From: Deltaproteobacteria bacterium
Lineage (GTDB): Bacteria > Desulfobacterota > Syntrophobacteria > BM002
NCBI GenBank assembly: GCA_022340905.1
Contig: JAJDNB010000037.1
Span: 2,150 to 66,149 of the forward strand
DNA: 64,000 bases
Direction: 5' to 3'
In this document: one piece after another, positions 1 to 64,000 of the stretch
How the letters are laid out: each line of letters opens with the position of its first letter
Position numbering within the stretch: the first letter of the stretch is position 1
Position numbers and translations under genes: made by a program
The notes under the pieces: model-generated
Told to the model about the DNA's origin: nothing
Seen by the model: only the letters and a program-made list of their open reading frames with translations
Database searches by the model: none

Positions 1-234
1 TTCGATTGGATGCCCATTGATGCCTCCCTCAGCATTTATCTGCTCAGCAAGAAGTTCCATGGAGTTGCGCTCCGGCTCGCCCAAAAAAGACGCTGGTCCC
101 GTAATAGCAAAAATACCGCCTATCTTGTAAGGAGCCTTGGGTTCTTCTTTCTTACCGCAACTGTTACTTATCAGGAACACGGCTAGCAGCATACCTGCCA
201 AAATCAGATAATTCTGTCTTTTGCCTTTCTTCAT
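1..234 (-). CDS. ABC transporter substrate-binding protein, branched-chain amino acid (LivK-like) family; N-terminal part, gene runs off the window start
   Basis: Reverse-complement translation from the ATG at 234 gives MKKGKRQNYLILAGMLLAVFLISNSCGKKEEPKAPYKIGGIFAITGPASFLGEPERNSMELLAEQINAEGGINGHPIE. This has a lipoprotein signal and a Leu/Ile/Val-binding-protein-like N-terminus. An AAGGAGGAGGG RBS precedes the ATG. The track ORF 164..406 is in a different frame and is derived from a repeat. Confidence 0.6.
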   Translation of the reverse strand, partial: MKKGKRQNYLILAGMLLAVFLISNSCGKKEEPKAPYKIGGIFAITGPASFLGEPERNSMELLAEQINAEGGINGHPIE

Positions 235-304
235 GCTCCCTCCTCCTTATTTCCCCTTTCTCAGTTGACGAGGTCTTGTTTAAAAATAAGAGGATCACAC
301 CACA

Positions 305-398
305 AAGAACACAAAGGGCACAAAGAGAGAAGTAAAGTGCTCCTTGTTTTATGCTTTTTCTCTTTGTGTACTTCGTGCTCTTTGTGGTTAGGAACCCT
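305..398. repeat. Family A palindromic repeat, copy A1: three 9-bp units nnCACAAAG, loop, three inverted units
   Basis: Left arm caccacaaagaacacaaagggcacaaagagag; right arm ctctttgtgtacttcgtgctctttgtggt. Confidence 0.8.
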
Positions 399-419
399 GG
401 AGACAATCAACCAATGTTT

Positions 420-851
420 TCACATGGCGTAGAGTTTCTCACCCTCAATGACCGTAACTCCATTCCGTCCCAAAACCTCCACTGCACTGTCGGCATTGTC
501 AAATCGAAAAATTAGCACCGCGTTTTGACCACTTTGTTGTACGAATGCATACATGTACTCAACATTTATTCCACCATCGAAAAGAATTTGCAGAATCCTG
601 TTTAGTCCACCAGGCCGGTCGTCGACTTCCACGGCTACGACTTCGGTTCTGCCTACAGTGAAGCCACGTTCTTTGAGCACTTTCTTGGCTTTCTCGTGAT
701 CGTTGACAATGAGGCGCAGGATACCGAAGTCAGAGGTGTCGGCCAAAGATAAAGCTCGGATGTTTATGTCCGCTTTACCCAAGATTCCAGTAACCTCTGC
801 AAGCCTCCCAGCTTTATTCTCCAGGAATATAGAGATTTGCTCAACCTTCAT
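420..851 (-). CDS. ACT domain-containing protein
   Basis: 143 aa with tandem ACT-like regulatory domain signature ([20 protein letters not shown]...). This family is often found beside phenylacetate-CoA ligase genes. Confidence 0.75.
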
Positions 852-872
852 GCTATCCCTCCTTTGGCACGG

Positions 873-1082
873 GCATGTATTCTCTGGCTTAGCCGGTTTA
901 GCCGGTTTAGCCGATTATGCTGGTTACGTTGGTTATGACTGCTTAGGCTAACGCACTCTATTCATAGGTGAGTCCCTAGTTACTATTTAGCGTCATATAT
1001 TCGTTTCTTCGTCTAGCTTATAAACTGGTCTGCCATCCGGCCAAGGTTAACAACCGCTTAAACTGACTAAACTGGCTAAACT
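873..1082. repeat. Family G palindromic region: ggtttagcc tandem units, inverted gctaaact units
   Basis: cttagccggtttagccggtttagccg ... cggttaaactgactaaactggctaaactg in the ACT-paaK intergenic gap. Confidence 0.4.
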
Positions 1083-1085
1083 GCA

Positions 1086-2387
1086 TTATATTTCTCTCTT
1101 GTCCATTACCCGAACAGCCTTACCCTCAGTCCTTTGAATGGATTTAGGCTCCACCAGTTTGACCTGCGCCGCAACTCCCAACATCTCTTTGATATTCTTT
1201 TCTAGACTTTGCTCCATAGCTTGCATATTCTTGACTTCATCAGAAAAGATTCTTTCATTCACCTCCACCATCACAGTAAGGGTGTCTAATCTTCCCTCCC
1301 TTTCCACTACCAACTGGTAGTGAGGCTCGATACCATCAAATTCCATGATGACGCTTTCGATTTGGGAGGGGAAAACATTGACACCACGGATTATCAGCAT
1401 GTCGTCACTTCGGCCTCGTACTCTCCCCATGCGCACCATGGTACGACCACAGCGGCAAGGTTCAGGATGAAGAATTGAAATGTCGCGGGTTCTGTAGCGA
1501 ATGACGGGGAAAGCCTCTTTGGTGATGGTGGTGAACACGAGCTCTCCAGGTGTGTTGTACGGCAAGACCTCTTCAGTGTCTGGATCGATGATTTCAGGAA
1601 TAAAATGGTCCTCAAAAATGTGCAAACCATTCTGCGCTTCAATACACTCCACGGAAACACCCGGTCCAATAATCTCGCTGAGACCATAGATGTCCATCGC
1701 TTTGAGGTTGAGCTTCTTCTCGATCTCCTCCCGCATCTGCTCGGACCAGGGCTCAGCGCCAAAAATGCCCGCCTTGAAATGGAGCTCGCGGAAATTGATA
1801 CCCATCTCCTCCGCCACTTCTCCAATCATTAAGGCGTAGGAGGGGGTGCAGGTCAAAATGGTAGGAGCGAAATCTTTCATTATCATCACTTGACGCTTGG
1901 TATTCCCCCCAGAGATGGGAATAACCGAAGCCCCCAGTTTTTCCGCTCCATAGTGGAAACCGAGACCGCCCGTAAAAAGACCGTAACCATAGGCATTATG
2001 AATCATATCTCCTTTGGTGGCTCCCCCTGCCATGAGAGTTCGTGCCATGAGTTCAGACCAGGTCTGGATGTCTCTGGCTGTGTAGCCCACAACGGTAGGC
2101 TTTCCTGTGGTACCGGAAGAGGCATGGATACGAACCACATTATCCATGGGCACGGTAAACATACCAAATGGATAGTTGTCACGAAGATTGTCTTTGTAGG
2201 TAAAAGGGAGTTTCCTTAAATCATCTAGCGAGCGTATATGGTCTGGTTTAAGCCCTGCCTCGTCAAAACGCTTCTGGTAAAATGGCACTGTGCTGTAGAC
2301 TCTTGCAACTACCGACTGCAGTCGTCTCAGTTGAATGGCTTCCAGAGCCTCCCTGGGCATGGTTTCATACTCTTCGTTGTAGATCAT
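1086..2387 (-). CDS. paaK: phenylacetate--CoA ligase (PaaK / coenzyme F390 synthetase family)
   Basis: 433 aa with PaaK family hallmarks ([30 protein letters not shown]-binding motif). Confidence 0.85.
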
Positions 2388-2465
2388 TTGACCTCCTCGT
2401 CAACAGCAATAATGACTCACTTGCTCCTGTTTTTATCAGACCGTCAAACCAAAGTATTAAACACC

Positions 2466-3455
2466 TCAGAAGGAGAATTTTAAAGACAGACTCAGGGTTG
2501 GCGCCCGGGGCTGATTCAAACTCTCCAGTTCGTAAGGGGCAAGCCTCTGTTGTTGTCTCCTCTCTTCTCGATCGTTGTACTTGTGAGCTACGTTTACGGC
2601 GCTATAAATGTTTCCTCCGTAAAAGGCCGCAGTGACTACCGCCAATGCCACTCCCACTCCATCGTGGCCCTGGTTGAAGGCCTCGTAGGTGGCATAAGCA
2701 AAAGCACCGGTGAACACAAGGGCTATGGTTCCGTCTCGAGGTCGCTCGCAATAAAAGTGGCCCGCCCCAGGGAGAATCGCTGCTAAAAATCCTGCCAGAG
2801 TGGGATTCTTCCCATGTGTTTGTGATTCCTCTGCCACGATTTTTTGCACTTCCATGGCTGACCAGTATCGGGAGTCGCCGCTACCCACCTGTCGCAACGC
2901 TTCATCAGCTTCCAACCAGCGGCCTTCTTTGGCATAACTCAGGCCAATGAGATACCAGGCCTCTGACTCCAATGGTCTACCAGGAAGGTCTGCAATGATG
3001 GAACGATACTCCTCTCTCGCCTTTTCGCCTTTTCCCATCTCCCCGAAGGAGCGAGCTTTGAGGAAACGCGCCTCCCATTTCAGTGAACTTTCGGGATATT
3101 CACGGAGAAAAGAGTCTGCAGCCTCCACTGCTCTTTGCCATCGGTTGCCTCGAAAGTAGCAGCGGACAATCTTAAGAGCAGCATTGGGGGCCTGCAAATC
3201 ATTAGGGTAGAGAAATAAAAAACGCTCATACTCACCAATTGCTCGGAAATACTCTTGTTGGGAAAAAAGGTAATCAGCAAAGTCCAGAATCTGTTGGGCA
3301 GGGAGGTCAAGAGGAGAGCTTGTTTTCTGGGCTTCAGCAGACATTGTCGAGGCTAAAATGAGCGTGAATACAATGGCAGCTAAAAACGAGCGGCTAAGGG
3401 AAGCAGAAGAGGTCTCGGGCCGGATAAACGCTTTATCAACAACTCGTTGTGGCAT
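2466..3455 (-). CDS. tetratricopeptide-repeat protein with signal peptide and C-terminal transmembrane segments
   Basis: 329 aa with an N-terminal signal-like segment, TPR-like helical repeats and C-terminal hydrophobic helices. Confidence 0.55.
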   Translation of the reverse strand: MPQRVVDKAFIRPETSSASLSRSFLAAIVFTLILASTMSAEAQKTSSPLDLPAQQILDFADYLFSQQEYFRAIGEYERFLFLYPNDLQAPNAALKIVRCYFRGNRWQRAVEAADSFLREYPESSLKWEARFLKARSFGEMGKGEKAREEYRSIIADLPGRPLESEAWYLIGLSYAKEGRWLEADEALRQVGSGDSRYWSAMEVQKIVAEESQTHGKNPTLAGFLAAILPGAGHFYCERPRDGTIALVFTGAFAYATYEAFNQGHDGVGVALAVVTAAFYGGNIYSAVNVAHKYNDREERRQQQRLAPYELESLNQPRAPTLSLSLKFSF

Positions 3456-3485
3456 TAGCAGGATACCAAATCTGACTGTTTAACT

Positions 3486-3566
3486 CAAAAAGCCGTGGAA
3501 ACCGCCTACCCCACGGCTTTAAAAACAAAAGCCATGGGCTCACTTTCCTGTCCGCCCATGGCTTAG
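3486..3566 (-). terminator. tandem rho-independent terminators downstream of the 3743..4459 gene
   Basis: On the minus strand: aagccatgggcggacaggaaagtgagcccatggctt + ttgttttt, then aaagccgtggggtaggcggtttccacggcttt + ttgagtt. Confidence 0.5.
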
Positions 3567-3742
3567 GTGCTCACCTCTGTACCGGCTTACCTCTTCAACC
3601 AAAGGGCAGACTTCTCAAAGAAGAAGCCGCCGGAGGGAAAGTCAGTTTGAAAGCCGGCAAACTGCATAGATTCCTCAGTTCCTATGGGGCGTTAAATTAT
3701 ATAAGTATTGGATACTTGTCAAGTTAATTCTTGACCTGCGAG

Positions 3743-4459
3743 TTAACCCCCTTCTACAGATTTTTCCTCCTGCCGCCACCGCTGGAGTTTTATCCTGAGC
3801 CACTCGCCAAAAAGAGGAGCCGGGCTTTGGTTGAGGTAATTGTCATAGTGAACCATTGCTTGCGTTTTGTCGCCCATAGCCTCGTAAACTCTGCCGAGGT
3901 AAAGTTGGACCTGCGTTTGGTAGACCGGGGCTCCCTCCTTGGCAAGAAGCTGGTATATCTTTAAGGCATCCTCATACGATCCCTTGGTCTCATAAGTTTC
4001 ACCCAAACTCACCAAGACCGGATCCCGGAGGGGATTGGTGCGATCTGTCCGCTGGAGAAAATCGTTGTAGCAGGCTATGGCCTTATCATATAACCCCTGC
4101 CCAAAATAGATGTTTCCGAGATCCACCAGCGCATCGGTGGCCACAGTGGTCGATCCATACTGCTGCAGTATCTTCTCTAGCGCAGCAGTGGTTTGAAAAT
4201 ATTCAGTCGCGTTATTGTCGCCTAGCGATCCAGTAGGATACTGGGCTAGGGCTTTCTGGTAAAGATCCGCAGCTTTTGCTTCACGATGGGCCTTAAAGAC
4301 AAAAATTGCACCCCCAACTACAAAGATCAGAGCAAATCCTGCCGCCACTCCCGATAGAATCTTCACATTTTCCCTACACCAGGTCATGGCCTTGGCACCA
4401 AAAGTTATGAATTCGTCTGGTTTCTTGACTGCTTTTCTCTTTATTTTTCTTTTTGCCAA
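3743..4459 (-). CDS. membrane-anchored TPR-repeat protein
   Basis: 238 aa with a basic N-terminus, one TM helix (ILSGVAAGFALIFVVGGAIFVF) and TPR-like repeats. Confidence 0.55.
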   Translation of the reverse strand: MAKRKIKRKAVKKPDEFITFGAKAMTWCRENVKILSGVAAGFALIFVVGGAIFVFKAHREAKAADLYQKALAQYPTGSLGDNNATEYFQTTAALEKILQQYGSTTVATDALVDLGNIYFGQGLYDKAIACYNDFLQRTDRTNPLRDPVLVSLGETYETKGSYEDALKIYQLLAKEGAPVYQTQVQLYLGRVYEAMGDKTQAMVHYDNYLNQSPAPLFGEWLRIKLQRWRQEEKSVEGG

Positions 4460-4648
4460 ATGTTCTCCTCCTGATAACGCTTTTGGGGCGGGCAGTAACG
4501 ATTTCTGATTTTCGATTTGACTATAAGCTGGTTAGTTTGTCCATTCTAAAAAGTCTGCATTCTCCAATCTCAAATTTCCACTGACTGTCCGCTGCCTGCT
4601 TGCCCTGAGCCCGCTTGCTCTGAGCTTGTCGAATGGGTCGAAGGGCTG

Positions 4649-5311
4649 CTAGCTGCCCATTCTCTTTGCCTCTCTCAGGATTGCACCACCCACCAAATTT
4701 ACCAAAGCCCAGATAACATCCAGAGGGAAATGTTTCTCTATAGAAGCGTCAAAAGTAACTACCAAGCGAGCAGAAAATTCTTCATCCGCAAGCCAGAGAA
4801 TATAACCAAGGGGAATCTTTGGTAAAGGCCAGAGGCGAAAGGAAACATCTCCAAATTCAGTCTGGCCACCTCCAAGTCGAAGACCTACTTCCTTAAAGGT
4901 TTGACCATCTCGACCGAATCTTTCTTCCAAAGGCCGGGTGAAAAGAACGTGGGGACCCCTAAAAAAAAAGTCACCACCCTTGATCTCGCTGCCGGTCACC
5001 ATCCGGCCTGTAAGTCCAATCGGCCGGCTGCGAATCAGGTAGGTTAACAACACCAAATAAAATTGAAAAGAGAGTCTTCGTGGACCGTCGTTATCGAGAC
5101 ACTCAATTCTCCGATTATCGGGATAACATCCGTAGGTCTGCTGTAGGAAAGGAATTTGGTAGCAGCCGCGCTTCTGATCATATGCCACCGCGGCACGACT
5201 GCACACTTCACTCACCTCCATAGACGAAAGGGCACTCCAGAGATTGGGGTCGATTTCGGCAGGATCTTCATAAATTCCCCGTGCCCTTTTATTCAAATCG
5301 CTTTCACCCAC
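4649..5311 (-). CDS. hypothetical protein (possibly DUF3786-like)
   Basis: 220 aa long ORF. The family call comes from weak memory of DUF3786 proteins that neighbour Fe-S domain proteins. Confidence 0.45.
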   Translation of the reverse strand: MGESDLNKRARGIYEDPAEIDPNLWSALSSMEVSEVCSRAAVAYDQKRGCYQIPFLQQTYGCYPDNRRIECLDNDGPRRLSFQFYLVLLTYLIRSRPIGLTGRMVTGSEIKGGDFFFRGPHVLFTRPLEERFGRDGQTFKEVGLRLGGGQTEFGDVSFRLWPLPKIPLGYILWLADEEFSARLVVTFDASIEKHFPLDVIWALVNLVGGAILREAKRMGS

Positions 5312-5334
5312 AGGTCACTCAAATCAATCAGATC

Positions 5335-5445
5335 ATTAAAGTCGTTCAAACCCTTGAAATCCTGAAAACCGTCTATCCCAGAGGTCAGAAGTCCGAGACC
5401 AGAAGTCGCTTTAACTCTGACCTCTGACCTCTGATCTCTGATTTC
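5335..5445. repeat. Family C palindromic repeat, copy C1 (gaggtcaga-type units)
   Basis: gtcgttcaaa...cgtctatcccagaggtcagaagtccgagaccagaagtc ... ctctgacctctgacctctgatctctgat. Confidence 0.7.
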
Positions 5446-5461
5446 CGCTAGCTGCTGTCTC

Positions 5462-5833
5462 CTACTTCTCCTTGGCCTCACCAGGCACGTCAGGAGCGTT
5501 CTCATCTATGCTCTCCAGGACTTTCTCTATGAGGCTTCTCGCTTCCCCTTCGTAATCGCCGGGCACCAGAATGGCACCCCAACCCATCTGGGTTACAAAA
5601 AGTCCATCGTAGGCTGTTTCCTCAAACCGCCGCAACATGGTCGGAATACACTCCTCACTTAATGCCTGCATCAACAAATCGGCCTCAAAGCGATTCTCCA
5701 CCGTATGAATCCTTACCATGTCTGATTGATCGAAGGACGACTCAGTCGCCTCTTCACTTGTCGAGTCTGCATCTTTTCCTTCTCTGACAGTTTGCGGCAA
5801 AGAAAGATCCAAATCTATTACTCTAGAGGCCAT
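5462..5833 (-). CDS. DUF2007-like small protein (putative signal-transducing protein)
   Basis: 123 aa. The core MVRIHTVENRFEADLLMQALSEECIP...GWGAILVP matches the DUF2007 pattern. Confidence 0.45.
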   Translation of the reverse strand: MASRVIDLDLSLPQTVREGKDADSTSEEATESSFDQSDMVRIHTVENRFEADLLMQALSEECIPTMLRRFEETAYDGLFVTQMGWGAILVPGDYEGEARSLIEKVLESIDENAPDVPGEAKEK

Positions 5834-5911
5834 CGCACTTACCCTCCCATATCCAAATTCACTGGACCTAGCTTTCGGCTGCCCCGACAGGGGGCTGTAA
5901 AAAAGAGCCTC

Positions 5912-6562
5912 TTAGTGCAGGTCATATTCGGCCTGTTCAAGCATCTGACGGAGTCGTCCCCGTTGTCTATTATATTCTTTTCCTAGCAGGATCTTACAAG
6001 TACTCGCCTTCAACTCCCTACTGACCACCCTGGCGGCAAATGCCATACAGGTGGTCTCGCCACACTCACCACAGTTGGTCCCTGGCAGTTCGCGGTAGAC
6101 AGTGAGAGGATCGAGTCTGGCATGTTTCCGCAGTGTTGGCGTAATGCTCTCCCGCTGCTTGTCTACCTGGTTAATCATATTCCTGAGCTCTTTGCACACT
6201 TGCCTGGCCTCTGCTTCGTCCGAAAGAGCGGTCACTGTGATTTGCCTGGATCGAATGGCAATTATGTGGCCCCCCTCCATGTAGTTGAGTTCCCCTGTGC
6301 CGTCGATGTAAGTGCATCCCCGAATAACTGTGGCAAGGTAAGGAAGTAAATGACCAATATCTACTTCAATGTCGACTATTGCATTGAACTTGGTCGAGGT
6401 GGGCATGCACTCAATGTTTACGAGTTTAAAATTAAGTTGATCAATGAGCATAGCTAAATCCCTTACAAACCAGCCAGGATATCTTACGACGGAACTTCGA
6501 AATCCCAAAGAAATAGAAAGCAGACGATCTGGGATGTGAGATGTGGGATAGGTGAAAATCAA
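5912..6562 (-). CDS. Fe-S cluster domain protein (CFeSP large-subunit N-terminal-type 4Fe-4S motif)
   Basis: C-terminal LPGTNCGECGETTCMAFAARVVSRE matches the Cys motif of the putative Fe-S cluster domain family (corrinoid Fe-S protein / RACo N-terminus). Confidence 0.5.
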   Translation of the reverse strand: MIFTYPTSHIPDRLLSISLGFRSSVVRYPGWFVRDLAMLIDQLNFKLVNIECMPTSTKFNAIVDIEVDIGHLLPYLATVIRGCTYIDGTGELNYMEGGHIIAIRSRQITVTALSDEAEARQVCKELRNMINQVDKQRESITPTLRKHARLDPLTVYRELPGTNCGECGETTCMAFAARVVSRELKASTCKILLGKEYNRQRGRLRQMLEQAEYDLH

Positions 6563-6605
6563 CGACGTCTTTCAGTATCTCATATCTCACATCACACATC
6601 TCGCG
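6515..6605. repeat. Family D palindromic repeat, copy D1 (gatgtgagat-type units)
   Basis: gatctgggatgtgagatgtgggata ... tatctcatatctcacatcacacatctcg. Confidence 0.65.
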
Positions 6606-6637
6606 TCAGTATAGCCGTAATCGTTGTAATAATCCTC

Positions 6638-7066
6638 TCAGCCTGCTCCCCCTGAAAGGATCTCATATGCTTTTTGAATTTCCTGAAATTTTTCTTTGGC
6701 TAGCTGCTGAAATTCCTCTCCCAGATGCGACACCCGATCAGGATGGTATCGCTGGGCTTGCTTTCTGAATGCGCTCTTAATCTCCTGCTTGCTTGCATTC
6801 CGAGGCACTCCTAGGATCTGGTATGGATCCTTTTCTGCTTCATTTCGTGGATCGGGGCCTACCCGGTTTGATCTTCCAGAGGTGTGGCTCCTCGTTTGTC
6901 CATTGGCTCTGGCCAATACTCTTTTGACAAACCAATAGGCAAGAATCAGGAGGACAAGATCGTCCACCCAGCCCAAACCCACAAGCGTGTCTGGAATGGC
7001 ATCTATAGGGCTGGCCAAATAAAGCAGTCCGAGGAGCAAAGGCCAGTAGCGTTTCAGCCAAAGCAT
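6638..7066 (-). CDS. membrane protein with DUF1232 (YkvA-like) N-terminus and C-terminal J domain
   Basis: 142 aa. The N-terminus has TM segments. The C-terminal J domain is [33 protein letters not shown] with the HPD motif. Confidence 0.7.
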
Positions 7067-7139
7067 AATCGCACCGTGTTATTACGAACCCTTTTATTGC
7101 TAGACACCTTACGATATCAGGTATCCCCTGACAAAAGCA

Positions 7140-7195
7140 ACAAGGTCGAACAACAAAGAATACAGCATAGCGCATGGAGCATAGCGCATGGCGAA
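7140..7195. repeat. Family F direct repeat (catagcgcatgg x2)
   Basis: cagcatagcgcatggagcatagcgcatggcg. It is related to the arms of the repeat at 21690-21910. Confidence 0.4.
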
Positions 7196-7273
7196 AAAAA
7201 TGGTAAACACTCTGCGGTTGGGGCTCTACCCCTTCCGTCAAGTGCTTTCTTCGCGGTTAAATCTCCCCTTCTG

Positions 7274-8110
7274 TCAGTCGGCTGGTCGCCGTCGGATGCC
7301 GAGAGCACGCCAGAGTTCTCTGCGATACTTCCTACTGGTCCCCAAATCGATCTCAGCAAAATACACTTGTTCGCGGTCATCCAACTCCACCTTCACCCAA
7401 GCCACCAAACTATCTGCGCCTCGTAACCATATTAGGAAATCGTCTCGGCTCGCCAGTTGGGGCGGCTGGATAATAATGCTTTTCCCTCCAAAGTGACGAT
7501 AGGCCCGCCCTTTCACTCTCCAGTTGAAACTGGCCGTGTTAATCCCCACAACGGGAATATAGTTGTCAAATGCCCGCACCAAAGCAGCTTCTTTCCAGTG
7601 GTCTCGCAGAACAGGGAAAATTGACTGATTAATAATCATCTCAGCGCCCTTGTCAGTTAGCACTCGAGCCGCCTCCGGCTGTGCCCAGAAATCGATAGAC
7701 AGTGCAAGACCTAGCCTACCGAAGTCGGTTGTAAACACTTTGAAAGTGTCGTCAGCGGGCGAAATGCCAAAATAACGTTGCTCCAGAACTCCTGTGCTGG
7801 CCTTACGTTGACGGCCCACAATCAAACCTTTCCTATCGAACAGTGTGGCCGTTCCGAATTTCTTATTGGCCATTTCTTCCACCAGTCCGGCAACAATGTA
7901 ACAACGAAGTTCGCTCGCGGCTTGGGCTAAAATTTCTTCACCTGCCCAGGGGAAATATTCCGGTAGGCAGACCACATCCAAGTCTTTGCCCCGGCATTTA
8001 TCCAGCAGTCTAATAGCATGGCCAACATTTCGAGGATCGTCTAGTTGCGCGTATGGCTTTGCCTGAATCAGGGCAACTCGGATGGTATCTTTCATAACTC
8101 TAGAACTCAC
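7274..8110 (-). CDS. carbon-nitrogen hydrolase family protein (nitrilase/amidohydrolase superfamily)
   Basis: 278 aa. IRVALIQAKP at the start and overall CN-hydrolase architecture. Confidence 0.75.
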   Translation of the reverse strand: MSSRVMKDTIRVALIQAKPYAQLDDPRNVGHAIRLLDKCRGKDLDVVCLPEYFPWAGEEILAQAASELRCYIVAGLVEEMANKKFGTATLFDRKGLIVGRQRKASTGVLEQRYFGISPADDTFKVFTTDFGRLGLALSIDFWAQPEAARVLTDKGAEMIINQSIFPVLRDHWKEAALVRAFDNYIPVVGINTASFNWRVKGRAYRHFGGKSIIIQPPQLASRDDFLIWLRGADSLVAWVKVELDDREQVYFAEIDLGTSRKYRRELWRALGIRRRPAD

Positions 8111-8274
8111 AAGCAGTGATCACTGTCAAAAATGTCAGGCACATGCTCCCTTAGTAGACACTCCAGCAGATACTCCTATAACCCAGGAATTGCCGCAAAG
8201 TCTCGATAAACTCTTTGCGCACCGCTTCAAATGCGTTTGCATCTTCGTGTAACTCGAAGTGATGGAAAGAGGTG

Positions 8275-9051
8275 CTACCCTGTTTGTTTTAGCTGCGCAT
8301 CAACTACTAGGGGGAAGTGATCTGATGGATAGCGACCCCCTATTTGATCTCTCACGATGAGAACGTCTTCGATTATAAATTCGGGGGTTACCAAGATCCA
8401 GTCTATTCTGCCCTGAGCCGGTACTCCAGTAAAACCATGATGAGTGTAACTGCTATCATCTTCAGCTTTGTCAGCCAGCTGCCAGCTATCACCAAAGGGG
8501 CCCAAAGGCTTCCTCAAGGTTTTGTGCACCTCCGAGCCGGGGAGGTCATTAAAATCCCCTAACAAGATCACAGGCTCTTTCCTCTCAACCGCCCAGGCGC
8601 GAATCATTTTGGCCCCTTCAAGCCGTGCAGGGCCCGAGATGTGATCCAGGTGTGTCACTGAGGCCCAGATTCGCTTACCACTATCTTTCATTTCTAACAG
8701 ACTATGGCTAATCATCCGGGGAAAGGCCGAATCCCAACTTTTACTCATGTGTACTTCCGGTGTCTCTGATAGCCAAAATTCACTGTGTTTCACCACGGCA
8801 AAGTAATCCTTTAGATAATACAAAGTTGGATACTGGCAGTGATCGTCCCAAGCTCGCGAGTCCGCCGATATTTGATATCCTTTTAAATTATCCCTGAGGA
8901 ACATTAGCATCGAGGGCTTACCCTCCTGAGTTCCCAGCAGATGGGGGCGATATTGTTGAATTGTCTTCACCAGGAAATTACGGCGATTGAGCCAATGGTT
9001 TTCGCCGTCAAAATCATTTTCAAAACGGAGATTGAAGGTCATTACGCGCAA
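8275..9051 (-). CDS. endonuclease/exonuclease/phosphatase (EEP) family protein
   Basis: 258 aa. MTFNLRFEND...GTQEG...SDHFPLVV are EEP motifs. A TTG start with an AGGAGAG RBS directly abuts repeat B1. Confidence 0.75.
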   Translation of the reverse strand: MRVMTFNLRFENDFDGENHWLNRRNFLVKTIQQYRPHLLGTQEGKPSMLMFLRDNLKGYQISADSRAWDDHCQYPTLYYLKDYFAVVKHSEFWLSETPEVHMSKSWDSAFPRMISHSLLEMKDSGKRIWASVTHLDHISGPARLEGAKMIRAWAVERKEPVILLGDFNDLPGSEVHKTLRKPLGPFGDSWQLADKAEDDSSYTHHGFTGVPAQGRIDWILVTPEFIIEDVLIVRDQIGGRYPSDHFPLVVDAQLKQTG

Positions 9052-9066
9052 GAGAATCTCTCCTTT

Positions 9067-9250
9067 AACCCGGATATTTCATGAATTTCTGTTGCGAGAT
9101 CACGAAGATGGGCGTGCCACCTGGCAACCACAGGGTGTTGGTTCCGAGGCGTACCTGCATGGTACGTCGCAGGGACCGACACCCGAGGACGCCTGGAAGG
9201 ACGGCCATATCCGTGGTCGCAGCAAGTGATTCATGAAATATCCGGGTTAG
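9067..9250. mobile_element. Family B 185-bp MITE-like element, copy B1
   Basis: Termini cccggatatttcatgaat ... attcatgaaatatccggg. The whole element is an imperfect long hairpin. Flanks are ttaa / ttag. Confidence 0.75.
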
Positions 9251-9388
9251 CTTCTGTTGCCATGGACATGGGTTGGATAATTGCGCAAAATCATACATAA
9301 TCGAAATAGGAGCTTGCAAGGGAAAGATACGCGTAGGGGCTAGATGGCAAGGACTGGGAATGAGGGAAGGATAATTTTTACTCTGTGA

Positions 9389-9835
9389 CTACCTGGGAGT
9401 AGGCTGCCCGGCACAGCACGGGCAAGCAGGGGCATGGGAGAACTCCATTTCGCAGAGCTGATATTCCTCCATCCAATCTGCTAGAATCTCACGTTGCTCT
9501 TCATCTAAAACATGGACTGCCTCCTTTATGTCCCCTAAAGATTCGTCCTTGCCTGTCCATATGCGAGCGAGAAGGGTAAGGAGCAGTCGATCTTGGACAC
9601 TTAGCTTAAGATTGTCGATATCGCGGAGAATCATTAGCAGGTCAAATTCCTTTGTGCCGCAGTTCCAGTACCTCTGCCATTTGAAAGGAAGGCAGCGCTG
9701 CATTAGTTCCATAAACCGCAGTTTTCGGTTCTTGTTATTCACCGAATGCATCAAGATCCCCACCTTAAGAGCAACAGGTTTGTTCATTAACAGATTTTGA
9801 GCTGAAATCCCAGCAAAATCGGCCGCTCCCACCAA
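9389..9835 (-). CDS. hypothetical protein
   Basis: 148 aa ORF with Cys-rich C-terminus (CPCCAG). No family recognised. Confidence 0.35.
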   Translation of the reverse strand: MVGAADFAGISAQNLLMNKPVALKVGILMHSVNNKNRKLRFMELMQRCLPFKWQRYWNCGTKEFDLLMILRDIDNLKLSVQDRLLLTLLARIWTGKDESLGDIKEAVHVLDEEQREILADWMEEYQLCEMEFSHAPACPCCAGQPTPR

Positions 9836-9895
9836 ACTCGGAAAACGAAAAGGATTTGGCAGTTCCCTATCGATTAGCTAAGGAAAAGCAAACTT

Positions 9896-10432
9896 CTATT
9901 CCTGCAAATTCTTGCCGAAGGTCTCGATAGCCTCTGGGATCTGTTTGCGTATGAAGGTCTCTTTTTCTAGCTCAGATAGCCTTTTGAATACCTGATATTT
10001 TGGGTGCGATTCGCTAAGCGGTGGAATGAAACTTGTACCCTGCTCTTTCAACTGTGGATATTGTTCGATTAGTTCAACAATGGGCACCTTACTCCCAGCG
10101 CCACTCTCCAACCAGTTGAGTCTTCTCATACATTCGAAGCGAAGCTGATCCAACAAATAGATCGAGATGTCGATGACCTCCATTTTCTCCGCTTTATCCA
10201 GCTGAAAAAAATCAGAGGTAGTACCCAGGTCCTTTATCCCCATAACCAGTTCGTACAAGGCAAAAATGTTCTGATCACCTGGAGAGATGAGAAAGAGTAG
10301 AGCCTTGTCTGACAGGTCGGACAGCCTGGTTTCCTCGTCCAATCTCTCTTTGAAGCGTCTCGACCAGGACCTAAACCCCCTTACCGCAGCCTGTTTACGT
10401 TTAAAAGAATCCAATTGGATAACTTCTGCCAT
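9896..10432 (-). CDS. hypothetical protein
   Basis: 178 aa ORF in the same orientation as neighbours. No family recognised. Confidence 0.4.
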   Translation of the reverse strand: MAEVIQLDSFKRKQAAVRGFRSWSRRFKERLDEETRLSDLSDKALLFLISPGDQNIFALYELVMGIKDLGTTSDFFQLDKAEKMEVIDISIYLLDQLRFECMRRLNWLESGAGSKVPIVELIEQYPQLKEQGTSFIPPLSESHPKYQVFKRLSELEKETFIRKQIPEAIETFGKNLQE

Positions 10433-10716
10433 TGCCTAGAAATGCTCTCTAGCTAAGTGAAATCGTCAGAAATTAAGGCTCCTTTCAATCCTCCCTTCTC
10501 ATGAACAACGAAGCCTTGATCATAGGGCCAACCGGAGTTCTCGTTTCGCAGAAGCTTCTTCGGGTCGATCTGGTCATAGGCTAAACCCTAGATCTCGGAT
10601 GTCAAATAATATTAAGGAGTACGCCTTGACTTGATCGTGATGCAGAATGTAGGAGACTAATGTGTCCTATATAGCATGACTGACAATATACCGCAAGAAA
10701 AACTGAACCGTCATTA

Positions 10717-11505
10717 TCATAATGAGCAGAAGTGGTCCCGGGCCGCATCAAACAACCTCATGAACTCCTCCATATCTTTTTTCGCAATTACTCTCTTTAG
10801 CTCCGAGATTATTCTCTCGAATTCCCGGAAAAATACTCCGTACGTCGAATTGAGCATTGGCATGGCCGCATAGAGGTCTGCATCCTGGTTGAGGAGATGG
10901 CTTATCTCCATCAGTCTCCTGTGGAATGCCGGAGTCGCAAAACGCTGTAGGCTCTTGGGGTCCATACCCAATGAATCTATTGTGAGTGCTAGAACGAGAG
11001 TGGTGAAGTGAGTAAGACCCTGCACCACCGCCATATAAAAGTCATGGACCTCTGGCGCAACCACCTCCACCTGGGCACCACTCTCCAACAAGACGGTGGT
11101 GAGCCAATCCAGCCATTCAGACCCTCGACCCGGACAAAGCACCACGGTTTGTCCAGTGATGTTGGGCTCGCCAGGGCCAAACAGCGGGTGAGTTCCTATC
11201 ACTGAGGATGAGGAAACCTCCAGCATCGTTCTCAGCACCTCGCTCTTGAGCGAGGCAATATCCATGAGTAAAGCATCATTCTTTACCAGATGTCCCATAC
11301 TGCGTACCACTTCTACCGTATGCTGCAAGGGAACCGCCACGAGCACTACATCACACTTTGGCGCCAAGTCTTGTGGCCTTATTTGGGTATCAAGATCAGC
11401 TACTGAGACCCTATACCCTAGCTCATCGAAATACCGATGAAACCAGCGGCCCATCTTACCATGGCCTCCAACAATGCCGATCTCTATGTTTTTTTCATGT
11501 GTCAT
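10717..11505 (-). CDS. tyrA: prephenate dehydrogenase
   Basis: NAD-binding IGIVGGHGKMG and TyrA-like body. The start is moved to the ATG at 11505 (MTHEK...) because the track M at 11532 is a TTG. Confidence 0.8.
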   Translation of the reverse strand: MTHEKNIEIGIVGGHGKMGRWFHRYFDELGYRVSVADLDTQIRPQDLAPKCDVVLVAVPLQHTVEVVRSMGHLVKNDALLMDIASLKSEVLRTMLEVSSSSVIGTHPLFGPGEPNITGQTVVLCPGRGSEWLDWLTTVLLESGAQVEVVAPEVHDFYMAVVQGLTHFTTLVLALTIDSLGMDPKSLQRFATPAFHRRLMEISHLLNQDADLYAAMPMLNSTYGVFFREFERIISELKRVIAKKDMEEFMRLFDAARDHFCSL

Positions 11506-11652
11506 CGATTGGAAGTCGTTCAAATCGTTCAAGTCGTATAAACCGCAAAAATCGTAAAACTATCGTAGAAGCCGTCTATCACAGAGGTCAGAAGTCGGAG
11601 ATCAGAGATCAGCTTTATGCCTGACCTCTGACATCTGATCTCTGACCTCTTG
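11505..11652. repeat. Family C palindromic repeat, copy C2
   Basis: gtcgttcaaatcgttcaagtcg...cgtctatcacagaggtcagaagtcggagatcagagatcag ... ctgacctctgacatctgatctctgacctct. Confidence 0.7.
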
Positions 11653-11688
11653 GTTCTGCTTGTTGTCAGCTGCCTCCTCTTCGCTGCT

Positions 11689-12945
11689 TTAGTGGTACAG
11701 CTGCTCAAAAATTTCCCAGAACTGGGGAAAGGATTTGGTCACACACGTCTCATTATCTATAAACACTCCCTCCGCCACTAACCCAGCGACAGCGAAACTC
11801 ATGGCAATGCGGTGATCATTATGGGAAGCAATCAAGGCTCCTCGGGGATTTCCACCTCTGATAGTCAGACGGTCTTCCTCCTCCTCAACCTGGACATTCA
11901 TTTTCTCTAGTCCTTCTGCGATTGCCCGAAGTCGATCGCTTTCCTTTATTCTCAAGTGGCCGACGTTAGTAATAGCCGTTGTGCCTTGGGCAAAGGCAGC
12001 GGCGACAGCCAGAGTCGGCACCATGTCAGGCATATTCTTCATATCCACCTCAATGGATCGAAGTTCTCCGCCAAATACGGTCACTCCGTGGTCATGCCAC
12101 TCAGCTCGACATCCCATCTGACACAGAATTTCCAGAAAAGCCAAATCTCCTTGCCGGCTGTCAGGAAGGATGTTTTGAGTCATTACCTTTCCCCCGGTGA
12201 TGGCAGCGGCTACCCAAAAATATGAGGCCGATGAGCAGTCTCCCTCCACATCGTAATGGCCCGCCTGGTAGCGTCCAGGTGCTTCCACCCGAAGATTATT
12301 CCCATCCAGCCAATGGGCCTTTGCACCAAATTTGGACATCCCTTCGAGGGTCACATCCACATAAGGCTTGGAAACCAGTCCCTGGACATTGATCTCAGTG
12401 GGCTGAGAAGCATAGGGCGCCACCAAGAGAATGGCAGAGACGAACTGACTCGATCGGCTCGCATTGACTGTGGTACTGCCACCTCTAATGCCGCTGCCCT
12501 GGATGCGTACAGGAGGATAGCCCCTTTCTTGTAGGCTTTCAACCACTCCTCCCAGGGGCTGCAGGGCGACCAGCAGTTCTTCTATGGGGCGCGTGTGTAG
12601 CCGTTCATTTCCGACAAGCACAGACGGTCCCTGGCTCAAACAGGCCACTGCAGTTAATAATCTCATGGAGGTGCCTGCATTTTCCAGATAAATAGGTTCC
12701 GACGGAGAATTTAAAACGCCGCCGGTGCCAATTACTTCTATTGCCTTAGGTGAATGTTTGATCTGTGCACCGAATCTTTCAAGGGCCTTTGCGGTGTAGC
12801 GCGTGTCATCGCACCAAAGTCCGTTGTGCAGCCAACTCCTCCCCTCGGCAAGGGCGGCCATAATGAGGTAGCGATGGGTAACGCTTTTCGAACCTGGAAC
12901 GGTTACATGTGCGTCAAGGGAATCAATGGTTTTTATCTGCTTCAT
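11689..12945 (-). CDS. aroA: 3-phosphoshikimate 1-carboxyvinyltransferase (EPSP synthase)
   Basis: 418 aa with EPSP synthase signatures (LPGSKSVTHR-like GSKSVTHRYL, full length). Confidence 0.9.
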   Translation of the reverse strand: MKQIKTIDSLDAHVTVPGSKSVTHRYLIMAALAEGRSWLHNGLWCDDTRYTAKALERFGAQIKHSPKAIEVIGTGGVLNSPSEPIYLENAGTSMRLLTAVACLSQGPSVLVGNERLHTRPIEELLVALQPLGGVVESLQERGYPPVRIQGSGIRGGSTTVNASRSSQFVSAILLVAPYASQPTEINVQGLVSKPYVDVTLEGMSKFGAKAHWLDGNNLRVEAPGRYQAGHYDVEGDCSSASYFWVAAAITGGKVMTQNILPDSRQGDLAFLEILCQMGCRAEWHDHGVTVFGGELRSIEVDMKNMPDMVPTLAVAAAFAQGTTAITNVGHLRIKESDRLRAIAEGLEKMNVQVEEEEDRLTIRGGNPRGALIASHNDHRIAMSFAVAGLVAEGVFIDNETCVTKSFPQFWEIFEQLYH

Positions 12946-12986
12946 TGAAAGTCACTATTCCACGGGCTCAGTTTCAGAGACGGGGA

Positions 12987-13173
12987 CTAGCCCGGATATC
13001 TCATGAATCACCTGCTCCGACCGCGGATTTGGCCGTCCTTCCTGGCGTCCTTGGGTGTCGGCCCCTGCGACGTACCGTTCAGGTACGCCTCGGGACCTAC
13101 ACCCTGCGGTTGCAAGGTGGCACGCCCATCTTCGCGGTCTCGCGACAGCAATTCATAAAATAACCGGGCTAGG
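12987..13173. mobile_element. Family B MITE-like element, copy B2 (inverted relative to B1)
   Basis: ctagcccggatatctcatgaat ... attcataaaataaccgggctag. Its terminal CTAG provides the TAG stop of aroE (...AEEIP*). Confidence 0.75.
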
Positions 13174-13990
13174 GGATTTCCTCCGCGGTTGCCTCCTCGA
13201 GCGCCTTTCGCATAACTTCAACGGGCGCCACTTTGCCAGTCCAGAGTTCAAACTGGGCAACACCTTGGAAAAGAAGCATATCGAGTCCGGAAACGCATCT
13301 GCATCCAGCCTTCTCAGCATCTTTAAGAAGTCTTGTTTTAAGCGGTCGATATACCATGTCCAAAACCACCATCCCCTCCCGCAGCCAGTGGACTGGAACC
13401 GGACTCTGTTCCTCTGTGGGGGACATGCCCACCGTGGTAGCATTCACCACGAGATCCGTTCTGAGATGATCCCAAGCTTGCCATGGCACAAAAGTGCAGT
13501 TCATCTCAGCTGCGAGCTTCTGTCCACGGGCTTCGTTGCGATTCATGATAAAGACCTGGGTATCATTTCTTTGTAATCCATAAATAGCAGACCGAGCCGC
13601 ACCGCCGGCACCCACAATAAGGCCGCGTTTACCCCTAAGCTCGGTCATCTGTGACAATGGTTGAACAACTCCCAGCCAGTCTGTATTCGTCCCACACAAC
13701 CTACCCGCTCGGGACACGATTGTGTTCACCGCCCCAATAGTGCGCCCTATCTCATCCACCTCGTCCAGATGGGCTATGATTTTTTCTTTGTGAGGAACTG
13801 TAATGCTGGCTCCTCGAAAACCCAAATTTCTCATAGCGGATACAGCTTCCCCCGCTTCATCTACCCGAAAAGCCAGATAAGCGAGATTCAACCCTAGGTG
13901 AGAAAAGGCAGCGTTGTGCATCTGGGGACTCAGGCTGTGGGCAACTGGATTGCCAAAAATAGCCACGTATTCGGTCTGACCGTCGATCAT
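13169..13990 (-). CDS. aroE: shikimate dehydrogenase
   Basis: 273 aa with AroE motifs (GNPVAHSLSP, GAGGAARS NADP site). Confidence 0.85.
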   Translation of the reverse strand: MIDGQTEYVAIFGNPVAHSLSPQMHNAAFSHLGLNLAYLAFRVDEAGEAVSAMRNLGFRGASITVPHKEKIIAHLDEVDEIGRTIGAVNTIVSRAGRLCGTNTDWLGVVQPLSQMTELRGKRGLIVGAGGAARSAIYGLQRNDTQVFIMNRNEARGQKLAAEMNCTFVPWQAWDHLRTDLVVNATTVGMSPTEEQSPVPVHWLREGMVVLDMVYRPLKTRLLKDAEKAGCRCVSGLDMLLFQGVAQFELWTGKVAPVEVMRKALEEATAEEIP

Positions 13991-14655
13991 TGCAACAGCT
14001 CCAAAAGCTGGCGCATTTTTGTCAGAGTGAGCTGTCCGGGAGCAGCCTCAGCACCGCTTTCCAGAGCGGCGTAAGTGAAAGCTCCCCCCATCAACAGGCA
14101 AGCGAGTCTGCTGATGCGACCCAGAGGCCCGAGACAGAAGGCCACCACCTTAATTCCGCGGTTATTACCCCGGTCAATGAGGTTTAACAATGAGATATTA
14201 TCTTCCACCCTTTGAGCCAGAGTCACCACCTTGATCACCCCAGTTCTTAGAATGGCCATTTGGTCAAACAATAATTGGAGATCTTTGTTTGCTGGAGTGT
14301 GCTCAAAATCATGGTAACTGAGAATCACCCGCTCCCGCATAACTGAAAGCTCGTCCGGCAGAGATTCTCCCGGCCGAAACTCCCAGTCTACATATGAGCT
14401 TCCACTCGTCGCAGCCCGAATGATGAGTCCCAGTTGCTCCTGCAGAGTGCCCGAAAAATTGCCCCCTTGCTCTACCGACCGCACCGTGGCAATCACTGGC
14501 AAAGGAGACCGGGGCAAAACGTTCTCCACCTCGGGCTCCCGGGTAACATCCAACCGCCACTCCACCAAATCAGCCCCCTCGTCTCGCGCCCTAATCATTG
14601 CCTCGAGCACTCGATCAGCCGCTTTCACCATCAATGACACGCAGATTTGGCTCAA
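13987..14655 (-). CDS. aroD: 3-dehydroquinate dehydratase, type I
   Basis: 222 aa type I DHQase-like. ATGA overlaps with both neighbours. Confidence 0.8.
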   Translation of the reverse strand: MSQICVSLMVKAADRVLEAMIRARDEGADLVEWRLDVTREPEVENVLPRSPLPVIATVRSVEQGGNFSGTLQEQLGLIIRAATSGSSYVDWEFRPGESLPDELSVMRERVILSYHDFEHTPANKDLQLLFDQMAILRTGVIKVVTLAQRVEDNISLLNLIDRGNNRGIKVVAFCLGPLGRISRLACLLMGGAFTYAALESGAEAAPGQLTLTKMRQLLELLQ

Positions 14656-14984
14656 TTCTTTTTCCCTGAAGGGGATTCACTTTCGCCAGTCACCAGACTT
14701 GACTGAATATCCCGAGAAGCGGCAAGTATTTCGCCGAAAATTTTCTTAACTGCCCCCCAGGCCAGGGGACCTTTGTTCTGGCTCGCCAGCCGCCTAAATA
14801 TTGCTTGTTCCCTGTCGAGGTCCATGGCACCCCTGCCCGACTTGTTTTTCAGCGCAGCGATCTCCTCTACCAAGAGCATACGTTGGTTGAGCAATCGAAG
14901 AATTTGATTGTCCAAATCGTCTATCTCCTGCCGCAAGCGCTGCAGATCAGACTTATCGTCTTTGATCTCATTTATTTTTCCCAA
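14652..14984 (-). CDS. chorismate mutase (AroQ class)
   Basis: The CM helix signature DLQRLRQEIDDLDNQILRLLNQRMLLVEEIAALK is present. A TTG start is proposed, overlapping the upstream stop, with a GGAAGAG RBS. The track ORF start at 15239 lies inside the upstream gene. Confidence 0.6.
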   Translation of the reverse strand: MGKINEIKDDKSDLQRLRQEIDDLDNQILRLLNQRMLLVEEIAALKNKSGRGAMDLDREQAIFRRLASQNKGPLAWGAVKKIFGEILAASRDIQSSLVTGESESPSGKKN

Positions 14985-15964
14985 ATGGTCTCCTCTACTT
15001 TGTGCCCAAAGTGTCGTCCAGCGGACTCCAGAGCCACGAGCACCTCGCTGCCTCTCGCCAACGAAACCACAGAACGAGGTTCGCCATCTGGAGCAGTAAG
15101 TCGGATCGTTTCGGCATTCTGCACTAAGGTGGAAATTTCTCCTCTCTCGGTCTCTGCCGTGACCAGTAACAGAGGCCGCCGCTCTATCTTCATACGGCCG
15201 ACTATAACTTCCTGTGCCCGCCCCTGATGATCTACGCACAGCACCGGATCCCCAGCCAGCAACTCTGAAAGGTAGCGGGTCTTGCCGCCGGGCACCCTAA
15301 TGTAGGCATGAACTGGACCTGCATTTACCCTAAAGGGGCGTGGAGCCACGTAGGGATTTTCCACACTTTCAGCGTGGATGAGAAAGAGCCCTCCGCTGCT
15401 GTTGCCCACGAGCATGCCCTGCCCCTGATCCATGTGGGTGCAGGTATCCACGCAGGCACGATCTCCTAAACCTGCCTGGCGCACCGTAACTATGCGCCCA
15501 GTGCTGAGATGGATCTGCTCTCCTTGCTCGCGAACCACCGCCAGTGTCTTTTTCAGTTCTAAAGGATCAAGAGTCTCAATCAGTATTCCGGCAACCCCCC
15601 GTTCTAAAACGGTGAGAGCACTTCTAGCCTCCTCGCTGTTGGACACCACCGTGAAAATGTTGTCCGCCTGAGCCACCAGATTCTCAAGGGGTATTATGGT
15701 CCAGTCTGTAGTACGCACCACTACCGTGGCGCTCTGGGCCAGCTTAAGGATCTCCTTTTCGTCATCCTGGCTCTCCACTTCGTAGAATACAACTTCTTGG
15801 TCGAGCTTTAGATCACCATCAGGGGCAATGGTAGCTATCCGTCCCAGTTCTTTAACTTTCTCATGGTATCCCTCCGGAACCATGACGGCAGCGGCCCCTC
15901 CCTCAAGAGCAGTTGTCACTAACGACTTGTTCCAGGGATCTACCTTTACCCAAGCTACTTTCAT
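14972..15964 (-). CDS. 3-dehydroquinate synthase II (archaeal-type)
   Basis: 330 aa. Matches DHQ synthase type II family that uses ADH as substrate. Confidence 0.8.
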
Positions 15965-16791
15965 TCCGTCGACTCTCTCCTCTCGGATGCCAAAAGGTTG
16001 CTGTTGAGAAAAGCTGAAGCTTCTTCCACTGAAGCATTTTCGTGAACTATCATGCTTATCGCCCCCACCATTCTTGTGGGATCAGTATGTTGGAATACGT
16101 TCCGGCCTATAGATACGCCTTTGCCGCCGGCATCCATAGCGCCCCTCACGACTTGAAGAATCTCTTTGTCCGACTCCATTTTTTCACCGCCGGCGATGAC
16201 TACTGGGACCGGGCACCCAAGCACCACGTCCCGGAAGGACTCCACACTGCCACTGTAAGATATCTTGACCAGATCAGCCCCCAGCTCTGCTCCGAGTCGA
16301 GCAGCGTGCTTCAGTACTTTGGGGTCATACTCATTGGCTATCTTGTCACCACGAGGATAGATCATTGCCAATAGCGGTATTCCCCATTCCCGGGCTCGGC
16401 GAGAAACCAAGCCAAAATCATTGAGCATCTGTCGTTCCCTGTCGTCACCAATATTTACATGAATGGATACCGCATCGGCACCTAATCGCAAAGCCTCTTC
16501 AACCGTGCAAACCATGGTCTTGGTGTTGGGATAGGGCGAAAGGGAAGTACTGGCAGACAGATGAATGATTAGGCCAACGTCCTTGCCGCTCCGGCGATGA
16601 CCTGCGCCAACCATTCCCTTGTGTTCCACAATGGCATTTGCTCCGCCCCTGACAACTTTATCAATGGCATCTCTCAAATCTACGATGCCGTCGATGGGAC
16701 CCGAACTTACTCCGTGATCCATGGGCACAATAACAGTTTTGTTGGTATTCCGGTCAATTATCCTTTCCATCCTAATGTGTTTGCCTATCAT
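15961..16791 (-). CDS. 2-amino-3,7-dideoxy-D-threo-hept-6-ulosonate (ADH) synthase, class I aldolase family
   Basis: DhnA-type fructose-bisphosphate-aldolase-like protein. The ATG at 16791 is preceded by AAGGAG, and the track M at 16797 is a TTG. Confidence 0.75.
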
Positions 16792-16974
16792 GCGCAACTC
16801 CTTTTCCCAGCACGGGTAAACCTGCCAATAGGTGTTTTAAAAGTCTATGCGTCTATCTAGGTCAATACAAGGGTAATCCACCACATTTACGGTATACATT
16901 CAATAAACAGACCATTTCTCCCACCATGTCCAAACCAAAGATAAAAAGGAGCAAGTTCATATCGTTGAAATAAA

Positions 16975-17010
16975 AAAGCCGCGGCTCGGGACTGCCGCGG
17001 CTTTCAGAAT
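16975..17010 (-). terminator. strong hairpin plus U-run (minus-strand sense)
   Basis: Minus strand reads gccgcggcagtcccgagccgcggc followed by ttttttatttc. No annotated minus-strand gene lies upstream of it, so it may be a small RNA or a stray terminator. Confidence 0.35.
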
Positions 17011-17342
17011 ATACATAGTAACTATCGGGTCAGCGCACAGCCCCCTCTATCGCCGTTATGGCGTAATAATAGCAAAAAAATGAGTAGGGCTGTGGTTTCA
17101 CTATTCCCCTTTAGCTTTATTTGTCACTGAGTCAAGTACGTTAGACTATACAGCGAGAAAAGTCAAGTTCCTTTTCGCTGTGGTTCTTGACATTTTCCCA
17201 TTCATTATGAGAAGTTAGCCTAGAGATTTTTTGAATGGCCCATTGCGCCCTAAGGCTCTGCCCTTCTAGGCCTGCCCCTCGAGCCAAGGCATGAAGCTTG
17301 CATCCGATTTCCAGCCGGCATATTGGATTGAGGAGAGCTACA

Positions 17343-17816
17343 ATGAGCGAGGACATTGTAAAGAGAGTGATAGCGAGAGTTGAAGAAATGTCACGAGGAG
17401 GTGAAGTATTCGAGGAAAAAGACCTAAAGGAATTCGCCATCACCATTCAACATCTTCTGAGCGAGCGGACCCGCAGAGAGGAAATTCTCGCCATAGCCGC
17501 CGCCGTACTAACCTTAGAAGAATACAAAAAAAGCCTTGAAAATAAAGTGGAGTATGCCAAGCTTGGTGGTCTCAAAGAGAGGGAGGCAACGCTGCTGGAG
17601 ATCTTGGACCAAATTGACAAAGAATTGGAAATGGCCGTTACCATGAAAATCCACGAACACACTTACCGAGAAAATATTGCCGATGAGCTCAAAACGGCAA
17701 TATTGGAGTATCTTGCGCCTACCTTGGGGCGAGGAAAGTGGCATGCCCGTGAACAGGAAGCTTTGATGCAAATTGTATCCAAGGCCTTGGAAGGATACTT
17801 GGTGGTCAAAGCCTAA
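17343..17816 (+). CDS. hypothetical protein (157 aa)
   Basis: ATG preceded by a GGAGAG RBS. It is the only plus-strand gene between the aro and trp operons. No family recognised. Confidence 0.5.
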   Translation: MSEDIVKRVIARVEEMSRGGEVFEEKDLKEFAITIQHLLSERTRREEILAIAAAVLTLEEYKKSLENKVEYAKLGGLKEREATLLEILDQIDKELEMAVTMKIHEHTYRENIADELKTAILEYLAPTLGRGKWHAREQEALMQIVSKALEGYLVVKA

Positions 17817-17861
17817 ATGGCATAAAATTTAGAGGTGTGCCTAAGTACCTTCTTGCCCTCT

Positions 17862-18623
17862 TTATCTCAGTCCACGAAAAAAATCTCCCACTGCCTGGAT
17901 CCCCTGGGCATTAAGTATTCTCAAGGCTTGACTTCCCACTACCGCAATTTCTACTTTACCCCGGAGAAATTGGACGTCTTCTTTCGAGCCAACTCCAAAG
18001 CCGAGAGCCAGCGGCAGCTGAGTTGCTCTTCGACATTGGTCGAGAAATTCAGTCATTTCACTAGAAAAATTAGTACCAGAGCCGGTCACCCCTTTTCGAG
18101 CAACACAGTAAAAAAACCCCCGGCCGAAACGAGCCAAATGGTTTATCCTTTCGGGGGAGGAGGTAGGTGCGAGAATAAATACCGGATCTATGTTGTTTGC
18201 CGCTGCAGCAGCCATATACGACTCCCCCTCCTCAGGGGGTAAGTCGGGGACAATCGTGCCACGAATACCCACCTCTCTGGTCTCAGCGAAAAAACGTTCT
18301 TCCCCTCTTTTGAAAAGAATATTGTAGTAAGTCATGAACAGGAAAGGTATGGAGAAGGCGGAGGTAACTTTTTGGGCGAATGTGAAACAGTCATCAACCC
18401 TAATGGCATCTGCAAGGGCAGCTTGATTCGCCTGAAGGATTACCGGGCCATCGGCAATAGGCTCTGAGAAAGGAATCTGCAGCTCCAGCAGATCTACACC
18501 AGCTTCAACTATTGTTCGCACCAACTCAAAGCTATCTTCAATGCTGGGATAGCCCACCACGATGTGTGCCATGAGCAGAATATCCTTTTCCCGCAGTGTC
18601 TTCCGAATGTAGTCTTCAAGCAC
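17862..18623 (-). CDS. trpA: tryptophan synthase alpha subunit
   Basis: 253 aa TrpA-like. Overlaps the trpB stop. Confidence 0.9.
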   Translation of the reverse strand: MLEDYIRKTLREKDILLMAHIVVGYPSIEDSFELVRTIVEAGVDLLELQIPFSEPIADGPVILQANQAALADAIRVDDCFTFAQKVTSAFSIPFLFMTYYNILFKRGEERFFAETREVGIRGTIVPDLPPEEGESYMAAAAANNIDPVFILAPTSSPERINHLARFGRGFFYCVARKGVTGSGTNFSSEMTEFLDQCRRATQLPLALGFGVGSKEDVQFLRGKVEIAVVGSQALRILNAQGIQAVGDFFRGLR

Positions 18624-19851
18624 GGTATTCCTCCGCTTTCGTCATAATAAAAGATTTCCACGCTGTGTCTCCAAGAGCGTCGGCAATGGTAAAAATATCC
18701 TTGTCCCCTCTTCCTGAGAGGTTGACAATGACCACATCGTCTCGACTCATCTCCCCTGTTTCCCTAAAGGCACCGGCCAAAGCATGAGCTGACTCCAGGG
18801 CGGGGATTATGCCCTCCTTTTTCATTATCAGCCTGGTTGCCTCGAGCACTTCTGCGTCGGTTGCGGCCTCAAAGCGAATCCTACCCTCTTCATGATAGGC
18901 CGACAGGATTGGTGACACCCCTATGTAATCCAGTCCTGCTGCTACACTGTGAGTTTCCAGCATTTGGCCGTCATCGTCCTGTAGAAAATAGGTCTTGTAA
19001 CCTTGGGCCACGCCCACACTACCGCGGCCTGAAGCCAGGCGGGTTGCGTGCTTGTTGCTTTCCAGCCCCTCACCCCCAGCTTCGACACCTACGAGTTCCA
19101 CCTCCGAGTTGTCAATAAAACCGTTAAATATCCCCAGGGCATTGGAACCCCCGCCCACGCAGGCATATACCCGGCTTGGCGACCGACCTGCCTGCTTTAC
19201 TACCTGGTCTCGCACCTCCAACCCCACAATAGTTTGAAAATAGGACACCATTTCTGGGAAGGGATGAGGGCCACAGGCTGTGCCCAAAACATAATGAGTG
19301 GTATCCATGTTTGCGGACCAATCGCGTAGGGCTTCATTTATGGCATCCTTCAGAATTCTGGCTCCGTCTTTGACTGGAACTACTCTGGCACCCAGTTGTT
19401 CCATCCAAAAAACATTTGGCCGCTGGCGCGCCACGTCCACTTCGCCCATATAAATAGTGCACGAATAACCGAATTTGGCGGCCATAGTTGCTGTGGCCAC
19501 ACCGTGTTGGCCAGCGCCGGTTTCCGCAATCACTCGGCTCTTGCCCATTCTGTCCACGATCAGTCCCTGTCCTATGACGTTATTCAGCTTATGGGCGCCT
19601 GTGTGATTGAGATCCTCCCTTTTTAGGTAAATTTGGGGTCCACCGAGATGACGGCTCAAATTCCCAGCGTACGTCAGGGGTGTAGGTCTACACGAATAGG
19701 TCGACATGAGGCTCTGATAGGTTGACCAGAAATGGGGATCCTTTCTGGCCTCCTCAAAGGCAGTCTGTAGTTGTTCAAGGGTAGCACTGAGAATCTCCGG
19801 AATGAATGCACCACCGAAACGTCCATAGTAACCCATTTTTGCCATAATCAC
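18616..19851 (-). CDS. trpB: tryptophan synthase beta subunit
   Basis: 411 aa with PLP-binding region (HTGAHKLNN, GGGSNA). Confidence 0.9.
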   Translation of the reverse strand: MIMAKMGYYGRFGGAFIPEILSATLEQLQTAFEEARKDPHFWSTYQSLMSTYSCRPTPLTYAGNLSRHLGGPQIYLKREDLNHTGAHKLNNVIGQGLIVDRMGKSRVIAETGAGQHGVATATMAAKFGYSCTIYMGEVDVARQRPNVFWMEQLGARVVPVKDGARILKDAINEALRDWSANMDTTHYVLGTACGPHPFPEMVSYFQTIVGLEVRDQVVKQAGRSPSRVYACVGGGSNALGIFNGFIDNSEVELVGVEAGGEGLESNKHATRLASGRGSVGVAQGYKTYFLQDDDGQMLETHSVAAGLDYIGVSPILSAYHEEGRIRFEAATDAEVLEATRLIMKKEGIIPALESAHALAGAFRETGEMSRDDVVIVNLSGRGDKDIFTIADALGDTAWKSFIMTKAEEYRA

Positions 19852-20019
19852 TCCTTAACCTTAGTGGTCGCCGGGATGAATTTTACCCACAGAGAACGTA
19901 ACGGGCACAGAAACATAATGTTTCTATGTCCAAATACTTACCTGCACTACTATCTATAGTACTCTGTGGTCTCTGTGTCCTCTGGAGTTCATTCGTCTTG
20001 TCCCGTAACCCGATAATCT

Positions 20020-20646
20020 TTATCGCCTTTCGCTCTGGCGGACTCTTTCAATGAACTGCGCCATTTTTGCATGATCCTTAATCCCGGGACAGTGCTCCAA
20101 GCTACTGCTGGCGTCCACTCCGTATGGTTTTGCTATTCTGATTGCAGCGGTTACATTTGCTGGATTCAGGCCACCTGCCAGAATGATTCGCCCATAATTT
20201 CTTGCCTCTGCAGCCCATTCCCAATTAAAGGTCACTCCAGTGCCACCCAGCTTGTCTGGTACGTAAGTGTCAAGCAGCAGGGCGTGGACAACACCATCGT
20301 ATTTGGCCAGGCTCTTTAAGTCCTGGCGGTTTTTTAGCCGTACTGCCTTTATCACCGGATGATCAAAGCTGTCACAGTAGTCAGCAGGTTCATTTCCATG
20401 GAACTGGAGAACATCTAAACCGCACATCTCAGCCAGAGAAGACACTGTTGCGCGGTCCTCGTTAACAAAAACTCCCACTGTTTGAACCAGGGGTGGCAGA
20501 GCTTTTATGACCTCTTGAGCCTTCTCGGGTGAAATGCGCCTTGGACTCGGGGCAAAAATAAAGCCAAGGGCGTCGGCGCCAAAGTGGCCTGCAGCCAAAC
20601 CGTCCTCCTCATTAGTAATACCGCAGATCTTTATCCACACAGTCAT
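20020..20646 (-). CDS. trpF: phosphoribosylanthranilate isomerase
   Basis: WIKICGIT signature. The ATG at 20646 is used because the track start at 20661 is a TTG. Confidence 0.85.
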   Translation of the reverse strand: MTVWIKICGITNEEDGLAAGHFGADALGFIFAPSPRRISPEKAQEVIKALPPLVQTVGVFVNEDRATVSSLAEMCGLDVLQFHGNEPADYCDSFDHPVIKAVRLKNRQDLKSLAKYDGVVHALLLDTYVPDKLGGTGVTFNWEWAAEARNYGRIILAGGLNPANVTAAIRIAKPYGVDASSSLEHCPGIKDHAKMAQFIERVRQSERR

Positions 20647-20710
20647 AGTGTTAGCCCACAATGTCCAAGTATTTGAATATCGCTAGTTCATAATCATAAA
20701 CATTACATAA

Positions 20711-20815
20711 ACCACAAAGAGCACCAAGGGCACAAAGAGAAAATAAAACTCAGATTAGCCTTGCGAGGAATTTTGACCAGAATAAACCCTTTGTGAGCTT
20801 TGTGGCCTTTGTGGT
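20711..20815. repeat. Family A palindromic repeat, copy A2, inside the trp operon
   Basis: accacaaagagcaccaagggcacaaagag ... ccctttgtgagctttgtggcctttgtggtg. Confidence 0.8.
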
Positions 20816-20821
20816 GCAGTA

Positions 20822-21610
20822 TCATCGTTTTCCGATTAGTTGGCGGAGCTTCTGTCCGGGGTCTTCGGCCCGCATGAGACTGGTGCCCACAAGTACTGCA
20901 TCAACACCAGCTGTCGCCAGAGACTGCAAATCACTCCGCGTCTGAATGCCGCTCTCACTGACAACGAGGAGATTCGAAGGAATGAGGGGACGTAACCTGA
21001 GGGTAGTGCCTAGGGACACTTGGAAGGTCCGCAGATTTCGATTGTTGATCCCGATGAGACGGGCCTCCGTCTCCAATACCCGAGACAATTCCTCTTCATC
21101 ATGCACTTCAACCAGGCAGGCCATCTCCAATTGACCGGCCATGGCCAAAAGTTCCTTCAGAGTGTTTTGCGGTAAAATGGCTGCAATTAAAAGCACTCCG
21201 TCAGCCCCTGCAGCCCGGGCAGTAAGAACTTGTATGGGATCTATGATGAAGTCCTTACAGAGAACTGGTAGAGAAACTACCCCCCTCGCTTGCTCCAGAT
21301 ATTCTAATCGGCCCTGAAAGAAGTCTTCTTCTGTAATCACCGAGATGGCAGCAGCTCCCGCCTTCTCATAACTACTGGCAACTTTATTTACCTCAAGACC
21401 GGGGCGAATTTGTCCAGCCGAAGGCGAGGCTTTTTTAATTTCGGCAATTACCGCCGGCTTTTCAGCATACTTCAAGGCAGCGAAGAAGTCGCGCGTCTTG
21501 GGGGCCGCAGACACAGTCTGTTCTATTTCTTTTTGAACTGACCTCTTTTTAAGCTCGGCTAGCCGTTCTTTCTTGCGTGCCACAATGTCGTCCAAAATCA
21601 TAGTATGCAT
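20822..21610 (-). CDS. trpC: indole-3-glycerol phosphate synthase
   Basis: 262 aa TrpC-like. The true start may be M4 (MILDDIVA). Confidence 0.9.
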   Translation of the reverse strand: MHTMILDDIVARKKERLAELKKRSVQKEIEQTVSAAPKTRDFFAALKYAEKPAVIAEIKKASPSAGQIRPGLEVNKVASSYEKAGAAAISVITEEDFFQGRLEYLEQARGVVSLPVLCKDFIIDPIQVLTARAAGADGVLLIAAILPQNTLKELLAMAGQLEMACLVEVHDEEELSRVLETEARLIGINNRNLRTFQVSLGTTLRLRPLIPSNLLVVSESGIQTRSDLQSLATAGVDAVLVGTSLMRAEDPGQKLRQLIGKR

Positions 21611-21689
21611 CCATTATAGGTGTCCAAAGAATGGCGATGCCAAAGAATGCTCGGCACGCAGCTTCGGAGTTAAATAGTCAGGACAACTA

Positions 21690-21910
21690 AGCATGGGGCA
21701 TGGAGCATGGAGAAATAAAGCTAACAGCAAAAGCCATTACACAGGCTCGGTACAGTCTTTTAAGAGGAAACATTCTGAATTTGGTATTGCCTGTTGTAAA
21801 TTTCGAAATTATGAAACTCTATGCCCTTTGCTCTATGCCTTCCCAAAGCCGCAATCCGAATTCAGCAATCCGAAATAGTCTGCTCCATGCTCTTTGCCCT
21901 ATGCTCTCAG
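21690..21910. repeat. Family F complex palindromic region inside the trp operon
   Basis: gcatggggcatggagcatggag ... ctctatgccctttgctctatgcc ... ctccatgctctttgccctatgctc, with a loop of about 170 bp. Confidence 0.5.
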
Positions 21911-21925
21911 CTCTCTGCTTTCTGC

Positions 21926-22978
21926 CTATCGGTTGGTTATCTCCCTGAGCGCTTCCAGCTTTTTCATGGAGGCTCCAGAATCGATGGCTTCGGCAGCCTG
22001 CATAATACCTTCGGTGAAATCGTCGGCCCGCCCGGCAGCAACTAAGGCAGCGGCAGCATTGAGCAGCACAATGTCTCTCCGAGCTCCCGGTTCCCCCTGG
22101 AGCACTTCTAGAACTATTTGGGCATTTTCATTGGCGTCGCCCCCTCTGATCTCATCAATAGTTGCACGGGACAGACCAAAATCTTCCGGTTCAATGGTGT
22201 AGGTTGACACTTGATTATTCTTCAGCTCGCTTACAAAGGTGCGCCCAGTAATGCTGATTTCATCAAGACTATCTTCTCCATAAACCACAAAGGCACTGCG
22301 TGAGCCTAGCCTATTTAAGACTTCGGCAAGAATCGGTGTAAGCTTTTTATCGTAGACGCCTAATACTTGGACATTTGCCCCTGCTGGATTTGTAAGAGGA
22401 CCGAGGATATTAAAGATACTTCTAATGCCGATCTCTTTTCTCGGTCCGATGGCGTACTTCATAGCCCCGTGCAGCGCCGGTGCAAAGAGAAAGCCGATAC
22501 CCACCCTACTGAGGCACTCCTCCACCACTGCGGGAGACACATCTAAATTGACTCCTAAATTCTCAATGACATCGGCGCTGCCGCAGAGGCTCGATACCGA
22601 TCGATTGCCGTGCTTGGCCACTCGCAGGCCACAGCCAGCGACGACAAAGGCGGTAGTGGTGGAAACATTAAATGTGTTGGTGGAGTCACCACCGGTCCCG
22701 CAGGTATCGACAATCGTCTCCAAATCCAGGTTGATTTCGTCCCGGTCCATGCTCACCATGGAGTCATCCACAGCGATCCTGGTAGCTTTTCGCCGCATAA
22801 CCCGGGCTGCTCCGGTAATTTCCTCGATAGTCTCCCCTTTGAGCCTGAGGGCAGTTATGAAAGCGCCTATTTGGGCGGGTGTTCCTTTACCGCTCATGAT
22901 CACATCCATAGCGGCTTCCATTTCTTCTTCGCCCAGATCCTTGCCATCTACTAATTTCTGGATGGCTGTCTTAAGCAT
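21926..22978 (-). CDS. trpD: anthranilate phosphoribosyltransferase
   Basis: The ATG at 22978 (MLKTAIQ...) is preceded by AAGGAGGAG. Confidence 0.9.
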
Positions 22979-23017
22979 GATCTCCTCCTTTATAAAAAAC
23001 ATTCGATACCTGAATGG

Positions 23018-23103
23018 ACCACGAAGTTCACCAAGAGCACAAAGGAAAGAGCCTTACAATTTTTGGAACCCCTTTGTGTTCTTCGTGTGCTTTGCGGTTT
23101 AAC
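23018..23103. repeat. Family A palindromic repeat, copy A3, inside the trp operon
   Basis: ccacgaagttcaccaagagcacaaaggaaag ... cctttgtgttcttcgtgtgctttgcggttt. Confidence 0.75.
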
Positions 23104-23127
23104 CATCTAGAGTATGAGATGAATATC

Positions 23128-23691
23128 TCAAAGACTGAGAAAGTTTTTTAAGATATCCATACCCACGTTGGTCAAAATTGACTCTGGATGAAACTGAATT
23201 CCCTCAACCGGATATTGTCGGTGCCGCAACCCCATAATCTCACCATCCTCCGCCTCCGCTGAAACCTCTAGACAATCAGGTAGACCCTCACGATCAATAG
23301 CCAACGAATGATAGCGAGTCGCAGAGAAAGGGTCGGGCAGATTATGAAAAATTGTCTTGCCGTCATGTGATATTTCTGAGGTCTTCCCATGCATGAGTTG
23401 GCCAGCCCGTATCACTTGACCTCCAAAAGATGCCCCAATGGCCTGGTGACCCAAACAGACTCCAAGTATGGGTACCTTTCGATAAAACCGTTCCACTATC
23501 GGTATTGTTATTCCCGCTGACTGAGGGGTACCTGGCCCGGGTGAAATGACAATTCGCTCTGGTCTCATCTTTTCGACTCCATCCAAGGTGATTTTGTCAT
23601 TCCTCCTTACCTCAACTTCATACCCCAGTACTCCCAAGTACTGAACCAGGTTGTAGGTGAATGAGTCGTAGTTATCAATCATGAGTATCAC
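23128..23691 (-). CDS. trpG: anthranilate synthase component II (glutamine amidotransferase)
   Basis: [12 protein letters not shown] signature. A GTG start at 23691 has a GAGGAGG RBS; the ATG at 23715 is the alternative. Confidence 0.85.
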
Positions 23692-23919
23692 GAGCAAATC
23701 CTCCTCAGCTGTCATGCTTAGCTTTGGCGTTCGTTTTTTCTTTGAGCGCGACTGCTTGTCCTAGTTCGAGACTCTATGGAGTGTTGGAGTGATGGAGTAT
23801 CGGAGTATTGAAAACAAATCTATGAAATTCAATATCGTGTCTAAGATCTCCCAGTACTCCACTGCTCCTTTACTCCATTACTCCGGTAGAAATGCACTTC
23901 GTCAGAAGTAAATTTCTAT

Positions 23920-25410
23920 TTACACCAAGCCCTTATTGGCCATCTCCAAGGCTCTAACCAATGCCTCACCTTTGGCCACGGTTTCTTCATATTCAGACTG
24001 AGGAACTGAGTCGGCCACAATTCCTGCGCCCACCTGAAGGTAGACCTTACCGTTGCGCACTAACATTGTTCGAATGGTGATGCAAAAATCCATATTACCG
24101 GAAAAGGAAAAATATCCCACTGCCCCGGCGTATAGCCCCCGACGGCTGGGCTCAAGTTCATCAATTATTTCCATTGCTCGAACCTTGGGAGCACCAGAAA
24201 CAGTACCAGCCGGAAAAGAGGCGCGAAGGACATCAAACATATCTAGTCCGGGCGCCAAATCTCCTTCCACATGAGAAACTAAGTGCATTACATGGGAGTA
24301 ATACTCCACCACCATCAGGTCGGTCACCTGCACGGTTCCGAGAGTCGCAACCCTGCCAACATCGTTGCGGCCCAAATCTACAAGCATCACGTGTTCGGCC
24401 CGTTCCTTCGGGTCAGCTAGTAATTCTTCCGCTAGCCGACGATCCTCGCTGCTGTCCTTTCCCCTAGGTCGAGTCCCGGCGATTGGTCGCAAAGCCACTC
24501 TTCCGTTTTCCAAACGCACCAAGACTTCGGGGGAAGCACCAATAACGATATCTCCATCAAAATCAAGGTAATACATATAAGGTGATGGATTTATCCGCCT
24601 GAGTGCCCGATAGATATCAAATGGTTCAGAGACCAGATCAGTTTCGAATCGCTGACTGAGCACTACCTGAATGGCCTCGCCGTCTTGAATGTATTGTTTC
24701 GCCCTCCTTACCATTCCCTCAAACCGATCACGCTTCATATTCGCTCGCAACATAAGTTCCTGCTTGGACTTTCCTGTTGGCTTCGAAGGAGGCGCAGACT
24801 CCGCAAGTAACCCAAGAGTCTCATCTATTTGAGCAACGGCCTGATCATAAGCGGAAGCATGGTTGACGTATTCGGGTACATAGATATTCGCCACCACCTT
24901 TATGGTCTGTGTCAAGTTGTCGTAGATCATCACTTGCTCAGGCATCATGAATGCCGCCTCCGGCATACCGACTTCATCCGGTTTAGAGGTAGGCAGGTGT
25001 TCAATGAAGCGAACGGTATCATAGCTCAAATAACCAACCAAGCCGCCAAAAAATCTGGGGAGACCCTCCACGGGAACTACCTGGAAGGTTTTCATAAGAT
25101 TCTTTAGGTAGTCGAGGGGCGATGCTTCAAATTTGCCGCACTGCTCGCCATTTCGAGTTAGCTCGATTTTATCACCCCGAGCCTTGACCAATAACCTTGG
25201 GCGATGCCCAATGAAACTATAGCGACCCCAGCGTTCTCCTCCTTCTACACTTTCCAACAGGAATGATTCCGGCCCTTTGGCAACCTTTTTGAACAAGCTG
25301 ATAGGCGTATCAGTATCTGCAGTGACTTCTCGGAAAACAGGGATGACATTTCCTTGCTTGGCCAAATTCAGGAATTCGTCTTTACTAGGGTGGTACACAG
25401 TAACCTCCAT
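23920..25410 (-). CDS. trpE: anthranilate synthase component I
   Basis: 496 aa chorismate-binding enzyme fold. Confidence 0.9.
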   Translation of the reverse strand: MEVTVYHPSKDEFLNLAKQGNVIPVFREVTADTDTPISLFKKVAKGPESFLLESVEGGERWGRYSFIGHRPRLLVKARGDKIELTRNGEQCGKFEASPLDYLKNLMKTFQVVPVEGLPRFFGGLVGYLSYDTVRFIEHLPTSKPDEVGMPEAAFMMPEQVMIYDNLTQTIKVVANIYVPEYVNHASAYDQAVAQIDETLGLLAESAPPSKPTGKSKQELMLRANMKRDRFEGMVRRAKQYIQDGEAIQVVLSQRFETDLVSEPFDIYRALRRINPSPYMYYLDFDGDIVIGASPEVLVRLENGRVALRPIAGTRPRGKDSSEDRRLAEELLADPKERAEHVMLVDLGRNDVGRVATLGTVQVTDLMVVEYYSHVMHLVSHVEGDLAPGLDMFDVLRASFPAGTVSGAPKVRAMEIIDELEPSRRGLYAGAVGYFSFSGNMDFCITIRTMLVRNGKVYLQVGAGIVADSVPQSEYEETVAKGEALVRALEMANKGLV

Positions 25411-25439
25411 TTCAATCGTAAGCTTGAAGTCAGCAGGGA

Positions 25440-25525
25440 AAAAGGCCGTGAGGCTTTTCAGCTCCCACGGCCTTTAATAAAAAAGAAAAAGCCGTGGGCA
25501 AGAAGTTTACCCACGGCTTTGAAGT
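25440..25525 (-). promoter_or_regulatory. trp attenuator: two tandem hairpins with U-runs between the leader peptide and trpE
   Basis: Minus strand: aaagccgtgggtaaacttcttgcccacggc + tttttctttttt, then aaaggccgtgggagctgaaaagcctcacggcc + tttttccc. Confidence 0.6.
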
Positions 25526-25537
25526 ACGAGTCGGATG

Positions 25538-25630
25538 CTACTCACCTGGCAGTGGACAAACTCCTCCACAGACGCACCACCACCAGTACCAGCTGACGAG
25601 AATATTCTGTTTCTTCAAGTTTTTCTTCAT
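25538..25630 (-). CDS. trpL: trp operon leader peptide (30 aa, MKKNLKKQNILVSWYWWWCVCGGVCPLPGE)
   Basis: The ATG has an AAGGAAAG RBS. Four Trp fall within five consecutive codons (tgg tac tgg tgg tgg), directly upstream of the terminator hairpins and trpE. Confidence 0.65.
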   Translation of the reverse strand: MKKNLKKQNILVSWYWWWCVCGGVCPLPGE

Positions 25631-25636
25631 AGCTTT

Positions 25637-25667
25637 CCTTACTTTGGACTTTAAAAAACAGTAGCAT
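25637..25667 (-). promoter_or_regulatory. candidate sigma70 promoter of the trp operon
   Basis: Minus strand shows TTGACA, an 18-nt spacer, then TAAAGT about 12 nt upstream of the leader ATG. Confidence 0.35.
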
Positions 25668-25848
25668 CCTTTGTCAAGAAAAAACTTTAAGGTCATCCCT
25701 CTCCCTTGGCTGCCTAAATTTTTTCATACGAATGTGCCTAATTAAATACTTCTTGTTGTTTCTCAGGGTAATTGCTTGACTCCTCTCCAGTTTTTCTATA
25801 AAAAATAAGCTCGTTTTCTGAGATCATTTACATCATCAGGAGTGGCCA

Positions 25849-25989
25849 TATGGCGAAACATAAAAAGATCGAAAGAAAAAGAGAGCTAGACAGACGGCGA
25901 AGGAGACGAAAGAAGAGATTAAAACTGCGAGCAAAAGGTCTGCTACCGCCTGTGGAGGAGTCTAAGGACAAAACCGCCCCCAAAGATTA
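25849..25989 (+). CDS. small highly basic protein (46 aa, MAKHKKIERKRELDRRRRRRKKRLKLRAKGLLPPVEESKDKTAPKD)
   Basis: AGGAG RBS 7 nt upstream of the ATG. It is divergent from the trp promoter and below the 60-aa ORF-track cutoff. Confidence 0.4.
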
Positions 25990-26193
25990 ATCTTGGTGAT
26001 AAACGCATTTTCTGCCCCCAAACGTACCTACCCTCAACAAGAATAATAAGTATGTTAGGTACAGGAGACAGCTGACAGATACCTACTGCCCTCCCCAGCA
26101 CGCACCCTTTATCCAGCACTTTCTGCCTCCTCATCTAATCTGGCATTGTAATTGCATATTTAGCAAGGCGAAATATCAGGCCAGGAGACTGTC

Positions 26194-26931
26194 ATGAAGC
26201 AGAAAACTTTGCTCCTTTTCCAGCTCTTGCTGGCGGTTTTTTCCATTTATTCAGTCCTCAAATACAGTGGCAACCAGCGTATGATAATCCCTCTCACCTG
26301 TCTTGTTGCCATGTTTTTAGTGGGAAAAGTAGAAACTGCCGTCACCGAAAGAGATAAGCGAAAAAAAGAGCACGGAGCAAAAGGGAGAAAGGGGACTGAG
26401 GAAAAGACCGGTTTCAAGCCGGTCGACTGTCTGCTGAAGAGCAAGAACGCGCTGCTCCTGACCGATGCAATACACTACCTCTTAAATGAATTAGGCCTGA
26501 AGGTCTCTCGTTCCCCGGATCAGAGCTTCATCGACCGTTTGGTGAGAACGGATGAAGACAACCAAGTAACTTTTGGTCTGAAAGTTCTTGGCGATGTTGG
26601 AGAACTGACCGAGACCTGGGAAAGTTGGGAGGAAGTTACGGACTTTGACATGGGTAAAGGGGGAAATAGACGTCTTGTTCTTATCAGCAGCAATACCGTT
26701 GACGAGGAAGTTGACGGTAAGCCGAAGTTCAGTGATTTCTCAACTAACATTCAAAGCCTGCTTTCTTCCAAAAACATAGTCGCCATGACTACCCTCACCT
26801 TTTATAAGATTTATCTGCTTTGCCAAAAAAAGAGTGTTAAACCTGGGAAGATTTTTGATCTCATTCATCGTCACCCAGGGGGTGTTTTTCGCTTGGAACA
26901 ATACATGAAAGGTTCCAAACAAGCTGCTTAA
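26194..26931 (+). CDS. hypothetical membrane protein
   Basis: 245 aa with two N-terminal hydrophobic helices and an AGGAG RBS. Confidence 0.5.
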   Translation: MKQKTLLLFQLLLAVFSIYSVLKYSGNQRMIIPLTCLVAMFLVGKVETAVTERDKRKKEHGAKGRKGTEEKTGFKPVDCLLKSKNALLLTDAIHYLLNELGLKVSRSPDQSFIDRLVRTDEDNQVTFGLKVLGDVGELTETWESWEEVTDFDMGKGGNRRLVLISSNTVDEEVDGKPKFSDFSTNIQSLLSSKNIVAMTTLTFYKIYLLCQKKSVKPGKIFDLIHRHPGGVFRLEQYMKGSKQAA

Positions 26932-27134
26932 CCCTTCTCGCCTGAAGTTTAATCCCCTGGGGACACCACTTCACAGAAATCTCCTGAACTCGAGCTGTAG
27001 ATCTCTTTTCGCATTCATCATGGGTGCCGTAAGCTTAGCCAACGAAGTGTTTTGTTTGCCAAGCTTGAATGTGCAATGATAAATGACAGGTGAGAAATGA
27101 GAAATGGCCTCAGTGCATAATTAGTTTTATGGTA

Positions 27135-27146
27135 TATTCTTGCGGA
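27135..27146 (+). promoter_or_regulatory. candidate extended -10 promoter (tggtatatt)
   Basis: A TGnTATATT-like element about 40 bp upstream of the SSS transporter start. Confidence 0.3.
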
Positions 27147-27185
27147 TCCTTGAAGCGCTAGAGAGTGTAACAAATTGGAGCTCCG

Positions 27186-28913
27186 GTGAATCTCCCTACT
27201 CTGGACTGGATAATTATTATAGCCTACCTCACCGCTAGTCTGATAATCGGCTTTTACTTTTCTAAAAGAGCCCTGCGGAGTGTTGACGACTACTTTGTTT
27301 CAGGCCGTGTCCTCCCTTGGTGGCTGGCCGGCATGTCAATGATTGCCTCCGCTTTCGCCATAGACACACCCTTAGGCATTACCGGCCTAGTGGCCCAGGA
27401 TGGTATCCCAGGAGTGTGGTATGCCTGGTCCTTCGTTCTCGGCGGCGCCGGTGCACTGGGCGCCTTCATCTTTGCCTCCTTGCTGAGACGTTCAGAAATT
27501 ATTACTACCGCTGAACTTATAGAGCTACGCTATGATGGCCCCTCTGCCGCCTTTCTGAGAGGTTTCAAGGGTGTCTATTTCGGTATATTTGCCAATGCGG
27601 TAACACTGGGCTGGATCATTAAGGCAGTATGGACAATAAGTGCAGTGGTAGCTCCCACAATTGATCGCCATCTTCTCTTGGCTGTCATACTGGCGATCAC
27701 CCTTGCCTATACGGCAGCGTCAGGGCTTTGGGGTATTGCTGCTACAGATCTTATTCAGTTTTTCATCGGCTCAGTAGGGTCCATAATTCTGGCAGTTTTT
27801 GCCTGGAACTACATCGGTGGAATGGGAAATATCGTTGAGGGCTTCGTCCAAAGATATGGAGCTGGGTCAGCTGCAGAGCGGCTCAGCTTTTTCCCAACTG
27901 TAGGCACTCCTTTTTTTGTAACATTTTTGGTTTTTATAACGCTGAAATGGTGGGGTAATCCGCCCCCGGCAATCACTCAAAGGATTATTTCTGCCAAAAA
28001 TGAAAAGCACGCCTCCTTTTCAACCATGCTTTTTGCAGTGGTCGCCTTTGGTTTCAATTACTGGCCCATGATCTTGGTGGCTATGGTTTCTCTTATTGTC
28101 TATCCAGACCTTGAGATTCCTGAAGCTGGCTATGCCATGCTAATCTTGAAGCTCCTCCCCTCTGGACTCCTAGGACTGATGCTAGCCTCTCTGATGGCAG
28201 CCTTTATGTCTACCGTAGATACCCACATAAACTTCGGTGCCGCCTACATGGTCAATGACCTCTATCGCCGTTTTATTATGAAAAAGGCTTCAGAGAAGCA
28301 TTACGTCCGTGCCTCACAGATCAGCACAGTGCTAATGCTGCTCCTTGCTGTGGTGATTGCCTATAATCTCGATTCAGTGAGTGATGCCTGGTATTACATA
28401 TCTATGCTGACAGCGGGTTACGGTATTGTGATTGTCATACGCTGGTTTTGGTGGCGAGTAAACGCTTGGGCAGAGATTGCGGCACTGGCGAGTTCAGGGG
28501 TTGGCAGCACCCTTCTATCGCCGAAATTTGCTAGAGCAGTCGGCTACTGGGACCATATTCCCCATTTGGATTGGCAGTATAGGTTTCTCATTGTGGTGGT
28601 TTTTTGTACCGTTTCCTGGGTGGTAGTCTGCTTTCTGACCAAACCCACAGCAGAAGAACATTTGAAAAAATTTTGCGCTAAGGTTAAGCCTTTTCCTACC
28701 CTTTGGGGGCCTATCTATAAGAAGAATCCCGAGTTGGGCTGGAATCTACACTTCAGGAGGGCATGCTTAAACTGGCTACTCGGTGCGGCCAGCGTCTACT
28801 GTTTTTGCTTTGGCACGGGCCATCTTTTGTTCTTGAACTTTGCCTATGGCATTTTGCTCATTGCACTGGCCGTTGTTCTAGCAACAATTATTCTGATAAT
28901 CTGGAGAAAGTAA
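27186..28913 (+). CDS. sodium:solute symporter family transporter
   Basis: 575 aa with 13-14 TM helices and SSS-family character throughout. Confidence 0.8.
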   Translation: MNLPTLDWIIIIAYLTASLIIGFYFSKRALRSVDDYFVSGRVLPWWLAGMSMIASAFAIDTPLGITGLVAQDGIPGVWYAWSFVLGGAGALGAFIFASLLRRSEIITTAELIELRYDGPSAAFLRGFKGVYFGIFANAVTLGWIIKAVWTISAVVAPTIDRHLLLAVILAITLAYTAASGLWGIAATDLIQFFIGSVGSIILAVFAWNYIGGMGNIVEGFVQRYGAGSAAERLSFFPTVGTPFFVTFLVFITLKWWGNPPPAITQRIISAKNEKHASFSTMLFAVVAFGFNYWPMILVAMVSLIVYPDLEIPEAGYAMLILKLLPSGLLGLMLASLMAAFMSTVDTHINFGAAYMVNDLYRRFIMKKASEKHYVRASQISTVLMLLLAVVIAYNLDSVSDAWYYISMLTAGYGIVIVIRWFWWRVNAWAEIAALASSGVGSTLLSPKFARAVGYWDHIPHLDWQYRFLIVVVFCTVSWVVVCFLTKPTAEEHLKKFCAKVKPFPTLWGPIYKKNPELGWNLHFRRACLNWLLGAASVYCFCFGTGHLLFLNFAYGILLIALAVVLATIILIIWRK

Positions 28914-29019
28914 TGAGTGATCACCGGGACATCTGCGTTTTCGAACGTCATTTAGAACAATCCCACGAGAGCGAAACGGGGAAAATCTCCTAGCGGACGA
29001 ATAGGAAGGTAAGATCTCT

Positions 29020-29349
29020 TCACTTGTCGCCGCGGACGAAATATACGTAGATATTTACACCCGCAATAGCAACAAACCCGCCACAGAAAATGAGCAGTTT
29101 TTGGGCATCAAAATCCCAAGCATTAGTCCCCTCTACCGTCACCTGAAAAAGGAGAAGAAGAGCTGGGGCGGAGAAAAGGGTAACAAGTGCCTTTTCCATT
29201 CCCCGGATTAAGAAAATAATGCTGCAGCACACCATAAAACCGATGAAGTACGGGTTCTTTATCAGAGTCAGCATGTCGATGGAGGCAAGGATATCATTGA
29301 GCCTAGCGAAATCCAGGTCTCTTATGGCGGATATAATGTCTGACAACAT
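29020..29349 (-). CDS. small hypothetical membrane protein
   Basis: Three predicted TM helices. The ATG has an AAGGAG RBS, and a perfect TATAAT lies about 50 bp upstream on the minus strand. Confidence 0.45.
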   Translation of the reverse strand: MLSDIISAIRDLDFARLNDILASIDMLTLIKNPYFIGFMVCCSIIFLIRGMEKALVTLFSAPALLLLFQVTVEGTNAWDFDAQKLLIFCGGFVAIAGVNIYVYFVRGDK

Positions 29350-29599
29350 CGTTGGCAAACTCCTTGCTTTTCATTGTACAAGCCAAGCAGAAACAATACC
29401 TTCATTTATTATACCGTAACTTGTTTAGCAACTCCTATGCCATATGTTCCACCTCTAATGTGCTAAAGAGATTTTCTTTCATCTCCCGGTTCAAAATCTG
29501 CTCAGGGTATTCCACCAAACGGTAGCTGCGCCAGTGAACGCAATTGTCCCCCCGTCCCCGAGATCTAGCCTGCAGTATCCCGCTATTCGTGCAGTTTCT

Positions 29600-29710
29600 T
29601 GCAAGAGCCGAGCGACATTAATTAATGTTAATTATTAACTTATTATAAAAAAACATAATTATTAACTATTGTTATCAATAATATAGAATGCCATGAACTC
29701 CACCTTAAGC
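29600..29710. promoter_or_regulatory. AT-rich (about 12% GC) block with palindromes gttaattattaac and ataattattaac
   Basis: cgacattaattaatgttaattattaacttattataaaaaaacataattattaactattgttatcaataatatag. Function is unknown. Confidence 0.3.
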
Positions 29711-29815
29711 TGATTGCATTGAGTGAGTTGCGCAGTGTGAGAGTGTCACCGATTCAGGCCACGACTAATCGTTAGCCCTTCTCTTTTCCTTCTCTTTTCC
29801 TTTGGCAGGTAACGC

Positions 29816-30526
29816 TTATTGATTTGCAGACTTTTCGCATTCAGAGGTCCGGTATGTTCTCATTCGCGCCAGATCGAAGGCATAGTCATAAATATGGAGA
29901 CCTTTAGAGGCCACAATCATTTCCCCGTCTTCGACACCAATCTCACTTGCCATGTATTCCTTCAAGAGTTGGATTCCGCCTAAATTTGCCGGATACCCGT
30001 TCCAAGCATCCCATGAGCGGAAATAGACAAAGAAATGAATTCGCTCGTCTTGAATACGCGTGTCAATCTGGCGCAGGCATGGTGGATCTTCCAGCTTCAA
30101 GTCGGTGGGCATTCCTACGGTCATTACCATCTGATTATTGCGGAACCCGTGACGCTTGTAGGTATCAATGACCGTCTGGATTTGGTCGATACCCACCCCC
30201 CCAGCTAATCGTTCGCCGTAGGTGTAATCCTCGTCTGGCTCTTTATGAGGAGTCATAAGATATGGCAAGTAATTGTCAAGGTAGTCGTCCGCCACTGGAT
30301 TGGGAATACCTAAATGGGCAGGGATATCTGGTAAAAGTGGTCGCCCGCCAGGATGTTTAATATGAACTGTCACGTAATCAAGCTCTAATCGCTTTTGTCC
30401 CGCATAGGAACCTCTGTCAATAACAAACTCACGTCCGTGATCGAGTAAGTTCCAGATAATCTGAAACCAGGAATCTGGAAGTGTGGTGGCCTCAATGAAA
30501 ACAGGATTCAATGATACCTTCCTCAT
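29816..30526 (-). CDS. thymidylate synthase family protein (archaeal/methanogen-type ThyA-like)
   Basis: 236 aa. FFVYFRSWDAWNGYPANLGGIQLL resembles the ThyA active-site region. Confidence 0.5.
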   Translation of the reverse strand: MRKVSLNPVFIEATTLPDSWFQIIWNLLDHGREFVIDRGSYAGQKRLELDYVTVHIKHPGGRPLLPDIPAHLGIPNPVADDYLDNYLPYLMTPHKEPDEDYTYGERLAGGVGIDQIQTVIDTYKRHGFRNNQMVMTVGMPTDLKLEDPPCLRQIDTRIQDERIHFFVYFRSWDAWNGYPANLGGIQLLKEYMASEIGVEDGEMIVASKGLHIYDYAFDLARMRTYRTSECEKSANQ

Positions 30527-30566
30527 CCCTCTCTCCCTCTCAGCCAGCGTCGGCCCGGTGTTAGCC

Positions 30567-31319
30567 TCAAGAAACGGTCTCTCGTTTAGAGCTTTCTTCT
30601 TGAGCTAACTCTTCTCCCCGAATCGAAATCTTGACAGTGTCTATGGGGATCTGCTTACCGCTGGCTTCTAATGCTTTGTTTACCACGTGCAGGAGGCCTC
30701 CACAGCAGGGAACCTCCATATAGCCTATAGTGATTGCTTGTATATCATTGTTGGCAAAAATTTGCCCCAACTTCTCCACGTAGAATTTGCTGTCGTCCAA
30801 TTTGGGACAGCCAACCGCCAATATTTTACCTTTGAGCAAACGCTGATGAAAAGCTCCCATGGCAAATGGAACGCAGTCAGCCGCAATAAGCAACTCTGCC
30901 CCATCGAAAAATGGAGCATTCACCGGCAGCAGGTGAATTTGAACAGGCCAGTTTCTCAGTTCTGAGTTTTGACCACTTGTTTCCTGCACCGCTGCCGCAG
31001 AAGATTGCGGCTGGAAATGTATCAGTTTTGAACCGGGACAGCCGACTTCAACCTCTTTAGGCTGTTGCTTGTCCCGTAGTCTTTTGACGTGCTCTTCTGT
31101 AGCCTTTTCGTCAAATGGATCTGAATCCTTCATCACAATTTCTAGGGCCCCTTGCGGGCATTCACCTATGCAAGCACCCAAGCCGTCACAATAGATATCT
31201 TTTATGACTTTTGCCTTGCCGTCCCGGATCTCAAGAGCCCCCTCAGCGCAGGAAATCACGCATGACCCACAACCATCACATTTTTCTTCATCTATTTCTA
31301 CTATGTTTCTCATTGCCAT
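30567..31319 (-). CDS. 4Fe-4S dicluster domain protein with C-terminal Cys-containing domain
   Basis: CDGCGSCVISCAEG and CDGLGACIGECPQG are ferredoxin motifs. The C-terminal domain carries CPKLDD and EVPCCGG. Confidence 0.65.
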   Translation of the reverse strand: MAMRNIVEIDEEKCDGCGSCVISCAEGALEIRDGKAKVIKDIYCDGLGACIGECPQGALEIVMKDSDPFDEKATEEHVKRLRDKQQPKEVEVGCPGSKLIHFQPQSSAAAVQETSGQNSELRNWPVQIHLLPVNAPFFDGAELLIAADCVPFAMGAFHQRLLKGKILAVGCPKLDDSKFYVEKLGQIFANNDIQAITIGYMEVPCCGGLLHVVNKALEASGKQIPIDTVKISIRGEELAQEESSKRETVS

Positions 31320-31588
31320 CTTGCACCTCCGCTCTCATTTTGACCGTTTTCCCTAATGATAATACACCTCGGCCCACAGTGCTTTGATCTAAGTCAAATA
31401 GCGGAGCTTTGACTGTCTTCTCTGGGTAATTCCTGAGTCAAAAAAAGCTAACATGGAATCTCAGGTCTGGCAATGATAAAACTCGCCAGGGGTAAAGAAA
31501 GAGAATCGTACGGCGGCAGTCCAAATACTCCCCTTAAAACCCTTTAAAAATTTACAGTGGATCATTATAATGGGCTGGAAGTGGAGTA

Positions 31589-32101
31589 GTGCAGCCACGT
31601 GCCATGTCCATTCCACTAGTTTCGAGTGATCGAGGGGAGAAAAGCATGACAGAAGAGACCATGGTTACCATCAGTGAAGTCTACCTCAAAAGCGACCGCA
31701 GCTCTGGCAACATGGTAGTACTCAAGGAGAGCGAAGAAGACCCAAATCATTTTGTCATGTTTGTGGGTGATTCGGAATTCGCGGCCATTGCCAAGGAAAA
31801 GGGGCTCGTAGAGCCAAAGAGGCCTTTAACTCATGATCTCTATCTACGAATAAGTGATAACCTGCAGGTTGAATTCCTGCGAATAGAGATATACGACATG
31901 AAAGAGAACACTTACTACGCCAATGTGTTTTTTCGCGCCAATGGTCAGGAGCTTACGGTAGATTGCCGACCCAGCGATGCCGTGGCACTAGCCTTAAATA
32001 GGAAGATCCCTATTTTGGTTAATAAAAAACTGTTCCGTCGCGAACTTACTAGGGAAGAGATCAAAGAATACGAGGAGATTTGTAAGACGGTGAAATTCTA
32101 G
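31589..32101 (+). CDS. bifunctional nuclease (BFN/DUF151) family protein
   Basis: VVLKE...HFVMFVGDSEFAAIA...RPLTHDL matches the DUF151 pattern. The true start is likely an internal M. Confidence 0.6.
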   Translation: MQPRAMSIPLVSSDRGEKSMTEETMVTISEVYLKSDRSSGNMVVLKESEEDPNHFVMFVGDSEFAAIAKEKGLVEPKRPLTHDLYLRISDNLQVEFLRIEIYDMKENTYYANVFFRANGQELTVDCRPSDAVALALNRKIPILVNKKLFRRELTREEIKEYEEICKTVKF

Positions 32102-32183
32102 GTTGCTGCAGGTTAATACCAAAATGTGCGGATTCATGCAGCTTCCCCTTTGGTGCACAATTAGTACGGATGTAAGCTGCTGA

Positions 32184-32435
32184 TTACTCTGAAGCTTGGT
32201 CGTTCGATTTGACGATTTTTTCGGTTGCCTCTGCCAGGGCCACAAATGCCCTGATCACATCAAAATGCTGCATTATCAATTTTATCTGGTGTTCCACTAG
32301 TTCGTTTTTGCTCATTTTTTCCAGTTCAGCCTTTATCTCCTCAGGTTTTAATTCCTGCTGACTAATTTTTTTAAGCTCAGGTAGTATCTGTTCAAACGCA
32401 CGCAAAGTGGTCATTGGGTCGCCGGTTTGGCCCAT
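32184..32435 (-). CDS. hypothetical small protein
   Basis: 83 aa ORF followed upstream by a 760-bp ORF-free region. Confidence 0.3.
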   Translation of the reverse strand: MGQTGDPMTTLRAFEQILPELKKISQQELKPEEIKAELEKMSKNELVEHQIKLIMQHFDVIRAFVALAEATEKIVKSNDQASE

Positions 32436-33199
32436 TTTCAGCTCCTCTCTTATTCAATCTCGACTCCCGTTAACTTGCCTTTCGAGATTTTCCTTTCATC
32501 TTTAGCTCTCATGCATATGACGGCGATGAGACAAATCATTTTAGGATTTACTCGGCCCTAGTAATTTCCTACGCACTGAGAATAATACCCTGAGGAACTC
32601 TATTTCACAGAAGAAGTGAAGAGTCTTACCCCGTAGAGGCCGGCTATCCGTAGACAAACCCTTCACGCTATTCTTACTCGTATGATCCCCTGCGTCTCCG
32701 CTTATTCAAGCGTCTCAATGCTTTCTGGTTCTTAAGCCTGCTTCTCTCACCCTTACTCAAATGGTAGCGATGTCTTTTGATAGAAGGCCCGACGTTTCTC
32801 TGAAAGTCTTTTTTGAGCCGCTTCAGCCGTTGCTCAAAACTACTCAACTCTCGCCGCCTCTCTCTGTAGTAAATGTCTAGTAAAAACCTAAAATATCAGA
32901 CTCAATGTGAGGTAATCTGGGTAAGTCAAGAAGTGGAAGCATTCCATAAAAGTGCTAGGCAGAGGTGATGTAATGCCAATTCTGTCTGCACTCTTTGGCC
33001 TTAAAAGTTAGACAAAATATTTTAGATACACTCTTAAAGGAAATCCTTCCACACAATCTATGACTGCACTGGCCGTATTTCGATGGTGACCATAGCAGCA
33101 TTTCCTTTGATAATCAACTGGCAATCTATTTCAGAAGTTTCCCTAAAAAATCTTGGCAAAATAGGCCACGAAGAAGTTCTTGACTATCTGTTCAACCAC

Positions 33200-34471
33200 C
33201 TAAGTCGAAGAGGATTCTGGTTCTTGTTTACGAAAGACTCTGATTCTGATGAGGGCGTTTTCGAACATCTCTTCCACTTGAAAGCGAAATCTTTCCCATT
33301 TTATCTCTTCACTGATTTCGGGTAACCGACCAAAGAGAGTCAAGACGAGCCCAGCAAGGGTCTGATATCCGTCTTCCGGCAAATCCCATTTTAACCATTT
33401 GTTTAAATCACGTATTGAAATGCTAGCATCAATCAGAAAAGATCCATCTTGCTGCGGTTGGATCTTTCGAAGAAACCTATCATGTTCATCCTGAATCTCA
33501 CCGACTATCTCTTCAAGGATATCTTCCAGTGTCACAATCCCCACAACCTCACCGTATTCATCAACCACAAAAGCCAAGTGAGTTCTGGTCCTTTGAAAAT
33601 CCACCAACTGCTGACGTACCGACTTAACTTCCGGTACATAGCTCGCTTTGAGCATTATTTTTCGGAGCGAAAAATCCCCAGCTGAGCCGGACCACTTGAG
33701 CAGATCCCTGATGTGAATAAACCCGATGACCTCACCTTTGTCTTCTTTGTATACAGGATAGCGAGAAAATTCGCTTCTTTTTAACCCAGCCAGAACCTCA
33801 TGGTAAGGCGTGTTCATTTCGAAGGCAACCATGTCTCGGGTGGGTATCATCACAGACTCCACCGAAATGCTGTCCAGGGCCAACACTGCCTGAAGCATTT
33901 CTTCTTCTCTTTTCTTCAAGATCCCTTCCTCAGCGCCCACCTTGATCATTGTCGCGATTTCCTCGATGCCTGCGAGAGCCCCAGGACCAGGTTTCTCGAG
34001 ACGCGCAGCCACAATGAGCATGTTGCTCATTGCAGAAAGAACCCGGACTATAGGGTAGAGCACCTTAATGAGCCAGTAGATAGGCCGAACTATGAGAATG
34101 GCCATCTGCTCTGGATAGTAGGCTGCAATGGTCTTGGGAGTAATTTCCGCGAACACCAAGATGATCAGGGTCATAATCAGGGTGGCCCAGATTACGCCCC
34201 CTTCACCCACCAGACTTATTGCCATCCAGGTGGCAAGAGCCGAAGCCGCCACATTGACCAGATTGTTTCCAAGTAGGATCGTACCAATAAATTTCTCAGG
34301 CTCCCCCAGGGTCTTCTCCACCAGCCGGGCCCTTCTTCTTCTCCGGCTAAGGTGACGAATGCGCCATCGATCAACAGCCATCAGAGCGGTCTCTGAACCT
34401 GAGAAAAAGGCTGAAGAGACAATAAGAAAGATTAGTCCCAGCAGAACAAAAGGCCAGGCTGCCACACTCAT
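33200..34471 (-). CDS. CNNM/CorC/HlyC family transporter (DUF21 + CBS pair + CorC_HlyC)
   Basis: 423 aa. N-terminal DUF21 TM domain, CBS pair and C-terminal transporter-associated domain. Confidence 0.85.
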   Translation of the reverse strand: MSVAAWPFVLLGLIFLIVSSAFFSGSETALMAVDRWRIRHLSRRRRRARLVEKTLGEPEKFIGTILLGNNLVNVAASALATWMAISLVGEGGVIWATLIMTLIILVFAEITPKTIAAYYPEQMAILIVRPIYWLIKVLYPIVRVLSAMSNMLIVAARLEKPGPGALAGIEEIATMIKVGAEEGILKKREEEMLQAVLALDSISVESVMIPTRDMVAFEMNTPYHEVLAGLKRSEFSRYPVYKEDKGEVIGFIHIRDLLKWSGSAGDFSLRKIMLKASYVPEVKSVRQQLVDFQRTRTHLAFVVDEYGEVVGIVTLEDILEEIVGEIQDEHDRFLRKIQPQQDGSFLIDASISIRDLNKWLKWDLPEDGYQTLAGLVLTLFGRLPEISEEIKWERFRFQVEEMFENALIRIRVFRKQEPESSST

Positions 34472-34696
34472 AACCTCTCCTTCACTTTATGAATTGACCA
34501 TGCCCATGGTAATAGTCCCAGGTCTCCAAGATACAGGAGTTTGCTTGCCTCTAAAGGTGCAGTTTGTTATATAGAAATCGAGGGTTGGAGTGCTGCTCAC
34601 GGTTTTCCTTCACCTCAGAAGCCTCTGCTGTGTAAAGAAAGAATTGGCCTTCTTCCGACCAGCAGGGGCTTTCTTATACGAGGAGGTAGATTGGTT

Positions 34697-34852
34697 ATGA
34701 CGAAAGATGAAGAAAAAATACTGAAGGTTGCCAAGGAAGTGGTGGTAAAGTTCATTGAGATCGGTCGGGTTTCTCCCACGCAGTTTGAAGGTGTCTTTCA
34801 AAGTGTCTTCCGCACCATCAAATCAAGCGTCAGCTTCAATGAGCCAGAGTAG
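34697..34852 (+). CDS. small hypothetical protein (51 aa)
   Basis: AGGAGG RBS upstream of the ATG. It is convergent with acpP. Confidence 0.3.
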   Translation: MTKDEEKILKVAKEVVVKFIEIGRVSPTQFEGVFQSVFRTIKSSVSFNEPE

Positions 34853-35044
34853 TAGTATTTTGATTTGCCCCTGGAATCAACTGCCGCTGGTCAGGCAACT
34901 AGTTATACTCTCAGTATAAGGGGCCATGGCAGTTCTTGCAACCAGCTGTAATTTTAGCTCTAGATTAACGAATTATCCAGGCTAGCGTACGGCCAAAAAC
35001 ATGGCTCACCTCCCCACACCTGTTACTCGACGGGGATCTTTCTG

Positions 35045-35095
35045 TAATAAAAAAAGCGGCCACAGCTTCAGATGTGCCAAGGCCGCCAAATTTTC
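35045..35095 (-). terminator. rho-independent terminator downstream of acpP (bidirectional hairpin)
   Basis: Minus strand: gcggcc ... ggccgc stem followed by ttttttt. Confidence 0.45.
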
Positions 35096-35108
35096 GCTCT
35101 CAACTTTT

Positions 35109-35357
35109 TTATGCAGCCTGAAGAGCATTCTCCATATGGCTGAAGATATCCTTAACACTCTTGATTTTTTCTGCTTCCTCATCTGGAATTTCAAGGTTGA
35201 ACTCTTCTTCCAGTGCCATGATCAACTCAACCACATCGAGGGAGTCCGCGCCCAAGTCATCCACCACGCTGGCCTCAGGGGTCACGTCTGCTCGATCAAT
35301 TCCCAGTTGATTGGCAATAATCTCTACGATTTTATCTTTCATTACACCCGCATCCAT
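35109..35357 (-). CDS. acpP: acyl carrier protein
   Basis: [19 protein letters not shown] has the phosphopantetheine attachment motif. GGAGGA RBS. Confidence 0.85.
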
Positions 35358-35599
35358 TGGTTATCCTCCACGTATTAAGTCAAAATTTTTAAGTCGTTTA
35401 CCTAATCAAGATGTTTCATCAATCCGTCTGGAACGGATCCTAGAATTGTAAGAGCCAATATCAACCTCAACCGATCCTGCTCGCCTTCGAATAGTTTCAG
35501 CTCAACGATTGACAATCCTTTGCATTGTGCCTGAGCATCCCCCCTTCCCTTTCTGTCTATATACCAGCCGCAGCCTAAGAACTTTTTCGGTCACCTGGA

Positions 35600-36565
35600 C
35601 TAGCCAAAGGGAATTTCTTTGGACAGTGCAGATGGCTCAGGTTTTACGAATCCGTAAAAGAGGGCCTCGGTCACAGTGTCCATTTCATCCACCAAGGAGT
35701 AATCGGTTTCGCTTGCCAACCACTTTTGCATCACACCATCGATAAAACCCATTACTCCATAGAAAACCGTATGAAAATCCATTTGCTTTAAGTGACCTTT
35801 TCGAGCTGCGAGGAAAATCTTTCGCTTCAGCAACGGCACCCTCTTAAGAATATTGCCAATATAGAGGGCTTTAACCTCCGCACCAAAATCGCTCTGCTCC
35901 TGAATAAGGACTTTATAAAGATCTCGGTTATGGTCAAAGAAGGAGAAGTATGTTCTCAGATACGTCTCAATAATATCCAGTACATCAGCATGAGGATCAA
36001 TGGCTCCCTGCACCCTCTCCTCCAGCTCGGCAACCTTCAAGCGGATAAGCTCGGAAAACAACCCTTTTTTGCTATGAAAGTGGCGGTATACCGTTCCCTT
36101 CCCTAGGGCAGCACTCTCCGCAATCTCATCTACCGTAGTTCCATGAAAGCCCTTGGCGGAAAAAACCTCCAGGGCTGCTGCCAGAATCTTATCCCGGGTA
36201 TCTGCTGTCTGCGGTCTAACCGGATCTCTCTGTCCAAATCTTTTAGAGAACTGGCGGGTAAGAAGACGTTCGCTAAATTTAGTCTGATCCACTCCCCAGC
36301 TCTTAGCAACCCTAATAATCTCCCGCACCCAAGTGGAGATGGAATCTTCCACCTCACTGTTGGTTGAAATAATTTCAGAAACCCCTTCTTCAAAAATCGA
36401 AATCAGGGTCTCCATGTCTTGTCCATTGCCCGTGGTTGCCTCAACCAGGGTGTTTTGCCAAAATAGGTGCCAAGCATCTGGATCCGCTGCCGCACCCCGC
36501 GAGAGCAGATCCAAAAGCTCAGCCCGCTTGTTTTTATCAAAATTTCTTCCTACATAACTTGACAT
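35600..36565 (-). CDS. TetR/AcrR family transcriptional regulator with an about 120-aa N-terminal extension
   Basis: The TetR HTH (ILAAALEVFSAKGFHGTTVDEIAESAALGKGTVYRHF) begins at about residue 125. Confidence 0.7.
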   Translation of the reverse strand: MSSYVGRNFDKNKRAELLDLLSRGAAADPDAWHLFWQNTLVEATTGNGQDMETLISIFEEGVSEIISTNSEVEDSISTWVREIIRVAKSWGVDQTKFSERLLTRQFSKRFGQRDPVRPQTADTRDKILAAALEVFSAKGFHGTTVDEIAESAALGKGTVYRHFHSKKGLFSELIRLKVAELEERVQGAIDPHADVLDIIETYLRTYFSFFDHNRDLYKVLIQEQSDFGAEVKALYIGNILKRVPLLKRKIFLAARKGHLKQMDFHTVFYGVMGFIDGVMQKWLASETDYSLVDEMDTVTEALFYGFVKPEPSALSKEIPFG

Positions 36566-36664
36566 GATCGAAACCTGAAAATATTGTGACTGACCAGTCC
36601 GTCATTATCTCTAATTAATCGTAAGTGTCAAGTTCTTTTTACAGAAGATCAAGGAAACACACAA

Positions 36665-36850
36665 TAAATCCTAAATCCGAATATCGATCCGCCGTAGGCG
36701 GACTAAACAAATCAATCTGGATGTGAGATCTGAGATCTGAGATGTGGGATAATGAATACCGATGGAAGTCTTGAATCTCACATCCCATATCGCACATCCC
36801 ACATCCGTAGGTGAAGATCTGTTTCGTGCTTAGGATTTAGGATCTTGAAT
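36665..36850. repeat. Family D palindromic repeat, copy D2, nested with an outer inverted repeat
   Basis: Outer aatcctaaatcc / ggatttaggat. Inner atctggatgtgagatctgagatctgagatgtgggata ... tctcacatcccatatcgcacatcccacatccg. Confidence 0.65.
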
Positions 36851-36881
36851 TTAGTGGTGGCTAAGCTCATTCTGTAGGTAG

Positions 36882-37355
36882 TTATCTTGGGATGGTTTGC
36901 TTGATTCTATAGATGGGGGGTGAGCCGCCGTGTAAACGCTGGTAAGCCCTATGGATCACTTCTCTGGTCTCCTTTGTAAGTGTGTATTCGTCCAGAGCGG
37001 AGAAAGGTACCTGAGCACAAGAAATAGCATCACTACTGGCCTGCAATTTACCTCCCCTTTTACGACAGAGAAAGTCTAACAGTACATAATGGAACTGGAC
37101 CTGGCCCTCCCTGTCCAAAAAAATCCTATCCAATGTCGCAACTAACTCCAACACCTCAACTTCGAGTCCAATTTCTTCCCTAACCTCTCGTATAACAGCC
37201 TTTTCGAGCGTCTCTCCGAGTTCCACCACCCCTCCGGGTAGCGACCATTCTCCATAGGCTGGCGGTCTACCTCGGCGCACCAGTGCGATCCGGTCATTCT
37301 CTATGAGAATCGCAGCCACCCCAATTATTGGCCGTTCTGGGTAATCCCTCGGCAT
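36882..37355 (-). CDS. NUDIX hydrolase
   Basis: Nudix box [24 protein letters not shown]. Confidence 0.8.
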
Positions 37356-37434
37356 GGCTAGCTACTTTCCATTGCAAGCATTCAGAACTTGTCGTCTCAA
37401 CCAAAGAGCACGAGAGCAGAGTGGTTGCCAATCA

Positions 37435-37535
37435 CTCGATGTGTGATCTGAGATGTGGGATGTGGGATTGAAAAACCTAGTCCAGACTTTGTCACATCTC
37501 ATATCGCATATCCCGCATCCGATTCCTAAATCGGT
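37435..37535. repeat. Family D palindromic repeat, copy D3
   Basis: cgatgtgtgatctgagatgtgggatgtgggattg ... cacatctcatatcgcatatcccgcatccg. Confidence 0.65.
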
Positions 37536-37580
37536 TTCGCGCTCGGGCGGTATAATCGCCCTCCTTGTGTTGACTCGATC

Positions 37581-38216
37581 TTAGGGTTTACATCGGCGCC
37601 CCGGGCTAAAACCTTGGTACAAAGCTTCATAACGGCTTTCAAAAATAACTCGGTTATGACCTGCGGTCTGAAGGCCAAACTGGCAATGAGGTCGATGGAA
37701 TACCCAACTCCGTTTGTTCCCCAGGTAAAACTTTTCGGGTTTGGCAACAGGTAGCGACCAGATACCCTTCTTCTCTTTCAAGGCCCGACGTTGCAGATTC
37801 AGCATTCTTTGCCAGTAGCGTACCCTTGACTGGCCACGCATGAGATGCGCATAGCCCTGGTGAATCAGTTCACCATTGACGAATGTACCATCTTCAAGAA
37901 AAACATAAGCCAGCAGCCGACCATAGTGGTCGCGTGACTCCTCTGCCAACTCGAGGGTCAGCCAATGGCCCATTACCAACTTCCGGTTGAATGTTCGGGC
38001 CTCATCACCAAAGGGCTCGCCGGGTTCATCATCGTGAACTACTTCAGGAGCATTTATGCCAGCATAGCGCAGCCTTTCACCACCCATGAGAACTACTGTG
38101 TCACCATCAACCACCCAGCGCACTTGGGCACATTTTTCAGCCCCATACACTACCGAGGCGGCCAGGATGCAGGCTATTGAAATAAGATGGAGTGTAAGTG
38201 TAAGGCGCTTGAACAT
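37581..38216 (-). CDS. thermonuclease (staphylococcal nuclease-like) family protein, secreted
   Basis: Signal peptide followed by an SNase-like core (VVDGDTV...RLLAYV). Confidence 0.65.
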   Translation of the reverse strand: MFKRLTLTLHLISIACILAASVVYGAEKCAQVRWVVDGDTVVLMGGERLRYAGINAPEVVHDDEPGEPFGDEARTFNRKLVMGHWLTLELAEESRDHYGRLLAYVFLEDGTFVNGELIHQGYAHLMRGQSRVRYWQRMLNLQRRALKEKKGIWSLPVAKPEKFYLGNKRSWVFHRPHCQFGLQTAGHNRVIFESRYEALYQGFSPGRRCKP

Positions 38217-38224
38217 ATTTAATC

Positions 38225-38300
38225 CAGTTTTCAGGTGTCAGGTTTCGGGTTTCAGATGTGAGGAAAAAAGAATCTGAAACCTTAACACTGAAACCTTATT
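38225..38300. repeat. Family E palindromic repeat, copy E1 (ggtttcag units)
   Basis: ttttcaggtgtcaggtttcgggtttcag ... tctgaaaccttaacactgaaacctt. Confidence 0.55.
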
Positions 38301-38302
38301 AT

Positions 38303-39004
38303 TTACCCGCGTCGGTGGCCACAGCGACGATCCACTTCTGCCATCATCTCGTTGAGTCGATCTTGAACCAGCTGTCTGTACCTTTCCAGAGCCTGACCTG
38401 AGCTGTCAGCAGGAACATAGATGGGCTCACCAAAGGCTATGCAGACCTTGCTCCAGGGAAGAGGAAGCATAGTCTTGTCCCAACTATCCCTGATGGTTAT
38501 TACGCGGTTGCCTGACCAGATAAGGGGAATGAGTGGCGCACCGCTGAGTTTGGCTAGGTGGATCATACCTTTCTTCGCAACGTAGGCTGGCCCTCTGGGA
38601 CCATCGAGGACCGTCGCACATCTCTTTCCTCCCCTCACCATATAGGCTCTCATTTGCTCCAAAGCATCTCGCCCGCCCTTGTGCGAAGAACCGCGGGCAG
38701 GAACAACACCAAAGCCAGCGGCGTATTGGGTTAGCATTTCCCCGTCTTTACTCTGGCTTATCATTATCATGGGACGAAGGTCACCAAAAAAATAAAGAAA
38801 GTAGATGGACGCCCGATGCCAGGTGCCGGCAACGATAGGCCTGTCTGTAAGGAAGTACTCACGGTAGATCCGTTCATTGACCATTGTCACCCGGCAGGTG
38901 CTAAACCATAGACGTACAACTGGAACCAAAATCTTCCGGATAAGACGGCTGACAAAGGTGTCGTGAGCAAAATCTCGAACTCGAAATGTTCTTCTTCCAC
39001 CCAA
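38303..39004 (-). CDS. DUF374 / lysophospholipid acyltransferase-like protein
   Basis: 233 aa. Its length and conserved blocks are consistent with the DUF374 family. Confidence 0.5.
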   Translation of the reverse strand: MGGRRTFRVRDFAHDTFVSRLIRKILVPVVRLWFSTCRVTMVNERIYREYFLTDRPIVAGTWHRASIYFLYFFGDLRPMIMISQSKDGEMLTQYAAGFGVVPARGSSHKGGRDALEQMRAYMVRGGKRCATVLDGPRGPAYVAKKGMIHLAKLSGAPLIPLIWSGNRVITIRDSWDKTMLPLPWSKVCIAFGEPIYVPADSSGQALERYRQLVQDRLNEMMAEVDRRCGHRRG

Positions 39005-39049
39005 TGATCGCCACCGTTACCTGATGCCTAACCCAACGAATCTGATAGC

Positions 39050-39230
39050 CAGTAATCCAAATCCAAAATTCCAAACCTCAAACACCCAATTACGAGGTTT
39101 TAGGTTTCAGTGCTCAGGTTTCAGGTTTTTCTTTTTGTTCTTCTTTTGCTGACGCCTGAAACCTGACACCAGAAACCTAAATACTCAAGTCCACAATCTG
39201 CAGTCTGCAATCCAAAATCTTCAATCTAAT
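39050..39230. repeat. Family E palindromic repeat, copy E2, plus flanking aatccaaaat direct repeats
   Basis: gaggttttaggtttcagtgctcaggtttcagg ... gcctgaaacctgacaccagaaacc, followed by caatctgcagtctgcaatcc. Confidence 0.55.
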
Positions 39231-40303
39231 AACTCCAAGACCTTTTGATCCAATATTGCAGAAAGACCGCCTCTCTCTGCTGGAATAAATCCGAGAGCTT
39301 CGCGCCAGACATCGTTGCTTTCCATGCACAAATAGATGCACAAATCTGGAGCGACTTTGAGCAACAAATCCTTTAGGCGTGAATACATCTCCACCCGGAG
39401 GTCTCGGAAATAACGCAGTTTTCCGTCCAGTCCCGGGACAAACTCTTCATCCAGAATTGTACTGCCGCGATGGTCTTGTTTAATTATAGCTTTAAGTGGC
39501 GGCATGAACCGGAGACTACCCAGACTGATCCACGCCACAACACCTGGATCCACCACTGAAAAGAGGCGATCCACAACCTCAGCGTAACCCCCTTTCCACC
39601 TAGGGTAAGCAAGAAGGGGATCAAAGTGAAAAGCCAGGCGATAGCCCCAATCCTGGCAACGGCGAGCTGCCGCAAGCCTTTCTTCCAAGGAGGAGGCAGT
39701 CCCTTCCTCCCGGTCGATCACCTCAGGTGGATTGAGCGACCAAGCAACAATAGTGCGTCCTCGGTGATCCAGTTTTTCGAGTAGGTCAACTTGTGAGGTC
39801 TTGGTTTTCAATTCGAGAACAGCACTGGGTTGCTTAGCGAAAAACGGTACCAAAAGCTCGCTCGCACGAGTCAAGTGATCCAAGAGCAGACTGTCGGTAA
39901 ACTCCCCGGTTCCGATGCGGTGCACTTTTCTGCGGGAGGTCCTGAGATGATCATCTAACTGTTGAAGCAAGTCGTCGAAATTGGCAAATAGCCTCACGTT
40001 GGAATTGGGGAAATAGACCTGGAGTATACAGTAGGAGCAACCAAGAGAACATTGGTTGGCAAAATTTAGTATCTGGTAGCCGCAACAGTTGTAGAAGCGC
40101 GTTCCCGGGCAGGCTTTTACAAAACGTCCCCTGAATCTTGCTACTTCCAGAGTTTTACTTGTTTCACTTTTCCTATCTTCACCGAACCGATCTACCCATT
40201 GCACCGGGATTTCAGGTAGACTTGCCAGGATCCCTCGAACCATTGGGCTCCCAGCAACCTCCTTTTCAATTACCAACCTCTCGGGATGATACGCCACTCG
40301 CAC
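39221..40303 (-). CDS. radical SAM protein, spore-photoproduct-lyase (SplB)-like DNA repair family
   Basis: CSLGCSYC (CX3CX2C) cluster motif and SPL-family length. Confidence 0.65.
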   Translation of the reverse strand: MRVAYHPERLVIEKEVAGSPMVRGILASLPEIPVQWVDRFGEDRKSETSKTLEVARFRGRFVKACPGTRFYNCCGYQILNFANQCSLGCSYCILQVYFPNSNVRLFANFDDLLQQLDDHLRTSRRKVHRIGTGEFTDSLLLDHLTRASELLVPFFAKQPSAVLELKTKTSQVDLLEKLDHRGRTIVAWSLNPPEVIDREEGTASSLEERLAAARRCQDWGYRLAFHFDPLLAYPRWKGGYAEVVDRLFSVVDPGVVAWISLGSLRFMPPLKAIIKQDHRGSTILDEEFVPGLDGKLRYFRDLRVEMYSRLKDLLLKVAPDLCIYLCMESNDVWREALGFIPAERGGLSAILDQKVLELLD

Positions 40304-41261
40304 TTTCCATTATGGTTTGGAGTTTGGGCTGATCGGCTAGTAGGACCATATGTCGCAGCCGACTTGCTAACTCCTCGGCTCGCTCAAAGGTGCATTCCAA
40401 AATCCACTTGGGCCCCTCAAAGTAAGGCGGAGGTACCAGTCGCACTCCAGAGGGCAGACCGAGTTGCCTTGTCTCCTGGGCAAACCTCTCCCTGCGGGCG
40501 GTGAGGCGGGGATTGCATCGGTCCCGCAGGTACTTTCTAATTTTTTGGGCGCGCTGCCGTGCAGGACTCTCGTGGGCTTGACGCAGTGTTGTGACCTCCT
40601 TACTGCTCAAAACCTGTTGAGGGGTAAGATTTTCTCTCCGGGAAATGTCCTCAACCGTTTCTACTAATTCCTCCTGGACACTCACGCTGAAAGGAAGCTC
40701 CTCAAATAAACGCAAGTAGGCAAGCCGGTCCTCTTTTTCCTGCTTGGCCAAAACAAAACCAATGCGTTCGTTGAGTCTGCCCGTAGCCAGGGAATCTAGT
40801 ATCATCTCCTCCAGATCATGCAAGCCGAGGTAACGGTCAAAAAGTGTAACACTGGGTTCCAAATCCAGAACGGGCATGAACTCATCAACGAGTTGTGGCT
40901 CCTCCAAGTATTTCGCCATCTTAGCAAGAACCAAAGACTTCTCTACTGGATTTAAAGTCCTTTGAGCCACGTTGTCGTAAATTGCCAGCCGAAGGCATGT
41001 TTGATGTTCTAGAAAGCTTGGCAGCACCTGACAGGGTGATAAGTCTAAACCGATCTTCTTGCAGGCAGCCAATCGACGGCTTCCGCAGACGATCCTGAAG
41101 AGACCATTTTTTTTGCCCTGCAGCAGGGGTGGCGCAATCAAGCCGACGGTTTGAATGGAAAGCAGAAGTTTATGGGGAAGAGGCCCATAAGTAATCAGAC
41201 AGGAGGTATCATTCCAATCTATTTGGTCAAGTTGGATGGAACGTGATTCCGTCTCAAACAT
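40266..41261 (-). CDS. ParB N-terminal domain (ParB/sulfiredoxin-like nuclease) protein
   Basis: FRIVCGSRRLAACKKIGL is a ParB box-like motif. The gene overlaps the SplB-like gene by 38 bp. Confidence 0.5.
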   Translation of the reverse strand: MFETESRSIQLDQIDWNDTSCLITYGPLPHKLLLSIQTVGLIAPPLLQGKKNGLFRIVCGSRRLAACKKIGLDLSPCQVLPSFLEHQTCLRLAIYDNVAQRTLNPVEKSLVLAKMAKYLEEPQLVDEFMPVLDLEPSVTLFDRYLGLHDLEEMILDSLATGRLNERIGFVLAKQEKEDRLAYLRLFEELPFSVSVQEELVETVEDISRRENLTPQQVLSSKEVTTLRQAHESPARQRAQKIRKYLRDRCNPRLTARRERFAQETRQLGLPSGVRLVPPPYFEGPKWILECTFERAEELASRLRHMVLLADQPKLQTIMESASGVSSREVGN

Positions 41262-41272
41262 AATCCCTCTCC

Positions 41273-41459
41273 TAGCCCGGATATTTCATGAATTGCTGTT
41301 GCGAGACCGCGAAGATGGGCTTACTACTGGGTAACCACAGGGTGTTGGTTTCGAGGCGTACCTGAATGGTACGCCGCAGGAGCCAACACTCGAGGACGCC
41401 CGGAAGGACGGCCAGATCCGTGGTCGTAGTAAGCCATTCATGAAATATCCGGGCTAGCC
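41273..41459. mobile_element. Family B MITE-like element, copy B3
   Basis: ctagcccggatatttcatgaat ... attcatgaaatatccgggctag. Its terminal CTAG supplies the purC TAG stop. Confidence 0.75.
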
Positions 41460-42341
41460 TTGGGTAAGACGTTCAAGTGCCTCCAAGTAACGGGTCCTGG
41501 TGTTCTGCACTACCTCGTCAGGAAGCGGAGGGGCTGGCGGCTTGTGATTCCAACCGCTTCGGTCAAGGTAATCCCGCAAGTACTGCTTGTCATAACTCTC
41601 CTGACTCCGACCCGGCTCATACTTGTCTGCTGGCCAGAATCTCGAGGAATCTGGGGTAAGTACTTCATCTATTAAAGTAAGTCTATTCCCTATTGTGCCG
41701 AATTCAAACTTTGTATCGGCTATGATTATGCCACTCTCGCGAGCAATAGCTGCCCCTTTCTGGTACAAAGCTATGCTGAGATCCCGAAGTTTTTCTGCCA
41801 AGTTCGTCCCCACCTTTTCACTCAAGGTGGCAAAATCTATGTTCTCATCGTGGAGACCCCGCTCAGCCTTTGTTGAGGGGGTAAAGATGGGCGATTCCAG
41901 GCGAGAGGACTCCAAAAGTCCCACGGGAAGATTAATTCCGCATACAGATCCCTCTCTCTCATAATCCTTCCAACCGGATCCGCTGAGATAACCACGCACA
42001 ATACATTCCACCGGCAGAGGTTTAGCTTTGGTCACCAGCATACTGCGACCCCTCAATTCCGCCGCATACGGGAGGCATTGTTCGGGATACTCATCAACCT
42101 TCACAGTTACCAGGTGGTTATCCACCACGTCGGCCAGAGCCTCAAACCAGAAGGTGGAGATTTTGGTCAAAATCCTGCCTTTGTCAGGAATTGGCGTGGG
42201 CATTACCACGTCATAGGCAGAGATTCTGTCAGTGGCAACTATGAGCAACTGTTCCCCCAAGTCATAAATGTCGCGTACCTTTCCCCTTCCGCGCAGGGTA
42301 AGGTCAGGAAAATTGGTCTGAAACATCAGCACAGACGTCAT
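41454..42341 (-). CDS. purC: phosphoribosylaminoimidazole-succinocarboxamide synthase
   Basis: SAICAR synthetase motifs. The ATG at 42341 has a GGAGGAAGG RBS. Confidence 0.85.
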
Positions 42342-42377
42342 ATTATCCTTCCTCCACCTAATCACCTTTGAAATTAG

Positions 42378-42470
42378 ACCACAAAGTACACAAAGAGCAC
42401 AAAGAATGAAAAAAACAGGAGATTAGACCGCCACTGAATCCTTTGTGTCCTTTGTGATCTTTGCGGTTGT
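42378..42470. repeat. Family A palindromic repeat, copy A4
   Basis: gaccacaaagtacacaaagagcacaaagaatg ... cctttgtgtcctttgtgatctttgcggttg. Confidence 0.8.
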
Positions 42471-42558
42471 AACTTTGCGGCCCTACCGGATACTAGAACG
42501 GACAAAGGGGCGGCCCAACGCGCTTTGAGGACCGCCCCCCTAATGATGAGAGTCGATT

Positions 42559-44547
42559 TTATCCGATTACTGCCAGAGTGTTGCCTTTCTGAACTGAATC
42601 ACCACTTTTGAACGGTATCGACAGGACAGTCCCGGAGATAGGGGCAGTAATGGAATTCTCCATCTTCATAGCCTCTAGAATGAGGATGACATCCCCCTCA
42701 TTTACCGAGTCCCCCTCATTGACTTCATAGCGGATTACCATTCCCGGCATGGGCGCCTCAATAGGAGTGCCCTCTGCAGCAGGCTTAGCAACGGGCTTGG
42801 CCGGTTCGGGTGCTGCCGCGGGTGCTGGTGCTCGAGGAGCAGGAGCAGTCACTGGCGCAGTAGTCGGCGCCGCTGGTTGCGGCATCATAGGGGCAACCGC
42901 GGTCACGACTGGTGCTCCTCCCACTTCATCTACCTCCACTTCAAAGTAGTCGCCGTCCACAAATACATTGAAGGTTCGAACCCCCGGGCCCTTTTCCGGT
43001 GCTGCCTTTTCCACCTTCTCAATTAATTTACCAGCTTTGGCCAGAGCTACCAAATGCTCCAATTCCTTGACTTCTTCCAAAGTCTTAGGTTTGACTTCGG
43101 CCGGGATTTCTTCCAGGCCATATTTCCATTTCAAAAATCGAACCCCCGTGGTGGGATAAAGGGCAACAATGAGCAGATCGTCTATATCTTTGGCCAGGTC
43201 GCCTGCCACAGCCTTGGCTTTATCCAGTTCGGGTTCCAGGACATCAGCCGGTCTGACCTTGATGGGTTTTTCCCCGCGCTCGTAGCCCTTCAAGGCCTTC
43301 TTACGAACCTCTGGATCAATGGGCACAGGTGTCTCGCCGTAGAGGCCGTAACAGAGATCCTTGACCTGTGCGGTGATCATTTTGTAGCGTTCGTCTTTGC
43401 TATCAAAGAGAACATTGTTAACCGTCTGAATTCCAACAATCTGACTTGTGGGAGTTACTAAGGGTACCTGCCCCAACTCTTTCCGGACTCGGGGAAGTTC
43501 CTTGAAAACCTCGTCAATGCGATCCAAGGCATCCATTTCCCTGAGCTGGTTTACCAGATTGGAGAGCATGCCCCCTGGAGTCTGATGGAGAAGCACGTTG
43601 ATATCTATGACCGAAAGCTTGGTGTCATCCAAGAGATGCCTATATTTGGGAGTCACTTTTTCTATATGCTGAGAGAGAGCTGCCAGCTGTACGATGTCAA
43701 AGCCGGTATCCCTGTTTGTTCCCTTGAGCGTCATTACCAGGGGTTCAGTAGCCGGGTGTGAGGTCCGGTACGCCCAAGGTGACAGTACAGTGTCAACAAT
43801 GTCCACTCCTGCCTCTATAGCCTTTAACAGGGCCATGTCTGACTGGCCGGATGTGAAGTGGCTGTGGAGGTGAATGGGCACTTTCACCTGTTCCTTAAGG
43901 GCCTTTACCAACATATAGGCATCATAGGGAGAGATAAGACCTGCCATATCCTTAATACATACAGTGTCTGCCCCCATATCCTCCAGCTGTTTGGCCTTCT
44001 TAACGTAGTATTCGGTATTATAGACCGGCCCTCCCATGCGGGGCTCTGTGAGAGAATAGCAGATGGCTCCCTGAAAATGTTTGCCCATTTTTTTAATTAC
44101 CGGCACAACCGTAGAAAAATTTCGCAGATCATTCACCGCATCAAAAACCCGAAAAACATCGATACCGTTTTCAGCTGCTCGCTCCACGAATATCTTGGCC
44201 ACATCGTCGGCGTAGTTGCGATAGCCCACCAGATTCTGCCCGCGAAGCAACATCTGCAGCGGAGTTTTCTTGAGGTACTTTTTCAATGTTCGCGGTCTTT
44301 CCCATGGATCTTCCCCGAGGAATCGGTGCATGGTGTCGAAAGTTGCACCACCCCACACGCCCAAGGCCCAGAAACCCACCTTATCCATCTCTTCCGCTAT
44401 GGGTATCATGTCTTCGGTGCGCCCGCGGGTAGCGAAGATTGATTGGTGCGCATCACGAAAGGTCAAATCTTGAATCTTGACCGGATTGGTCACTTTTACT
44501 TTCTCTTCTAACAATCCGGCCGTAAGTTTACCGTGTTTGTCTGCCAT
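42559..44547 (-). CDS. biotin-containing carboxyltransferase (oxaloacetate decarboxylase alpha / pyruvate carboxylase subunit B / transcarboxylase 5S-like)
   Basis: 662 aa. HMGL-like carboxyltransferase domain, Pro/Ala linker and C-terminal biotinyl domain with EAMKM. Confidence 0.85.
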   Translation of the reverse strand: MADKHGKLTAGLLEEKVKVTNPVKIQDLTFRDAHQSIFATRGRTEDMIPIAEEMDKVGFWALGVWGGATFDTMHRFLGEDPWERPRTLKKYLKKTPLQMLLRGQNLVGYRNYADDVAKIFVERAAENGIDVFRVFDAVNDLRNFSTVVPVIKKMGKHFQGAICYSLTEPRMGGPVYNTEYYVKKAKQLEDMGADTVCIKDMAGLISPYDAYMLVKALKEQVKVPIHLHSHFTSGQSDMALLKAIEAGVDIVDTVLSPWAYRTSHPATEPLVMTLKGTNRDTGFDIVQLAALSQHIEKVTPKYRHLLDDTKLSVIDINVLLHQTPGGMLSNLVNQLREMDALDRIDEVFKELPRVRKELGQVPLVTPTSQIVGIQTVNNVLFDSKDERYKMITAQVKDLCYGLYGETPVPIDPEVRKKALKGYERGEKPIKVRPADVLEPELDKAKAVAGDLAKDIDDLLIVALYPTTGVRFLKWKYGLEEIPAEVKPKTLEEVKELEHLVALAKAGKLIEKVEKAAPEKGPGVRTFNVFVDGDYFEVEVDEVGGAPVVTAVAPMMPQPAAPTTAPVTAPAPRAPAPAAAPEPAKPVAKPAAEGTPIEAPMPGMVIRYEVNEGDSVNEGDVILILEAMKMENSITAPISGTVLSIPFKSGDSVQKGNTLAVIG

Positions 44548-44973
44548 AATTCTCTCCTCTTAGTCTCTCCTGCCAATTTTTAAAACTCTGAGCCGAAGCA
44601 AGGTCGTTCCGTGGTATGTTTTCAATACCTATCAAAAGGAACAGAAAAAATACAACCAGCAGAATGATTGATAACGCCGATCCTCTAAAGCCCTATAAAA
44701 CTAGCGCATTATACGCATTTGAAGCAGCCGGCGCATCTCCATCCCAGCCTGCCTCCCCGAGGCGGACCATAGGCTTACTGCGCCCACAGCCGGTGCAGAT
44801 ACCGGCCTGCTTACCGCTGCCATTGCCAGTTGTTGTTCTTCTTGGCTCCTCAGGTATCGATAGACTGCGGTAACCGCCGCAATCATGCGTTTCTTTTTCC
44901 ATGCGTCCATTGTCATCAAATAGATCCTTGCTTTCCTGAACTTCTTCCACCCAATCCAAATGGCTTAATTGTC

Positions 44974-45055
44974 ACCACAGAGTACACAAAGAGCACAAAG
45001 GAAATAAGGATACTGAATTCGTCTTTCTTTGTGTTCTTCGCGGTCTTTGTGGTTT
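44974..45055. repeat. Family A palindromic repeat, copy A5
   Basis: caccacagagtacacaaagagcacaaaggaaat ... ctttctttgtgttcttcgcggtctttgtggtt. Confidence 0.8.
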
Positions 45056-45124
45056 ACTTATATCTTTGTAATTTCAACCAAAATTAATTTAGGCCACTCA
45101 CTGCCAAGGTTTGGCCTTACGCGA

Positions 45125-45679
45125 TCAAAGGCCAAGTTTGTCGCTAATCCCCTGCATGGCTTTGAGGCTGAGTTCAGCAAAATCAGCCAGGTCCACTCCG
45201 ATTTCCTCACAGAGCCGGATCTGCTCTCGATTAACCCGTCTGGCAAAATCTTTTTGTTTCAGCCGCTTCAAGATGGATTTGGGTTTAACACTTTCCAAAC
45301 GCTTATCAGGGTAAACGAGTGCCGTGGCTATAACCATGCCGGTAATGGATTCGGCGCAAGTGAGGGCGAAATCGAGCCTGGACTGTCTCTCCAGACCCAA
45401 GACCTCAGCATTGTGCGCTTTGATAGCGCTGATCACCTCAGCGGGCAAGTCGCTGTCGGCCAGAATGGCAGCCGTCTTTAGGCCATGTGCGGAGGGATTT
45501 TCAGCCGTCTCCTCATAGTCCAAGTCGTGCAGAAGACCTGCAATGCCCCATAACTCCACGGGTTCATCTAACCGCTCTGCCAAAGCCCGCATTACTGCTT
45601 CAGTGGCAAGGCAGTGTTTTTTCAAATTGTCAGCCCTTAGGTGGCTTTCGAGCAAATCGAGAGCTTGGTGACGATCCAT
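45125..45679 (-). CDS. HD domain phosphohydrolase
   Basis: H...HD motif (GLLHDLDY). Confidence 0.65.
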   Translation of the reverse strand: MDRHQALDLLESHLRADNLKKHCLATEAVMRALAERLDEPVELWGIAGLLHDLDYEETAENPSAHGLKTAAILADSDLPAEVISAIKAHNAEVLGLERQSRLDFALTCAESITGMVIATALVYPDKRLESVKPKSILKRLKQKDFARRVNREQIRLCEEIGVDLADFAELSLKAMQGISDKLGL

Positions 45680-45720
45680 CTTCTAACTCGCAGTTTCTTG
45701 ATGAATAAAAGGAAGTATTA

Positions 45721-45822
45721 ACCACAGAGTTCACAGAGGCCACAGAGTAATTAAAAAATTCTAACCCGGCTTGACTCAATCTTATATATCTTCCTTTGTG
45801 TTCTCTGTGTGCTCTGTGGTTC
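45721..45822. repeat. Family A variant (CACAGAG units), copy A6
   Basis: accacagagttcacagaggccacagag ... cctttgtgttctctgtgtgctctgtggtt. Confidence 0.75.
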
Positions 45823-45847
45823 AAATGGTGCCGTCTCAAGGAATAGT

Positions 45848-46186
45848 CTATGCTGCCTTGGTGGCCCGACGGGTCTTCTTTTTCAGCCGATTAATCTTCT
45901 TCCTGAGTATTTGCACCTTACCTTTTTCTCCCGCCTCCCTCATTGCTTCTTTCTGGCTCCGGAGCTCCCTTATCTTCTTCTTAATGCTGCGAACGTCCAC
46001 GCTCTTGTCGCGCTTTTTTTCACCTTCCACTCCTTGCGCCTCCTTGATGGCGGCAACGAGCTCACTTTTATTCATGGCATGAACGCCGACGATACCCTCC
46101 ATACCGAGGGCCATCTCTCGCAGTTCCTTGGCAGTCATTTTATCTAGGGGTTTTTCCTTCTTTTCCTTTTTCTCTTTTGTAGCCAT
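45848..46186 (-). CDS. Rho termination factor N-terminal domain-containing small protein with Lys-rich tail
   Basis: LDKMTAKELREMALGMEGIVGVHAMNKSELVAAIKEAQ matches the Rho_N motif. Confidence 0.55.
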   Translation of the reverse strand: MATKEKKEKKEKPLDKMTAKELREMALGMEGIVGVHAMNKSELVAAIKEAQGVEGEKKRDKSVDVRSIKKKIRELRSQKEAMREAGEKGKVQILRKKINRLKKKTRRATKAA

Positions 46187-46244
46187 TTACTTCCACTCCT
46201 CCGTTAGTCGAGCAAGGACAATCGGGTGTTTTGGGCACATCACC

Positions 46245-47030
46245 TTACTTGTCAGATTCGTCTTTTTTGCTCTTCTCGAGCACTTCCTTGAACTGAAGAA
46301 ATGGTTTGAACAAGTCTATTGGAATGGGGAAAAGGGTGGTTGAATTGTTTTCCGCCGAAACCTCCCTCAGTGTCTGAAGGTATCGCAACTGCAGGGCCAT
46401 GGGATGCTCAGCGATTATGCTCGCTGCTTCGGCTAAGCGGGCTGCCGCCTGGTGTTCACCTTCAGCATTTATAACCTTGGCACGTCTTTCCCTTTCAGCC
46501 TCGGCCTGCCTCGCCATAGCACGCTGCATGTCTTGGGGCAAATCGATGTGTTTGACTTCAACTGTGGTAACTTTAACGCCCCAGGGATCTGTGTGCTTGT
46601 CCAAAATCTCTTGCAGTTGGGTGTTTATCTTCTCTCTGTCAGACAGGAGTTCATCGAGCTCCGCCCCACCACAGACGCTTCGTAAGGTGGTCTGGGCCAA
46701 CTGAGAAGTAGCGTAGAGATAGTTTTCCACCTCCACTACCGCCTTAATTGAATCCATAACCCGGAAATAGATAACTGCATTTACCTTGACAGACACGTTG
46801 TCTCGAGTAATTACGTCCTGCGGCGGCACATCCATGGCCACCAGCCGCAGACTGATTTTCACCAGCCTGTCCACTACCGGTATTATGATAATGAGCCCCG
46901 GGCCTTTGGCTCTACTCATTACACGGCCTAAACGGAATACAACTCCCCTTTCGTACTCATTTAAGATCCTAATTGCACTGGCCAAAAAAAGGACCGCGAG
47001 TACTAGCAAAAATATAATTGAATAAGACAT
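46245..47030 (-). CDS. SPFH/band 7 (stomatin-like) protein
   Basis: The stomatin core is present. The ATG at 47030 has an AGGAGG RBS; the track start at 47105 would overlap nfeD. Confidence 0.8.
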
Positions 47031-47088
47031 GGAGTCCTCCTGCCAAGGCAGCGAAAAATGCTGTAAATTCCCGCTGTCAGCGATCAAA

Positions 47089-48432
47089 TCATTGTTTTGT
47101 ATCACCTATCTTTCTTACTTTCAACAACAAATTTTCAACCCCAATTATCTCCACCCTGGTACCAACGGGCACTATGTCCTCGCAGGTAGCGTTCCACAGT
47201 TCGCCGTGGACGAACACCTTGCCCTCTGGGGCCAAAGGCTCTTTGGCAACCGCTACTTCGCCGATCAACCCTTGATATCCGGTGCGAGGCTTGGCCATGT
47301 GGGCCCGGACAGCCAGGAAAGCCACAGCCATGAAGAACCCTGAGATGACTAGTACTGCGGGAATCAATACGCTCCAAGAAACCCGCAAACCGGTATTCCC
47401 GGTATTAAAGAGCATAATGGATCCCAGGGTTAGACAAATAACACCCCCTATGCTGAGTAAACCGTAGCTGGTTACTTTGATCTCCAGCAGAAATAGAATG
47501 GCGCCCAATAGGATCAACAACAACCCAGCATAGTTTACTGATAGGGTCTGGAATGCGTAAAAGGCAAGAATAAGGGAAATTCCACCAATGACACCAGGGA
47601 AGATAGCGCCCGGATGGGAGAGCTCGAAATAAAGGCCTGCTAAACCAATGAGCATCAGTATGTAGGCGATATTTGGGTTGCTTATGGTTTTGAGAATCTT
47701 ATCTCGCAGATTCTCCTGGACTCGTTCGATGGAGACCCCTTTGAGGGCCAGCTTCTTTTCTCCTTCTTTGGTCTGCACCGGCCAGCCTTCTAGTTTGAGC
47801 AATAGATCGTCCATGTCTTTGGCCATCAGATCAATGACATTCAGCTTGAGTGCCTCTTTAGCAGTTATCGACACGCTTTTTCTGACCGCCTCTTCGGCCC
47901 AGTCAGCATTGCGACCTCTTCTGTTGGCAATGGACTTGATGAACGCCACCAGATCATTGACCATCTTGGTGTTCATGGTCTCGTCCATCTCCTTGCCCCC
48001 AGCCACAACCGGATGAGCGGCGCCAATGTTGGTCCCTGGCGCCATGGCAGCAACATCGGCAGCCATCACCACAAACACACCTGCAGATGCAGCCTGGGCG
48101 CCGCTGGGCGACACGTAAACCACCACCGGAATCGGGGCGTTCATGATGGTCTTCACCATGGTTCTCATGGAGGAAACCAAACCACCAGGGGTGTCCAATT
48201 CAAGCACAATGAGCACTGCCCCATCTTCCACTGCTTGTTGTGTCCCTCTCGCCAGAAAAGCCGCAGTACCCGGGTTTATACTCTCCTCGATACGAATTAC
48301 CGTTACGCGGTTGCCAGTCGCCGCGGAGAGTGAAATGTTACAGGTCATCAGAACCATAAGAAACGAACCAACCAGAAAATAGAAACCCATTCTCAGTCTG
48401 GCAGTTAATTTCGCTACAAACCGCATTGTCAT
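47089..48432 (-). CDS. NfeD family membrane-bound ClpP-class protease
   Basis: N-terminal ClpP-like protease domain, TM segments and C-terminal OB domain. It is paired with the stomatin gene. Confidence 0.8.
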
Positions 48433-48515
48433 TTCCTTTCTCTATCTCCTAGACCAGAATCGGCCTTTCTGCCATTATCACTAGAGGTACTGCAAAAGCT
48501 CCCAGGCCAGCATCC

Positions 48516-49244
48516 TTAGCTATCCCCCTTGTGTAATAGAGACAGGAGCAATTGGACATCCTTCCAAGCCTGGCGCTTCTGTAGAGGATTGCGGAGAAGA
48601 TATGCAGGATGGTAAGTGGGCACCACCGGAATACCTTCAAACTGATGTACCTGGTTTCTCAATCTTGATATTGGTTGCTGGGAGGAAAGCAGAAATTGGG
48701 CGGCAAAACTTCCCAGGGCCAAAATGGCCTGGGGGCGAATGGCCTGAAGCTGGCGGCGAAGGAAGGGACCGCAGGCTTCGATTTCATCTGGCAATGGGTC
48801 TCGGTTCTTCGGTGGTCTGCACTTGATCACGTTGCAAATGTACACCTCTTGGCGTCGCCACCCCATTGATGCGATTATGAGATCGAGTAATTTACCGGCT
48901 GGACCTACAAAGGGCCGACCCATTCGATCCTCTTCCCGACCTGGTCCTTCTCCAACGAGCACCACTCTCGCTGAGGGGTTACCTTCCCCAAAAACAATAT
49001 GGGTCCGATGAGAGTGAAGTCTGCAGCGGATACATTCTCCCAGATCGACCCTTATCTCATCCATGCTCTCCGGCTGAGCCTTAATGGTAGTTGCCCACTT
49101 TGATGGCAACCATTCGAGACCCATTATGGCCTGGTAGCTGAGATGCTGGCGAAGGGAGGTTGCCAACCGTGCAAGCTCTCGGCGAGTAGATCGCATCACC
49201 TCAATGTTATCACGGGTTTTTTCATCCTGGCCGGCAAGGCTCAT
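48516..49244 (-). CDS. uracil-DNA glycosylase, family 4
   Basis: CIRCRLH...VFGEGNP...GPAG motifs. Confidence 0.8.
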   Translation of the reverse strand: MSLAGQDEKTRDNIEVMRSTRRELARLATSLRQHLSYQAIMGLEWLPSKWATTIKAQPESMDEIRVDLGECIRCRLHSHRTHIVFGEGNPSARVVLVGEGPGREEDRMGRPFVGPAGKLLDLIIASMGWRRQEVYICNVIKCRPPKNRDPLPDEIEACGPFLRRQLQAIRPQAILALGSFAAQFLLSSQQPISRLRNQVHQFEGIPVVPTYHPAYLLRNPLQKRQAWKDVQLLLSLLHKGDS

Positions 49245-49387
49245 ACTATACCTTATCCCAGATAGGCCCTAAAGTCGCTTTTCTACACCGGTAAATAGAG
49301 CTACGTTTGTACGTTTTTCCTCGACAGAGAGATGCACCCTCGGGGTTAATACTTTCGGACTCCCATTATAACAGGTTTTAAAAATCC

Positions 49388-50605
49388 CTAAGAATCGACA
49401 TGTTTTTGCTTTTGCCACAGACGTTCCACGCGATCCCATATTTCCATGGCGATTGCTTCTTTGCTCTTCTGAGATAGGTTTTCCACCTCATCTCCCGGCC
49501 ACACGATGGTCACTTCATTGGTATCACTTTCAAAGCCTGTATTAGCTGCAGTAAGATCATTTGCCACAATAAAATCCAGGTTCTTCTGGCGGAGTTTTAC
49601 CTTTGCATTTTCAAGCAAATTTTCCGTCTCGGCGGCAAATCCTACGAGAATTTGCCTCTGCTTCAATTCACCGAGACGCAGGAGAATATCCTCAGTCTTT
49701 TCCAACTGCAGAGATTCGCTGACCTTTATCTTTTTTATCTTTTCTGGAGCCTTTTTCTTTGGCCGATAGTCGGAAACTGCCGCCGCCATTACCACCGCAT
49801 CCGTCTGGGCAAATTGGTCCACTACAGCCTCATACATCTCCTGAGCACTCGTAACCCGAATCAGTGAAACTCTATGAGGTGGTGCTAGAGAACATGGTCC
49901 GCTGACCAGAGTGACCTCAGCTCCCCTCCATTTCGCTGCCCGGGCCAGAGCATAGCCCATCTTTCCAGATGAGGGGTTGGTCAAATGTCTTACTGGATCC
50001 AATGATTCCTTAGTGGGACCGGCTGTCACCAATACTCTCTTCCCTTGTAGGGATTGCGGTGTCAACGCTTGTTGGATACATTCTAAAATGTCGTCCACAG
50101 GCGCCAACCTGCCTAAACCTCGAACTCCGCATGCCAGGTCACCGGCTTCGGGACCCACTTGATGGAATCCCCAACCCCTGAGTCTGGCGAGGTTCTCCTG
50201 AACTACTTGACTTTCGTACATATTCACATTCATGGCTGGACAAATAATCTTGGGAGCGGTGCAAACCAATAGGGCGGTGGTCAAGTAGTCGTCGGCAATT
50301 CCGTGCGCCAGTTTTCCAATTATGTTGGCTGTAGCGGGCGCAATGACAGCCACTTCAGCGTCCGTAGCGACCTGTATGTGACCAATTCGTGATTCCGCCT
50401 CTAAATCGAAAAGATGAGTGCATACGGGCTGTCCAGAGAGTACCTGGAATGACAGGGGTTGCACGAACTCCATAGCGCTCTGGGTCATGATCACCCGCAC
50501 TCTTGCCTCTGCCAGAGCCAAAAGTCGGGTTAATTCCAGGGCCTTATAGGCTGCGATGCCTCCGGTTACTCCCAAGAGAATCTTGCGGTCCTTTAGTATA
50601 GTCAT
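49388..50605 (-). CDS. coaBC: bifunctional phosphopantothenoylcysteine decarboxylase / phosphopantothenate-cysteine ligase
   Basis: ILLGVTGGIAAYK flavoprotein N-terminus plus the CoaB domain. The ATG at 50605 has a GAGGAAG RBS. Confidence 0.85.
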   Translation of the reverse strand: MTILKDRKILLGVTGGIAAYKALELTRLLALAEARVRVIMTQSAMEFVQPLSFQVLSGQPVCTHLFDLEAESRIGHIQVATDAEVAVIAPATANIIGKLAHGIADDYLTTALLVCTAPKIICPAMNVNMYESQVVQENLARLRGWGFHQVGPEAGDLACGVRGLGRLAPVDDILECIQQALTPQSLQGKRVLVTAGPTKESLDPVRHLTNPSSGKMGYALARAAKWRGAEVTLVSGPCSLAPPHRVSLIRVTSAQEMYEAVVDQFAQTDAVVMAAAVSDYRPKKKAPEKIKKIKVSESLQLEKTEDILLRLGELKQRQILVGFAAETENLLENAKVKLRQKNLDFIVANDLTAANTGFESDTNEVTIVWPGDEVENLSQKSKEAIAMEIWDRVERLWQKQKHVDS

Positions 50606-50630
50606 AGCTTCCTCTTTGCCTTTTAACTTC

Positions 50631-50710
50631 ACCACAGAGGGCACAAAGAGCACGAAGGCATTCTCAAACATAAAATAACTACTTTGTGTACTTTGTGATC
50701 TTCGTGGTTA
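50631..50710. repeat. Family A palindromic repeat, copy A7
   Basis: accacagagggcacaaagagcacgaagg ... ctttgtgtactttgtgatcttcgtggtt. Confidence 0.8.
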
Positions 50711-50725
50711 AGCTTGCTTCTGACC

Positions 50726-51244
50726 TCAAGGCATAGCCCCCGCAATCTGGGGTGCTACCCAGATTTCAACTGCGGTTTTCAGGGGATACTCGGCAATGCT
50801 AACTAAGCAGCTGCGTTGATCCTTTTCGAAGTTCAGGATTACCCGGCGATAGCGAAAACTCGATTTTAGAACCCATCCGTCCTTGGGCATATGAGTGGTA
50901 AAAAAATTAACCAGTGACTCACCCTGCACATAGCCCTCAAAGACCAAAACACCGGCAGAAAAGGAAGGCGTACTGTAGACAAAAGAATCCTTCTTGTTGA
51001 GGGAAAGCTCTGCGGGAATTAAGATGTCTGCAAAGTCATAATAAACAGGAGCAGGGCCTTTAATCTCACTTTTCTTCTCTTGAGTCTCCCCAGAAGTATC
51101 TTCAGATTTTTGAAAAGCCGCACACCCGGAGCCAACCAGGAGAAGAAGGGAAACCAAACAGACTAGCCAAACTCTCCTCCTTACAACACCACTATCAATT
51201 GTCATATCTTTCCCCTCCTTGCCGTTAGCCCTTTGCTTAATCAT
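50726..51244 (-). CDS. hypothetical lipoprotein
   Basis: Lipobox LLVGSGC. The start shares an ATGA overlap with the nitroreductase stop. Confidence 0.5.
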   Translation of the reverse strand: MIKQRANGKEGKDMTIDSGVVRRRVWLVCLVSLLLLVGSGCAAFQKSEDTSGETQEKKSEIKGPAPVYYDFADILIPAELSLNKKDSFVYSTPSFSAGVLVFEGYVQGESLVNFFTTHMPKDGWVLKSSFRYRRVILNFEKDQRSCLVSIAEYPLKTAVEIWVAPQIAGAMP

Positions 51245-51759
51245 AGTTCCTTGAATACGAGGGCTGAAAGAGACTTACGGTCGGATTTCTGCTGCCCATG
51301 TTTAGGGTGTCCAATAGCGAGAACGGCCATCAGTTCATAGGTTCCGGGCGTCTCTAGGATCTCCCCCACTCTCTCTTTGTTCTTCAAGATTTCGCCAAGC
51401 CAGACACCTCCCAGACCCAAAGCATGAGTAGCAAGCCACATATTCTGTAAGCAGGCACCTATCCCCTGACAGTCCTTGGTACGGTCATAGCTATCACGAT
51501 TATCGATAAATACTGCAATAATCACAGGAGCGTTTCGAATGATCTCCCGGTAGCGGGTTTGCTTGGCAATCTCATCTTTGACTTTTGCATCTCGAACAAC
51601 GGCGAAACGCCACGGCTGGTTGTTGAGTCCAGAGGGAGCCCAACGACCAGCCTCTAGGATGGTTTGGACATCGTCCTTGCCCACCGCCTCATCCGTATAC
51701 TGCCTTACGCTTCTCCGAGAAAATATAGCTTCCAACACAGCTTGACCAGATTTACTCAT
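51241..51759 (-). CDS. nitroreductase family protein
   Basis: RRSVRQY...nitroreductase fold motifs. Confidence 0.8.
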   Translation of the reverse strand: MSKSGQAVLEAIFSRRSVRQYTDEAVGKDDVQTILEAGRWAPSGLNNQPWRFAVVRDAKVKDEIAKQTRYREIIRNAPVIIAVFIDNRDSYDRTKDCQGIGACLQNMWLATHALGLGGVWLGEILKNKERVGEILETPGTYELMAVLAIGHPKHGQQKSDRKSLSALVFKEL

Positions 51760-51877
51760 GTGCTCTCCCGTGTTCTCACCCCTGACCTTAGGCCAGTAGG
51801 AATTGAACCACAGAGGAAAGAGATCACGGAAGCAATTCCAAATATTTAAGTACTTGAGATTGCAATTTTACTTAACT

Positions 51878-51907
51878 GTTTTGTGGTCTCTGTGTGCTCT
51901 GTGGTTT
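51878..51907. repeat. Family A solo arm (A8, left arm degenerate)
   Basis: ttttgtggtctctgtgtgctctgtggtt. Confidence 0.5.
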
Positions 51908-52133
51908 AATTGCTTGATATTTTTCAGATTATAGCGATATCCAGCAAACCCGTCAATGATTAAGGCAGAACGCACAGTGCAGGGCGTCTTTTTATCTCTT
52001 CCGCGGAAGGGTGAATAGTAATTGGGTTAAGAATCAGGAGTTAGAATCGAAAAATCAGCAATAAAGAAAATGAGCGACTCTTCAGTTTAACCGACTCGCT
52101 ACCGAGTTTTGAATCCAACCCCCCAGTCGAACG

Positions 52134-52793
52134 CTATGCGCTCTGCGCTTGGCGTTTGAATCGCAGTGCATTGATCACCCCGTGGCAACGGCAGGCCGTG
52201 GCCACTAAGATGCTCTTCTCGGAGCATCTCACCGCCTCGAGAAGCAGCCACAACGTCGATAACTTATAGCCACCGACTCCTGGCGCTAGTTGACGGCTGC
52301 GCACCACCAGGGTCTGATAGCCTGGAACCTCTATTTGCTGGATAAGGTCATACAAATTAGCTTCACGAGGCTTTCGAGTGACGCTACACATTTCTTTTGG
52401 CTCTTGACAGTCATCGGGACAGAGAAAGGATGCAAAACTCCCGTAGAGAACCCCTCCTTTGCCTCTCGTGGGGTTGGGAATTTCCTGGTCGAGAACTGTG
52501 GGGACGACAAGTGGTATAACCGTCCCTTCCTTGGCCAACTGTTGACAGAGATAGAGGAAAGCAACATGTTCGGGAATTGCTGGGATAATCCATTCATCTC
52601 CCTTACCATCTTGCGATAAAAGAAAGTCAACAGCATCTTGTTTCAGGGGCTTCATAGGCTCATCCCTTAGGTGAGCCAATGCATCATCACGGTAGTCCAC
52701 CACGAGCACCTTACATCCCTTTTTTTGCTGCAAAATGCGCTTCGCCGCTAGAGAGCCAAAATGTCCTGCTCCAAGAATCCAGAAAGATTCCAT
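52134..52793 (-). CDS. hypothetical NAD(P)-binding Rossmann protein with C-terminal Cys cluster
   Basis: ILGAGHFGS GxGxxG motif, with CPDDC...C...CRCH downstream. The start is uncertain (52793 or 52844). Confidence 0.45.
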   Translation of the reverse strand: MESFWILGAGHFGSLAAKRILQQKKGCKVLVVDYRDDALAHLRDEPMKPLKQDAVDFLLSQDGKGDEWIIPAIPEHVAFLYLCQQLAKEGTVIPLVVPTVLDQEIPNPTRGKGGVLYGSFASFLCPDDCQEPKEMCSVTRKPREANLYDLIQQIEVPGYQTLVVRSRQLAPGVGGYKLSTLWLLLEAVRCSEKSILVATACRCHGVINALRFKRQAQSA

Positions 52794-52994
52794 ATATCCT
52801 ACCCCTTTATTGATCTTCATTATTCTAACAACACGAGATAGCAAACAGCAAACTGTTACATCCCAACACTAGCCGAGGCGGGCGGAAGTTGACACCCCCT
52901 CTTTTTGATCTTATAGTGCAGCGGAATCGCAGGAAAGCTACATGCAAGTATGAAATACCAAGCGTGAAACAGATTTCAATCAACAGATAAGGTG

Positions 52995-53075
52995 ACGTGC
53001 ATATCTCCTGTGAGACCTAAATCGAACTTGGCATCTAGTATTGCATATCTCAGATCACACACCTCACATCCAGAA
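52995..53075. repeat. Family D partial copy (D4)
   Basis: atatctcagatcacacacctcacatccag. Confidence 0.4.
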
Positions 53076-53082
53076 AATAAAC

Positions 53083-53916
53083 ATGTTTGTAGATACCCAT
53101 TGCCATCTTGACTCCGACGATTTTGACAATGATCGAAAAGATGTCATTGCCAGGGCAAAAGGGGCTGGAGTGCAGCAAATTGTCGCCATCGGAATCGACG
53201 TGCCCTCTTCTAAACAGGCCATCGCTTTGGCTGAAGAGAACGGTGAGATTTTTGCCACCGTAGGCATCCATCCCCATAATGCCAAGGTCCTCACTTTCGA
53301 AGACATCCAGGAGTTGCTAAGCTTGGGAGGCAAACCACAGGTTGTGGCATACGGAGAAATTGGTCTTGATTTCTTCCGCAACCATCAGCCCCAATCTGTA
53401 CAAGTTGCTTGCATGGAGGAACAACTCAATTTGGCCCATCAGTTAGGATTGCCCGTAGTCATTCATAATCGCCAAGCTCATAAAGAGATTCTCCAAATCT
53501 TGCGCAAAAATGAGGTCTGGAGAATAGGCGGCGCCATGCACTGCTTTTCAGGCGACTGGTCCTTTGCGAAAAAATGTTTAGATCTAGGTTTGTATCTCTC
53601 CATCGCAGGACCCGTCACCTTCAACAAATCACAAATCCTGCAGGAGTTGGCCCAGAATTGTCCCCTTGAGCGATTACTTATTGAGACAGACTCCCCCTTT
53701 CTAGCTCCCGTACCCAAACGTGGCAAAAGGAACGAACCCGCTTTTTTAGTTTATACGGCAGAAAAAATTGCATCCTTGCGAAAGCTCTCTGTGGCTGATA
53801 TAGCACGGCAGACCAGCTCAAATGCTCGCCGGCTTTTTAAGCTACCAACTCCAGATGAATCATCAGCGGCAATTAGGGTTAACCACAAAGAGCACAAAGG
53901 AAATTTGAGATTTTAG
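53083..53916 (+). CDS. tatD: TatD family metal-dependent hydrolase
   Basis: MFVDTHCHLD start and conserved His/Asp/Glu ligand pattern. The C-terminus runs into repeat A9. Confidence 0.85.
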   Translation: MFVDTHCHLDSDDFDNDRKDVIARAKGAGVQQIVAIGIDVPSSKQAIALAEENGEIFATVGIHPHNAKVLTFEDIQELLSLGGKPQVVAYGEIGLDFFRNHQPQSVQVACMEEQLNLAHQLGLPVVIHNRQAHKEILQILRKNEVWRIGGAMHCFSGDWSFAKKCLDLGLYLSIAGPVTFNKSQILQELAQNCPLERLLIETDSPFLAPVPKRGKRNEPAFLVYTAEKIASLRKLSVADIARQTSSNARRLFKLPTPDESSAAIRVNHKEHKGNLRF

Positions 53917-54026
53917 ATTTAAGATTGTAGATTGAGGCAGGTAGGAACTAGAAGATTCCCCAATCTGCAATCTACGATCAACAATCGAAAATTATATCTC
54001 TTTGTGATCTTTGTGTTCTTTGTGGT
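53882..54026. repeat. Family A palindromic repeat, copy A9, with a second palindrome (agattgtagattg / caatctgcaatctacgatc) nested in its loop
   Basis: aaccacaaagagcacaaagg ... ctctttgtgatctttgtgttctttgtggtag. Confidence 0.8.
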
Positions 54027-54067
54027 AGAAATCCTTAATTAATAGCATCGCCACCGTAAAGACAAGC

Positions 54068-54673
54068 ATGATCGAAGATACAAGAAATGCGGACTTTGTT
54101 TTGGCTTCGGCTTCACCGCGGCGTCGACAACTCTTGACTCAAATTGGCCTTTCCTTCCAAGTCGTTCCCAGCAAAATCGCGGAAATCAACCATGGTGGTA
54201 TGAAGCCACATGTGCACGCCACCCACTTTGCCGAGGCCAAGTCCAAAGAGGTGGCCAATCGCCACCCGGACAAATGGGTTCTTGGGGCAGACACCATTGT
54301 TGTAAGTGATGAGGAGATCCTAGGAAAACCTGCCGACTTCACCGAAGCCTCATCAATGCTTTCTCGACTGGCTGGGAGAAGCCATCGCGTTATCACTGCT
54401 ATTTGCCTCGTACACTCTGGAATGCAAGTGGTGGAGAGTGAATGGGTTGAGACCAAGGTCTTCATGAGAAGCCTCAGTGTGGAGGATATCGAGGGTTATA
54501 TTAGAACAGGTGAACCAATGGACAAAGCGGGTGGTTACGGCATCCAAGGCATTGGCGGCTGTCTGATCCAGCGGATCGAGGGCTCTTACTCCAATGTGGT
54601 CGGACTGCCTTTGTGCGAGACATTGGAGCTGTTACGTCGTCATGGGGTCGTTGATCCCTTTAGCGAGTACTGA
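54068..54673 (+). CDS. maf: Maf-like nucleoside triphosphate pyrophosphatase
   Basis: LASASPRRR...GADT...KAGGYGIQG motifs. Confidence 0.85.
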   Translation: MIEDTRNADFVLASASPRRRQLLTQIGLSFQVVPSKIAEINHGGMKPHVHATHFAEAKSKEVANRHPDKWVLGADTIVVSDEEILGKPADFTEASSMLSRLAGRSHRVITAICLVHSGMQVVESEWVETKVFMRSLSVEDIEGYIRTGEPMDKAGGYGIQGIGGCLIQRIEGSYSNVVGLPLCETLELLRRHGVVDPFSEY

Positions 54674-54709
54674 GGGATCAATCGCGGCTAAAAGCCGCTC
54701 CCACAAAAT

Positions 54710-55408
54710 TTGGATAAACAAATGTCAATTGCAGAAAATCTTTCGCGGATCGAAGAAAGAATGGCGGAGGCGGCCATACGCTCGGGCCGTGCACCTGGCT
54801 CGGTCAAACTTGTAGGAGTAACCAAGACTGTAGATCTGGACCGGATTAAAGACGCAGTCTCTGCAGGCTTACAAATACTGGGCGAAAACTACGTCCAAGA
54901 AGCCCGGGACAAGATCAGGGAACTCAAAGACCGAGTGAGTTGGCATTTTGTAGGCCGATTGCAGACAAACAAAGCAAAATATGCAGTAAAACTCTTCGAC
55001 GTAATTCAGACGGTTGATTCACTTAAGCTGGCACAAGAACTAAATCGCCGTGCCCAGCCATTGGGCCGGACGATTCCCATCATTATACAGGTAAACTTGG
55101 CCAGCGAGGTAAGTAAAGGAGGAGTTGAGCCGTCAGAATGTCTTTCCCTAATCAGACACGTCTCCGTGCTGGAAAACCTTCAGATCCGAGGGCTTATGAC
55201 TATGCCCCCATTCTTCCACCAACCTGAGCGGGCTAGACCCTATTTTGCCCAGCTGAGAGAAATGAGTCAAAAAATAGCCGAGGCGCAGGTGGCAGGTGTT
55301 GAGATGAATGAATTGTCCATGGGTATGTCTGGAGATTTCGAAGCAGCTATTGAGGAAGGGGCAACCCTGATTAGGGTAGGAACTGCTATTTTTGGGGAGC
55401 GACCGTAA
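54710..55408 (+). CDS. yggS: YggS family PLP homeostasis protein
   Basis: 232 aa TIM-barrel PLP enzyme of the YggS/PROSC family. Confidence 0.85.
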   Translation: MDKQMSIAENLSRIEERMAEAAIRSGRAPGSVKLVGVTKTVDLDRIKDAVSAGLQILGENYVQEARDKIRELKDRVSWHFVGRLQTNKAKYAVKLFDVIQTVDSLKLAQELNRRAQPLGRTIPIIIQVNLASEVSKGGVEPSECLSLIRHVSVLENLQIRGLMTMPPFFHQPERARPYFAQLREMSQKIAEAQVAGVEMNELSMGMSGDFEAAIEEGATLIRVGTAIFGERP

Positions 55409-56138
55409 GCCTCTGGCGCATGGTCTCATATAAAGCCATTGCCCCTGCTGCCGCCGCATTTAGTGAATCCAGTCTCCCGTGCTGGGGAATTGATGCGTGC
55501 AAATCACAGGTCTGCCTTATGAGCGGTCGAATACCCTTAGCCTCACCCCCTATTACCAAAGCAGTGGGCTGGCAAAGATCCAGTTGGTAGATGGGGCGAC
55601 CCCCTTCCAAGATCAAACCCACCACCCATATCCCCTTCTCCTTCAATAGGGCTAATGTTCGCCTTAGGTTAGTTACCCGGGCAACCTGACAATGCTCAAG
55701 TGCGCCTGCAGAGGCTTTGGCCACCGCTGCTGTTAGCGGTGCCGCCCGATCTTTGGGCACTACCACCCCATGAACTCCACAAATATAAGCCGTACGAATC
55801 AAACTGCCCAGGTTTTGAGGGTCTTCAATTCCGTCCAATACTACAATCAAGGCTGGGCCTCTAGCCAGAGAAACCTCAACAATGGTCTCAATCTCCACAT
55901 ATCCATAGGGGGAGAGAAAAGCTATGATTCCCTGGTGTCTGACCGTCCCTGCCTTGGCTTCCAAACGTTGGCGATCGAAGGTTCGAACCTTAATCCCAAG
56001 CCCCCGCGCTTGGGTAAGGATCTTGTTGACCTTGGTGCTGGATCCGCTTCGACTAATCCAGATTTCTCTTACCGTATGGCCCCGGGTGACCAGAGCTTCC
56101 TGGATAGGGTGAATACCGTAAAGGATCTCGTCTGCCAT
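55386..56138 (-). CDS. rlmB: 23S rRNA (guanosine-2'-O)-methyltransferase, SpoU/TrmH family (RlmB-like)
   Basis: N-terminal L30e-like domain plus SpoU methylase motifs. Confidence 0.8.
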   Translation of the reverse strand: MADEILYGIHPIQEALVTRGHTVREIWISRSGSSTKVNKILTQARGLGIKVRTFDRQRLEAKAGTVRHQGIIAFLSPYGYVEIETIVEVSLARGPALIVVLDGIEDPQNLGSLIRTAYICGVHGVVVPKDRAAPLTAAVAKASAGALEHCQVARVTNLRRTLALLKEKGIWVVGLILEGGRPIYQLDLCQPTALVIGGEAKGIRPLIRQTCDLHASIPQHGRLDSLNAAAAGAMALYETMRQRLTVAPQK

Positions 56139-56220
56139 AGAATAACTATGTTTGTTGTTAACAAATGTTTTGGCAGCAGATTTCGGGTTTCAGAACTGCA
56201 CAACCTTGGCGATCTGTTGT

Positions 56221-56835
56221 TTATTCTAGGTGTAAAAGATCTTTGACCTGCGGCAACACAACCTCTCTTTGGTAGTGCGCAGCCAAAATGATAGTCTTTA
56301 AAGCCTCCACCGCCTCATCGAGATCATCATTGACGACCAGATAGTCATACCAGGAAGCTTCCAGCAGCTCTCCCATAGCGTTTTCAAGCCTGGTCTCTAG
56401 ATCATCCCCTTCTTCGGTACCCCTCTTGAGAAGTCTTTCTTTTAAAGTCTCACGGTCAGGCGGCAAAACAAAAATGAAACACGCATGGGGAAAGCGCATC
56501 TTGACTTGACGAGCACCCTGAACATCTATTTCCAGAAGTACATCCTCGGCTCGGCGCCGTTGTAGTTCTAGCTGGTCTGCGGAGGTGCCATAATAGTTTC
56601 CGTGGACAAAGGCCCATTCCACGAAAGAGCCCCCCTGCCTCATGGTAAGAAACGTTTCCTCTGATACAAAATGATAGTCTCTGCCCTCACGCTCTCCATG
56701 GCGCGGCGGTCTTGTGGTGTGGGAGATGGAATATGCGAGCCGGGGGAGCTTCTTCCTTACATTCTCGCGCAAGCTCGATTTTCCCACCCCCGATGGTCCA
56801 GATAGTACGAAGAGTTGTCCACTGGACTGCATCAC
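56221..56835 (-). CDS. gmk: guanylate kinase
   Basis: [10 protein letters not shown]-loop and Gmk body. Confidence 0.9.
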
Positions 56836-57107
56836 TTTGATTTGCTATCACCGTCCTTGCCGATTGAATCAGCCATGAACCGTTGGGCAATTGTCTCAGC
56901 CTGCACCCCAGACAATATGACATGGTTGCTGTCGGTAATAATGATCGCCCGAGTGCGGCGGCCCATGGTGGCATCAATGAGTTTTTTGGACATCTTGGCA
57001 TCTTCTTTCAGACGCTTCATTGGTGCAGATCCTGGGGAAACGATTGCAACCACTCGATCCGCCACCACCGTATTGCCAAAGCCGATGTTTAAAAGTTTTC
57101 CCTCCAT
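56832..57107 (-). CDS. DUF370 / RemA-like protein
   Basis: [21 protein letters not shown] is the DUF370 signature. An ATGA overlap couples it with gmk. Start is 57107 or 57137. Confidence 0.75.
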
Positions 57108-57174
57108 CTCAACCCCACCTTCTGAAAAATGGCTCACTGAACCGGTTGCCTCAGTAAATTAACCCAACTCGACC

Positions 57175-57360
57175 TAGCCCGGATATTTCATGAATCACCT
57201 GCTGCGACCAAGGATATGGCCGTCCTTCCTGGCGTCCTCGGGTGTTGGCCCCTGCGACGTACCGTTCAGGTACGCCTCGGAGCCAACCCCCTGTGGTTGC
57301 CAGGTGGCACGCCCATCTTTATGGTCTCGCGACTGCAATTCATGAAACATCCGGGCTAGA
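57175..57360. mobile_element. Family B MITE-like element, copy B4, inside the yicC-remA-gmk operon
   Basis: ctagcccggatatttcatgaat ... attcatgaaacatccgggctag. It begins 3 nt after the yicC stop. Confidence 0.75.
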
Positions 57361-57362
57361 CC

Positions 57363-58244
57363 TCATTCGACATTCTGTAGCTGCTCTCGAAATCTCTCAA
57401 GCTCTGTTTTGATCTGGATCACTATTTGTCCAATCTCCACGTCGTTGGCCTTGGAACCAATAGTGTTAATCTCTCGGTGCATTTCCTGTAAGACAAACTC
57501 CAACTGGCGTCCGCGAGGCCCGCTAGCATCGAGTAAGTTCCCGAATTGCTGTAAATGGCTTTTGAAACGTATCAACTCTTCGGTGACATCACTCTTCTCC
57601 GCCAGAATGGCTACCTCTTGAGCCAAGCGGGACTCATCCAGTTCCCCTTGACCAAGGAGTTCCTCAATCCGCTTTTGTAAGCGCTCACGAATATCTAAAA
57701 CCACAAGAGGCGTTCGCCTTTCAATCTCACTGCCAAGGGTTTCCAGTTGATCCAGCCGTGCATTGAAATCTGCCTCGAGTGCCGAACCCTCTTCCCTCCT
57801 CATGTGGATACACTGTTCCACTCCCTGATCAAGAGCCGTCTCCATGACTTTCCATGCTTGTCCGCGACTTTCCTCATCCTCTTTGAAAACGAATATGTCC
57901 CGAAAGTGCAAAAGTGTATCCAAGCGCAGACCGGCCTCAATCCCTAGCTTATCTATTAGATCGAGGAGCAACCGTTTGTAGGTCTCAGCCAACTCCGTAT
58001 CAACCGTGAGATGCTGCACTTTATCCAAGGTCTCGTCGGCGACAACGTTTACTTCAATGCGTCCCCTAGAAAACTGACTGCTAAGCTTCCGCTTTATCTC
58101 TTCCTCGAAGTCTGTGTACCTGCGGGGCAACTTTATACGAATGTCGCAAAAACGGTGATTAAGGGTGCGTAATTCTACGGTAAACCGATAACCGTCAGCC
58201 ACGGCCTCCCCCCGTCCAAAGGCAGTCATACTATGCAGCACCAT
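57363..58244 (-). CDS. yicC: YicC family stress-induced protein
   Basis: 293 aa with YicC N- and C-terminal domains. Confidence 0.8.
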   Translation of the reverse strand: MVLHSMTAFGRGEAVADGYRFTVELRTLNHRFCDIRIKLPRRYTDFEEEIKRKLSSQFSRGRIEVNVVADETLDKVQHLTVDTELAETYKRLLLDLIDKLGIEAGLRLDTLLHFRDIFVFKEDEESRGQAWKVMETALDQGVEQCIHMRREEGSALEADFNARLDQLETLGSEIERRTPLVVLDIRERLQKRIEELLGQGELDESRLAQEVAILAEKSDVTEELIRFKSHLQQFGNLLDASGPRGRQLEFVLQEMHREINTIGSKANDVEIGQIVIQIKTELERFREQLQNVE

Positions 58245-58281
58245 TCCACCTCTCTCCTGTCAGCGAAAGCTTGGCCTTGGG

Positions 58282-58369
58282 ACCACAAAGGGCACGAAGT
58301 TCACAAAGGGTTTTTGAAGTTACCTTACTATTTCACACTTTCTTTGTGTCCCTTGTGTTCTTTGTGGTT
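58282..58369. repeat. Family A palindromic repeat, copy A10
   Basis: gaccacaaagggcacgaagttcacaaagg ... ctttctttgtgtcccttgtgttctttgtggttg. It overlaps the last 12 codons of the DUF4416 gene. Confidence 0.8.
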
Positions 58370-58899
58370 GACTCCCTTAAGCGCAGTTGGATGAGATACT
58401 TCTCCCTAATTGCCTTCAGCCACCCACGAACTTGCGGCTCAGCATAATCGGGATATGTCCAAGCCAGAGGCTGATAGTCTTTATCACGGTAAATCAAAGT
58501 CAAATCCGCATATATCCCTTTACCGAGGTAGATCCGATGGCCATAGTTCTTGCCGCTGGCAAGCACTAGCCGCTCGGCAACTAGATAGCCAGGATCAATA
58601 TTAACAAGACGATTTCCCTCTTCGGTCTGCTCATTTTCCAATGCATTGGTCTGAACCTTGATTGAGGCTAAGTCTTCTTGTGGGATCAGGCGGTTAAAGC
58701 TGGCGAAGCGGCGCAATAAGACCTTCCCCATCTCGGTACTGTAATAGTCGGTATAGTTGAATTGCAGTAGCGGACTAACGAAATCAAGTACACCATAATG
58801 AGCGGCGAGTTCGGACAATGTTCTGTTTATCCGTTCCACAAAAGAAGAAATAACGCTGACAAAAAGCTTTGCCGGTTTCGGCTCCTGTGGAATACTCAT
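58333..58899 (-). CDS. DUF4416 family protein
   Basis: 188 aa. The C-terminal tail (STTKNTRDTKKV) is encoded by the repeat arm. Confidence 0.55.
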   Translation of the reverse strand: MSIPQEPKPAKLFVSVISSFVERINRTLSELAAHYGVLDFVSPLLQFNYTDYYSTEMGKVLLRRFASFNRLIPQEDLASIKVQTNALENEQTEEGNRLVNIDPGYLVAERLVLASGKNYGHRIYLGKGIYADLTLIYRDKDYQPLAWTYPDYAEPQVRGWLKAIREKYLIQLRLRESTTKNTRDTKKV

Positions 58900-58973
58900 A
58901 TGATCCCCAGGAGAATGAACTCACCTTTGGCCTCACATGTCGCCATTCCAGAATTCCTGCTTAGGCGAAAATC

Positions 58974-60293
58974 CTAAGTTCTACTAGAGACATCCAGCCG
59001 ACCAACGCAGGCATAGCGAAACCCAAGGGCACGCATTTTCTCTGGCTCGTAGATGTTTCTCAGATCGATTACTACCGGCTCTCTCAGGAGTTCGGCCATT
59101 CGCTCCCAGTTTAGATTGCGGAACTGATTCCATTCCGTGATAATTACCAACCCGTGAGCGCCTCGAGCGGCATCGTAGGCATCCTTGGCATAATACACCG
59201 ACCTAAATACCTTCCGGGCCTCCTTCATCCCTGCCGGATCATAGGCCCGAATCTTGGCTCCCCGTCTCTGCAAACCCCTTATAATCATTATAGATGGAGC
59301 ATCGCGCATGTCATCCGTATTAGGCTTAAAGGTAAGTCCAAGGATGGCAAGTACCTTTCCTTCTAAATTATCCAAGCTCTGGATAACCTTTTCTATCATC
59401 AGTTTACGCTGGCGCTTATTCACTCGGCTTACAGCCTTAACAATCTCAAAGCTGTATCCGTGATCCCGACTAATCTTTTCGATTGCCTTTATGTCTTTAG
59501 GAAAACAGGAACCACCAAAGCCGGGGCCGGGATGGAGAAATTTAGGCCCTATACGTCTATCTAAGCCCATTCCTTTTGCTACCTGGTGAACATCAGCGCC
59601 CACTCTTTCGCAGATATTGGCCATCTCATTGATAAACGAAACCTTAGTGGCTAGAAAGGCGTTTGATGCGTATTTAATCATTTCAGAGGTTTGAACGTCG
59701 GTAATGATAAATGGTGTTTCGATCAAATACAGTGGACTGTAAAGATCCTTTAAAATGGCGACAGCCTGGTCGCTCTTTGTTCCAATCACAACTCGATTGG
59801 GCCGCATAAAATCTTCTATGGCCGAACCTTCTCTAAGAAATTCGGGATTGGAAACTACATCAAAGGAAACATCTGACTTACGCTCTTCCTCTATGATTTG
59901 AGTAATTATTTGACTCGTGCCGACAGGTACAGTGCTCTTGGTAACAACCACCTTGTAGCCGTCCAGATTCTGGCCAATGGTCGCCGCCACTTCCCGTATG
60001 TACTTGAGATCGGCACTACCATCAGGAGCCGAGGGAGTGCCAACTGCAATGAAAACTACCAGTGCTTGTCGAATGGCAGCGCCGACTTCCGTGGTAAAGG
60101 TCAAACGACCCTCTTGAACATTCTTGAGAACGAGTTCCGTTAAGCCCGGCTCATAAAAGGGCACCTGCCCTTTTTTTAATAGCTCGATCCTACCTTCATC
60201 TTTGTCAACACAGGTAACGTTTACACCAAACTCCGCAAAACAGGCACCGGTGACCAGACCAACATATCCCACCCCGACCACGCATATATGCAT
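58974..60293 (-). CDS. ugd: UDP-glucose 6-dehydrogenase (nucleotide-sugar dehydrogenase family)
   Basis: VGVGYVG NAD site and the three UDPG_MGDP_dh domains. Confidence 0.85.
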   Translation of the reverse strand: MHICVVGVGYVGLVTGACFAEFGVNVTCVDKDEGRIELLKKGQVPFYEPGLTELVLKNVQEGRLTFTTEVGAAIRQALVVFIAVGTPSAPDGSADLKYIREVAATIGQNLDGYKVVVTKSTVPVGTSQIITQIIEEERKSDVSFDVVSNPEFLREGSAIEDFMRPNRVVIGTKSDQAVAILKDLYSPLYLIETPFIITDVQTSEMIKYASNAFLATKVSFINEMANICERVGADVHQVAKGMGLDRRIGPKFLHPGPGFGGSCFPKDIKAIEKISRDHGYSFEIVKAVSRVNKRQRKLMIEKVIQSLDNLEGKVLAILGLTFKPNTDDMRDAPSIMIIRGLQRRGAKIRAYDPAGMKEARKVFRSVYYAKDAYDAARGAHGLVIITEWNQFRNLNWERMAELLREPVVIDLRNIYEPEKMRALGFRYACVGRLDVSSRT

Positions 60294-60305
60294 TGAAGTT
60301 ACTCC

Positions 60306-61313
60306 TTAGATCTGTAACAGCTTACTGCCAGCCAGAACCTCCTTTAGTTTAGCGGCAGGAACTATAGCCGTTCCTACTTCACCGACCACGATACCAGCAG
60401 CCAGGTTTGCTAGTTCGGCGGCCTGACCGGGCTTCAGACCGGCAGCCAGTGCTAAGGTGAAAGTCGCTATGACAGTGTCACCTGCGCCAGAGACATCGAA
60501 GACTTTTCTGGGCTCCGTGGGGATTTCAGTAATCCGCTCATTAGACTCAAACAGCGTCATACCCTTGTCGCCTTGAGTAATCAGCACCATTTCACAGCCG
60601 AGTTCGTTAAGCAAGAAAGTTCCGGCTTCTCTTAAACTCTGTCCATCATGAATCGAAATACCGGACATGAGCTGAGCTTCATTATGATTCGGGGTGATTG
60701 CGGTAACGTCTTTATATAAGTCCAAGTTCTTTACTTTTGGATCGACCAGCAGGATGGTCCCACTGTCGCGTGTCAGAGATCTGATGCCGTCCATTAGGTT
60801 TTGAGTAACCACACCTTTACCATAGTCGACAACCACAACTGCGTCGCTGTGGTCGAGATATTTTTTGAGGGTGGCGAGAATCTTCTCGATGCTGGCCTTA
60901 TTCACAGGCTCTCGCTTCTCTCGATCCACTCTCACGACTTGTTGACGGTGAGCAACCACGCGGGTTTTGATGGTGGTGGGTCGCCAATCCTCAATGACAA
61001 TGCCATCAGCGCCACTATTGAGCTGGCCCAACTTACTCACCACTTCTGCACCCATGGGATCATCTCCGATAATGCCAAAAAGGAAGGCTTGGCCGCCCAG
61101 GGCAATAATGTTGCTGACTACATTCCCGGCCCCACCTAACCTGCGATCATCTTTCTCCACTTCTACAATCGGAACTGGCGCCTCGGGTGAAATCCTCTCA
61201 ACCCGGCCCCAAAGGTATTCGTCCATAATCACGTCACCCACCACCAGCATCCGGCAGGAGGTGAATTTGTCTATTGCATCAAAGAGAAGTTTGGGATCGT
61301 AGGGGGCCGACAT
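60306..61313 (-). CDS. D-glycero-beta-D-manno-heptose-7-phosphate kinase (RfaE domain I, PfkB family)
   Basis: PfkB carbohydrate kinase motifs (GGAGNV, DVSGAGD). Confidence 0.8.
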   Translation of the reverse strand: MSAPYDPKLLFDAIDKFTSCRMLVVGDVIMDEYLWGRVERISPEAPVPIVEVEKDDRRLGGAGNVVSNIIALGGQAFLFGIIGDDPMGAEVVSKLGQLNSGADGIVIEDWRPTTIKTRVVAHRQQVVRVDREKREPVNKASIEKILATLKKYLDHSDAVVVVDYGKGVVTQNLMDGIRSLTRDSGTILLVDPKVKNLDLYKDVTAITPNHNEAQLMSGISIHDGQSLREAGTFLLNELGCEMVLITQGDKGMTLFESNERITEIPTEPRKVFDVSGAGDTVIATFTLALAAGLKPGQAAELANLAAGIVVGEVGTAIVPAAKLKEVLAGSKLLQI

Positions 61314-61442
61314 CTAGAGAATCTACCTCTCAACCTCTGGGGCTTGGAGTGAACTGCTCATGAATATAGCACAGCATTATGAGGAAGCCAGCACTTTTTT
61401 GCTCAGGCCGGCTCCAATACTCCACTCTGTCATGACTCCACC

Positions 61443-61472
61443 AGCAATTCATGAAATATCCAGGCTAGGGCT
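61443..61472. mobile_element. Family B terminal fragment (solo TIR)
   Basis: attcatgaaatatccaggctagggc, about 45 bp upstream of the lptF/G start. Confidence 0.45.
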
Positions 61473-61515
61473 TGGTCATTTACAAACTAATTGGCTTCAA
61501 TTACACTCCGTCTTT

Positions 61516-62688
61516 ATGCGACGAACCTTGTTGAGATATTTGGTAGCTGAGGAGGCGGTTCCATTTTTTGTCAGCCTATTTGTCCTCACCCTCGTTTTAT
61601 TTCTGGGAAAGACCATTCGCTACACCAAGTTGCTTTTTATTACCGGGTCCGGCCTCGCTGACTTTGGTAGACTTCTGCTCTATCTAATTCCCTACTTGCT
61701 CGCCTTTACCATTCCCATGGCCACTCTTCTGGCCATTCTTCTCGCCTTCGCTAGATTGGCTAATGACAACGAACTTACCGCCATGAAGGGTGCTGGGATT
61801 AGCTTTTATCAAACAATTCCTCCAGTTGCTTTGCTGGCTGGGTTTGCTTGGTTGGGCACCCTCACTCTCTCCAATTTTGTTCTTCCCCATGCCAATAGAG
61901 CTTTCCAACGCACCCTTGTCGAGATGGCGAGATCTAGAGGCCAGCTAATTCTCAAAGAGAGGGTCTTTAATGATCAGTTTGCGGGCCTGGTTTTTTTCAT
62001 TAACAGCATCTCTCCAGACGGCAAACATCTGCGGAAGGTATTTGTTGCCGACAGCCGATCACCTGAGACCAATAGTTCAATTATTGCCGAGGAAGGTTTT
62101 GTGGTCCAATCACCTGACGGCAGTCGATTGACCCTGAGGCTCCTTCGGGGACGTATCTTTCGAGTGAATGCAGAGATGGAAAGTTTGCAAACCATTCGTT
62201 TCCAAAAGTATGACTTCAACCTTGATTTGAACTCTTTTGCCCTAGGTGACAAGGAATTTCGTAAGGCGGAACGGCATCTTAGCTTTACTGAATTACGGCA
62301 GGCACTGGCTGCAGCCAGTGTTGGATCAACGGAATACAACAGGCTTTCCTATGAATTTCATAGACGCTTATCCCTCCCCTTTGCCTGTATTGTTTTAGGA
62401 TTTCTCGCTGCGCCTTTGAGTGTTCAATCCCGAACCGGCTCACGACTCTCAGAAGTTGTTCTTGGTATTCTTCTGTTCTTGCTGTATTACGTTTTCGTCT
62501 CGGCCTCTAAGGCCCTGGGGGAAGGAGGATCTTTCTCACCTGCGGTCGGCCTATGGTTGCCAAATGTCATTTTTTCTGCACTTGCAATAGTTCTGTGGAT
62601 CAAAACCGCAAGGGAGTCTCCATTCAAACCAATTGTCCTGGCTCGAAGACTTTTGGGGGTACTTACTTCTCGAGTCAAATCCCATTGA
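61516..62688 (+). CDS. LptF/LptG family LPS export permease
   Basis: MRRTLLRYLVAEE start typical of YjgP/YjgQ, and six TM helices. The track start at 61360 is a long upstream extension. Confidence 0.75.
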   Translation: MRRTLLRYLVAEEAVPFFVSLFVLTLVLFLGKTIRYTKLLFITGSGLADFGRLLLYLIPYLLAFTIPMATLLAILLAFARLANDNELTAMKGAGISFYQTIPPVALLAGFAWLGTLTLSNFVLPHANRAFQRTLVEMARSRGQLILKERVFNDQFAGLVFFINSISPDGKHLRKVFVADSRSPETNSSIIAEEGFVVQSPDGSRLTLRLLRGRIFRVNAEMESLQTIRFQKYDFNLDLNSFALGDKEFRKAERHLSFTELRQALAAASVGSTEYNRLSYEFHRRLSLPFACIVLGFLAAPLSVQSRTGSRLSEVVLGILLFLLYYVFVSASKALGEGGSFSPAVGLWLPNVIFSALAIVLWIKTARESPFKPIVLARRLLGVLTSRVKSH

Positions 62689-62706
62689 AGATTTAACCGA
62701 CCATTC

Positions 62707-62793
62707 ACCACAAAGAACACAAAGGCCACAAAGGAAGGATGAAATACAGACCAAACTAAGTAAACCCTTTGTGAACTTTGTGCCCTTTGTGGT
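62707..62793. repeat. Family A palindromic repeat, copy A11
   Basis: accacaaagaacacaaaggccacaaaggaagg ... ccctttgtgaactttgtgccctttgtggtt. Confidence 0.8.
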
Positions 62794-62823
62794 TCCCACT
62801 CCACCACGGTCTTGGCAATAGGC

Positions 62824-63777
62824 CTATCGAAATCCTCCCTTACGATATAATCTCCATGAAAGGATGCATACTGCCAACAGTGGATGGCGTTTTAGCCGAG
62901 GAGTCCATTCAACCGTGACCCCGGAGTGCCGCTCTATTTTCCACTGGATGTAATCCACGCCCCCCTCAAAAGTAAAAACCGCCTTGAGAAGACGCAAGAC
63001 TGAAAGTACTTTTCCCTGGAATCTCCTTAAAATCCAAGCCCACTGGCTGCGGTATCGCACCGAGTTCGGAATGTGTGCATGATAGAAGAATTCATCGGCA
63101 TCAGCAAGAACCTCCACCTCAAAGGGGACTGAACCTATCGCAACGCGGGTGACCTGTTCATAATATTCCGGAGCAGCGTCAACCAGATGGATGAGTTTTT
63201 CAGGTTTTTCTGACCTGAGTTCGGCCCTATAGCTGAGCAAAAGTCCATCCCTCCACAAATCTCGAGCTGTAAACCTCTCCTCTGCAGCTGGCATTACTCG
63301 GGTGATAAAAGTAGTAACAGCTTGCGCCAACGCCACTCTCACCTGTTTTTCCGCCTGGTTGTTGCGAGCGTACACCAGCCCGACGGGTTGGGCGAATCTC
63401 CCCCACAGGTAGGAGTGGAACCACTGCTTCGACGTACCCCTCTGAAAGTCTCTGAGAGATAACACAGCGTACTTTGTGCGCACCACTCGATCTTGGACGG
63501 GCAACTCCAGATAGAACACATTGGGTGGCAGTAGTTTGTTCGCAATAGCCTGCAAACGTTTGGAGAAAACGGCGCGGTAGCTATCCACTATGACGTACAG
63601 ATCAACCAGCCCATCGGTATCGTCACCCGTACGAAAACAGGAACCATAGAAAAGTATTGCTTGGGTACCTTCTCCATACCGGTTCAGCAACACCTCAGAC
63701 AAGGCGCTTACACCGGCCGGAGGTTCCCGAGATGACTCTTTTCGAATCAAGTTGAGTAGGTTCGATGGCACTGACAC
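62824..63777 (-). CDS. Tam41/Mmp37-like nucleotidyltransferase (putative CDP-diacylglycerol synthase-like)
   Basis: AILFYGSCFRTGDDTDGLVDLYVIVDSY resembles the Tam41 nucleotidyltransferase motif. 317 aa. Confidence 0.4.
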   Translation of the reverse strand: MSVPSNLLNLIRKESSREPPAGVSALSEVLLNRYGEGTQAILFYGSCFRTGDDTDGLVDLYVIVDSYRAVFSKRLQAIANKLLPPNVFYLELPVQDRVVRTKYAVLSLRDFQRGTSKQWFHSYLWGRFAQPVGLVYARNNQAEKQVRVALAQAVTTFITRVMPAAEERFTARDLWRDGLLLSYRAELRSEKPEKLIHLVDAAPEYYEQVTRVAIGSVPFEVEVLADADEFFYHAHIPNSVRYRSQWAWILRRFQGKVLSVLRLLKAVFTFEGGVDYIQWKIERHSGVTVEWTPRLKRHPLLAVCILSWRLYRKGGFR

Positions 63778-63779
63778 GG

Positions 63780-64000
63780 TTACAACCGTACAAATGAAGC
63801 CACACCGCCATTTTGGATAACAATCGGTCCACGGTGTGCTTCCGCCTCAAAAAGCTCACCGTCAAGGGTGAATCCACTGTTTAGGTTCAGCCGGACTCGC
63901 TCTACATTATGGCTAACGTAGCCGTTTTTTGCGGTCCCGTAACGGTTCGTCCTCCCGCGTATGAGAGCCGGGAGCGCCCGCAACAGGTATTGAGGATTCG
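63780..64000 (-). CDS. C-terminal fragment of a diacylglycerol-kinase-family lipid kinase (gene continues beyond the window)
   Basis: The C-terminal ...LDGELFEAEAHRGPIVIQNGGVASFVRL resembles a DAGK_cat/YegS-type tail. The true start is off-window. Confidence 0.3.
   Translation of the reverse strand, partial: NPQYLLRALPALIRGRTNRYGTAKNGYVSHNVERVRLNLNSGFTLDGELFEAEAHRGPIVIQNGGVASFVRL

Follow-up and report, generated by a model that had tools for sequence, protein, structure and literature searches.

The tandem-unit hairpin design is not new: the original prediction knew of no described class of this kind, and three earlier descriptions exist, from Geobacter metallireducens, Xanthomonas and cyanobacteria. 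In G. metallireducens, Aklujkar et al. 2009 (PMC2700814) described "global regulator sites" of classes 1-3, which lie mostly as opposite-strand pairs at variable distance and whose units include 4 x GTTGCTYN, 3 x TCTCCGTS[Y] (8-9 nt) and 5 x MTYCTGA. That single genome has several unrelated classes, each in tens of copies; they are absent from the sister species G. sulfurreducens, and they sit in intergenic spacers, including spacers within operons (proB/proA); the authors read them as IHF/HU-type binding sites (PMC2700814). The elements reported here resemble these sites in having three to five tandem units of 7-9 nt, inverted pairs, several classes and intergenic positions, and MTYCTGA-like units occur in relatives of the DNA analysed (L001, 1717-1862, and L086). 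The two differ in unit sequence, and our host comes from a different order of the former Deltaproteobacteria. For our elements we can document nesting, family replacement at orthologous positions and polymorphism by unit slippage, none of which was documented for the G. metallireducens sites, and the turnover that we observe does not favour the IHF/HU-type reading made for them.

In cyanobacteria, STRR heptamer hairpins lie between hupS and hupL, where transcript stability or translational coupling was proposed as their role (PMC2670836). They share with our elements the several unrelated heptanucleotide families per genome, the intergenic location and the hairpin pairs between cistrons. Many STRR arrays are long and have no partner, whereas the arms found here are short, at 25-34 nt, and almost always have one; units of 8 and 9 nt are also present, the phylum differs, and HIP1 is absent from the window. 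In Xanthomonas, Rehm et al. 2015 (PMC4692102) found 70-75 convergent pairs of GGGAATC heptamers per genome, on opposite strands and intergenic, which vary in length and sequence between close species and mostly retain their type (single or inverted pair). That is one G-rich, quadruplex-forming family, whereas the window holds many families, none of them G4-prone, and with 83% of the Xanthomonas sites conserved between species, turnover there is far lower.

The REP/BIME/REPIN sequences of enterobacteria and pseudomonads are alike in being short extragenic palindromes in transcribed spacers and inside operons, with several families per genome, a mosaic or nested arrangement, an inverted doublet as the spreading unit and strain-to-strain variability of sites. 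In REP sequences, however, each arm is one imperfect palindrome that bears a 5' GTAG and is read by a RAYT transposase, while the arm described here is a tandem array, non-palindromic by itself and without GTAG, and no RAYT is found in the window. Arrays bound by ribbon-helix-helix proteins, such as the omega heptads of pSM19035, the 8-bp metboxes of MetJ and the ParG tetramer boxes with 4-bp spacers, also resemble our elements: tandem 7-8 bp units stand in direct and inverted orientation, each with a conserved core and a free spacer and one dimer per unit. Such arrays lie at the promoter or partition site of a single operon or plasmid rather than being dispersed over hundreds of intergenic sites, and they are not known to turn over between close relatives.

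Repeat elements of the window

The window, the whole 64-kb stretch of deltaproteobacterial (Syntrophobacteria-like) DNA analysed, contains 24 intergenic repeat elements of at least nine unit families (Table 1); copy numbers for the genome are extrapolated from it. A purpose-built detector, requiring a tandem array with a reverse-complement partner no more than 260 nt away, returned 15 elements in the window and none in 10 Markov shuffles. Its density of 2.3 per 10 kb compares with 0.14 per 10 kb in unrelated bacterial loci totalling 797 kb, and most matches there were low-complexity false positives. With up to three mismatches allowed, the family A pattern (NNCACAAAG)x3 ... (CTTTGTGNN)x3 gave 21 arm matches against none in 100 dinucleotide shuffles, and fold z-scores lay between -3.6 and -8.2 for ten elements. 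These are true dispersed families rather than chance palindromes.

Table 1. Repeat elements located in the window, with positions counted from its first letter.
Element	Position	Strand	Description
Family A	299..388	.	AC-CACAAAG-NN-CACAAAG-NN-CACAAAG, 36-nt loop, inverted arm ending GT; 3+3 units of 9 nt; RNA fold -43 kcal/mol, z -7.35
Family G	884..1083	.	9-mer GGTTTAGCC array (3 perfect units, then decaying ones; 889-913 = 2.8 copies, 100% match), loop ~130 nt, inverted TAAACTGNC x3
Family C composite	5335..5441	.	heptamer hairpin GARRTCA x4 at 5379-5441; adjoining 9-mer direct array immediately upstream of the next gene's start
Family D	6526..6600	.	heptamer GATGTGR x4, 25-nt loop, inverted; z -3.8
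Family F solo array	7160..7191	.	AGCATAGCGCATGG x2, perfect 14-mer equal to two heptamers; without inverted partner
Family C composite	11516..11650	.	3' of aroA; heptamer hairpin 11583-11650 and 9-mer direct array 11516-11537; z -6.2
Degenerate family A, CACAGAG subtype	19884..19988	.	trpF/trpB spacer; left arm down to one unit
Family A, 3+3 units	20711..20815	.	trpC/trpF spacer
Family F composite	21690..21905	.	trpD/trpC spacer; AGCATGG-type arms around ~170 nt, and TTTCGGA arrays
Family A, 3+3 units	23018..23098	.	trpG/trpD spacer; z -4.1
Family H	23777..23884	.	trpE/trpG spacer; 8-mer GGAGTAAT x4, 40-nt loop, inverted x4; z -4.6
Nested element	36668..36850	.	AAATCCT outer arms around family D hairpin 36715-36806
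Family D	37438..37512	.	repeat searches and direct reading
Family E	38233..38296	.	heptamer AGGTTTC x4, 14-nt loop, inverted; z -4.5
Family E	39094..39186	.	AATCCAA/CAATCTG direct heptamer arrays on either side (39050-39080, 39194-39227); unit variants at mirrored positions of both arms; z -5.8
Family A, 3+3 units	42378..42467	.	repeat search and family A pattern
Family A, 3+3 units	44974..45053	.	inverted-repeat search and family A pattern
Family A, CACAGAG subtype	45721..45820	.	G variant in 5/6 units
Family A, 3+3 units	50631..50708	.	family A pattern
Partial family A	51807..51905	.	left arm 1 unit, right arm 3
Family D-like solo array	53037..53075	.	without inverted partner
Composite	53882..54026	.	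family A outer arms (2+3 units) around AGATTNT heptamer hairpin ~53903-53990; z -8.2
Family A, 3+3 units	58282..58368	.	inverted-repeat search and family A pattern
Family A, 3+3 units	62707..62793	.	spacer of convergent genes; z -6.0

The original prediction, that several repeat families of unrelated sequence share one layout of three short units, a loop and the three units inverted, is thereby partly confirmed, being real but overstated. Unrelated unit sequences with one syntax are borne out across families, and Tandem Repeats Finder, an inverted-repeat search and direct reading recovered hairpins at 884-1083 (G), 5379-5441 and 11583-11650 (C), 6526-6600, 36715-36806 and 37438-37512 (D), 38233-38296 and 39094-39186 (E), and 21690-21905 (F). 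Two further regions listed as hairpins, 7140-7195 (F) and 52995-53075 (D), lack the inverted partner and consist of one array each, and the units of family C, given as 9-mers, are in fact heptamers (GARRTCA). The families listed are all real, although the list was incomplete, with family H at 23777-23884, the AGATTNT units inside 53882-54026, the AAATCCT units outside 36715-36806 and the family A copy at 23018-23098 left out. A unit number of three throughout holds for the 9-mers alone; 8-mers have about four units and 7-mers about three to seven. Chance palindromes of variable unit number without family structure had been named as the contrary outcome: the numbers do vary, but the family structure is real.

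Each arm consists of tandem 7-, 8- or 9-nt units and is followed by a variable loop and then by the units inverted. Tandem Repeats Finder gives about 3 copies per arm for the 9-mers, about 4.2 for the 8-mers and 3.3-4.9 for the 7-mers (maximum 6.7), and across modules an arm has 2-7 units of 7-9 nt. Arm length is roughly constant at 25-34 nt, with one array of 47 nt. Within a unit, a core of 5-7 nt is conserved and the other 2 positions are free. The polarity of a pair is fixed: in family A, all 11 pairs are convergent, with none divergent or direct. Its two arms agree at 192 of 207 core positions (93%), the spacers are Watson-Crick complementary at just 3 of 36, and core deviations are compensated in 2 of 17 cases. 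Family A loops are mostly unrelated from copy to copy, and modules can nest within the loops of other modules. Unit variants are mirrored across arms slightly above expectation (identity 0.771 vs 0.743, p = 0.018), and many arrays show a two-unit super-period (14 or 16 nt) as well as perfect recent duplications in Tandem Repeats Finder. Of 20 elements compared for strand stability, 7 have the more stable RNA on the sense strand (Wilcoxon p = 0.18).

All 24 lie between genes and occupy 22 of the window's 47 gaps of at least 60 nt; co-directional genes flank 19 of these 22 gaps, and an element starts 2-91 nt past the upstream stop codon. At least four of them lie within the trpEGDCFBA operon. 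A terminator U-tract follows none of the elements in the window, so read-through is expected. The window ORFs scanned are all housekeeping and include no transposase, RAYT, integrase or other trans-acting candidate.

Turnover among close relatives

As judged by sequence comparison, the pattern turns over fast between close relatives: with TrpD 94-97% identical between genomes, families nevertheless differ, or the element is missing, at matching sites. At the site 3' of aroA, the window has family C, L002 and L003 have family F, and L001 and L004 have a CATTTCN family. At trpD/trpC, the window and L085 share family F, L087 and L088 have family A, and L086 and L001 have other arrays. The trpE/trpG site has an AGATTNT hairpin in L086 and L140 in place of family H, and at trpG/trpD the orthologues of 23018..23098 in L085 and L086 have 2+2 units with a nested AGATTNT hairpin. 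The original prediction had proposed a search for presence or absence polymorphism at orthologous intergenic sites of close relatives, and this was found: at trpC/trpF, family A is present in the window only, with no element in L001 or L087; the NUDIX/TetR gap of L090 lacks the nested element 36668..36850; and at trpF/trpB, L001 has a gap of 32 nt without the element. Family D element 37438..37512 is identical in L089, while different sequence takes its place in L090, and family E element 38233..38296 is kept at the orthologous site in L090 and L091. Over short evolutionary times, modules are thus gained and lost, or give way to another family at the same site. At the orthologous sites compared, neither a target-site duplication nor a clean pair of empty and filled sites was definable.

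Change mainly consists of the gain or loss of whole units. The family F composite at trpD/trpC matches its L085 orthologue at 289 of 306 positions, and the indels within it measure 7, 14, 7 and 7 nt, each an exact multiple of 7; slippage, which had been suggested as a generating process, therefore operates. In two cases the unit number changed jointly on both arms (F arms 3+3 vs 4+4, A arms 3+3 vs 2+2).

Dispersed copies also resemble each other beyond their arms. The two family C copies share 86% identity across 77 nt that take in loop and flank (11569-11645 vs the 5335..5441 copy), and family A elements 58282..58368 and 62707..62793 are 81% identical over 90 nt (62707-62796 in the latter), loop and spacers included. 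The composite 53882..54026 aligns at full length at three non-orthologous sites, and aligned copies at non-orthologous sites occur in L085, L086, L001, L087 and L004. Close relatives have contigs that break off within elements, at either end for L088 and at the 5' end for L089, which is what multi-copy repeats would be expected to cause.

Interpretation

We tentatively read the elements as lineage-amplified, dispersed tandem-unit palindromes of a REP/BIME-like kind, which spread as modules, are altered by slippage and have protein-read cores, and we put this reading at slightly less than an even chance. By analogy, they would be the same kind of object as the cyanobacterial STRR hairpins and the paired sites of G. 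metallireducens, with a behaviour that appears closest to REP/BIME/REPIN. The cores are probably read by a putative trans-acting protein, either an enzyme that mobilises the elements or a binding protein that forms multimers: given conserved cores, free spacer positions and no compensation across the stem, what is preserved is most likely core recognition rather than base pairing. If copies with intact cores stay able to spread, cores would remain conserved while spacers and loops drift. The effect on the host is probably generic, an untranslated stem-loop in the transcript or cruciform-prone DNA, rather than gene-specific regulation. The original interpretation, which invoked proteins that each read their own unit as well as hairpin-primed slippage, is in this respect partly supported, and conserved cores beside free spacers would fit such unit-reading proteins. 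As counterpoints, the unrelated loops of family A are unlike simple copy-and-paste unless the copies are old or loops were exchanged by recombination, ectopic recombination between arms could yield part of the pattern, and seven or more families would call for either a set of recognition proteins or a single highly tolerant one.

The elements might instead be a mutational by-product that needs no trans factor, with slippage making 7-9 nt microsatellites, template switching at quasi-palindromes copying one arm onto the other, and the result being neutral in spacers. The whole-unit indels between orthologous copies, the perfect recent duplications and super-period, the joint change of unit number on both arms and the mirrored unit variants all fit, and a bacterial excess of heptanucleotide repeats is documented and ascribed to slippage. 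Slippage cannot, however, bring one 7-nt core to at least 12 different loci, or a whole 145-nt composite at non-orthologous sites of different genomes, and it leaves the 93%-conserved cores beside random spacers and the invariant polarity unexplained, which makes this account improbable to us. We are similarly doubtful of RNA-level cis elements selected site by site, that is, intercistronic or 3'-UTR stem-loops shielding the upstream mRNA from 3' exonucleases, setting processing sites or coupling translation. An RNA-level role has been shown for some REP elements, and the positions soon after stop codons, the co-directional genes, the trp operon, the lack of a U-tract and the strongly stable predicted folds are as this account would have them, as is the proposal in the literature for the hupS-hupL STRR hairpins (PMC2670836). 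But sense RNA is not stabler than antisense, core deviations are uncompensated and spacers mismatched, and with relatives lacking the element or carrying another family at the matching site, a site-specific requirement is not visible.

DNA-level binding arrays for nucleoid-associated or "global regulator" proteins, with a dimer on each 7-9 bp unit as ribbon-helix-helix proteins have on heptads and octads, seem unlikely but deserve some weight. The inverted arrangement of the two arrays would then be for bridging or looping, with the capacity to form hairpins a side effect. The conserved cores, free spacers and fixed register agree with such arrays, the absence of compensatory changes and of a sense-strand stability bias fits a double-stranded target, and Aklujkar et al. 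proposed binding sites for G. metallireducens (PMC2700814). Against this, orthologous positions are not kept even where TrpD is nearly identical, the sites follow stop codons and lie inside operons rather than at promoters, and many proteins would be needed for the nine or more unrelated families that these 64 kb contain. Independent arrays would need neither convergent polarity nor balanced arm lengths, and periods of 7, 8 and 9 bp share no helical phasing. Protein binding to such units does find a parallel in phage contigs, where identical CACAAAG arrays adjoin primase-polymerase/DUF3987 replication genes as inverted pairs, and iteron-type binding is the natural reading.

Number and anatomy of the elements

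In the window, Tandem Repeats Finder returned ~40 short arrays with periods of 7, 8 or 9 nt, most of which pair across loops of 8-170 nt in an inverted-repeat search, and hand curation gave a total of 24 elements. The original prediction had described six families in which three units are always followed by a loop and the same three units inverted. On direct reading, the ranges that it listed hold hairpins at all but two places, which are solo arrays with no partner (see the table). Its families are real but the list is incomplete, since H, AGATTNT and AAATCCT also occur; at least nine unit families are present in the window, those built of heptamers being C, D, E, F, AGATTNT and AAATCCT. Family C, taken for a 9-mer family, has the heptamer GARRTCA as its unit. 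According to Tandem Repeats Finder, the rule of three units is true of 9-mers only (2.4-3.4 units per arm), the arms of the 8-mer family H carrying ~4.2 units and those of the heptamers 3.3-4.9, once 6.7. The arm therefore measures ~25-34 nt at any unit length. The same program reports a two-unit super-period of 14 or 16 nt in many arrays, and nested elements occur as well. A rule of a purine-rich 5′ arm was dropped as inconsistent between families.

A detector that requires a tandem array together with its reverse-complement partner, using local ungapped scoring, identified 15 elements in the window and none in 10 Markov shuffles; it misses weaker elements (e.g., those at 38233, 44974, 50631 and 58282, and degenerate ones at loci L139 and L140). 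Its density per 10 kb is 2.3 in the window, 1.0 in the syntenic relatives L001-L004, 0.29 in more distant relatives and 0.14 in unrelated bacteria (797 kb), where most matches are low-complexity artefacts. The family A pattern with up to 3 mismatches is matched 21 times in the window and not once in 100 shuffles, and the fold z-scores of ten elements range from -3.6 to -8.2.

Family A reads AC-CACAAAG-NN-CACAAAG-NN-CACAAAG, followed by a loop of 24-110 nt and the mirror image ending in GT, with 12 copies in 64 kb, nine of them 3+3 (units in the left and right arm) and three partial or degenerate. In all 11 pairs the CACAAAG arm precedes the CTTTGTG arm, with no reversed and no direct pair. The seven core positions agree between the arms at 192/207 sites, and the dinucleotide spacers are Watson-Crick complementary at only 3/36 sites, where ~8 would be expected from arms of different elements. 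Compensation is rare, a mere 2/17 core deviations being matched in the partner arm, and there is no classic covariation in family A. Over all families, units at mirrored positions are only slightly more alike than units elsewhere (0.771 vs 0.743, higher in 13/19 elements), and no strand bias was detected, the sense RNA being more stable in 7/20 elements (p = 0.18). The invariant polarity and core agreement, together with the lack of compensation, indicate a unitary element with a defined dyad, in which the unit core is preserved and not the base pairs.

Coordinates of the features discussed; positions without a locus name refer to the window
Feature	Position or site	Remarks
Solo arrays	7140-7195; 52995-53075	no partner
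Nested elements	53882-54026	AGATTNT within family A loop
	36668-36850	family D within AAATCCT arms
trp operon elements	trpE-H-trpG; trpG-A-trpD; trpD-F-trpC; trpC-A-trpF	four inside the operon
Fifth trp element	trpF-trpB	degenerate
Direct 9-mer arrays	5335-5372; 11516-11560; L001 17882-18087	~ACGATTTGA / GTCGTTCAA, no inverted partner
ORFs whose longest-ORF start runs into a repeat element	5912-6562; 10717-11532; 49388-50671; 53041-53916	e.g., TTG at 6562 in family D, start at 50671 in family A
Composite A[AGATTNT]	tatD-maf (window); trpG-trpD (L085/L086/L001/L087); nitrilase-dnaJ gap (L004)	from alignment
Interrupted family F array	L086 2665-2720	GGCATAGAGCAT...GGGCATGGAG split by CCTTCGACAAGCTCAGGACAGGT
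Phage element, TTCACAAAG x4	L099 5850-6040; L101 2495-2700; L105 8820-9020; L136 315-520	conserved ~65-nt loop, then inverted units
Phage copy with family A anatomy	L107 8165-8260	AAC-(CACAAAG)x3, 7-nt loop, (CTCTGTG)x3-GTT
Phage nonamer arrays	L094 3637; 4211; 6437; 11872-11966; 13455-13541	some paired, some solo
Element in an unrelated bacterium	L021 4350-4432	(GACAGGATT)x3, short loop, (AATCCTGTN)x4
MITE family, ~185 bp	9066-9249; 12987-13172; 41272-41457; 57174-57359	from terminal inverted repeats and folding
Gaps of 0.5-1.1 kb	16798-17861; 32102-33199; 25411-26193; 29359-29815	no accepted ORF, no repeat elements
Extra stretch in a relative	L001 14394-14909	~500 nt; window genes stand 20 nt apart there (8279-8299)

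Genomic placement

The window has a G+C content of ~49% and a negative GC skew throughout, with most genes on the minus strand, and its core genes include paaK, aroA, a tyrA-like gene, trpEGDCFBA, an oadA/pycB-like gene, coaBC, ugd, purC, tatD, maf, gmk and lptF/G, among others. All 24 elements are intergenic. Of the 47 gaps that measure 60 nt or more they occupy 22, and 19 of these 22 lie between co-directional genes; an element usually starts 2-91 nt past the upstream stop codon. Four of the elements lie inside the trp operon.

None of the 22 hairpin/strand combinations has a run of at least four T within 12 nt downstream, and the elements are therefore not canonical intrinsic terminators. 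A scan of the 64 kb on both strands gave no Rfam match at gathering score. For the chromosomal copies, readings as integron attC sites, CRISPR, iteron origins or terminators were ruled out by context (core syntenic genes, no U-tracts, no cassette structure). A MITE reading was also rejected, as family A is flanked by no duplicated target and no related IS was found in the window. A search for target-site duplications and clean empty sites in the window and its relatives, whose flanks are too diverged, gave nothing convincing, and the scanned ORFs of the 64-kb window include no transposase, integrase or RAYT-like ORF.

Direct 9-mer arrays separate a family C hairpin from the start codon of the gene that follows, where no Shine-Dalgarno sequence is obvious; this placement recalls the TAACTGA repeats found just upstream of start codons in Beggiatoaceae (PMC4679880). 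For four ORFs with repeats at their 5′ ends, the true starts probably lie further downstream, and naive ORF calling is therefore inflated.

Turnover and dispersal among relatives

The nearest public relatives of the window are uncultured Deltaproteobacteria/Syntrophobacteria MAGs. L001-L004 are syntenic with its positions 2.3-23.5 kb, at an identity of 75-90% over aligned, mostly coding segments. The short metagenome contigs L085-L089 are much closer kin (TrpD 94-97% and an SNase-family nuclease 97% identical). A metagenome scan with the oxaloacetate decarboxylase gene yielded distant relatives only (at most 78% identity), which served as negative controls and not as orthologues.

The same intergenic site may carry different families. 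Downstream of aroA we found family C in the window, family F in L002 and L003, and a CATTTCN family in L001 and L004, all of the same build. Between trpD and trpC, where TrpD is 94-97% identical, close genomes show three states, namely an F composite (window, L085), a 3+3 family A element (L087/L088), and GATGACA plus TYCTGA arrays (L086, like L001). Between trpE and trpG the window has family H, but L086 and L140 have an AGATTNT hairpin, and among the compared relatives family A between trpC and trpF occurs in the window only. Between the NUDIX and TetR genes, the nested D element is missing in the relative L090, with the adjoining TetR promoter and operator conserved. Other elements stay in place: the family E element at 38233 persists orthologously in L090, and the window, L085 and L086 share the flanks of the family A element between trpG and trpD. 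This site turnover argues against gene-specific regulation.

Within orthologous copies, whole-unit change is the mode. The F composites of the window and L085 are identical at 289/306 positions, and their four internal indels measure 7, 14, 7 and 7 nt, two of the 7-nt indels falling in the two complementary F arms (3+3 vs 4+4). Likewise, the window has a 3+3 family A element between trpG and trpD, and L085/L086 have a 2+2 one. That arm lengths change together is hinted at by these two cases, which are too few for proof. In L086, a family F array is split by an unrelated insert of ~23 nt; very small insertions within heptamer arrays have reportedly been seen in Nostoc, and the interrupted array recalls them.

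Similarity between non-orthologous copies extends beyond the units. Two family C elements are 86% identical over 77 nt including the loop and the 5′ flank, with the same kind of 9-mer array after each, the family A elements at 58282 and 62707 share 81% identity across 90 nt, spacers included, and the composite A[AGATTNT] aligns over its full length, loop included, at three non-orthologous places. Judging from these alignments, the families are dispersed copies.

Contig L088 stops inside an element on either side and L089 does so at its 5′ end, as expected for multi-copy repeats, which break short-read assemblies. Contigs of the nearest relatives are only 1-3.5 kb long, and several terminate within elements. 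This suggests that the repeats fragment the short-read assemblies of the lineage.

Occurrence beyond the lineage

An exact search of 2.9 million viral contigs found 47 stretches of (CACAAAGNN)x3, and the design (NNCACAAAG)x3-4 ... (CTTTGTGNN)x3-4 is present in IMG/VR phage contigs with a GC content of 35-66%. Viral array pairs are convergent at 10 loci vs divergent at 1. No protein family is common to all phage contigs with CACAAAG arrays, and just one related phage group clusters. A copy with the exact family A anatomy lies in L107 (IMG/VR, GC 54%), between two co-directional genes and beside a Mu Gam-like gene; its left arm is all of the A subtype and its right arm all of the G subtype, so that one strand has three A.C mismatches and the other has three G.T pairs.

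L094 (IMG/VR, GC 63%) holds five CACAAAG/CACGAAG nonamer arrays in 13.5 kb, each flanked by conserved ACGGC-containing sequence; it belongs with the related L096, L115, L117 and L122 to a group of high-GC phage contigs with portal and Mu F-like genes. A conserved phage element, built of TTCACAAAG, occurs in four IMG/VR contigs (GC 35-39%) and in L101 and L105 directly adjoins the gene of a ~785-aa protein with primase-polymerase/DUF3987 matches. Origin iterons usually sit beside genes of this type, and the TTCACAAAG element looks like a replication-origin iteron set. A near-perfect case of the same design was also seen in L021, from an unrelated bacterium (OadA 49% identity).

Comparison with known systems

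The original prediction knew of no such element class, but the design has precedents in Geobacter metallireducens, Xanthomonas and cyanobacteria. In G. metallireducens, Aklujkar et al. 2009 (PMC2700814) described 24, 21 and 8 pairs of opposite-strand sites at variable distance, made of four octanucleotides GTTGCTYN, three units TCTCCGTS[Y] or five heptanucleotides MTYCTGA. One pair stands between proB and proA, the paired sites are missing from G. sulfurreducens, and the authors hypothesized that they are sites of an IHF/HU-type regulator (PMC2700814). The elements of the window resemble them in their arms of tandem 7-9 nt units in ~3-5 copies, in the opposite-strand pairing at variable distance (loops of 8-170 nt), and in forming several unrelated classes that are intergenic and also found in operons; MTYCTGA-like units are present in relatives of the window. 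Xanthomonas genomes carry 70-75 convergent pairs of GGGAATC heptamer arrays each (Rehm et al. 2015, PMC4692102), and STRR heptamer hairpins are known between hupS and hupL of filamentous cyanobacteria (PMC2670836). Cyanobacterial STRR likewise comprise several families of non-coding heptanucleotide arrays, whereas the window has 8- and 9-nt families in addition, a non-cyanobacterial host and units that differ from canonical STRR1-3; HIP1 does not occur in the window.

Unlike a REP arm, which is an imperfect palindrome of 20-40 nt with a 5′ GTAG, the arms in the window are direct tandem arrays without GTAG. The REP definition thus fails, although the behaviour is like that of REP/BIME/REPIN populations, the inverted doublet being the dispersed unit, extragenic and multi-copy. 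Head-to-tail arrays with whole-unit gain and loss also recall long simple sequence repeats (unit 5-11 nt), beyond which go the presence of one unit at many loci and the inverted pairing. Mrazek et al. 2007 reportedly noted that some bacteria have heptanucleotide repeats in excess. Novel aspects are how densely the elements lie, how many families co-exist, that elements nest, that families replace one another at orthologous sites in very close relatives, and the core/spacer analysis.

Interpretation

Tandem-unit palindromes have received passing notice in Geobacter, Xanthomonas and cyanobacteria for up to 35 years. In young insertions the spacers differ and the cores are the same, so that a family can have arisen neither from a single recent master copy nor by local slippage alone. 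The simplest account, which we put forward tentatively as falling somewhat short of probable, combines long-lived, protein-read modules with whole-module spread and whole-unit slippage. The modules would persist as a population over long times, and for their propagation or retention only the cores would count, being read by a putative trans-acting protein. Whole modules would spread to spacers that are transcribed but untranslated; homology of whole modules and turnover of sites are observed, and the insertion itself is our proposal. Whole-unit slippage, directly visible in the orthologous copies, is the chief local mutation.

Three other explanations were weighed against the same data. Putative binding arrays for nucleoid or global regulators, acting at the DNA level, would account for conserved cores with free spacers but poorly for turnover and placement, and we consider them unlikely. 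Site-specific RNA stem-loops would agree with the placement, yet the lack of covariation and of strand bias makes them less likely still. Equally improbable in our view is a by-product of slippage and template switching alone, from which the indels would follow but not the dispersal.

A bolder extension of the account of protein-read, spreading modules, itself rather unlikely, is that each unit family is the cis partner of its own putative module-mobilising trans-acting protein, in a class that reaches beyond this lineage. Such a protein would read the 5-7 nt core in a fixed register of 7-9 nt, on a hairpin or a single strand. If true, these would be non-autonomous mobile elements of a class apart from REPIN/RAYT and MITEs.

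With elements of many families in about half of its intergenic gaps, the lineage is well suited to study. Since the elements differ even where a neighbouring protein is 94-97% identical between genomes, insertion, replacement and slippage can be traced in metagenomic populations, and the conserved core with its free spacer provides a concrete bait for a reader protein. In practice, the repeats seem to break short-read assemblies of the group. They also make called ORFs too long at their starts and are liable to be taken for terminators, small RNAs or regulatory sites.

Other features of the window

A genuine MITE family, unlike the tandem-unit elements though in the same window, has terminal inverted repeats of 21-26 bp (CTAGCCCGGATATTTCATGAAT) that lie 134-142 bp apart, and folds strongly. 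L001-L004 lack the copies at 9066 and 12987 and have gaps of only 13-80 nt at the orthologous sites. From its CTAG/TAA ends an IS5-type origin might be supposed, which is only a guess. Four longer gaps are free of accepted ORFs and repeat elements, and were negative in the Rfam scan. In L001, the extra stretch between genes that are nearly contiguous in the window contains a small ORF that is signal-peptide-like.

Follow-up and report, generated by a model that had tools for sequence, protein, structure and literature searches.

Insertion sequences of the IS1380 family (e.g. ISEcp1 and ISPme1; NF033539) carry a transposase in a unit of ~1.7 kb, and their CCC-starting ends lie between YTAR flanks. 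The family is the prokaryotic outgroup of piggyBac, a eukaryotic element with CCC ends and a TTAA target, whose 4-bp duplication shows rare CTAA and TTAG variants (PMC10813416). The ERIC/IRU elements of enterobacteria are imperfect palindromes of 100-200 bp that are intergenic, occur in either orientation and are strongly conserved across species. We know of no transposase partner established for ERIC. Correia elements (NEMIS/CREE, Neisseria) and RUP (pneumococcus), both of them MITEs of small size, have inverted ends as well; they duplicate TA and are not known to pair beyond those ends. ERIC sits in transcribed intergenic regions and changes mRNA fate at gene 3' ends, and Correia and RUP are co-transcribed with neighbouring genes, their hairpin RNA being cut by RNase III (reviewed in PMC10969869). 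In this 2024 review of prokaryotic MITEs, 'IS1380' occurs 0 times (PMC10969869).

The repeat described here, Family B, was followed from a stretch of 64,000 nucleotides of a Deltaproteobacteria bacterium (the window). It is a new family of MITE, itself a known kind of element. Its ends match those of the IS1380 family at 14-17 of 18 positions and its flanks are likewise YTAR, but it has no gene and its hairpin interior is unrelated. With piggyBac it shares the CCC start (CCCGG in Family B) and flanks that behave like a 4-bp duplication (CTAG, TTAG, CTAA or TTAA); its target, however, is relaxed to YTAR with CTAG commonest, and its hosts are bacterial. The size, palindromic form, intergenic placement in either orientation and conservation across species recall ERIC/IRU, from which Family B differs in sequence, in hosts and in having a clear IS1380-type end. 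Unlike Correia and RUP, it is paired from end to end, and the tetranucleotides beside it act as a 4-bp repeat. Family B is probably a MITE moved in trans by an IS1380-family DDE transposase that recognises its 18-22-bp inverted ends and duplicates YTAR targets, with a hairpin interior under constraint. This reading would tie a common, unannotated Desulfobacterota repeat to a transposase family missing from the 2024 MITE review.

Family B copies in the window

The window contains four full copies, two per orientation (B1 and B3 versus B2 and B4), at positions that agree within 1-2 nt with those of a preliminary description of this DNA, and a solo end (Table 1). The cores are bounded by CCCGG...CCGGG and show pairwise identities of 84-89%. 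Beyond the flanking tetranucleotides, the sequence around the copies is unrelated, so they are not a segmental duplication, an outcome that would have spoken against the preliminary description. The copies differ by 11-16% and thus give no hint that they moved recently, a point against the preferred explanation. The gene calls near the copies (aroE, aroA, aroD, purC, yicC, remA and gmk) are correct.

Table 1. Family B copies and the solo end in the window
Feature	Position	Strand	Better-folding ('forward') strand	Core and flanks	Neighbours
B1	9065..9250	+	+	core 9069-9246; TTAA (9065-9068) and TTAG (9247-9250)	Exo_endo_phos gene (8275-9051, -); unannotated ORF (9389-9835, -)
B2	12987..13172	-	-	core 12991-13168; CTAG both flanks	aroE (13169-13990, -); aroA (11689-12945, -)
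B3	41272..41457	+	+	core 41276-41453; CTAG both flanks	purC (41454-42365, -)
B4	57174..57359	-	-	core 57178-57355; CTAG both flanks	yicC (57363-58244, -); remA (56832-57137, -); within yicC-remA-gmk gene string
Solo right end	61439..61468	-		...ATTCATGAAATATCCAGG and CTAG; remnant of truncated copy	gap between pfkB-type kinase gene (-) and lptF/lptG (+)

Dispersal and mobility

Elsewhere, ~40 full copies were recovered from ~15 Desulfobacterota metagenome-assembled genomes. Most of these copies are likewise 185 nt long, and they lie in either orientation amid unrelated sequence. Complete genomes with Family B include CP070689.1, CP070692.1 and CP070843.1. At least nine assembled contigs break inside a Family B element, and the repeat accounts for metagenome assembly breaks at such positions in these organisms. 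Two relatives keep the gene order of the window but have an empty site: one is syntenic with positions 9392-14676 and lacks B2 (L085), the other with positions 55389-60305 and lacks B4 (L039). Relatives of this kind indicate that Family B is mobile. In one orthologous spacer, moreover, two independent insertions lie 29 nt apart in opposite orientations (L095 and L025). The MITE-like mobile element proposed in the preliminary description is thus borne out by dispersed copies in unrelated surroundings, inverted ends, empty orthologous sites and the ~40 further copies from other genomes.

Copies from one genome are hardly more alike (86.8% identity) than copies from different genomes (86.3%), and only 1 of 34 copies has its nearest neighbour in its own genome. 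This lack of clustering by genome suggests that the interior is constrained. Hosts with proteins of only 57-92% identity still have interiors close to one consensus. The element is non-coding: none of the frames stays open throughout the set (best 17 of 29), the ATG-initiated frame is interrupted by stops in many copies, and there is no coding-type periodicity.

Inverted ends and target sites

The element comprises ~178 bp, or 185 nt with the target repeats. Its inverted ends, previously put at 22 bp, are real and extend over 22-26 nt (the B3 arms are 26 nt long and match at 96%), with the consensus CCCGGAT(A/G)TTTCATGAAT over 18-22 bp. An 18-nt end motif occurs nine times in the window, versus 0.05 expected, and is found at 8/8 ends of the full copies. 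A literature search for the end sequence gave no match.

YTAR flanks, likewise noted before, occur on both sides of the elements; CTAG is commonest, and TTAG, CTAA and TTAA are also seen. Among 111 elements, 49% have the same tetranucleotide on the left as on the right, versus 26% when permuted, and the outer positions agree individually (L1=R1 in 0.68 versus 0.49 permuted, L4=R4 in 0.68 versus 0.53; each P<0.001). The behaviour of the flanks fits a 4-bp target duplication. Against this counts the identity of the tetranucleotides in only about half of the elements, which leaves room for a duplication of TA alone. Searches for a high-identity empty site that would give the duplication length directly found none; the pair L053/L042 differs by a larger indel.

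Probable link to IS1380-family transposases

Where ends that match (CCCGGAT.TTTCATGAA..., 1-4 mismatches in 18) were found on elements with a transposase, these elements belong to the IS1380 family only. They are ~1.7 kb long, have the same CTAG, CTAA, TTAG and TTAA flanks as Family B, and encode a single DDE transposase of 463-467 aa, which scores 239-402 bits on NCBIfam NF033539 (cut-off 180 bits) and also matches Pfam PF13701. On an Endozoicomonas plasmid (L120), the unit measures 1.71 kb and reads CTAA-CCCGGATATTTCATAAAT...TTTATGAAATATCCGGG-CTAA around an IS1380 transposase. This element was reached only with a 31-nt end query, and a full-element BLAST of Family B against plasmids gave no match; the IS1380 elements and Family B share the terminal 18-22 nt only, their interiors being unrelated. 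Among metagenomic IS1380 loci, ~50 of 80 have a matching end and ~22 have both ends, ~1.7 kb apart around the transposase match; in the loci checked (L140 and L184), the transposase ORF is intact. The named hosts of matching insertion sequences, which come from few clusters, are mostly Gammaproteobacteria (Salinisphaera, Endozoicomonas, Thalassotalea), not Desulfobacterota.

No IS1380 transposase is present in the window or in 116 loci of Family B-carrying genomes, where the recurrent proteins are ABC transporters and regulators, with no transposase among them; like the mostly gammaproteobacterial hosts of the matching elements, this counts against the preferred explanation. Solo or odd ends adjoin housekeeping genes only, with no transposase beside them (L057, L080, L019, L063, L097 and others), and a scan of viral contigs gave a single, uninformative match. 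From the shared ends and flanks, we infer that an IS1380 transposase may move Family B in these hosts. Such an enzyme would recognise the Family B ends, insert into (C/T)TA(A/G) and duplicate the target. The bacterial relatives of piggyBac share a preference for TTAA-like targets.

Hairpin, covariation and strand bias

All four window copies fold as one long imperfect hairpin (B3: -112 kcal/mol, z = -11), which confirms the form previously assigned to the interior. In the alignment, 96.6% of cells are paired, compared with 31-43% with slid partners. Double changes occur in 20 of 62 pairs versus 8.4±1.7 in shuffles, and 0 of 500 shuffles reach 20, although a DNA palindrome can yield the same covariation signal as a structured RNA. 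The compensatory substitutions suspected in the preliminary description are therefore real across copies; the B3 example given for them holds only in part, for just one of its changes is double, while two are wobbles and one breaks a pair.

The covariation appears strand-biased, with G·U tolerated and A·C not: as a minor state, G·U is seen in 33 pairs and A·C in 11 (16 versus 2 for variants shared by several copies), and transitions in unpaired columns are balanced (48 versus 55). The forward strand is the more stable in 34/34 Family B copies, a result inherited from one ancestor and so not independent evidence. A family of 163 nt from Gamma- and Betaproteobacteria, unrelated except for having the same ends, shows the forward asymmetry in 20/20 copies (alifold -69.5 versus -27.1). 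At the consensus level the strand bias is moderate (7 versus 4 in Family B, 7 versus 1 in the 163-nt family). It is a point against the preferred explanation that a cut-and-paste, double-strand mechanism leaves strand-specific hairpin conservation unaccounted for.

Given that copies in different genera stay near one consensus, the Family B interior would be constrained beyond transposase binding, most likely as a single-strand fold (of RNA, or of DNA during movement). With expression data, a cross-genus hairpin that is apparently constrained on one strand makes a test case for the function of MITE interiors. A bolder and rather doubtful idea is that IS1380/piggyBac-type ends act as a cross-phylum shuttle for unrelated, single-strand-folding cargo hairpins, such as the 185-nt and 163-nt families, each conserved across genera and bound to fold on one particular strand. 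On this view a single-stranded molecule with a function of its own is carried along, either a mobile structured RNA gene or a single-stranded DNA intermediate for movement; the latter is not expected for the IS1380-type transposase class.

Alternative explanations

The preliminary description had tentatively linked Family B to YTAR-targeting transposases of the IS5 group or IS1182, from which the MITE would derive and by which it would be moved. The IS5 group likewise duplicates 4-bp YTAR targets, in keeping with the flanks and their 4-bp repeat signal. However, the gene-bearing elements with matching ends all encode IS1380-family transposases (PF13701, NF033539) and lie in other genomes, and none of the scans revealed an IS5 or IS1182 element with CCCGGATATTTCATGAAT ends, so this link is highly improbable. 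It is also very unlikely that Family B is a MITE of IS630/Tc1-mariner type, for which the duplication within CTAG would be limited to TA and the adjoining G/C would belong to the element. TA is indeed the invariant core of both flanks, the terminal G...C changes jointly to A...T in 6 of 8 informative copies, and TA within CTAG is the preferred target of IS630 according to references in PMC2170065. A TA-only duplication was favoured by a hand tally of flanks and dropped after the permutation test on 111 elements, since it does not predict outer positions that match left to right far above permutation. Non-palindromic CTAA...CTAA flanks are found in L120 and L140. No IS630 element with Family B ends was found, and IS630 fragments beside a Magnetococcus copy (L119) lack these ends and are a coincidence. 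Movement of a REP/REPIN-like hairpin as single-stranded DNA, by a RAYT or an IS200/IS605-type tyrosine transposase, would suit the strand-biased constraint and the minimal 44-55-nt end-loop-end hairpins of some genomes (L116, L011, L104), and the Family B ends loosely resemble E. coli REP (GCCGGAT...TATCCGGCCTAC). Yet Family B has inverted ends and duplicates its target, its ends are also those of DDE insertion sequences, the 116 loci contain no recurrent RAYT-like gene, and the window copies are not consistently oriented against a mostly one-directional gene strand; such a route can hardly be correct.

A different kind of explanation sees Family B chiefly as the gene of a structured RNA, ~180 nt long and transcribed from a single strand, that spreads via IS1380-type ends. 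The conserved interior would then be what functions, for example as a small RNA with a regulatory role or as a module for processing or stability. Covariation above all shuffles, tolerance of G·U but not A·C with balanced unpaired transitions, the stability of the forward strand in every copy, an interior near one consensus despite host protein identities down to 57%, and the same asymmetry in all copies of the 163-nt family speak for it. Against it, nothing in the window attains the gathering score of an Rfam family (permissive settings give noise-level microRNA matches only), and promoter and terminator scans detect neither a sigma-70-type promoter nor a terminator inside the element. In tandem settings the element faces either way at random with respect to the abutting gene (7 sense and 8 antisense), so that read-through transcripts carry either strand. 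As the uniform stability traces back to one ancestor and the consensus-level bias is modest, an RNA gene is a tentative and somewhat unlikely alternative to the MITE moved in trans by an IS1380-family transposase.

Stop codons and gene ends

The TAG stop of aroE, read from the complement of 13169-13171, falls within the CTAG to the right of B2, the purC stop (41454-41456) lies inside the right-hand CTAG of B3, and 3 nt separate B4 from the yicC stop. These placements, reported in the preliminary description, are borne out by the coordinates, but its claim that the element supplies the stop codons is not. In the syntenic relative without B2 (L085), aroE stops at the same codon, with the TAG inside a CTAA site; the stop therefore existed before the element arrived and is retained through duplication of the target. 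YTAR targets contain TAG or TAA, and copies inserted within genes would be lost, so that surviving copies would accumulate at gene ends. By recreating the stop codon, the duplicated target would leave the upstream gene unharmed, which accounts for elements that sit on stop codons in operons without gene damage and helps annotation. Of ~40 Family B copies, ~9 overlap a flanking stop.

Copies of Family B and Their Setting

As the preliminary description held, Family B has four complete copies in the window, plus a single solo end; a repeat search and a reading of all five places agree on this. Copy limits were set by the conserved cores CCCGG...CCGGG. B1-B4 are 84-89% identical in pairwise comparison, and B3 folds into a single long hairpin (-112 kcal/mol, z = -11). 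The window contains nine occurrences of the 18-nt end motif, where 0.05 would be expected. No relatedness extends past the tetranucleotides flanking B1-B4, which rules out segmental duplication, the alternative that the preliminary description had raised. The gene identities proposed around B2-B4 are confirmed by Pfam: aroD-aroE-B2-aroA, purC-B3, and yicC-B4-remA-gmk. The stop codons of aroE and purC lie inside the terminal CTAG of B2 and B3, respectively, and the yicC stop is 3 nt from the end of B4. Near the solo end, the lptF/lptG reading frame has a mechanical start at 61360 and matches Pfam only from residue 59 (window 61360-61530), and an ATG near 61529 yields a typical N-terminus, MRRTLLRY. 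With this start, the solo end lies upstream of the gene, in a divergent intergenic region.

Location of Family B copies, related small elements and other repeats (L numbers, loci fetched from other genomes, plasmids or metagenomes; other coordinates, window)
Feature	Location	Remarks
B1 core	9069-9246	same orientation as B3; flanks TTAA/TTAG
B2 core	12991-13168	same orientation as B4, opposite to B1/B3; flanks CTAG/CTAG
B3 core	41276-41453	same orientation as B1; flanks CTAG/CTAG
B4 core	57178-57355	same orientation as B2, opposite to B1/B3; flanks CTAG/CTAG
Longer Family B variants	L024 2434-2785; L077 6676-7024; L083 6237-6639; L099 4003-4314; L053 62-301; L043 3451-3695	
~163-nt MITE family	L098 7-170 and 4547-4710; also L002, L016, L018, L027, L029, L031, L044, L049, L054, L064, L067, L074, L084, L089, L096, L109, L113	20 full copies; Gamma- and Betaproteobacteria; IS1380-type ends, YTAR flanks; unrelated to Family B
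Small-element family with Family B-type ends		Desulfosudaceae and uncultured Desulfobacterales MAGs
~185-nt element with Family B-type ends	L119 4001-4187	Candidatus Magnetococcus massalia plasmid NZ_LO017728.1
Minimal end-loop-end hairpins	L116 ~1846-1893; L011 ~1295-1355; L104 ~2544-2600; L030 ~3836-3870	44-55 nt
Second family	298-389, 19885-19989, 20701-20827, 23017-23110, 42377-42479, 44973-45065, 45720-45832, 50630-50720, 51786-51917, 53999-54038, 58281-58380, 62706-62805	
Third family	5339-5470, 6518-6549, 11513-11673, 36705-36760, 37430-37461, 38226-38296, 39094-39186, 53030-53074	

Spread and Mobility

A scan for the end motif, covering one genome per species, gave at least 116 stretches with a match. 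BLAST and nhmmer together recovered ~40 full-length copies, mostly of identical 185-nt length, from ~15 Desulfobacterota assemblies labelled Syntrophobacterales, Desulfobacteraceae or 'Deltaproteobacteria'; the chromosomes CP070689, CP070692 and CP070843 are among the carriers. Syntenic loci free of the element were also found. L085 has the gene order of window 9392-14676 (67-78% protein identity) with no B2 between aroE and aroA, and L039 has that of 55389-60305 with no B4 between yicC and remA. This dispersal and these element-free loci uphold the earlier reading of Family B as a MITE: it is a real family, widespread and mobile. Similarly, L095 (640-1000) and L025 (4415-4790) have a common intergenic spacer (~90% identical) in which the Family B sites are 29 nt apart, in opposite orientations and at neighbouring YTAR sites; these are two independent insertions, each genome providing the empty site of the other. 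At least nine contigs terminate within Family B, one of them a JGI contig with the aroE of this window, which is the expected effect of a high-copy repeat on assembly. Longer variants of 230-400 nt have, between the Family B arms, additional modules or partial duplications of the interior, and are possibly nested or composite elements.

Target Site and Stop Codons

A duplication of TA alone within a CTAG-like target, the manner of IS630 (Tenzen and Ohtsubo, 1991, as cited in PMC2170065), was favoured at first, as the base adjoining the core co-varies between both ends and a flank tally made by hand pointed the same way. A permutation test overturned it: across 111 elements, with small elements pooled with insertion sequences, left and right flanks agreed at base 1 in 68% (49% when permuted), at base 4 in 68% (53%) and over the entire tetranucleotide in 49% (26%). 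This excess of identity indicates that the target duplication is the 4-bp YTAR, decayed since, and bears out the YTAR target suggested initially. Outside the copies the window contains ~600 YTAR sites, 120 of them CTAG; as such sites are not scarce, the clustering at gene ends reflects the loss of within-gene insertions and not a shortage of targets. The proposal that the element supplies stop codons fails, because aroE in the element-free L085 already ends 24 codons past the same tryptophan, at a TAG within a CTAA site. Family B therefore does not create stops; as with aroE, ~9 of 40 copies lie across a flanking stop.

IS1380 as Probable Transposase Partner

No recurrent transposase was found in the window or among the 116 loci listed, and the genes adjoining solo ends are housekeeping genes, none a transposase. 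A 31-nt Family B end queried against plasmids led to an Endozoicomonas plasmid (L120) carrying a 1.71-kb unit with the limits CTAA-CCCGGATATTTCATAAAT ... TTTATGAAATATCCGGG-CTAA. Its transposase is frameshifted, matches PF13701 (1e-90) and scores above the cut-off of the NCBIfam 'IS1380 family transposase' model; homologues of 463-467 aa are abundant in metagenomes. When 80 metagenomic transposase loci were fetched with their alignment, ~50 had an end within four mismatches of the Family B 18-mer, and ~22 had both ends, ~1.7 kb apart with the transposase match between them and flanks of CTAG, CTAA, TTAG or TTAA. Intact transposases between closely matching ends are encoded at L184 (one and two mismatches; 352 bits to the IS1380 model) and L140 (two and two; 402 bits). 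The IS5/IS1182 origin suggested earlier was mistaken, since all the transposase-carrying elements found with such ends are of the IS1380 family.

Family B and these elements have only the terminal 18-22 nt in common. piggyBac, for which IS1380 transposases form the prokaryotic outgroup, begins and ends with CCC termini and duplicates its TTAA target, CTAA and TTAG being rare variants (PMC10813416); the 4-bp YTAR duplication fits the IS1380 family for this reason. Ends and target behaviour place Family B with IS1380 (piggyBac-related) transposases. As the matching transposase was not seen in the limited host DNA, we only infer that an IS1380 transposase mobilises Family B in these hosts.

Hairpin Conservation and Apparent Strand Bias

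In 34 aligned Family B copies, RNAalifold predicts 62 pairs spanning the full element length. Standard pairs fill 96.6% of cells, compared with 31-43% when partners are slid, and 20 pairs have changed on both sides, compared with 8.4±1.7 after shuffling (0 of 500 shuffles reach 20), so the covariation first noticed among the window copies is genuine. The changes seem to be strand-specific. Counting only pairs that are Watson-Crick in their commonest state, 33 have G·U as a minor state (78 cells) and 11 have A·C (13 cells); unpaired columns show balanced transitions (48 vs 55). Variants common to several copies comprise 16 G·U and 2 A·C; persisting lineages therefore kept forward-strand pairing. 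Private variants (19 G·U, 9 A·C, 26 other mismatches) show that recent changes are mostly disruptive. The forward strand is the more stable in all 34 copies (-112 vs -95 kcal/mol), a preference that is not independent evidence because it is inherited from one ancestor. Strand bias in the consensus arms is modest (7 vs 4 in Family B, 7 vs 1 in the 163-nt family), and copies are randomly oriented with respect to adjacent genes (in tandem settings, 7 are sense and 8 antisense). Family B contains no consensus promoter or terminator, no conserved reading frame and no Rfam match. The apparently strand-biased conservation of the hairpin across genera is the one feature that could set Family B above an ordinary MITE.

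Copies are 86.8% identical within genomes and 86.3% between genomes, and just one of the 34 is closest to another copy from its own genome, while host proteins are only 57-92% identical. Recent bursts in each genome would give tight genome-specific clusters, which this pattern lacks, and copies decaying neutrally from a common ancestor would occupy shared positions, which does not fit either. It suggests that the entire interior is under purifying constraint, that the element has been transferred repeatedly between hosts, or both.

Other Small Elements and Repeats

Ends of the Family B type also bound four kinds of unrelated small elements. In the 163-nt family, one strand folds much better in all 20 copies (alifold -69.5 vs -27.1), an asymmetry of the kind seen in Family B. 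Annotated IS630 transposase fragments lie ~1 kb from the magnetococcal plasmid element; they lack its ends, so their proximity appears coincidental. The minimal hairpins are hardly more than two inverted ends and a short loop, with YTAR-like flanking tetranucleotides, and resemble REP elements in size.

The repeat search of the window also found two other interspersed families. In the second, sets of three 9-nt units (e.g., ACCACAAAGAACACAAAGGGCACAAAG ... CTTTGTGTACTTCGTGCTCTTTGTGGT) are paired in inverted orientation, ~25-35 nt apart, in short gaps after genes, and look like hairpins of 9-nt period. The third, whose units repeat with a 7-nt period (TCTGACC/TCTGATC and the complements GATCTGAGATGTGGGAT), likewise forms inverted pairs in intergenic gaps.

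Follow-up and report, generated by a model that had tools for sequence, protein, structure and literature searches.

The trpE gene in this stretch of deltaproteobacterial DNA is preceded by a short open reading frame (ORF) crowded with tryptophan codons, which raises the question of whether the trp operon is controlled by ribosome-mediated attenuation and, if it is, whether that control follows the logic of Escherichia coli trpL, as the original prediction had it. We analyzed the leader within its 64,000-nucleotide window (the whole stretch of DNA under analysis) and compared it with related loci. The most satisfactory reading, which we regard as likely, is that the leader is a ribosome-mediated leader-peptide transcription attenuator of trpEGDCFBA arranged as a six-segment relay. 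The E. coli analogy would thus stand as far as a ribosome-mediated attenuator with mutually exclusive, conserved, and covarying pairings is concerned, but not in its four-segment layout, which is replaced here by a six-segment relay with two terminators.

The trp operon and its leader ORF

The regulated operon, consisting of trpE, trpG, trpD, trpC, trpF, trpB, and trpA as identified by NCBIfam equivalogs, occupies positions 25410 to 17862 of the minus strand. The start of trpE is most likely the GTG at 25398 rather than the ATG at 25410, with a GGAGG ribosome-binding site at 25408-25404 (minus strand), in keeping with the NCBI annotation; read from this GTG, TrpE comprises 492 aa and is identical to NCBI entry MCG6980351.1. 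Upstream of trpE on the same strand, a 30-aa ORF with a ribosome-binding site and four Trp in five codons was found just as predicted. This leader ORF (25630-25538, minus strand) runs from an ATG at 25630 through 30 codons to a TAG at 25540-25538 and encodes the peptide MKKNLKKQNILVSWYWWWCVCGGVCPLPGE. Its regulatory codons (25591-25577, minus strand) read UGG UAC UGG UGG UGG and correspond to W14, Y15, and W16 to W18, with the Trp codons at 25591-25589 and 25585-25577. The exact peptide sequence was absent from a collection of 15 billion proteins, and the ORF is therefore unannotated.

A Shine-Dalgarno-like motif, AAGGAAAG (25640-25633, minus strand), is separated by two bases (CU) from the leader ATG, and by a crude motif rule a recognizable site of this kind was present in 18 of 32 members of the leader family described below. 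Further upstream, a promoter-like site at 25677-25648 of the minus strand is composed of TTGACA (25677-25672), an 18-nt spacer, and TAAAGT (25653-25648). The site, which is present as originally claimed and may serve as the leader promoter, matches the consensus at 10 of 12 positions and is the only one of its kind in the scanned region; as ∼1.2 such sites are expected there by chance, the match is insignificant if taken alone and the site is called promoter-like only. Both hexamers are kept in L002, the closest relative whose sequence extends that far. The predicted promoter would imply a very short 5' untranslated region, with the transcript starting roughly at the ribosome-binding site.

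Two putative terminators and six alternately complementary segments

The prediction that the leader ORF is followed by two stem-loops, each ending in a U-run, was confirmed. The first hairpin, T1 (25520-25488, minus strand), has 14 bp and a folding energy of -23.2 kcal/mol and ends in the U-run UUUUUCUUUUUU at 25490-25479, while the second, T2 (25475-25441, minus strand; -25.1 kcal/mol), ends in UUUUU at 25443-25439. Together with the ORF, these hairpins make the leader RNA a series of six alternately complementary segments, all on the minus strand. Segment 1 (25586-25577, CUGGUGGUGG) consists of Trp codons and is complementary to the 3' part of segment 2. Segment 2 (25566-25546, GAGGAGUUUGUCCACUGCCAG) lies within the 3' end of the ORF; its bases 25555-25546 are the partner of segment 1, and its 5' and middle parts (25566-25549) are the partner of segment 3. 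Segment 3 (25520-25502, AAAGCCGUGGGUAAACUUC) is the 5' arm and loop of T1, and segment 4 (25501-25479) is the 3' arm of T1, UUGCCCACGGC, with the U-run. Segment 5 (25475-25456, AAAGGCCGUGGGAGCUGAAA) comprises an A-tract with the 5' arm and loop of T2, and segment 6 (25455-25439) comprises the 3' arm of T2, AGCCUCACGGCC, with its own U-run.

Two alternative states result from this arrangement, namely, a terminating state with 1:2, 3:4 (T1), and 5:6 (T2) paired and a read-through state with 2:3 and 4:5 paired. The helix energies were -18.7 kcal/mol for 1:2 and -22.7 kcal/mol for 2:3, with -20.1 kcal/mol for 4:5 beside the values of T1 and T2 given above. The 2:3 helix is formed by AGGAGUUUGUCCAC and GUGGGUAAACUUCU plus two outer G-C pairs and engages the stretch GUUUGUCC of segment 2, while the 4:5 helix between segments 4 and 5 has 12 bp. 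The 221-nt leader as a whole was more stable than expected (folding z = -5.1), with none of 200 shuffled sequences being as stable.

Folding with a modeled ribosome

At equilibrium, the full-length leader always folded into T1 plus T2, whatever the position of the ribosome block. The choice between the two states must therefore be kinetic, as in E. coli, and since full-length equilibrium folds cannot decide the question, transcripts of growing length were folded with a 30-nt ribosome footprint blocked. With the footprint on W16, W17, or W18 and the transcript stopping short of the T2 3' arm, the minimum-free-energy (MFE) structure comprised a 2:3 helix of 14 to 15 bp and the 12-bp 4:5 helix, without T1. 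With the footprint at the stop codon, or with the ribosome absent, T1 formed in the folds of the window leader. The geometry of the ORF fits these two outcomes: when the last Trp codon occupies the A site, the ribosome extends no further than ∼25567 and segment 2 stays free, and once at the stop codon it masks the CCAC end of that segment. Across the family, 7 to 18 nt separate the final Trp codon from the start of segment 2, whose end usually coincides with the stop codon. Mutually exclusive antiterminator and terminator pairings tied to the Trp codons, on which the attenuator reading depends, were thus found in the form of 2:3 and 4:5 against 1:2, T1, and T2.

Conservation and covariation among related loci

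Of 80 related loci, 33 carry a short ORF with a Trp run of the NWWW type ahead of trpE, among them members of the Desulfobacterales, the Syntrophales (Syntrophus and Smithella), Desulfobacca, and unclassified Thermodesulfobacteriota. TrpE identities among the related loci ranged from 50 to 87%, with the closest relatives (75 to 87% identity) being Desulfobacterales and Desulfobacteraceae genomes. The original note had found an attenuator unexpected in this gene context; judged by its relatives, it is not out of place in a Desulfobacterales-type deltaproteobacterium. Tandem U-tailed terminators at fixed distances were present in 31 of the 33 members across orders, T1 starting 62 to 80 nt and T2 104 to 138 nt after the Trp run, and the 5' arms of both read (G)CCGUG(G). 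In searching for terminators, shorter windows were used, as in 60-nt windows the 4:5 pairing outcompeted T2 and many T2 hairpins were missed. The two remaining members, L009 and L063, have a single U-tailed terminator; in L063, the hairpin equivalent to T1 lacks a U-run and its complementarity to T2 is kept.

A covariance model (R1) built from 30 members scored 73 to 128 bits in the window and the 33 loci, with every match on the coding strand and immediately upstream of trpE; among the 33 loci are L069 and L063, both of which are outside the seed alignment. No R1-type element was found in the Desulfobulbales loci seen. A short ORF reading "RHWWP" in those loci was considered as a Trp leader and rejected, being an out-of-frame reading of rpsT, and the weak model matches there corresponded to the rpsT terminator.

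Both read-through helices were stronger than expected by chance across the family. The duplex energies of 2:3 and 4:5, compared with 300 shuffles per sequence, gave a median p of 0.007 for each, and those of 1:2 were weaker (median p = 0.09). In constrained folds with the ribosome on the last Trp codon, 2:3 and 4:5 formed without T1 in 23 of 31 members, and with the ribosome at the stop codon, T1 formed in 21 of 31; eight of the 31 did not show the switch in these simple folds. Moreover, the inner stem and loop of T1 are variable between clades (GUAAACUUC, CCCUCACGA, GGGACCCCGGA, GCGCCUCCCA, GCACCUCCGGA, and others), and segment 2 alters in step with them. Pairing segments 2 and 3 from the same genome yielded -20.6 kcal/mol versus -16.5 kcal/mol for mismatched genomes, with a median rank of 3 of 30 and none of 20,000 permutations being as good, and this advantage persisted with one representative per T1 type. 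For 4:5, the own-genome advantage was small (-17.7 versus -16.0 kcal/mol; p = 5e-5). No own-genome preference was observed for 1:2 across the family, where the test is uninformative because the UGG codons are fixed and the motif is universal.

Alignment-based analyses agreed with these pairing tests. In a MAFFT alignment fitted to no structure, the read-through structure paired 82.7% of the cells, compared with 44 to 53% when the partners were slid by one to three columns; ten pairs changed on both sides, and the covariation score was reached by none of 500 shuffles. The RNAalifold consensus recovered 1:2, T1, and T2, with compensatory changes in 12 of 30 pairs.

The coding side of the leader is constrained as well. 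In all family members, one frame joins a start codon, the Trp codons, and a stop codon of conserved position. This in-frame stop lies 17 to 32 nt ahead of T1 in 27 of 32 members; for the other two frames, the first stop falls there in only 3 of 31 and 5 of 32. This stop-codon geometry supports the notion that the leader frame is read by ribosomes. Among the regulatory codons, conservation is limited to those for Trp, and the residue separating the first Trp from the Trp run is Y, L, or C in relatives, so that tyrosine is not sensed. Taken together, the leader is conserved in the 33 loci, with a covarying antiterminator and with its frame and stop position kept.

Close relatives also share the peptide tail GGV(C/Y)P(L/P)P, which is pertinent to a possible additional role, namely, that the 30-aa peptide, or the T1-terminated leader RNA of ∼150 nt, also acts elsewhere in the cell. 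Such a role, which would add to attenuation rather than replace it, has a precedent in the Sinorhizobium rnTrpL RNA and peTrpL peptide (PMC6614838, PMC7298713). The tail codons are, however, those of segment 2, so that tail conservation is best explained by RNA pairing, and in four members (L010, L012, L056, and L080) RNA segment 2 runs on past a stop codon that is placed earlier. We consider an extra function of this kind quite improbable for the present leader.

Terminator stems shared across the clade

Stems of the GCC(G/A)UGG type are also found in other terminators of the clade, including, in the window, a tandem pair at 3562-3492 (minus strand) and, in other lineages, the aro leaders. 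The pair at 3562-3492, which is not associated with trp genes, scored 39 bits with R1. Given these occurrences in a non-trp pair and in aro leaders, less weight is placed on the view that the UGG codons impose the GUGG/CCAC core seen in both terminators. The stem motif is treated here as a probable chassis used across the clade rather than as a consequence of the Trp codons, and the likeness of T1 and T2 could stem in part from a generic terminator preference or from duplication.

Shared stems are also what would be expected if the leader were a coincidence of generic repeated or mobile terminator hairpins and a chance Trp-rich ORF: UGGUGGUGG occurs four times in the window (both strands counted), UGG runs are not rare by themselves, and the hairpins at 3562-3492 are similar. 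Against this, only one place in the window, this leader, combines a Trp-codon run with CCGUGG-type terminators behind it, and the combination recurs with covariation in 33 loci over several orders at 73 to 128 bits, the range of TrpE identities excluding assembly duplicates among them. Coincidence is therefore exceedingly improbable.

Proposed mechanism

We infer translation of the ORF, stalling at the Trp codons, kinetic competition between the structures, and termination at T1 and T2. When Trp is plentiful, the ribosome would pass the Trp codons to the UAG and occupy segment 2, leaving segment 3 free to pair with segment 4 as T1, and any polymerase escaping T1 would be caught by T2 (segments 5 and 6). 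Without translation of the leader, segment 1 would pair with segment 2 and both terminators would form. When charged tRNA-Trp is short, the ribosome would stall on UGG UGG UGG and cover segment 1, whereupon the free segment 2 would engage segment 3 (2:3) and block T1; the released 3' arm of T1 would then pair with the 5' arm of T2 (4:5) and block T2, allowing the polymerase to enter trpE. A single sensing event would thereby govern two serial terminators, which should compound repression at no cost to the induced level.

The second step of this relay bears on a simpler arrangement, in which T1 alone would act as a classical attenuator, T2 would be an independent unregulated backup terminator, a pause site, or a leftover of duplication, and the 4:5 pairing would be incidental. 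The occurrence of the T1/T2 stem motif in other terminators of the clade, the small own-genome advantage for 4:5, and the single U-tailed terminator of L009 and L063 are compatible with such an arrangement. However, T2, lying between T1 and trpE, is a strong terminator, and expression of the operon therefore requires that it be bypassed; left unregulated (-21 to -25 kcal/mol plus a U-run), T2 would block the operon even in starvation, and 4:5 is the only bypass of T2 visible in the sequence. In addition, the tandem pair is retained in 31 of 33 members across orders, and 4:5 both beats shuffled sequences (the median p of 0.007 noted above) and belongs to the stalled-state MFE fold of 23 of the 31 members folded. 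The T1 equivalent of L063, moreover, has lost its U-run and kept its complementarity to T2, as a role in a relay predicts. Control by T1 alone is thus judged unlikely, and the six-segment relay is the reading retained below.

A neighboring aro leader

According to the original prediction, the trp genes are fused to an archaeal-type aro operon. This was not borne out: the two are separate units, as a plus-strand ORF (17298-17816) lies beyond the end of trpA at 17862 and between the two gene sets, and the aro genes have a leader ORF and a terminator of their own. The aro leader ORF (17101-17030, minus strand), with a promoter-like site before it, has 23 codons and encodes the Phe/Tyr-rich peptide MKPQPYSFFCYYYAITAIEGAVR, and a single 12-bp terminator (17005-16974, minus strand) lies ahead of the genes for ADH synthase and dehydroquinate synthase II. 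With the ribosome on Phe8, the 3' end of the aro ORF, GGGGGCUGUGCGC, pairs with the 5' arm and loop of this terminator. Of 60 metagenomic loci, ∼30 have a short ORF with an aromatic run ahead of the ADH synthase gene, the runs including FFCYYY, SFYGYYYF, YFFSYYYF, FWYFSYYYF, and LYFWYYYYY. In L007, a Trp leader before trpB2-trpE and an aromatic-rich leader before a gene for DAHP synthase are arranged divergently, both with tandem terminators. The trp and aro leaders together suggest that leader-peptide control may extend over the entire aromatic pathway of these bacteria.

Significance

Classical ribosome-mediated attenuation is known mainly from gamma- and alphaproteobacteria and from actinobacteria. 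The present leader would extend it to sulfate-reducing and syntrophic Desulfobacterota, in which, to our knowledge, almost nothing is known about amino-acid regulation. No account of trp or aro leader peptides in deltaproteobacteria was found in the accessible literature, surveys of attenuation being incompletely covered, and although the principle is known from E. coli, the conserved six-segment layout is apparently undescribed. More broadly, and more tentatively, the leaders may quite possibly belong to an undescribed architectural class in several orders of Desulfobacterota (Desulfobacterales, Syntrophales, and Desulfobacca), in which one stall is relayed via 2:3 and then 4:5 to disarm two terminators and in which the tandem-terminator chassis is reused with other regulatory codons, Trp runs serving trp genes and Phe/Tyr/Trp-rich runs serving genes that feed the shikimate pathway. 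As a natural design with one sensor and two serial terminators, the leader could also serve synthetic biology. In addition, R1 together with a simple rule (a UGG run followed by two terminators with CCGUG stems) would allow overlooked small ORFs and RNA elements to be annotated in metagenome-assembled genomes.

Comparison with known RNA families and attenuators

Comparison with known RNA elements began with Rfam. No family, Trp_leader RF00513 and T-box included, matched the leader in a search of positions 25000-26300 at E values up to 10, and at the gathering threshold of Rfam 15 neither the whole window nor any of 18 related loci contained a matching family. The trpB ncRNA motif RF04312 (21.3 bits and E = 4, compared with a gathering threshold of 59 bits) was rejected as a resemblance of hairpin and terminator only, and so was a weak match to Termite-leu. 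Within the leader, the T-box core (sequences like GGUGGNACCNCG) was absent, and six (G/U)AG triplets were counted in 264 nt, with a longest run of 1 at the 2- to 3-nt spacing typical of TRAP sites. Bacillus-type TRAP leaders have about 9 to 11 (G/U)AG repeats with 2- to 3-nt spacers.

These searches are relevant to the possibility that the ORF is not translated and that the RNA is read instead by a T-box binding tRNA-Trp, by a TRAP-like protein, or by a Trp riboswitch. The high degree of structure in the leader (z = -5.1) would suit such a sensor, and many Gram-positive trp operons use one (cited in PMC6614838). Nevertheless, neither an Rfam family nor a T-box core nor a run of TRAP repeats was found here, and a start codon, Trp codons, and a conserved stop linked in one frame would be needless in an untranslated RNA. 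A sensor of this type is very improbable, and the likenesses of the leader are to be sought among ribosome-dependent attenuators.

Like enterobacterial trpL (RF00513), the leader combines a short ORF in which Trp codons adjoin one another, hairpins that exclude each other and would form according to ribosome position, a terminator before trpE, and termination as the predicted default when untranslated. There is no detectable similarity to trpL in sequence or structure, and the differences are considerable: the peptide has 30 aa compared with 14 in trpL, the segments number six instead of four and the U-tailed terminators two instead of one, and the Trp codons are placed in a separate hairpin ∼60 nt upstream of the first terminator. 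The his leader of Salmonella and E. coli, in which stems A:B, C:D, and E:F reportedly (Johnston et al., in 1980) alternate with B:C and D:E, resembles the present one in that three hairpins make up the terminating state and two hairpins, offset from these, the read-through state, with the position of a ribosome at the 5' end being passed along the chain. Unlike the his leader, which has His codons and only its last hairpin as a terminator, this one has Trp codons and U-runs on both the middle and the last hairpins, and L063 is a natural variant resembling the his layout.

The trp attenuators of actinobacteria (Corynebacterium and Streptomyces) are similar in combining a leader peptide with UGG codons, of which they have two or three, and GC-rich terminators with U-tracts; they also have short complementary motifs in several segments that are conserved over long distances (PMC1262725), and short motifs shared by several segments are likewise a feature of the present leader. 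They differ in their motifs, in having a single terminator, and in belonging to another phylum. Sinorhizobium meliloti trpL (rnTrpL/peTrpL), like the leader described here, is a ribosome-dependent trp attenuator upstream of trpE(G), and it has a single terminator and releases an RNA and a peptide with proven functions elsewhere in the cell (PMC6614838, PMC7298713). Finally, tandem T-boxes and riboswitches also place two serial terminators before one operon for tighter control; in those systems each terminator has a sensor domain of its own, whereas here one sensor, the ribosome on the Trp codons, would serve both terminators via pairing relays.

Translation start of trpE and variation of its leader

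The trpE gene of the window probably starts at GTG 25398 (minus strand) rather than at ATG 25410, the start given by the ORF finder. The ribosome-binding site, GGAGG, lies at 25408-25404 on the same strand, and TrpE read from GTG 25398 comprises 492 amino acids and is identical to NCBI MCG6980351.1.

Among the related trpE loci (designated by L-numbers), the Trp codons in the leaders of L010, L012, L069, L011, and L080 were reduced in number or interrupted (HWCWW, NWCW, NWRW, and NWW). The stop codon occurred much earlier in L010, L012, and L080, likewise in L056, and therefore the antiterminator strand of the RNA runs past the end of the ORF in these loci. Natural variants with a single terminator were also observed (L063:2832-2973 and L009:312-451). 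L009 possessed one terminator only, and the L063 hairpin equivalent to T1, which together with T2 forms the tandem terminators of the trp leader in the window, had no U-run, being followed by UUAAAAG, and kept its complementarity to the T2 5' arm.

Upstream of trpE in the Desulfobulbales loci L039, L040, L042, L046, and L062, the Trp leader was absent, and the gene is preceded by rpsT, which encodes ribosomal protein S20, and by the rpsT terminator. Considering this absence, trpE seems to be under regulation of another kind in Desulfobulbales. The ORF encoding RHWWP in these loci was rejected as a Trp leader, as it represents rpsT read out of frame.

A candidate leader ahead of the aro genes

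The original prediction described the trp genes as fused to an aro operon; however, a plus-strand ORF of 172 amino acids (17298-17816) intervenes between trpA and the aro genes. Because this ORF lies on the opposite strand, the trp and aro genes constitute separate transcription units. A candidate second leader-peptide attenuator was located at 16974-17170 (minus strand), ahead of the archaeal-type aro genes encoding ADH synthase (16797-15961, minus strand) and dehydroquinate synthase II (15964-14972, minus strand). It consists of a 23-codon minus-strand ORF, MKPQPYSFFCYYYAITAIEGAVR*, extending from GTG 17101 to TGA 17032-17030, and a terminator, GAAAGCCGCGGCAGUCCCGAGCCGCGGCUUUUUU, at 17005-16974 (minus strand). 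When a modelled ribosome was placed on Phe8, an antiterminator was freed. Of 60 metagenome loci, about 30 carried an aromatic-run leader ahead of the ADH synthase gene.

Other tandem hairpins and a divergent leader pair

Further tandem A-tract/U-run hairpins were found at 3492-3667 (minus strand), between two minus-strand genes. The first (GCCAUGGGC...GCCCAUGGC, 3562-3531, minus strand) and the second (GCCGUGGGG...CCACGGC, 3517-3492, minus strand) together scored 39 bits with the trp-leader covariance model. Upstream lies a Phe-rich ORF of 26 amino acids (MQFAGFQTDFPSGGFFFEKSALWLKR, 3667-3587, minus strand), and the downstream gene encodes a TPR/membrane protein and is no Phe gene. Either an ordinary double terminator or a leader not yet characterised could account for this site.

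A divergent leader pair was observed at L007:820-1381, with tandem terminators having GCC(A/G)UGG stems in both leaders. Scored with the same model, the plus-strand leader (MSGKEISYNYDSNWCWWNNYITRDLSTPLIR*), upstream of trpB2-trpE, reached 65 bits, and the aromatic-rich minus-strand leader (MLFYFANLIFKTFCWRFYFIFIKSAQHP*), followed by genes for an ACT-domain protein and DAHP synthase, reached 57 bits.
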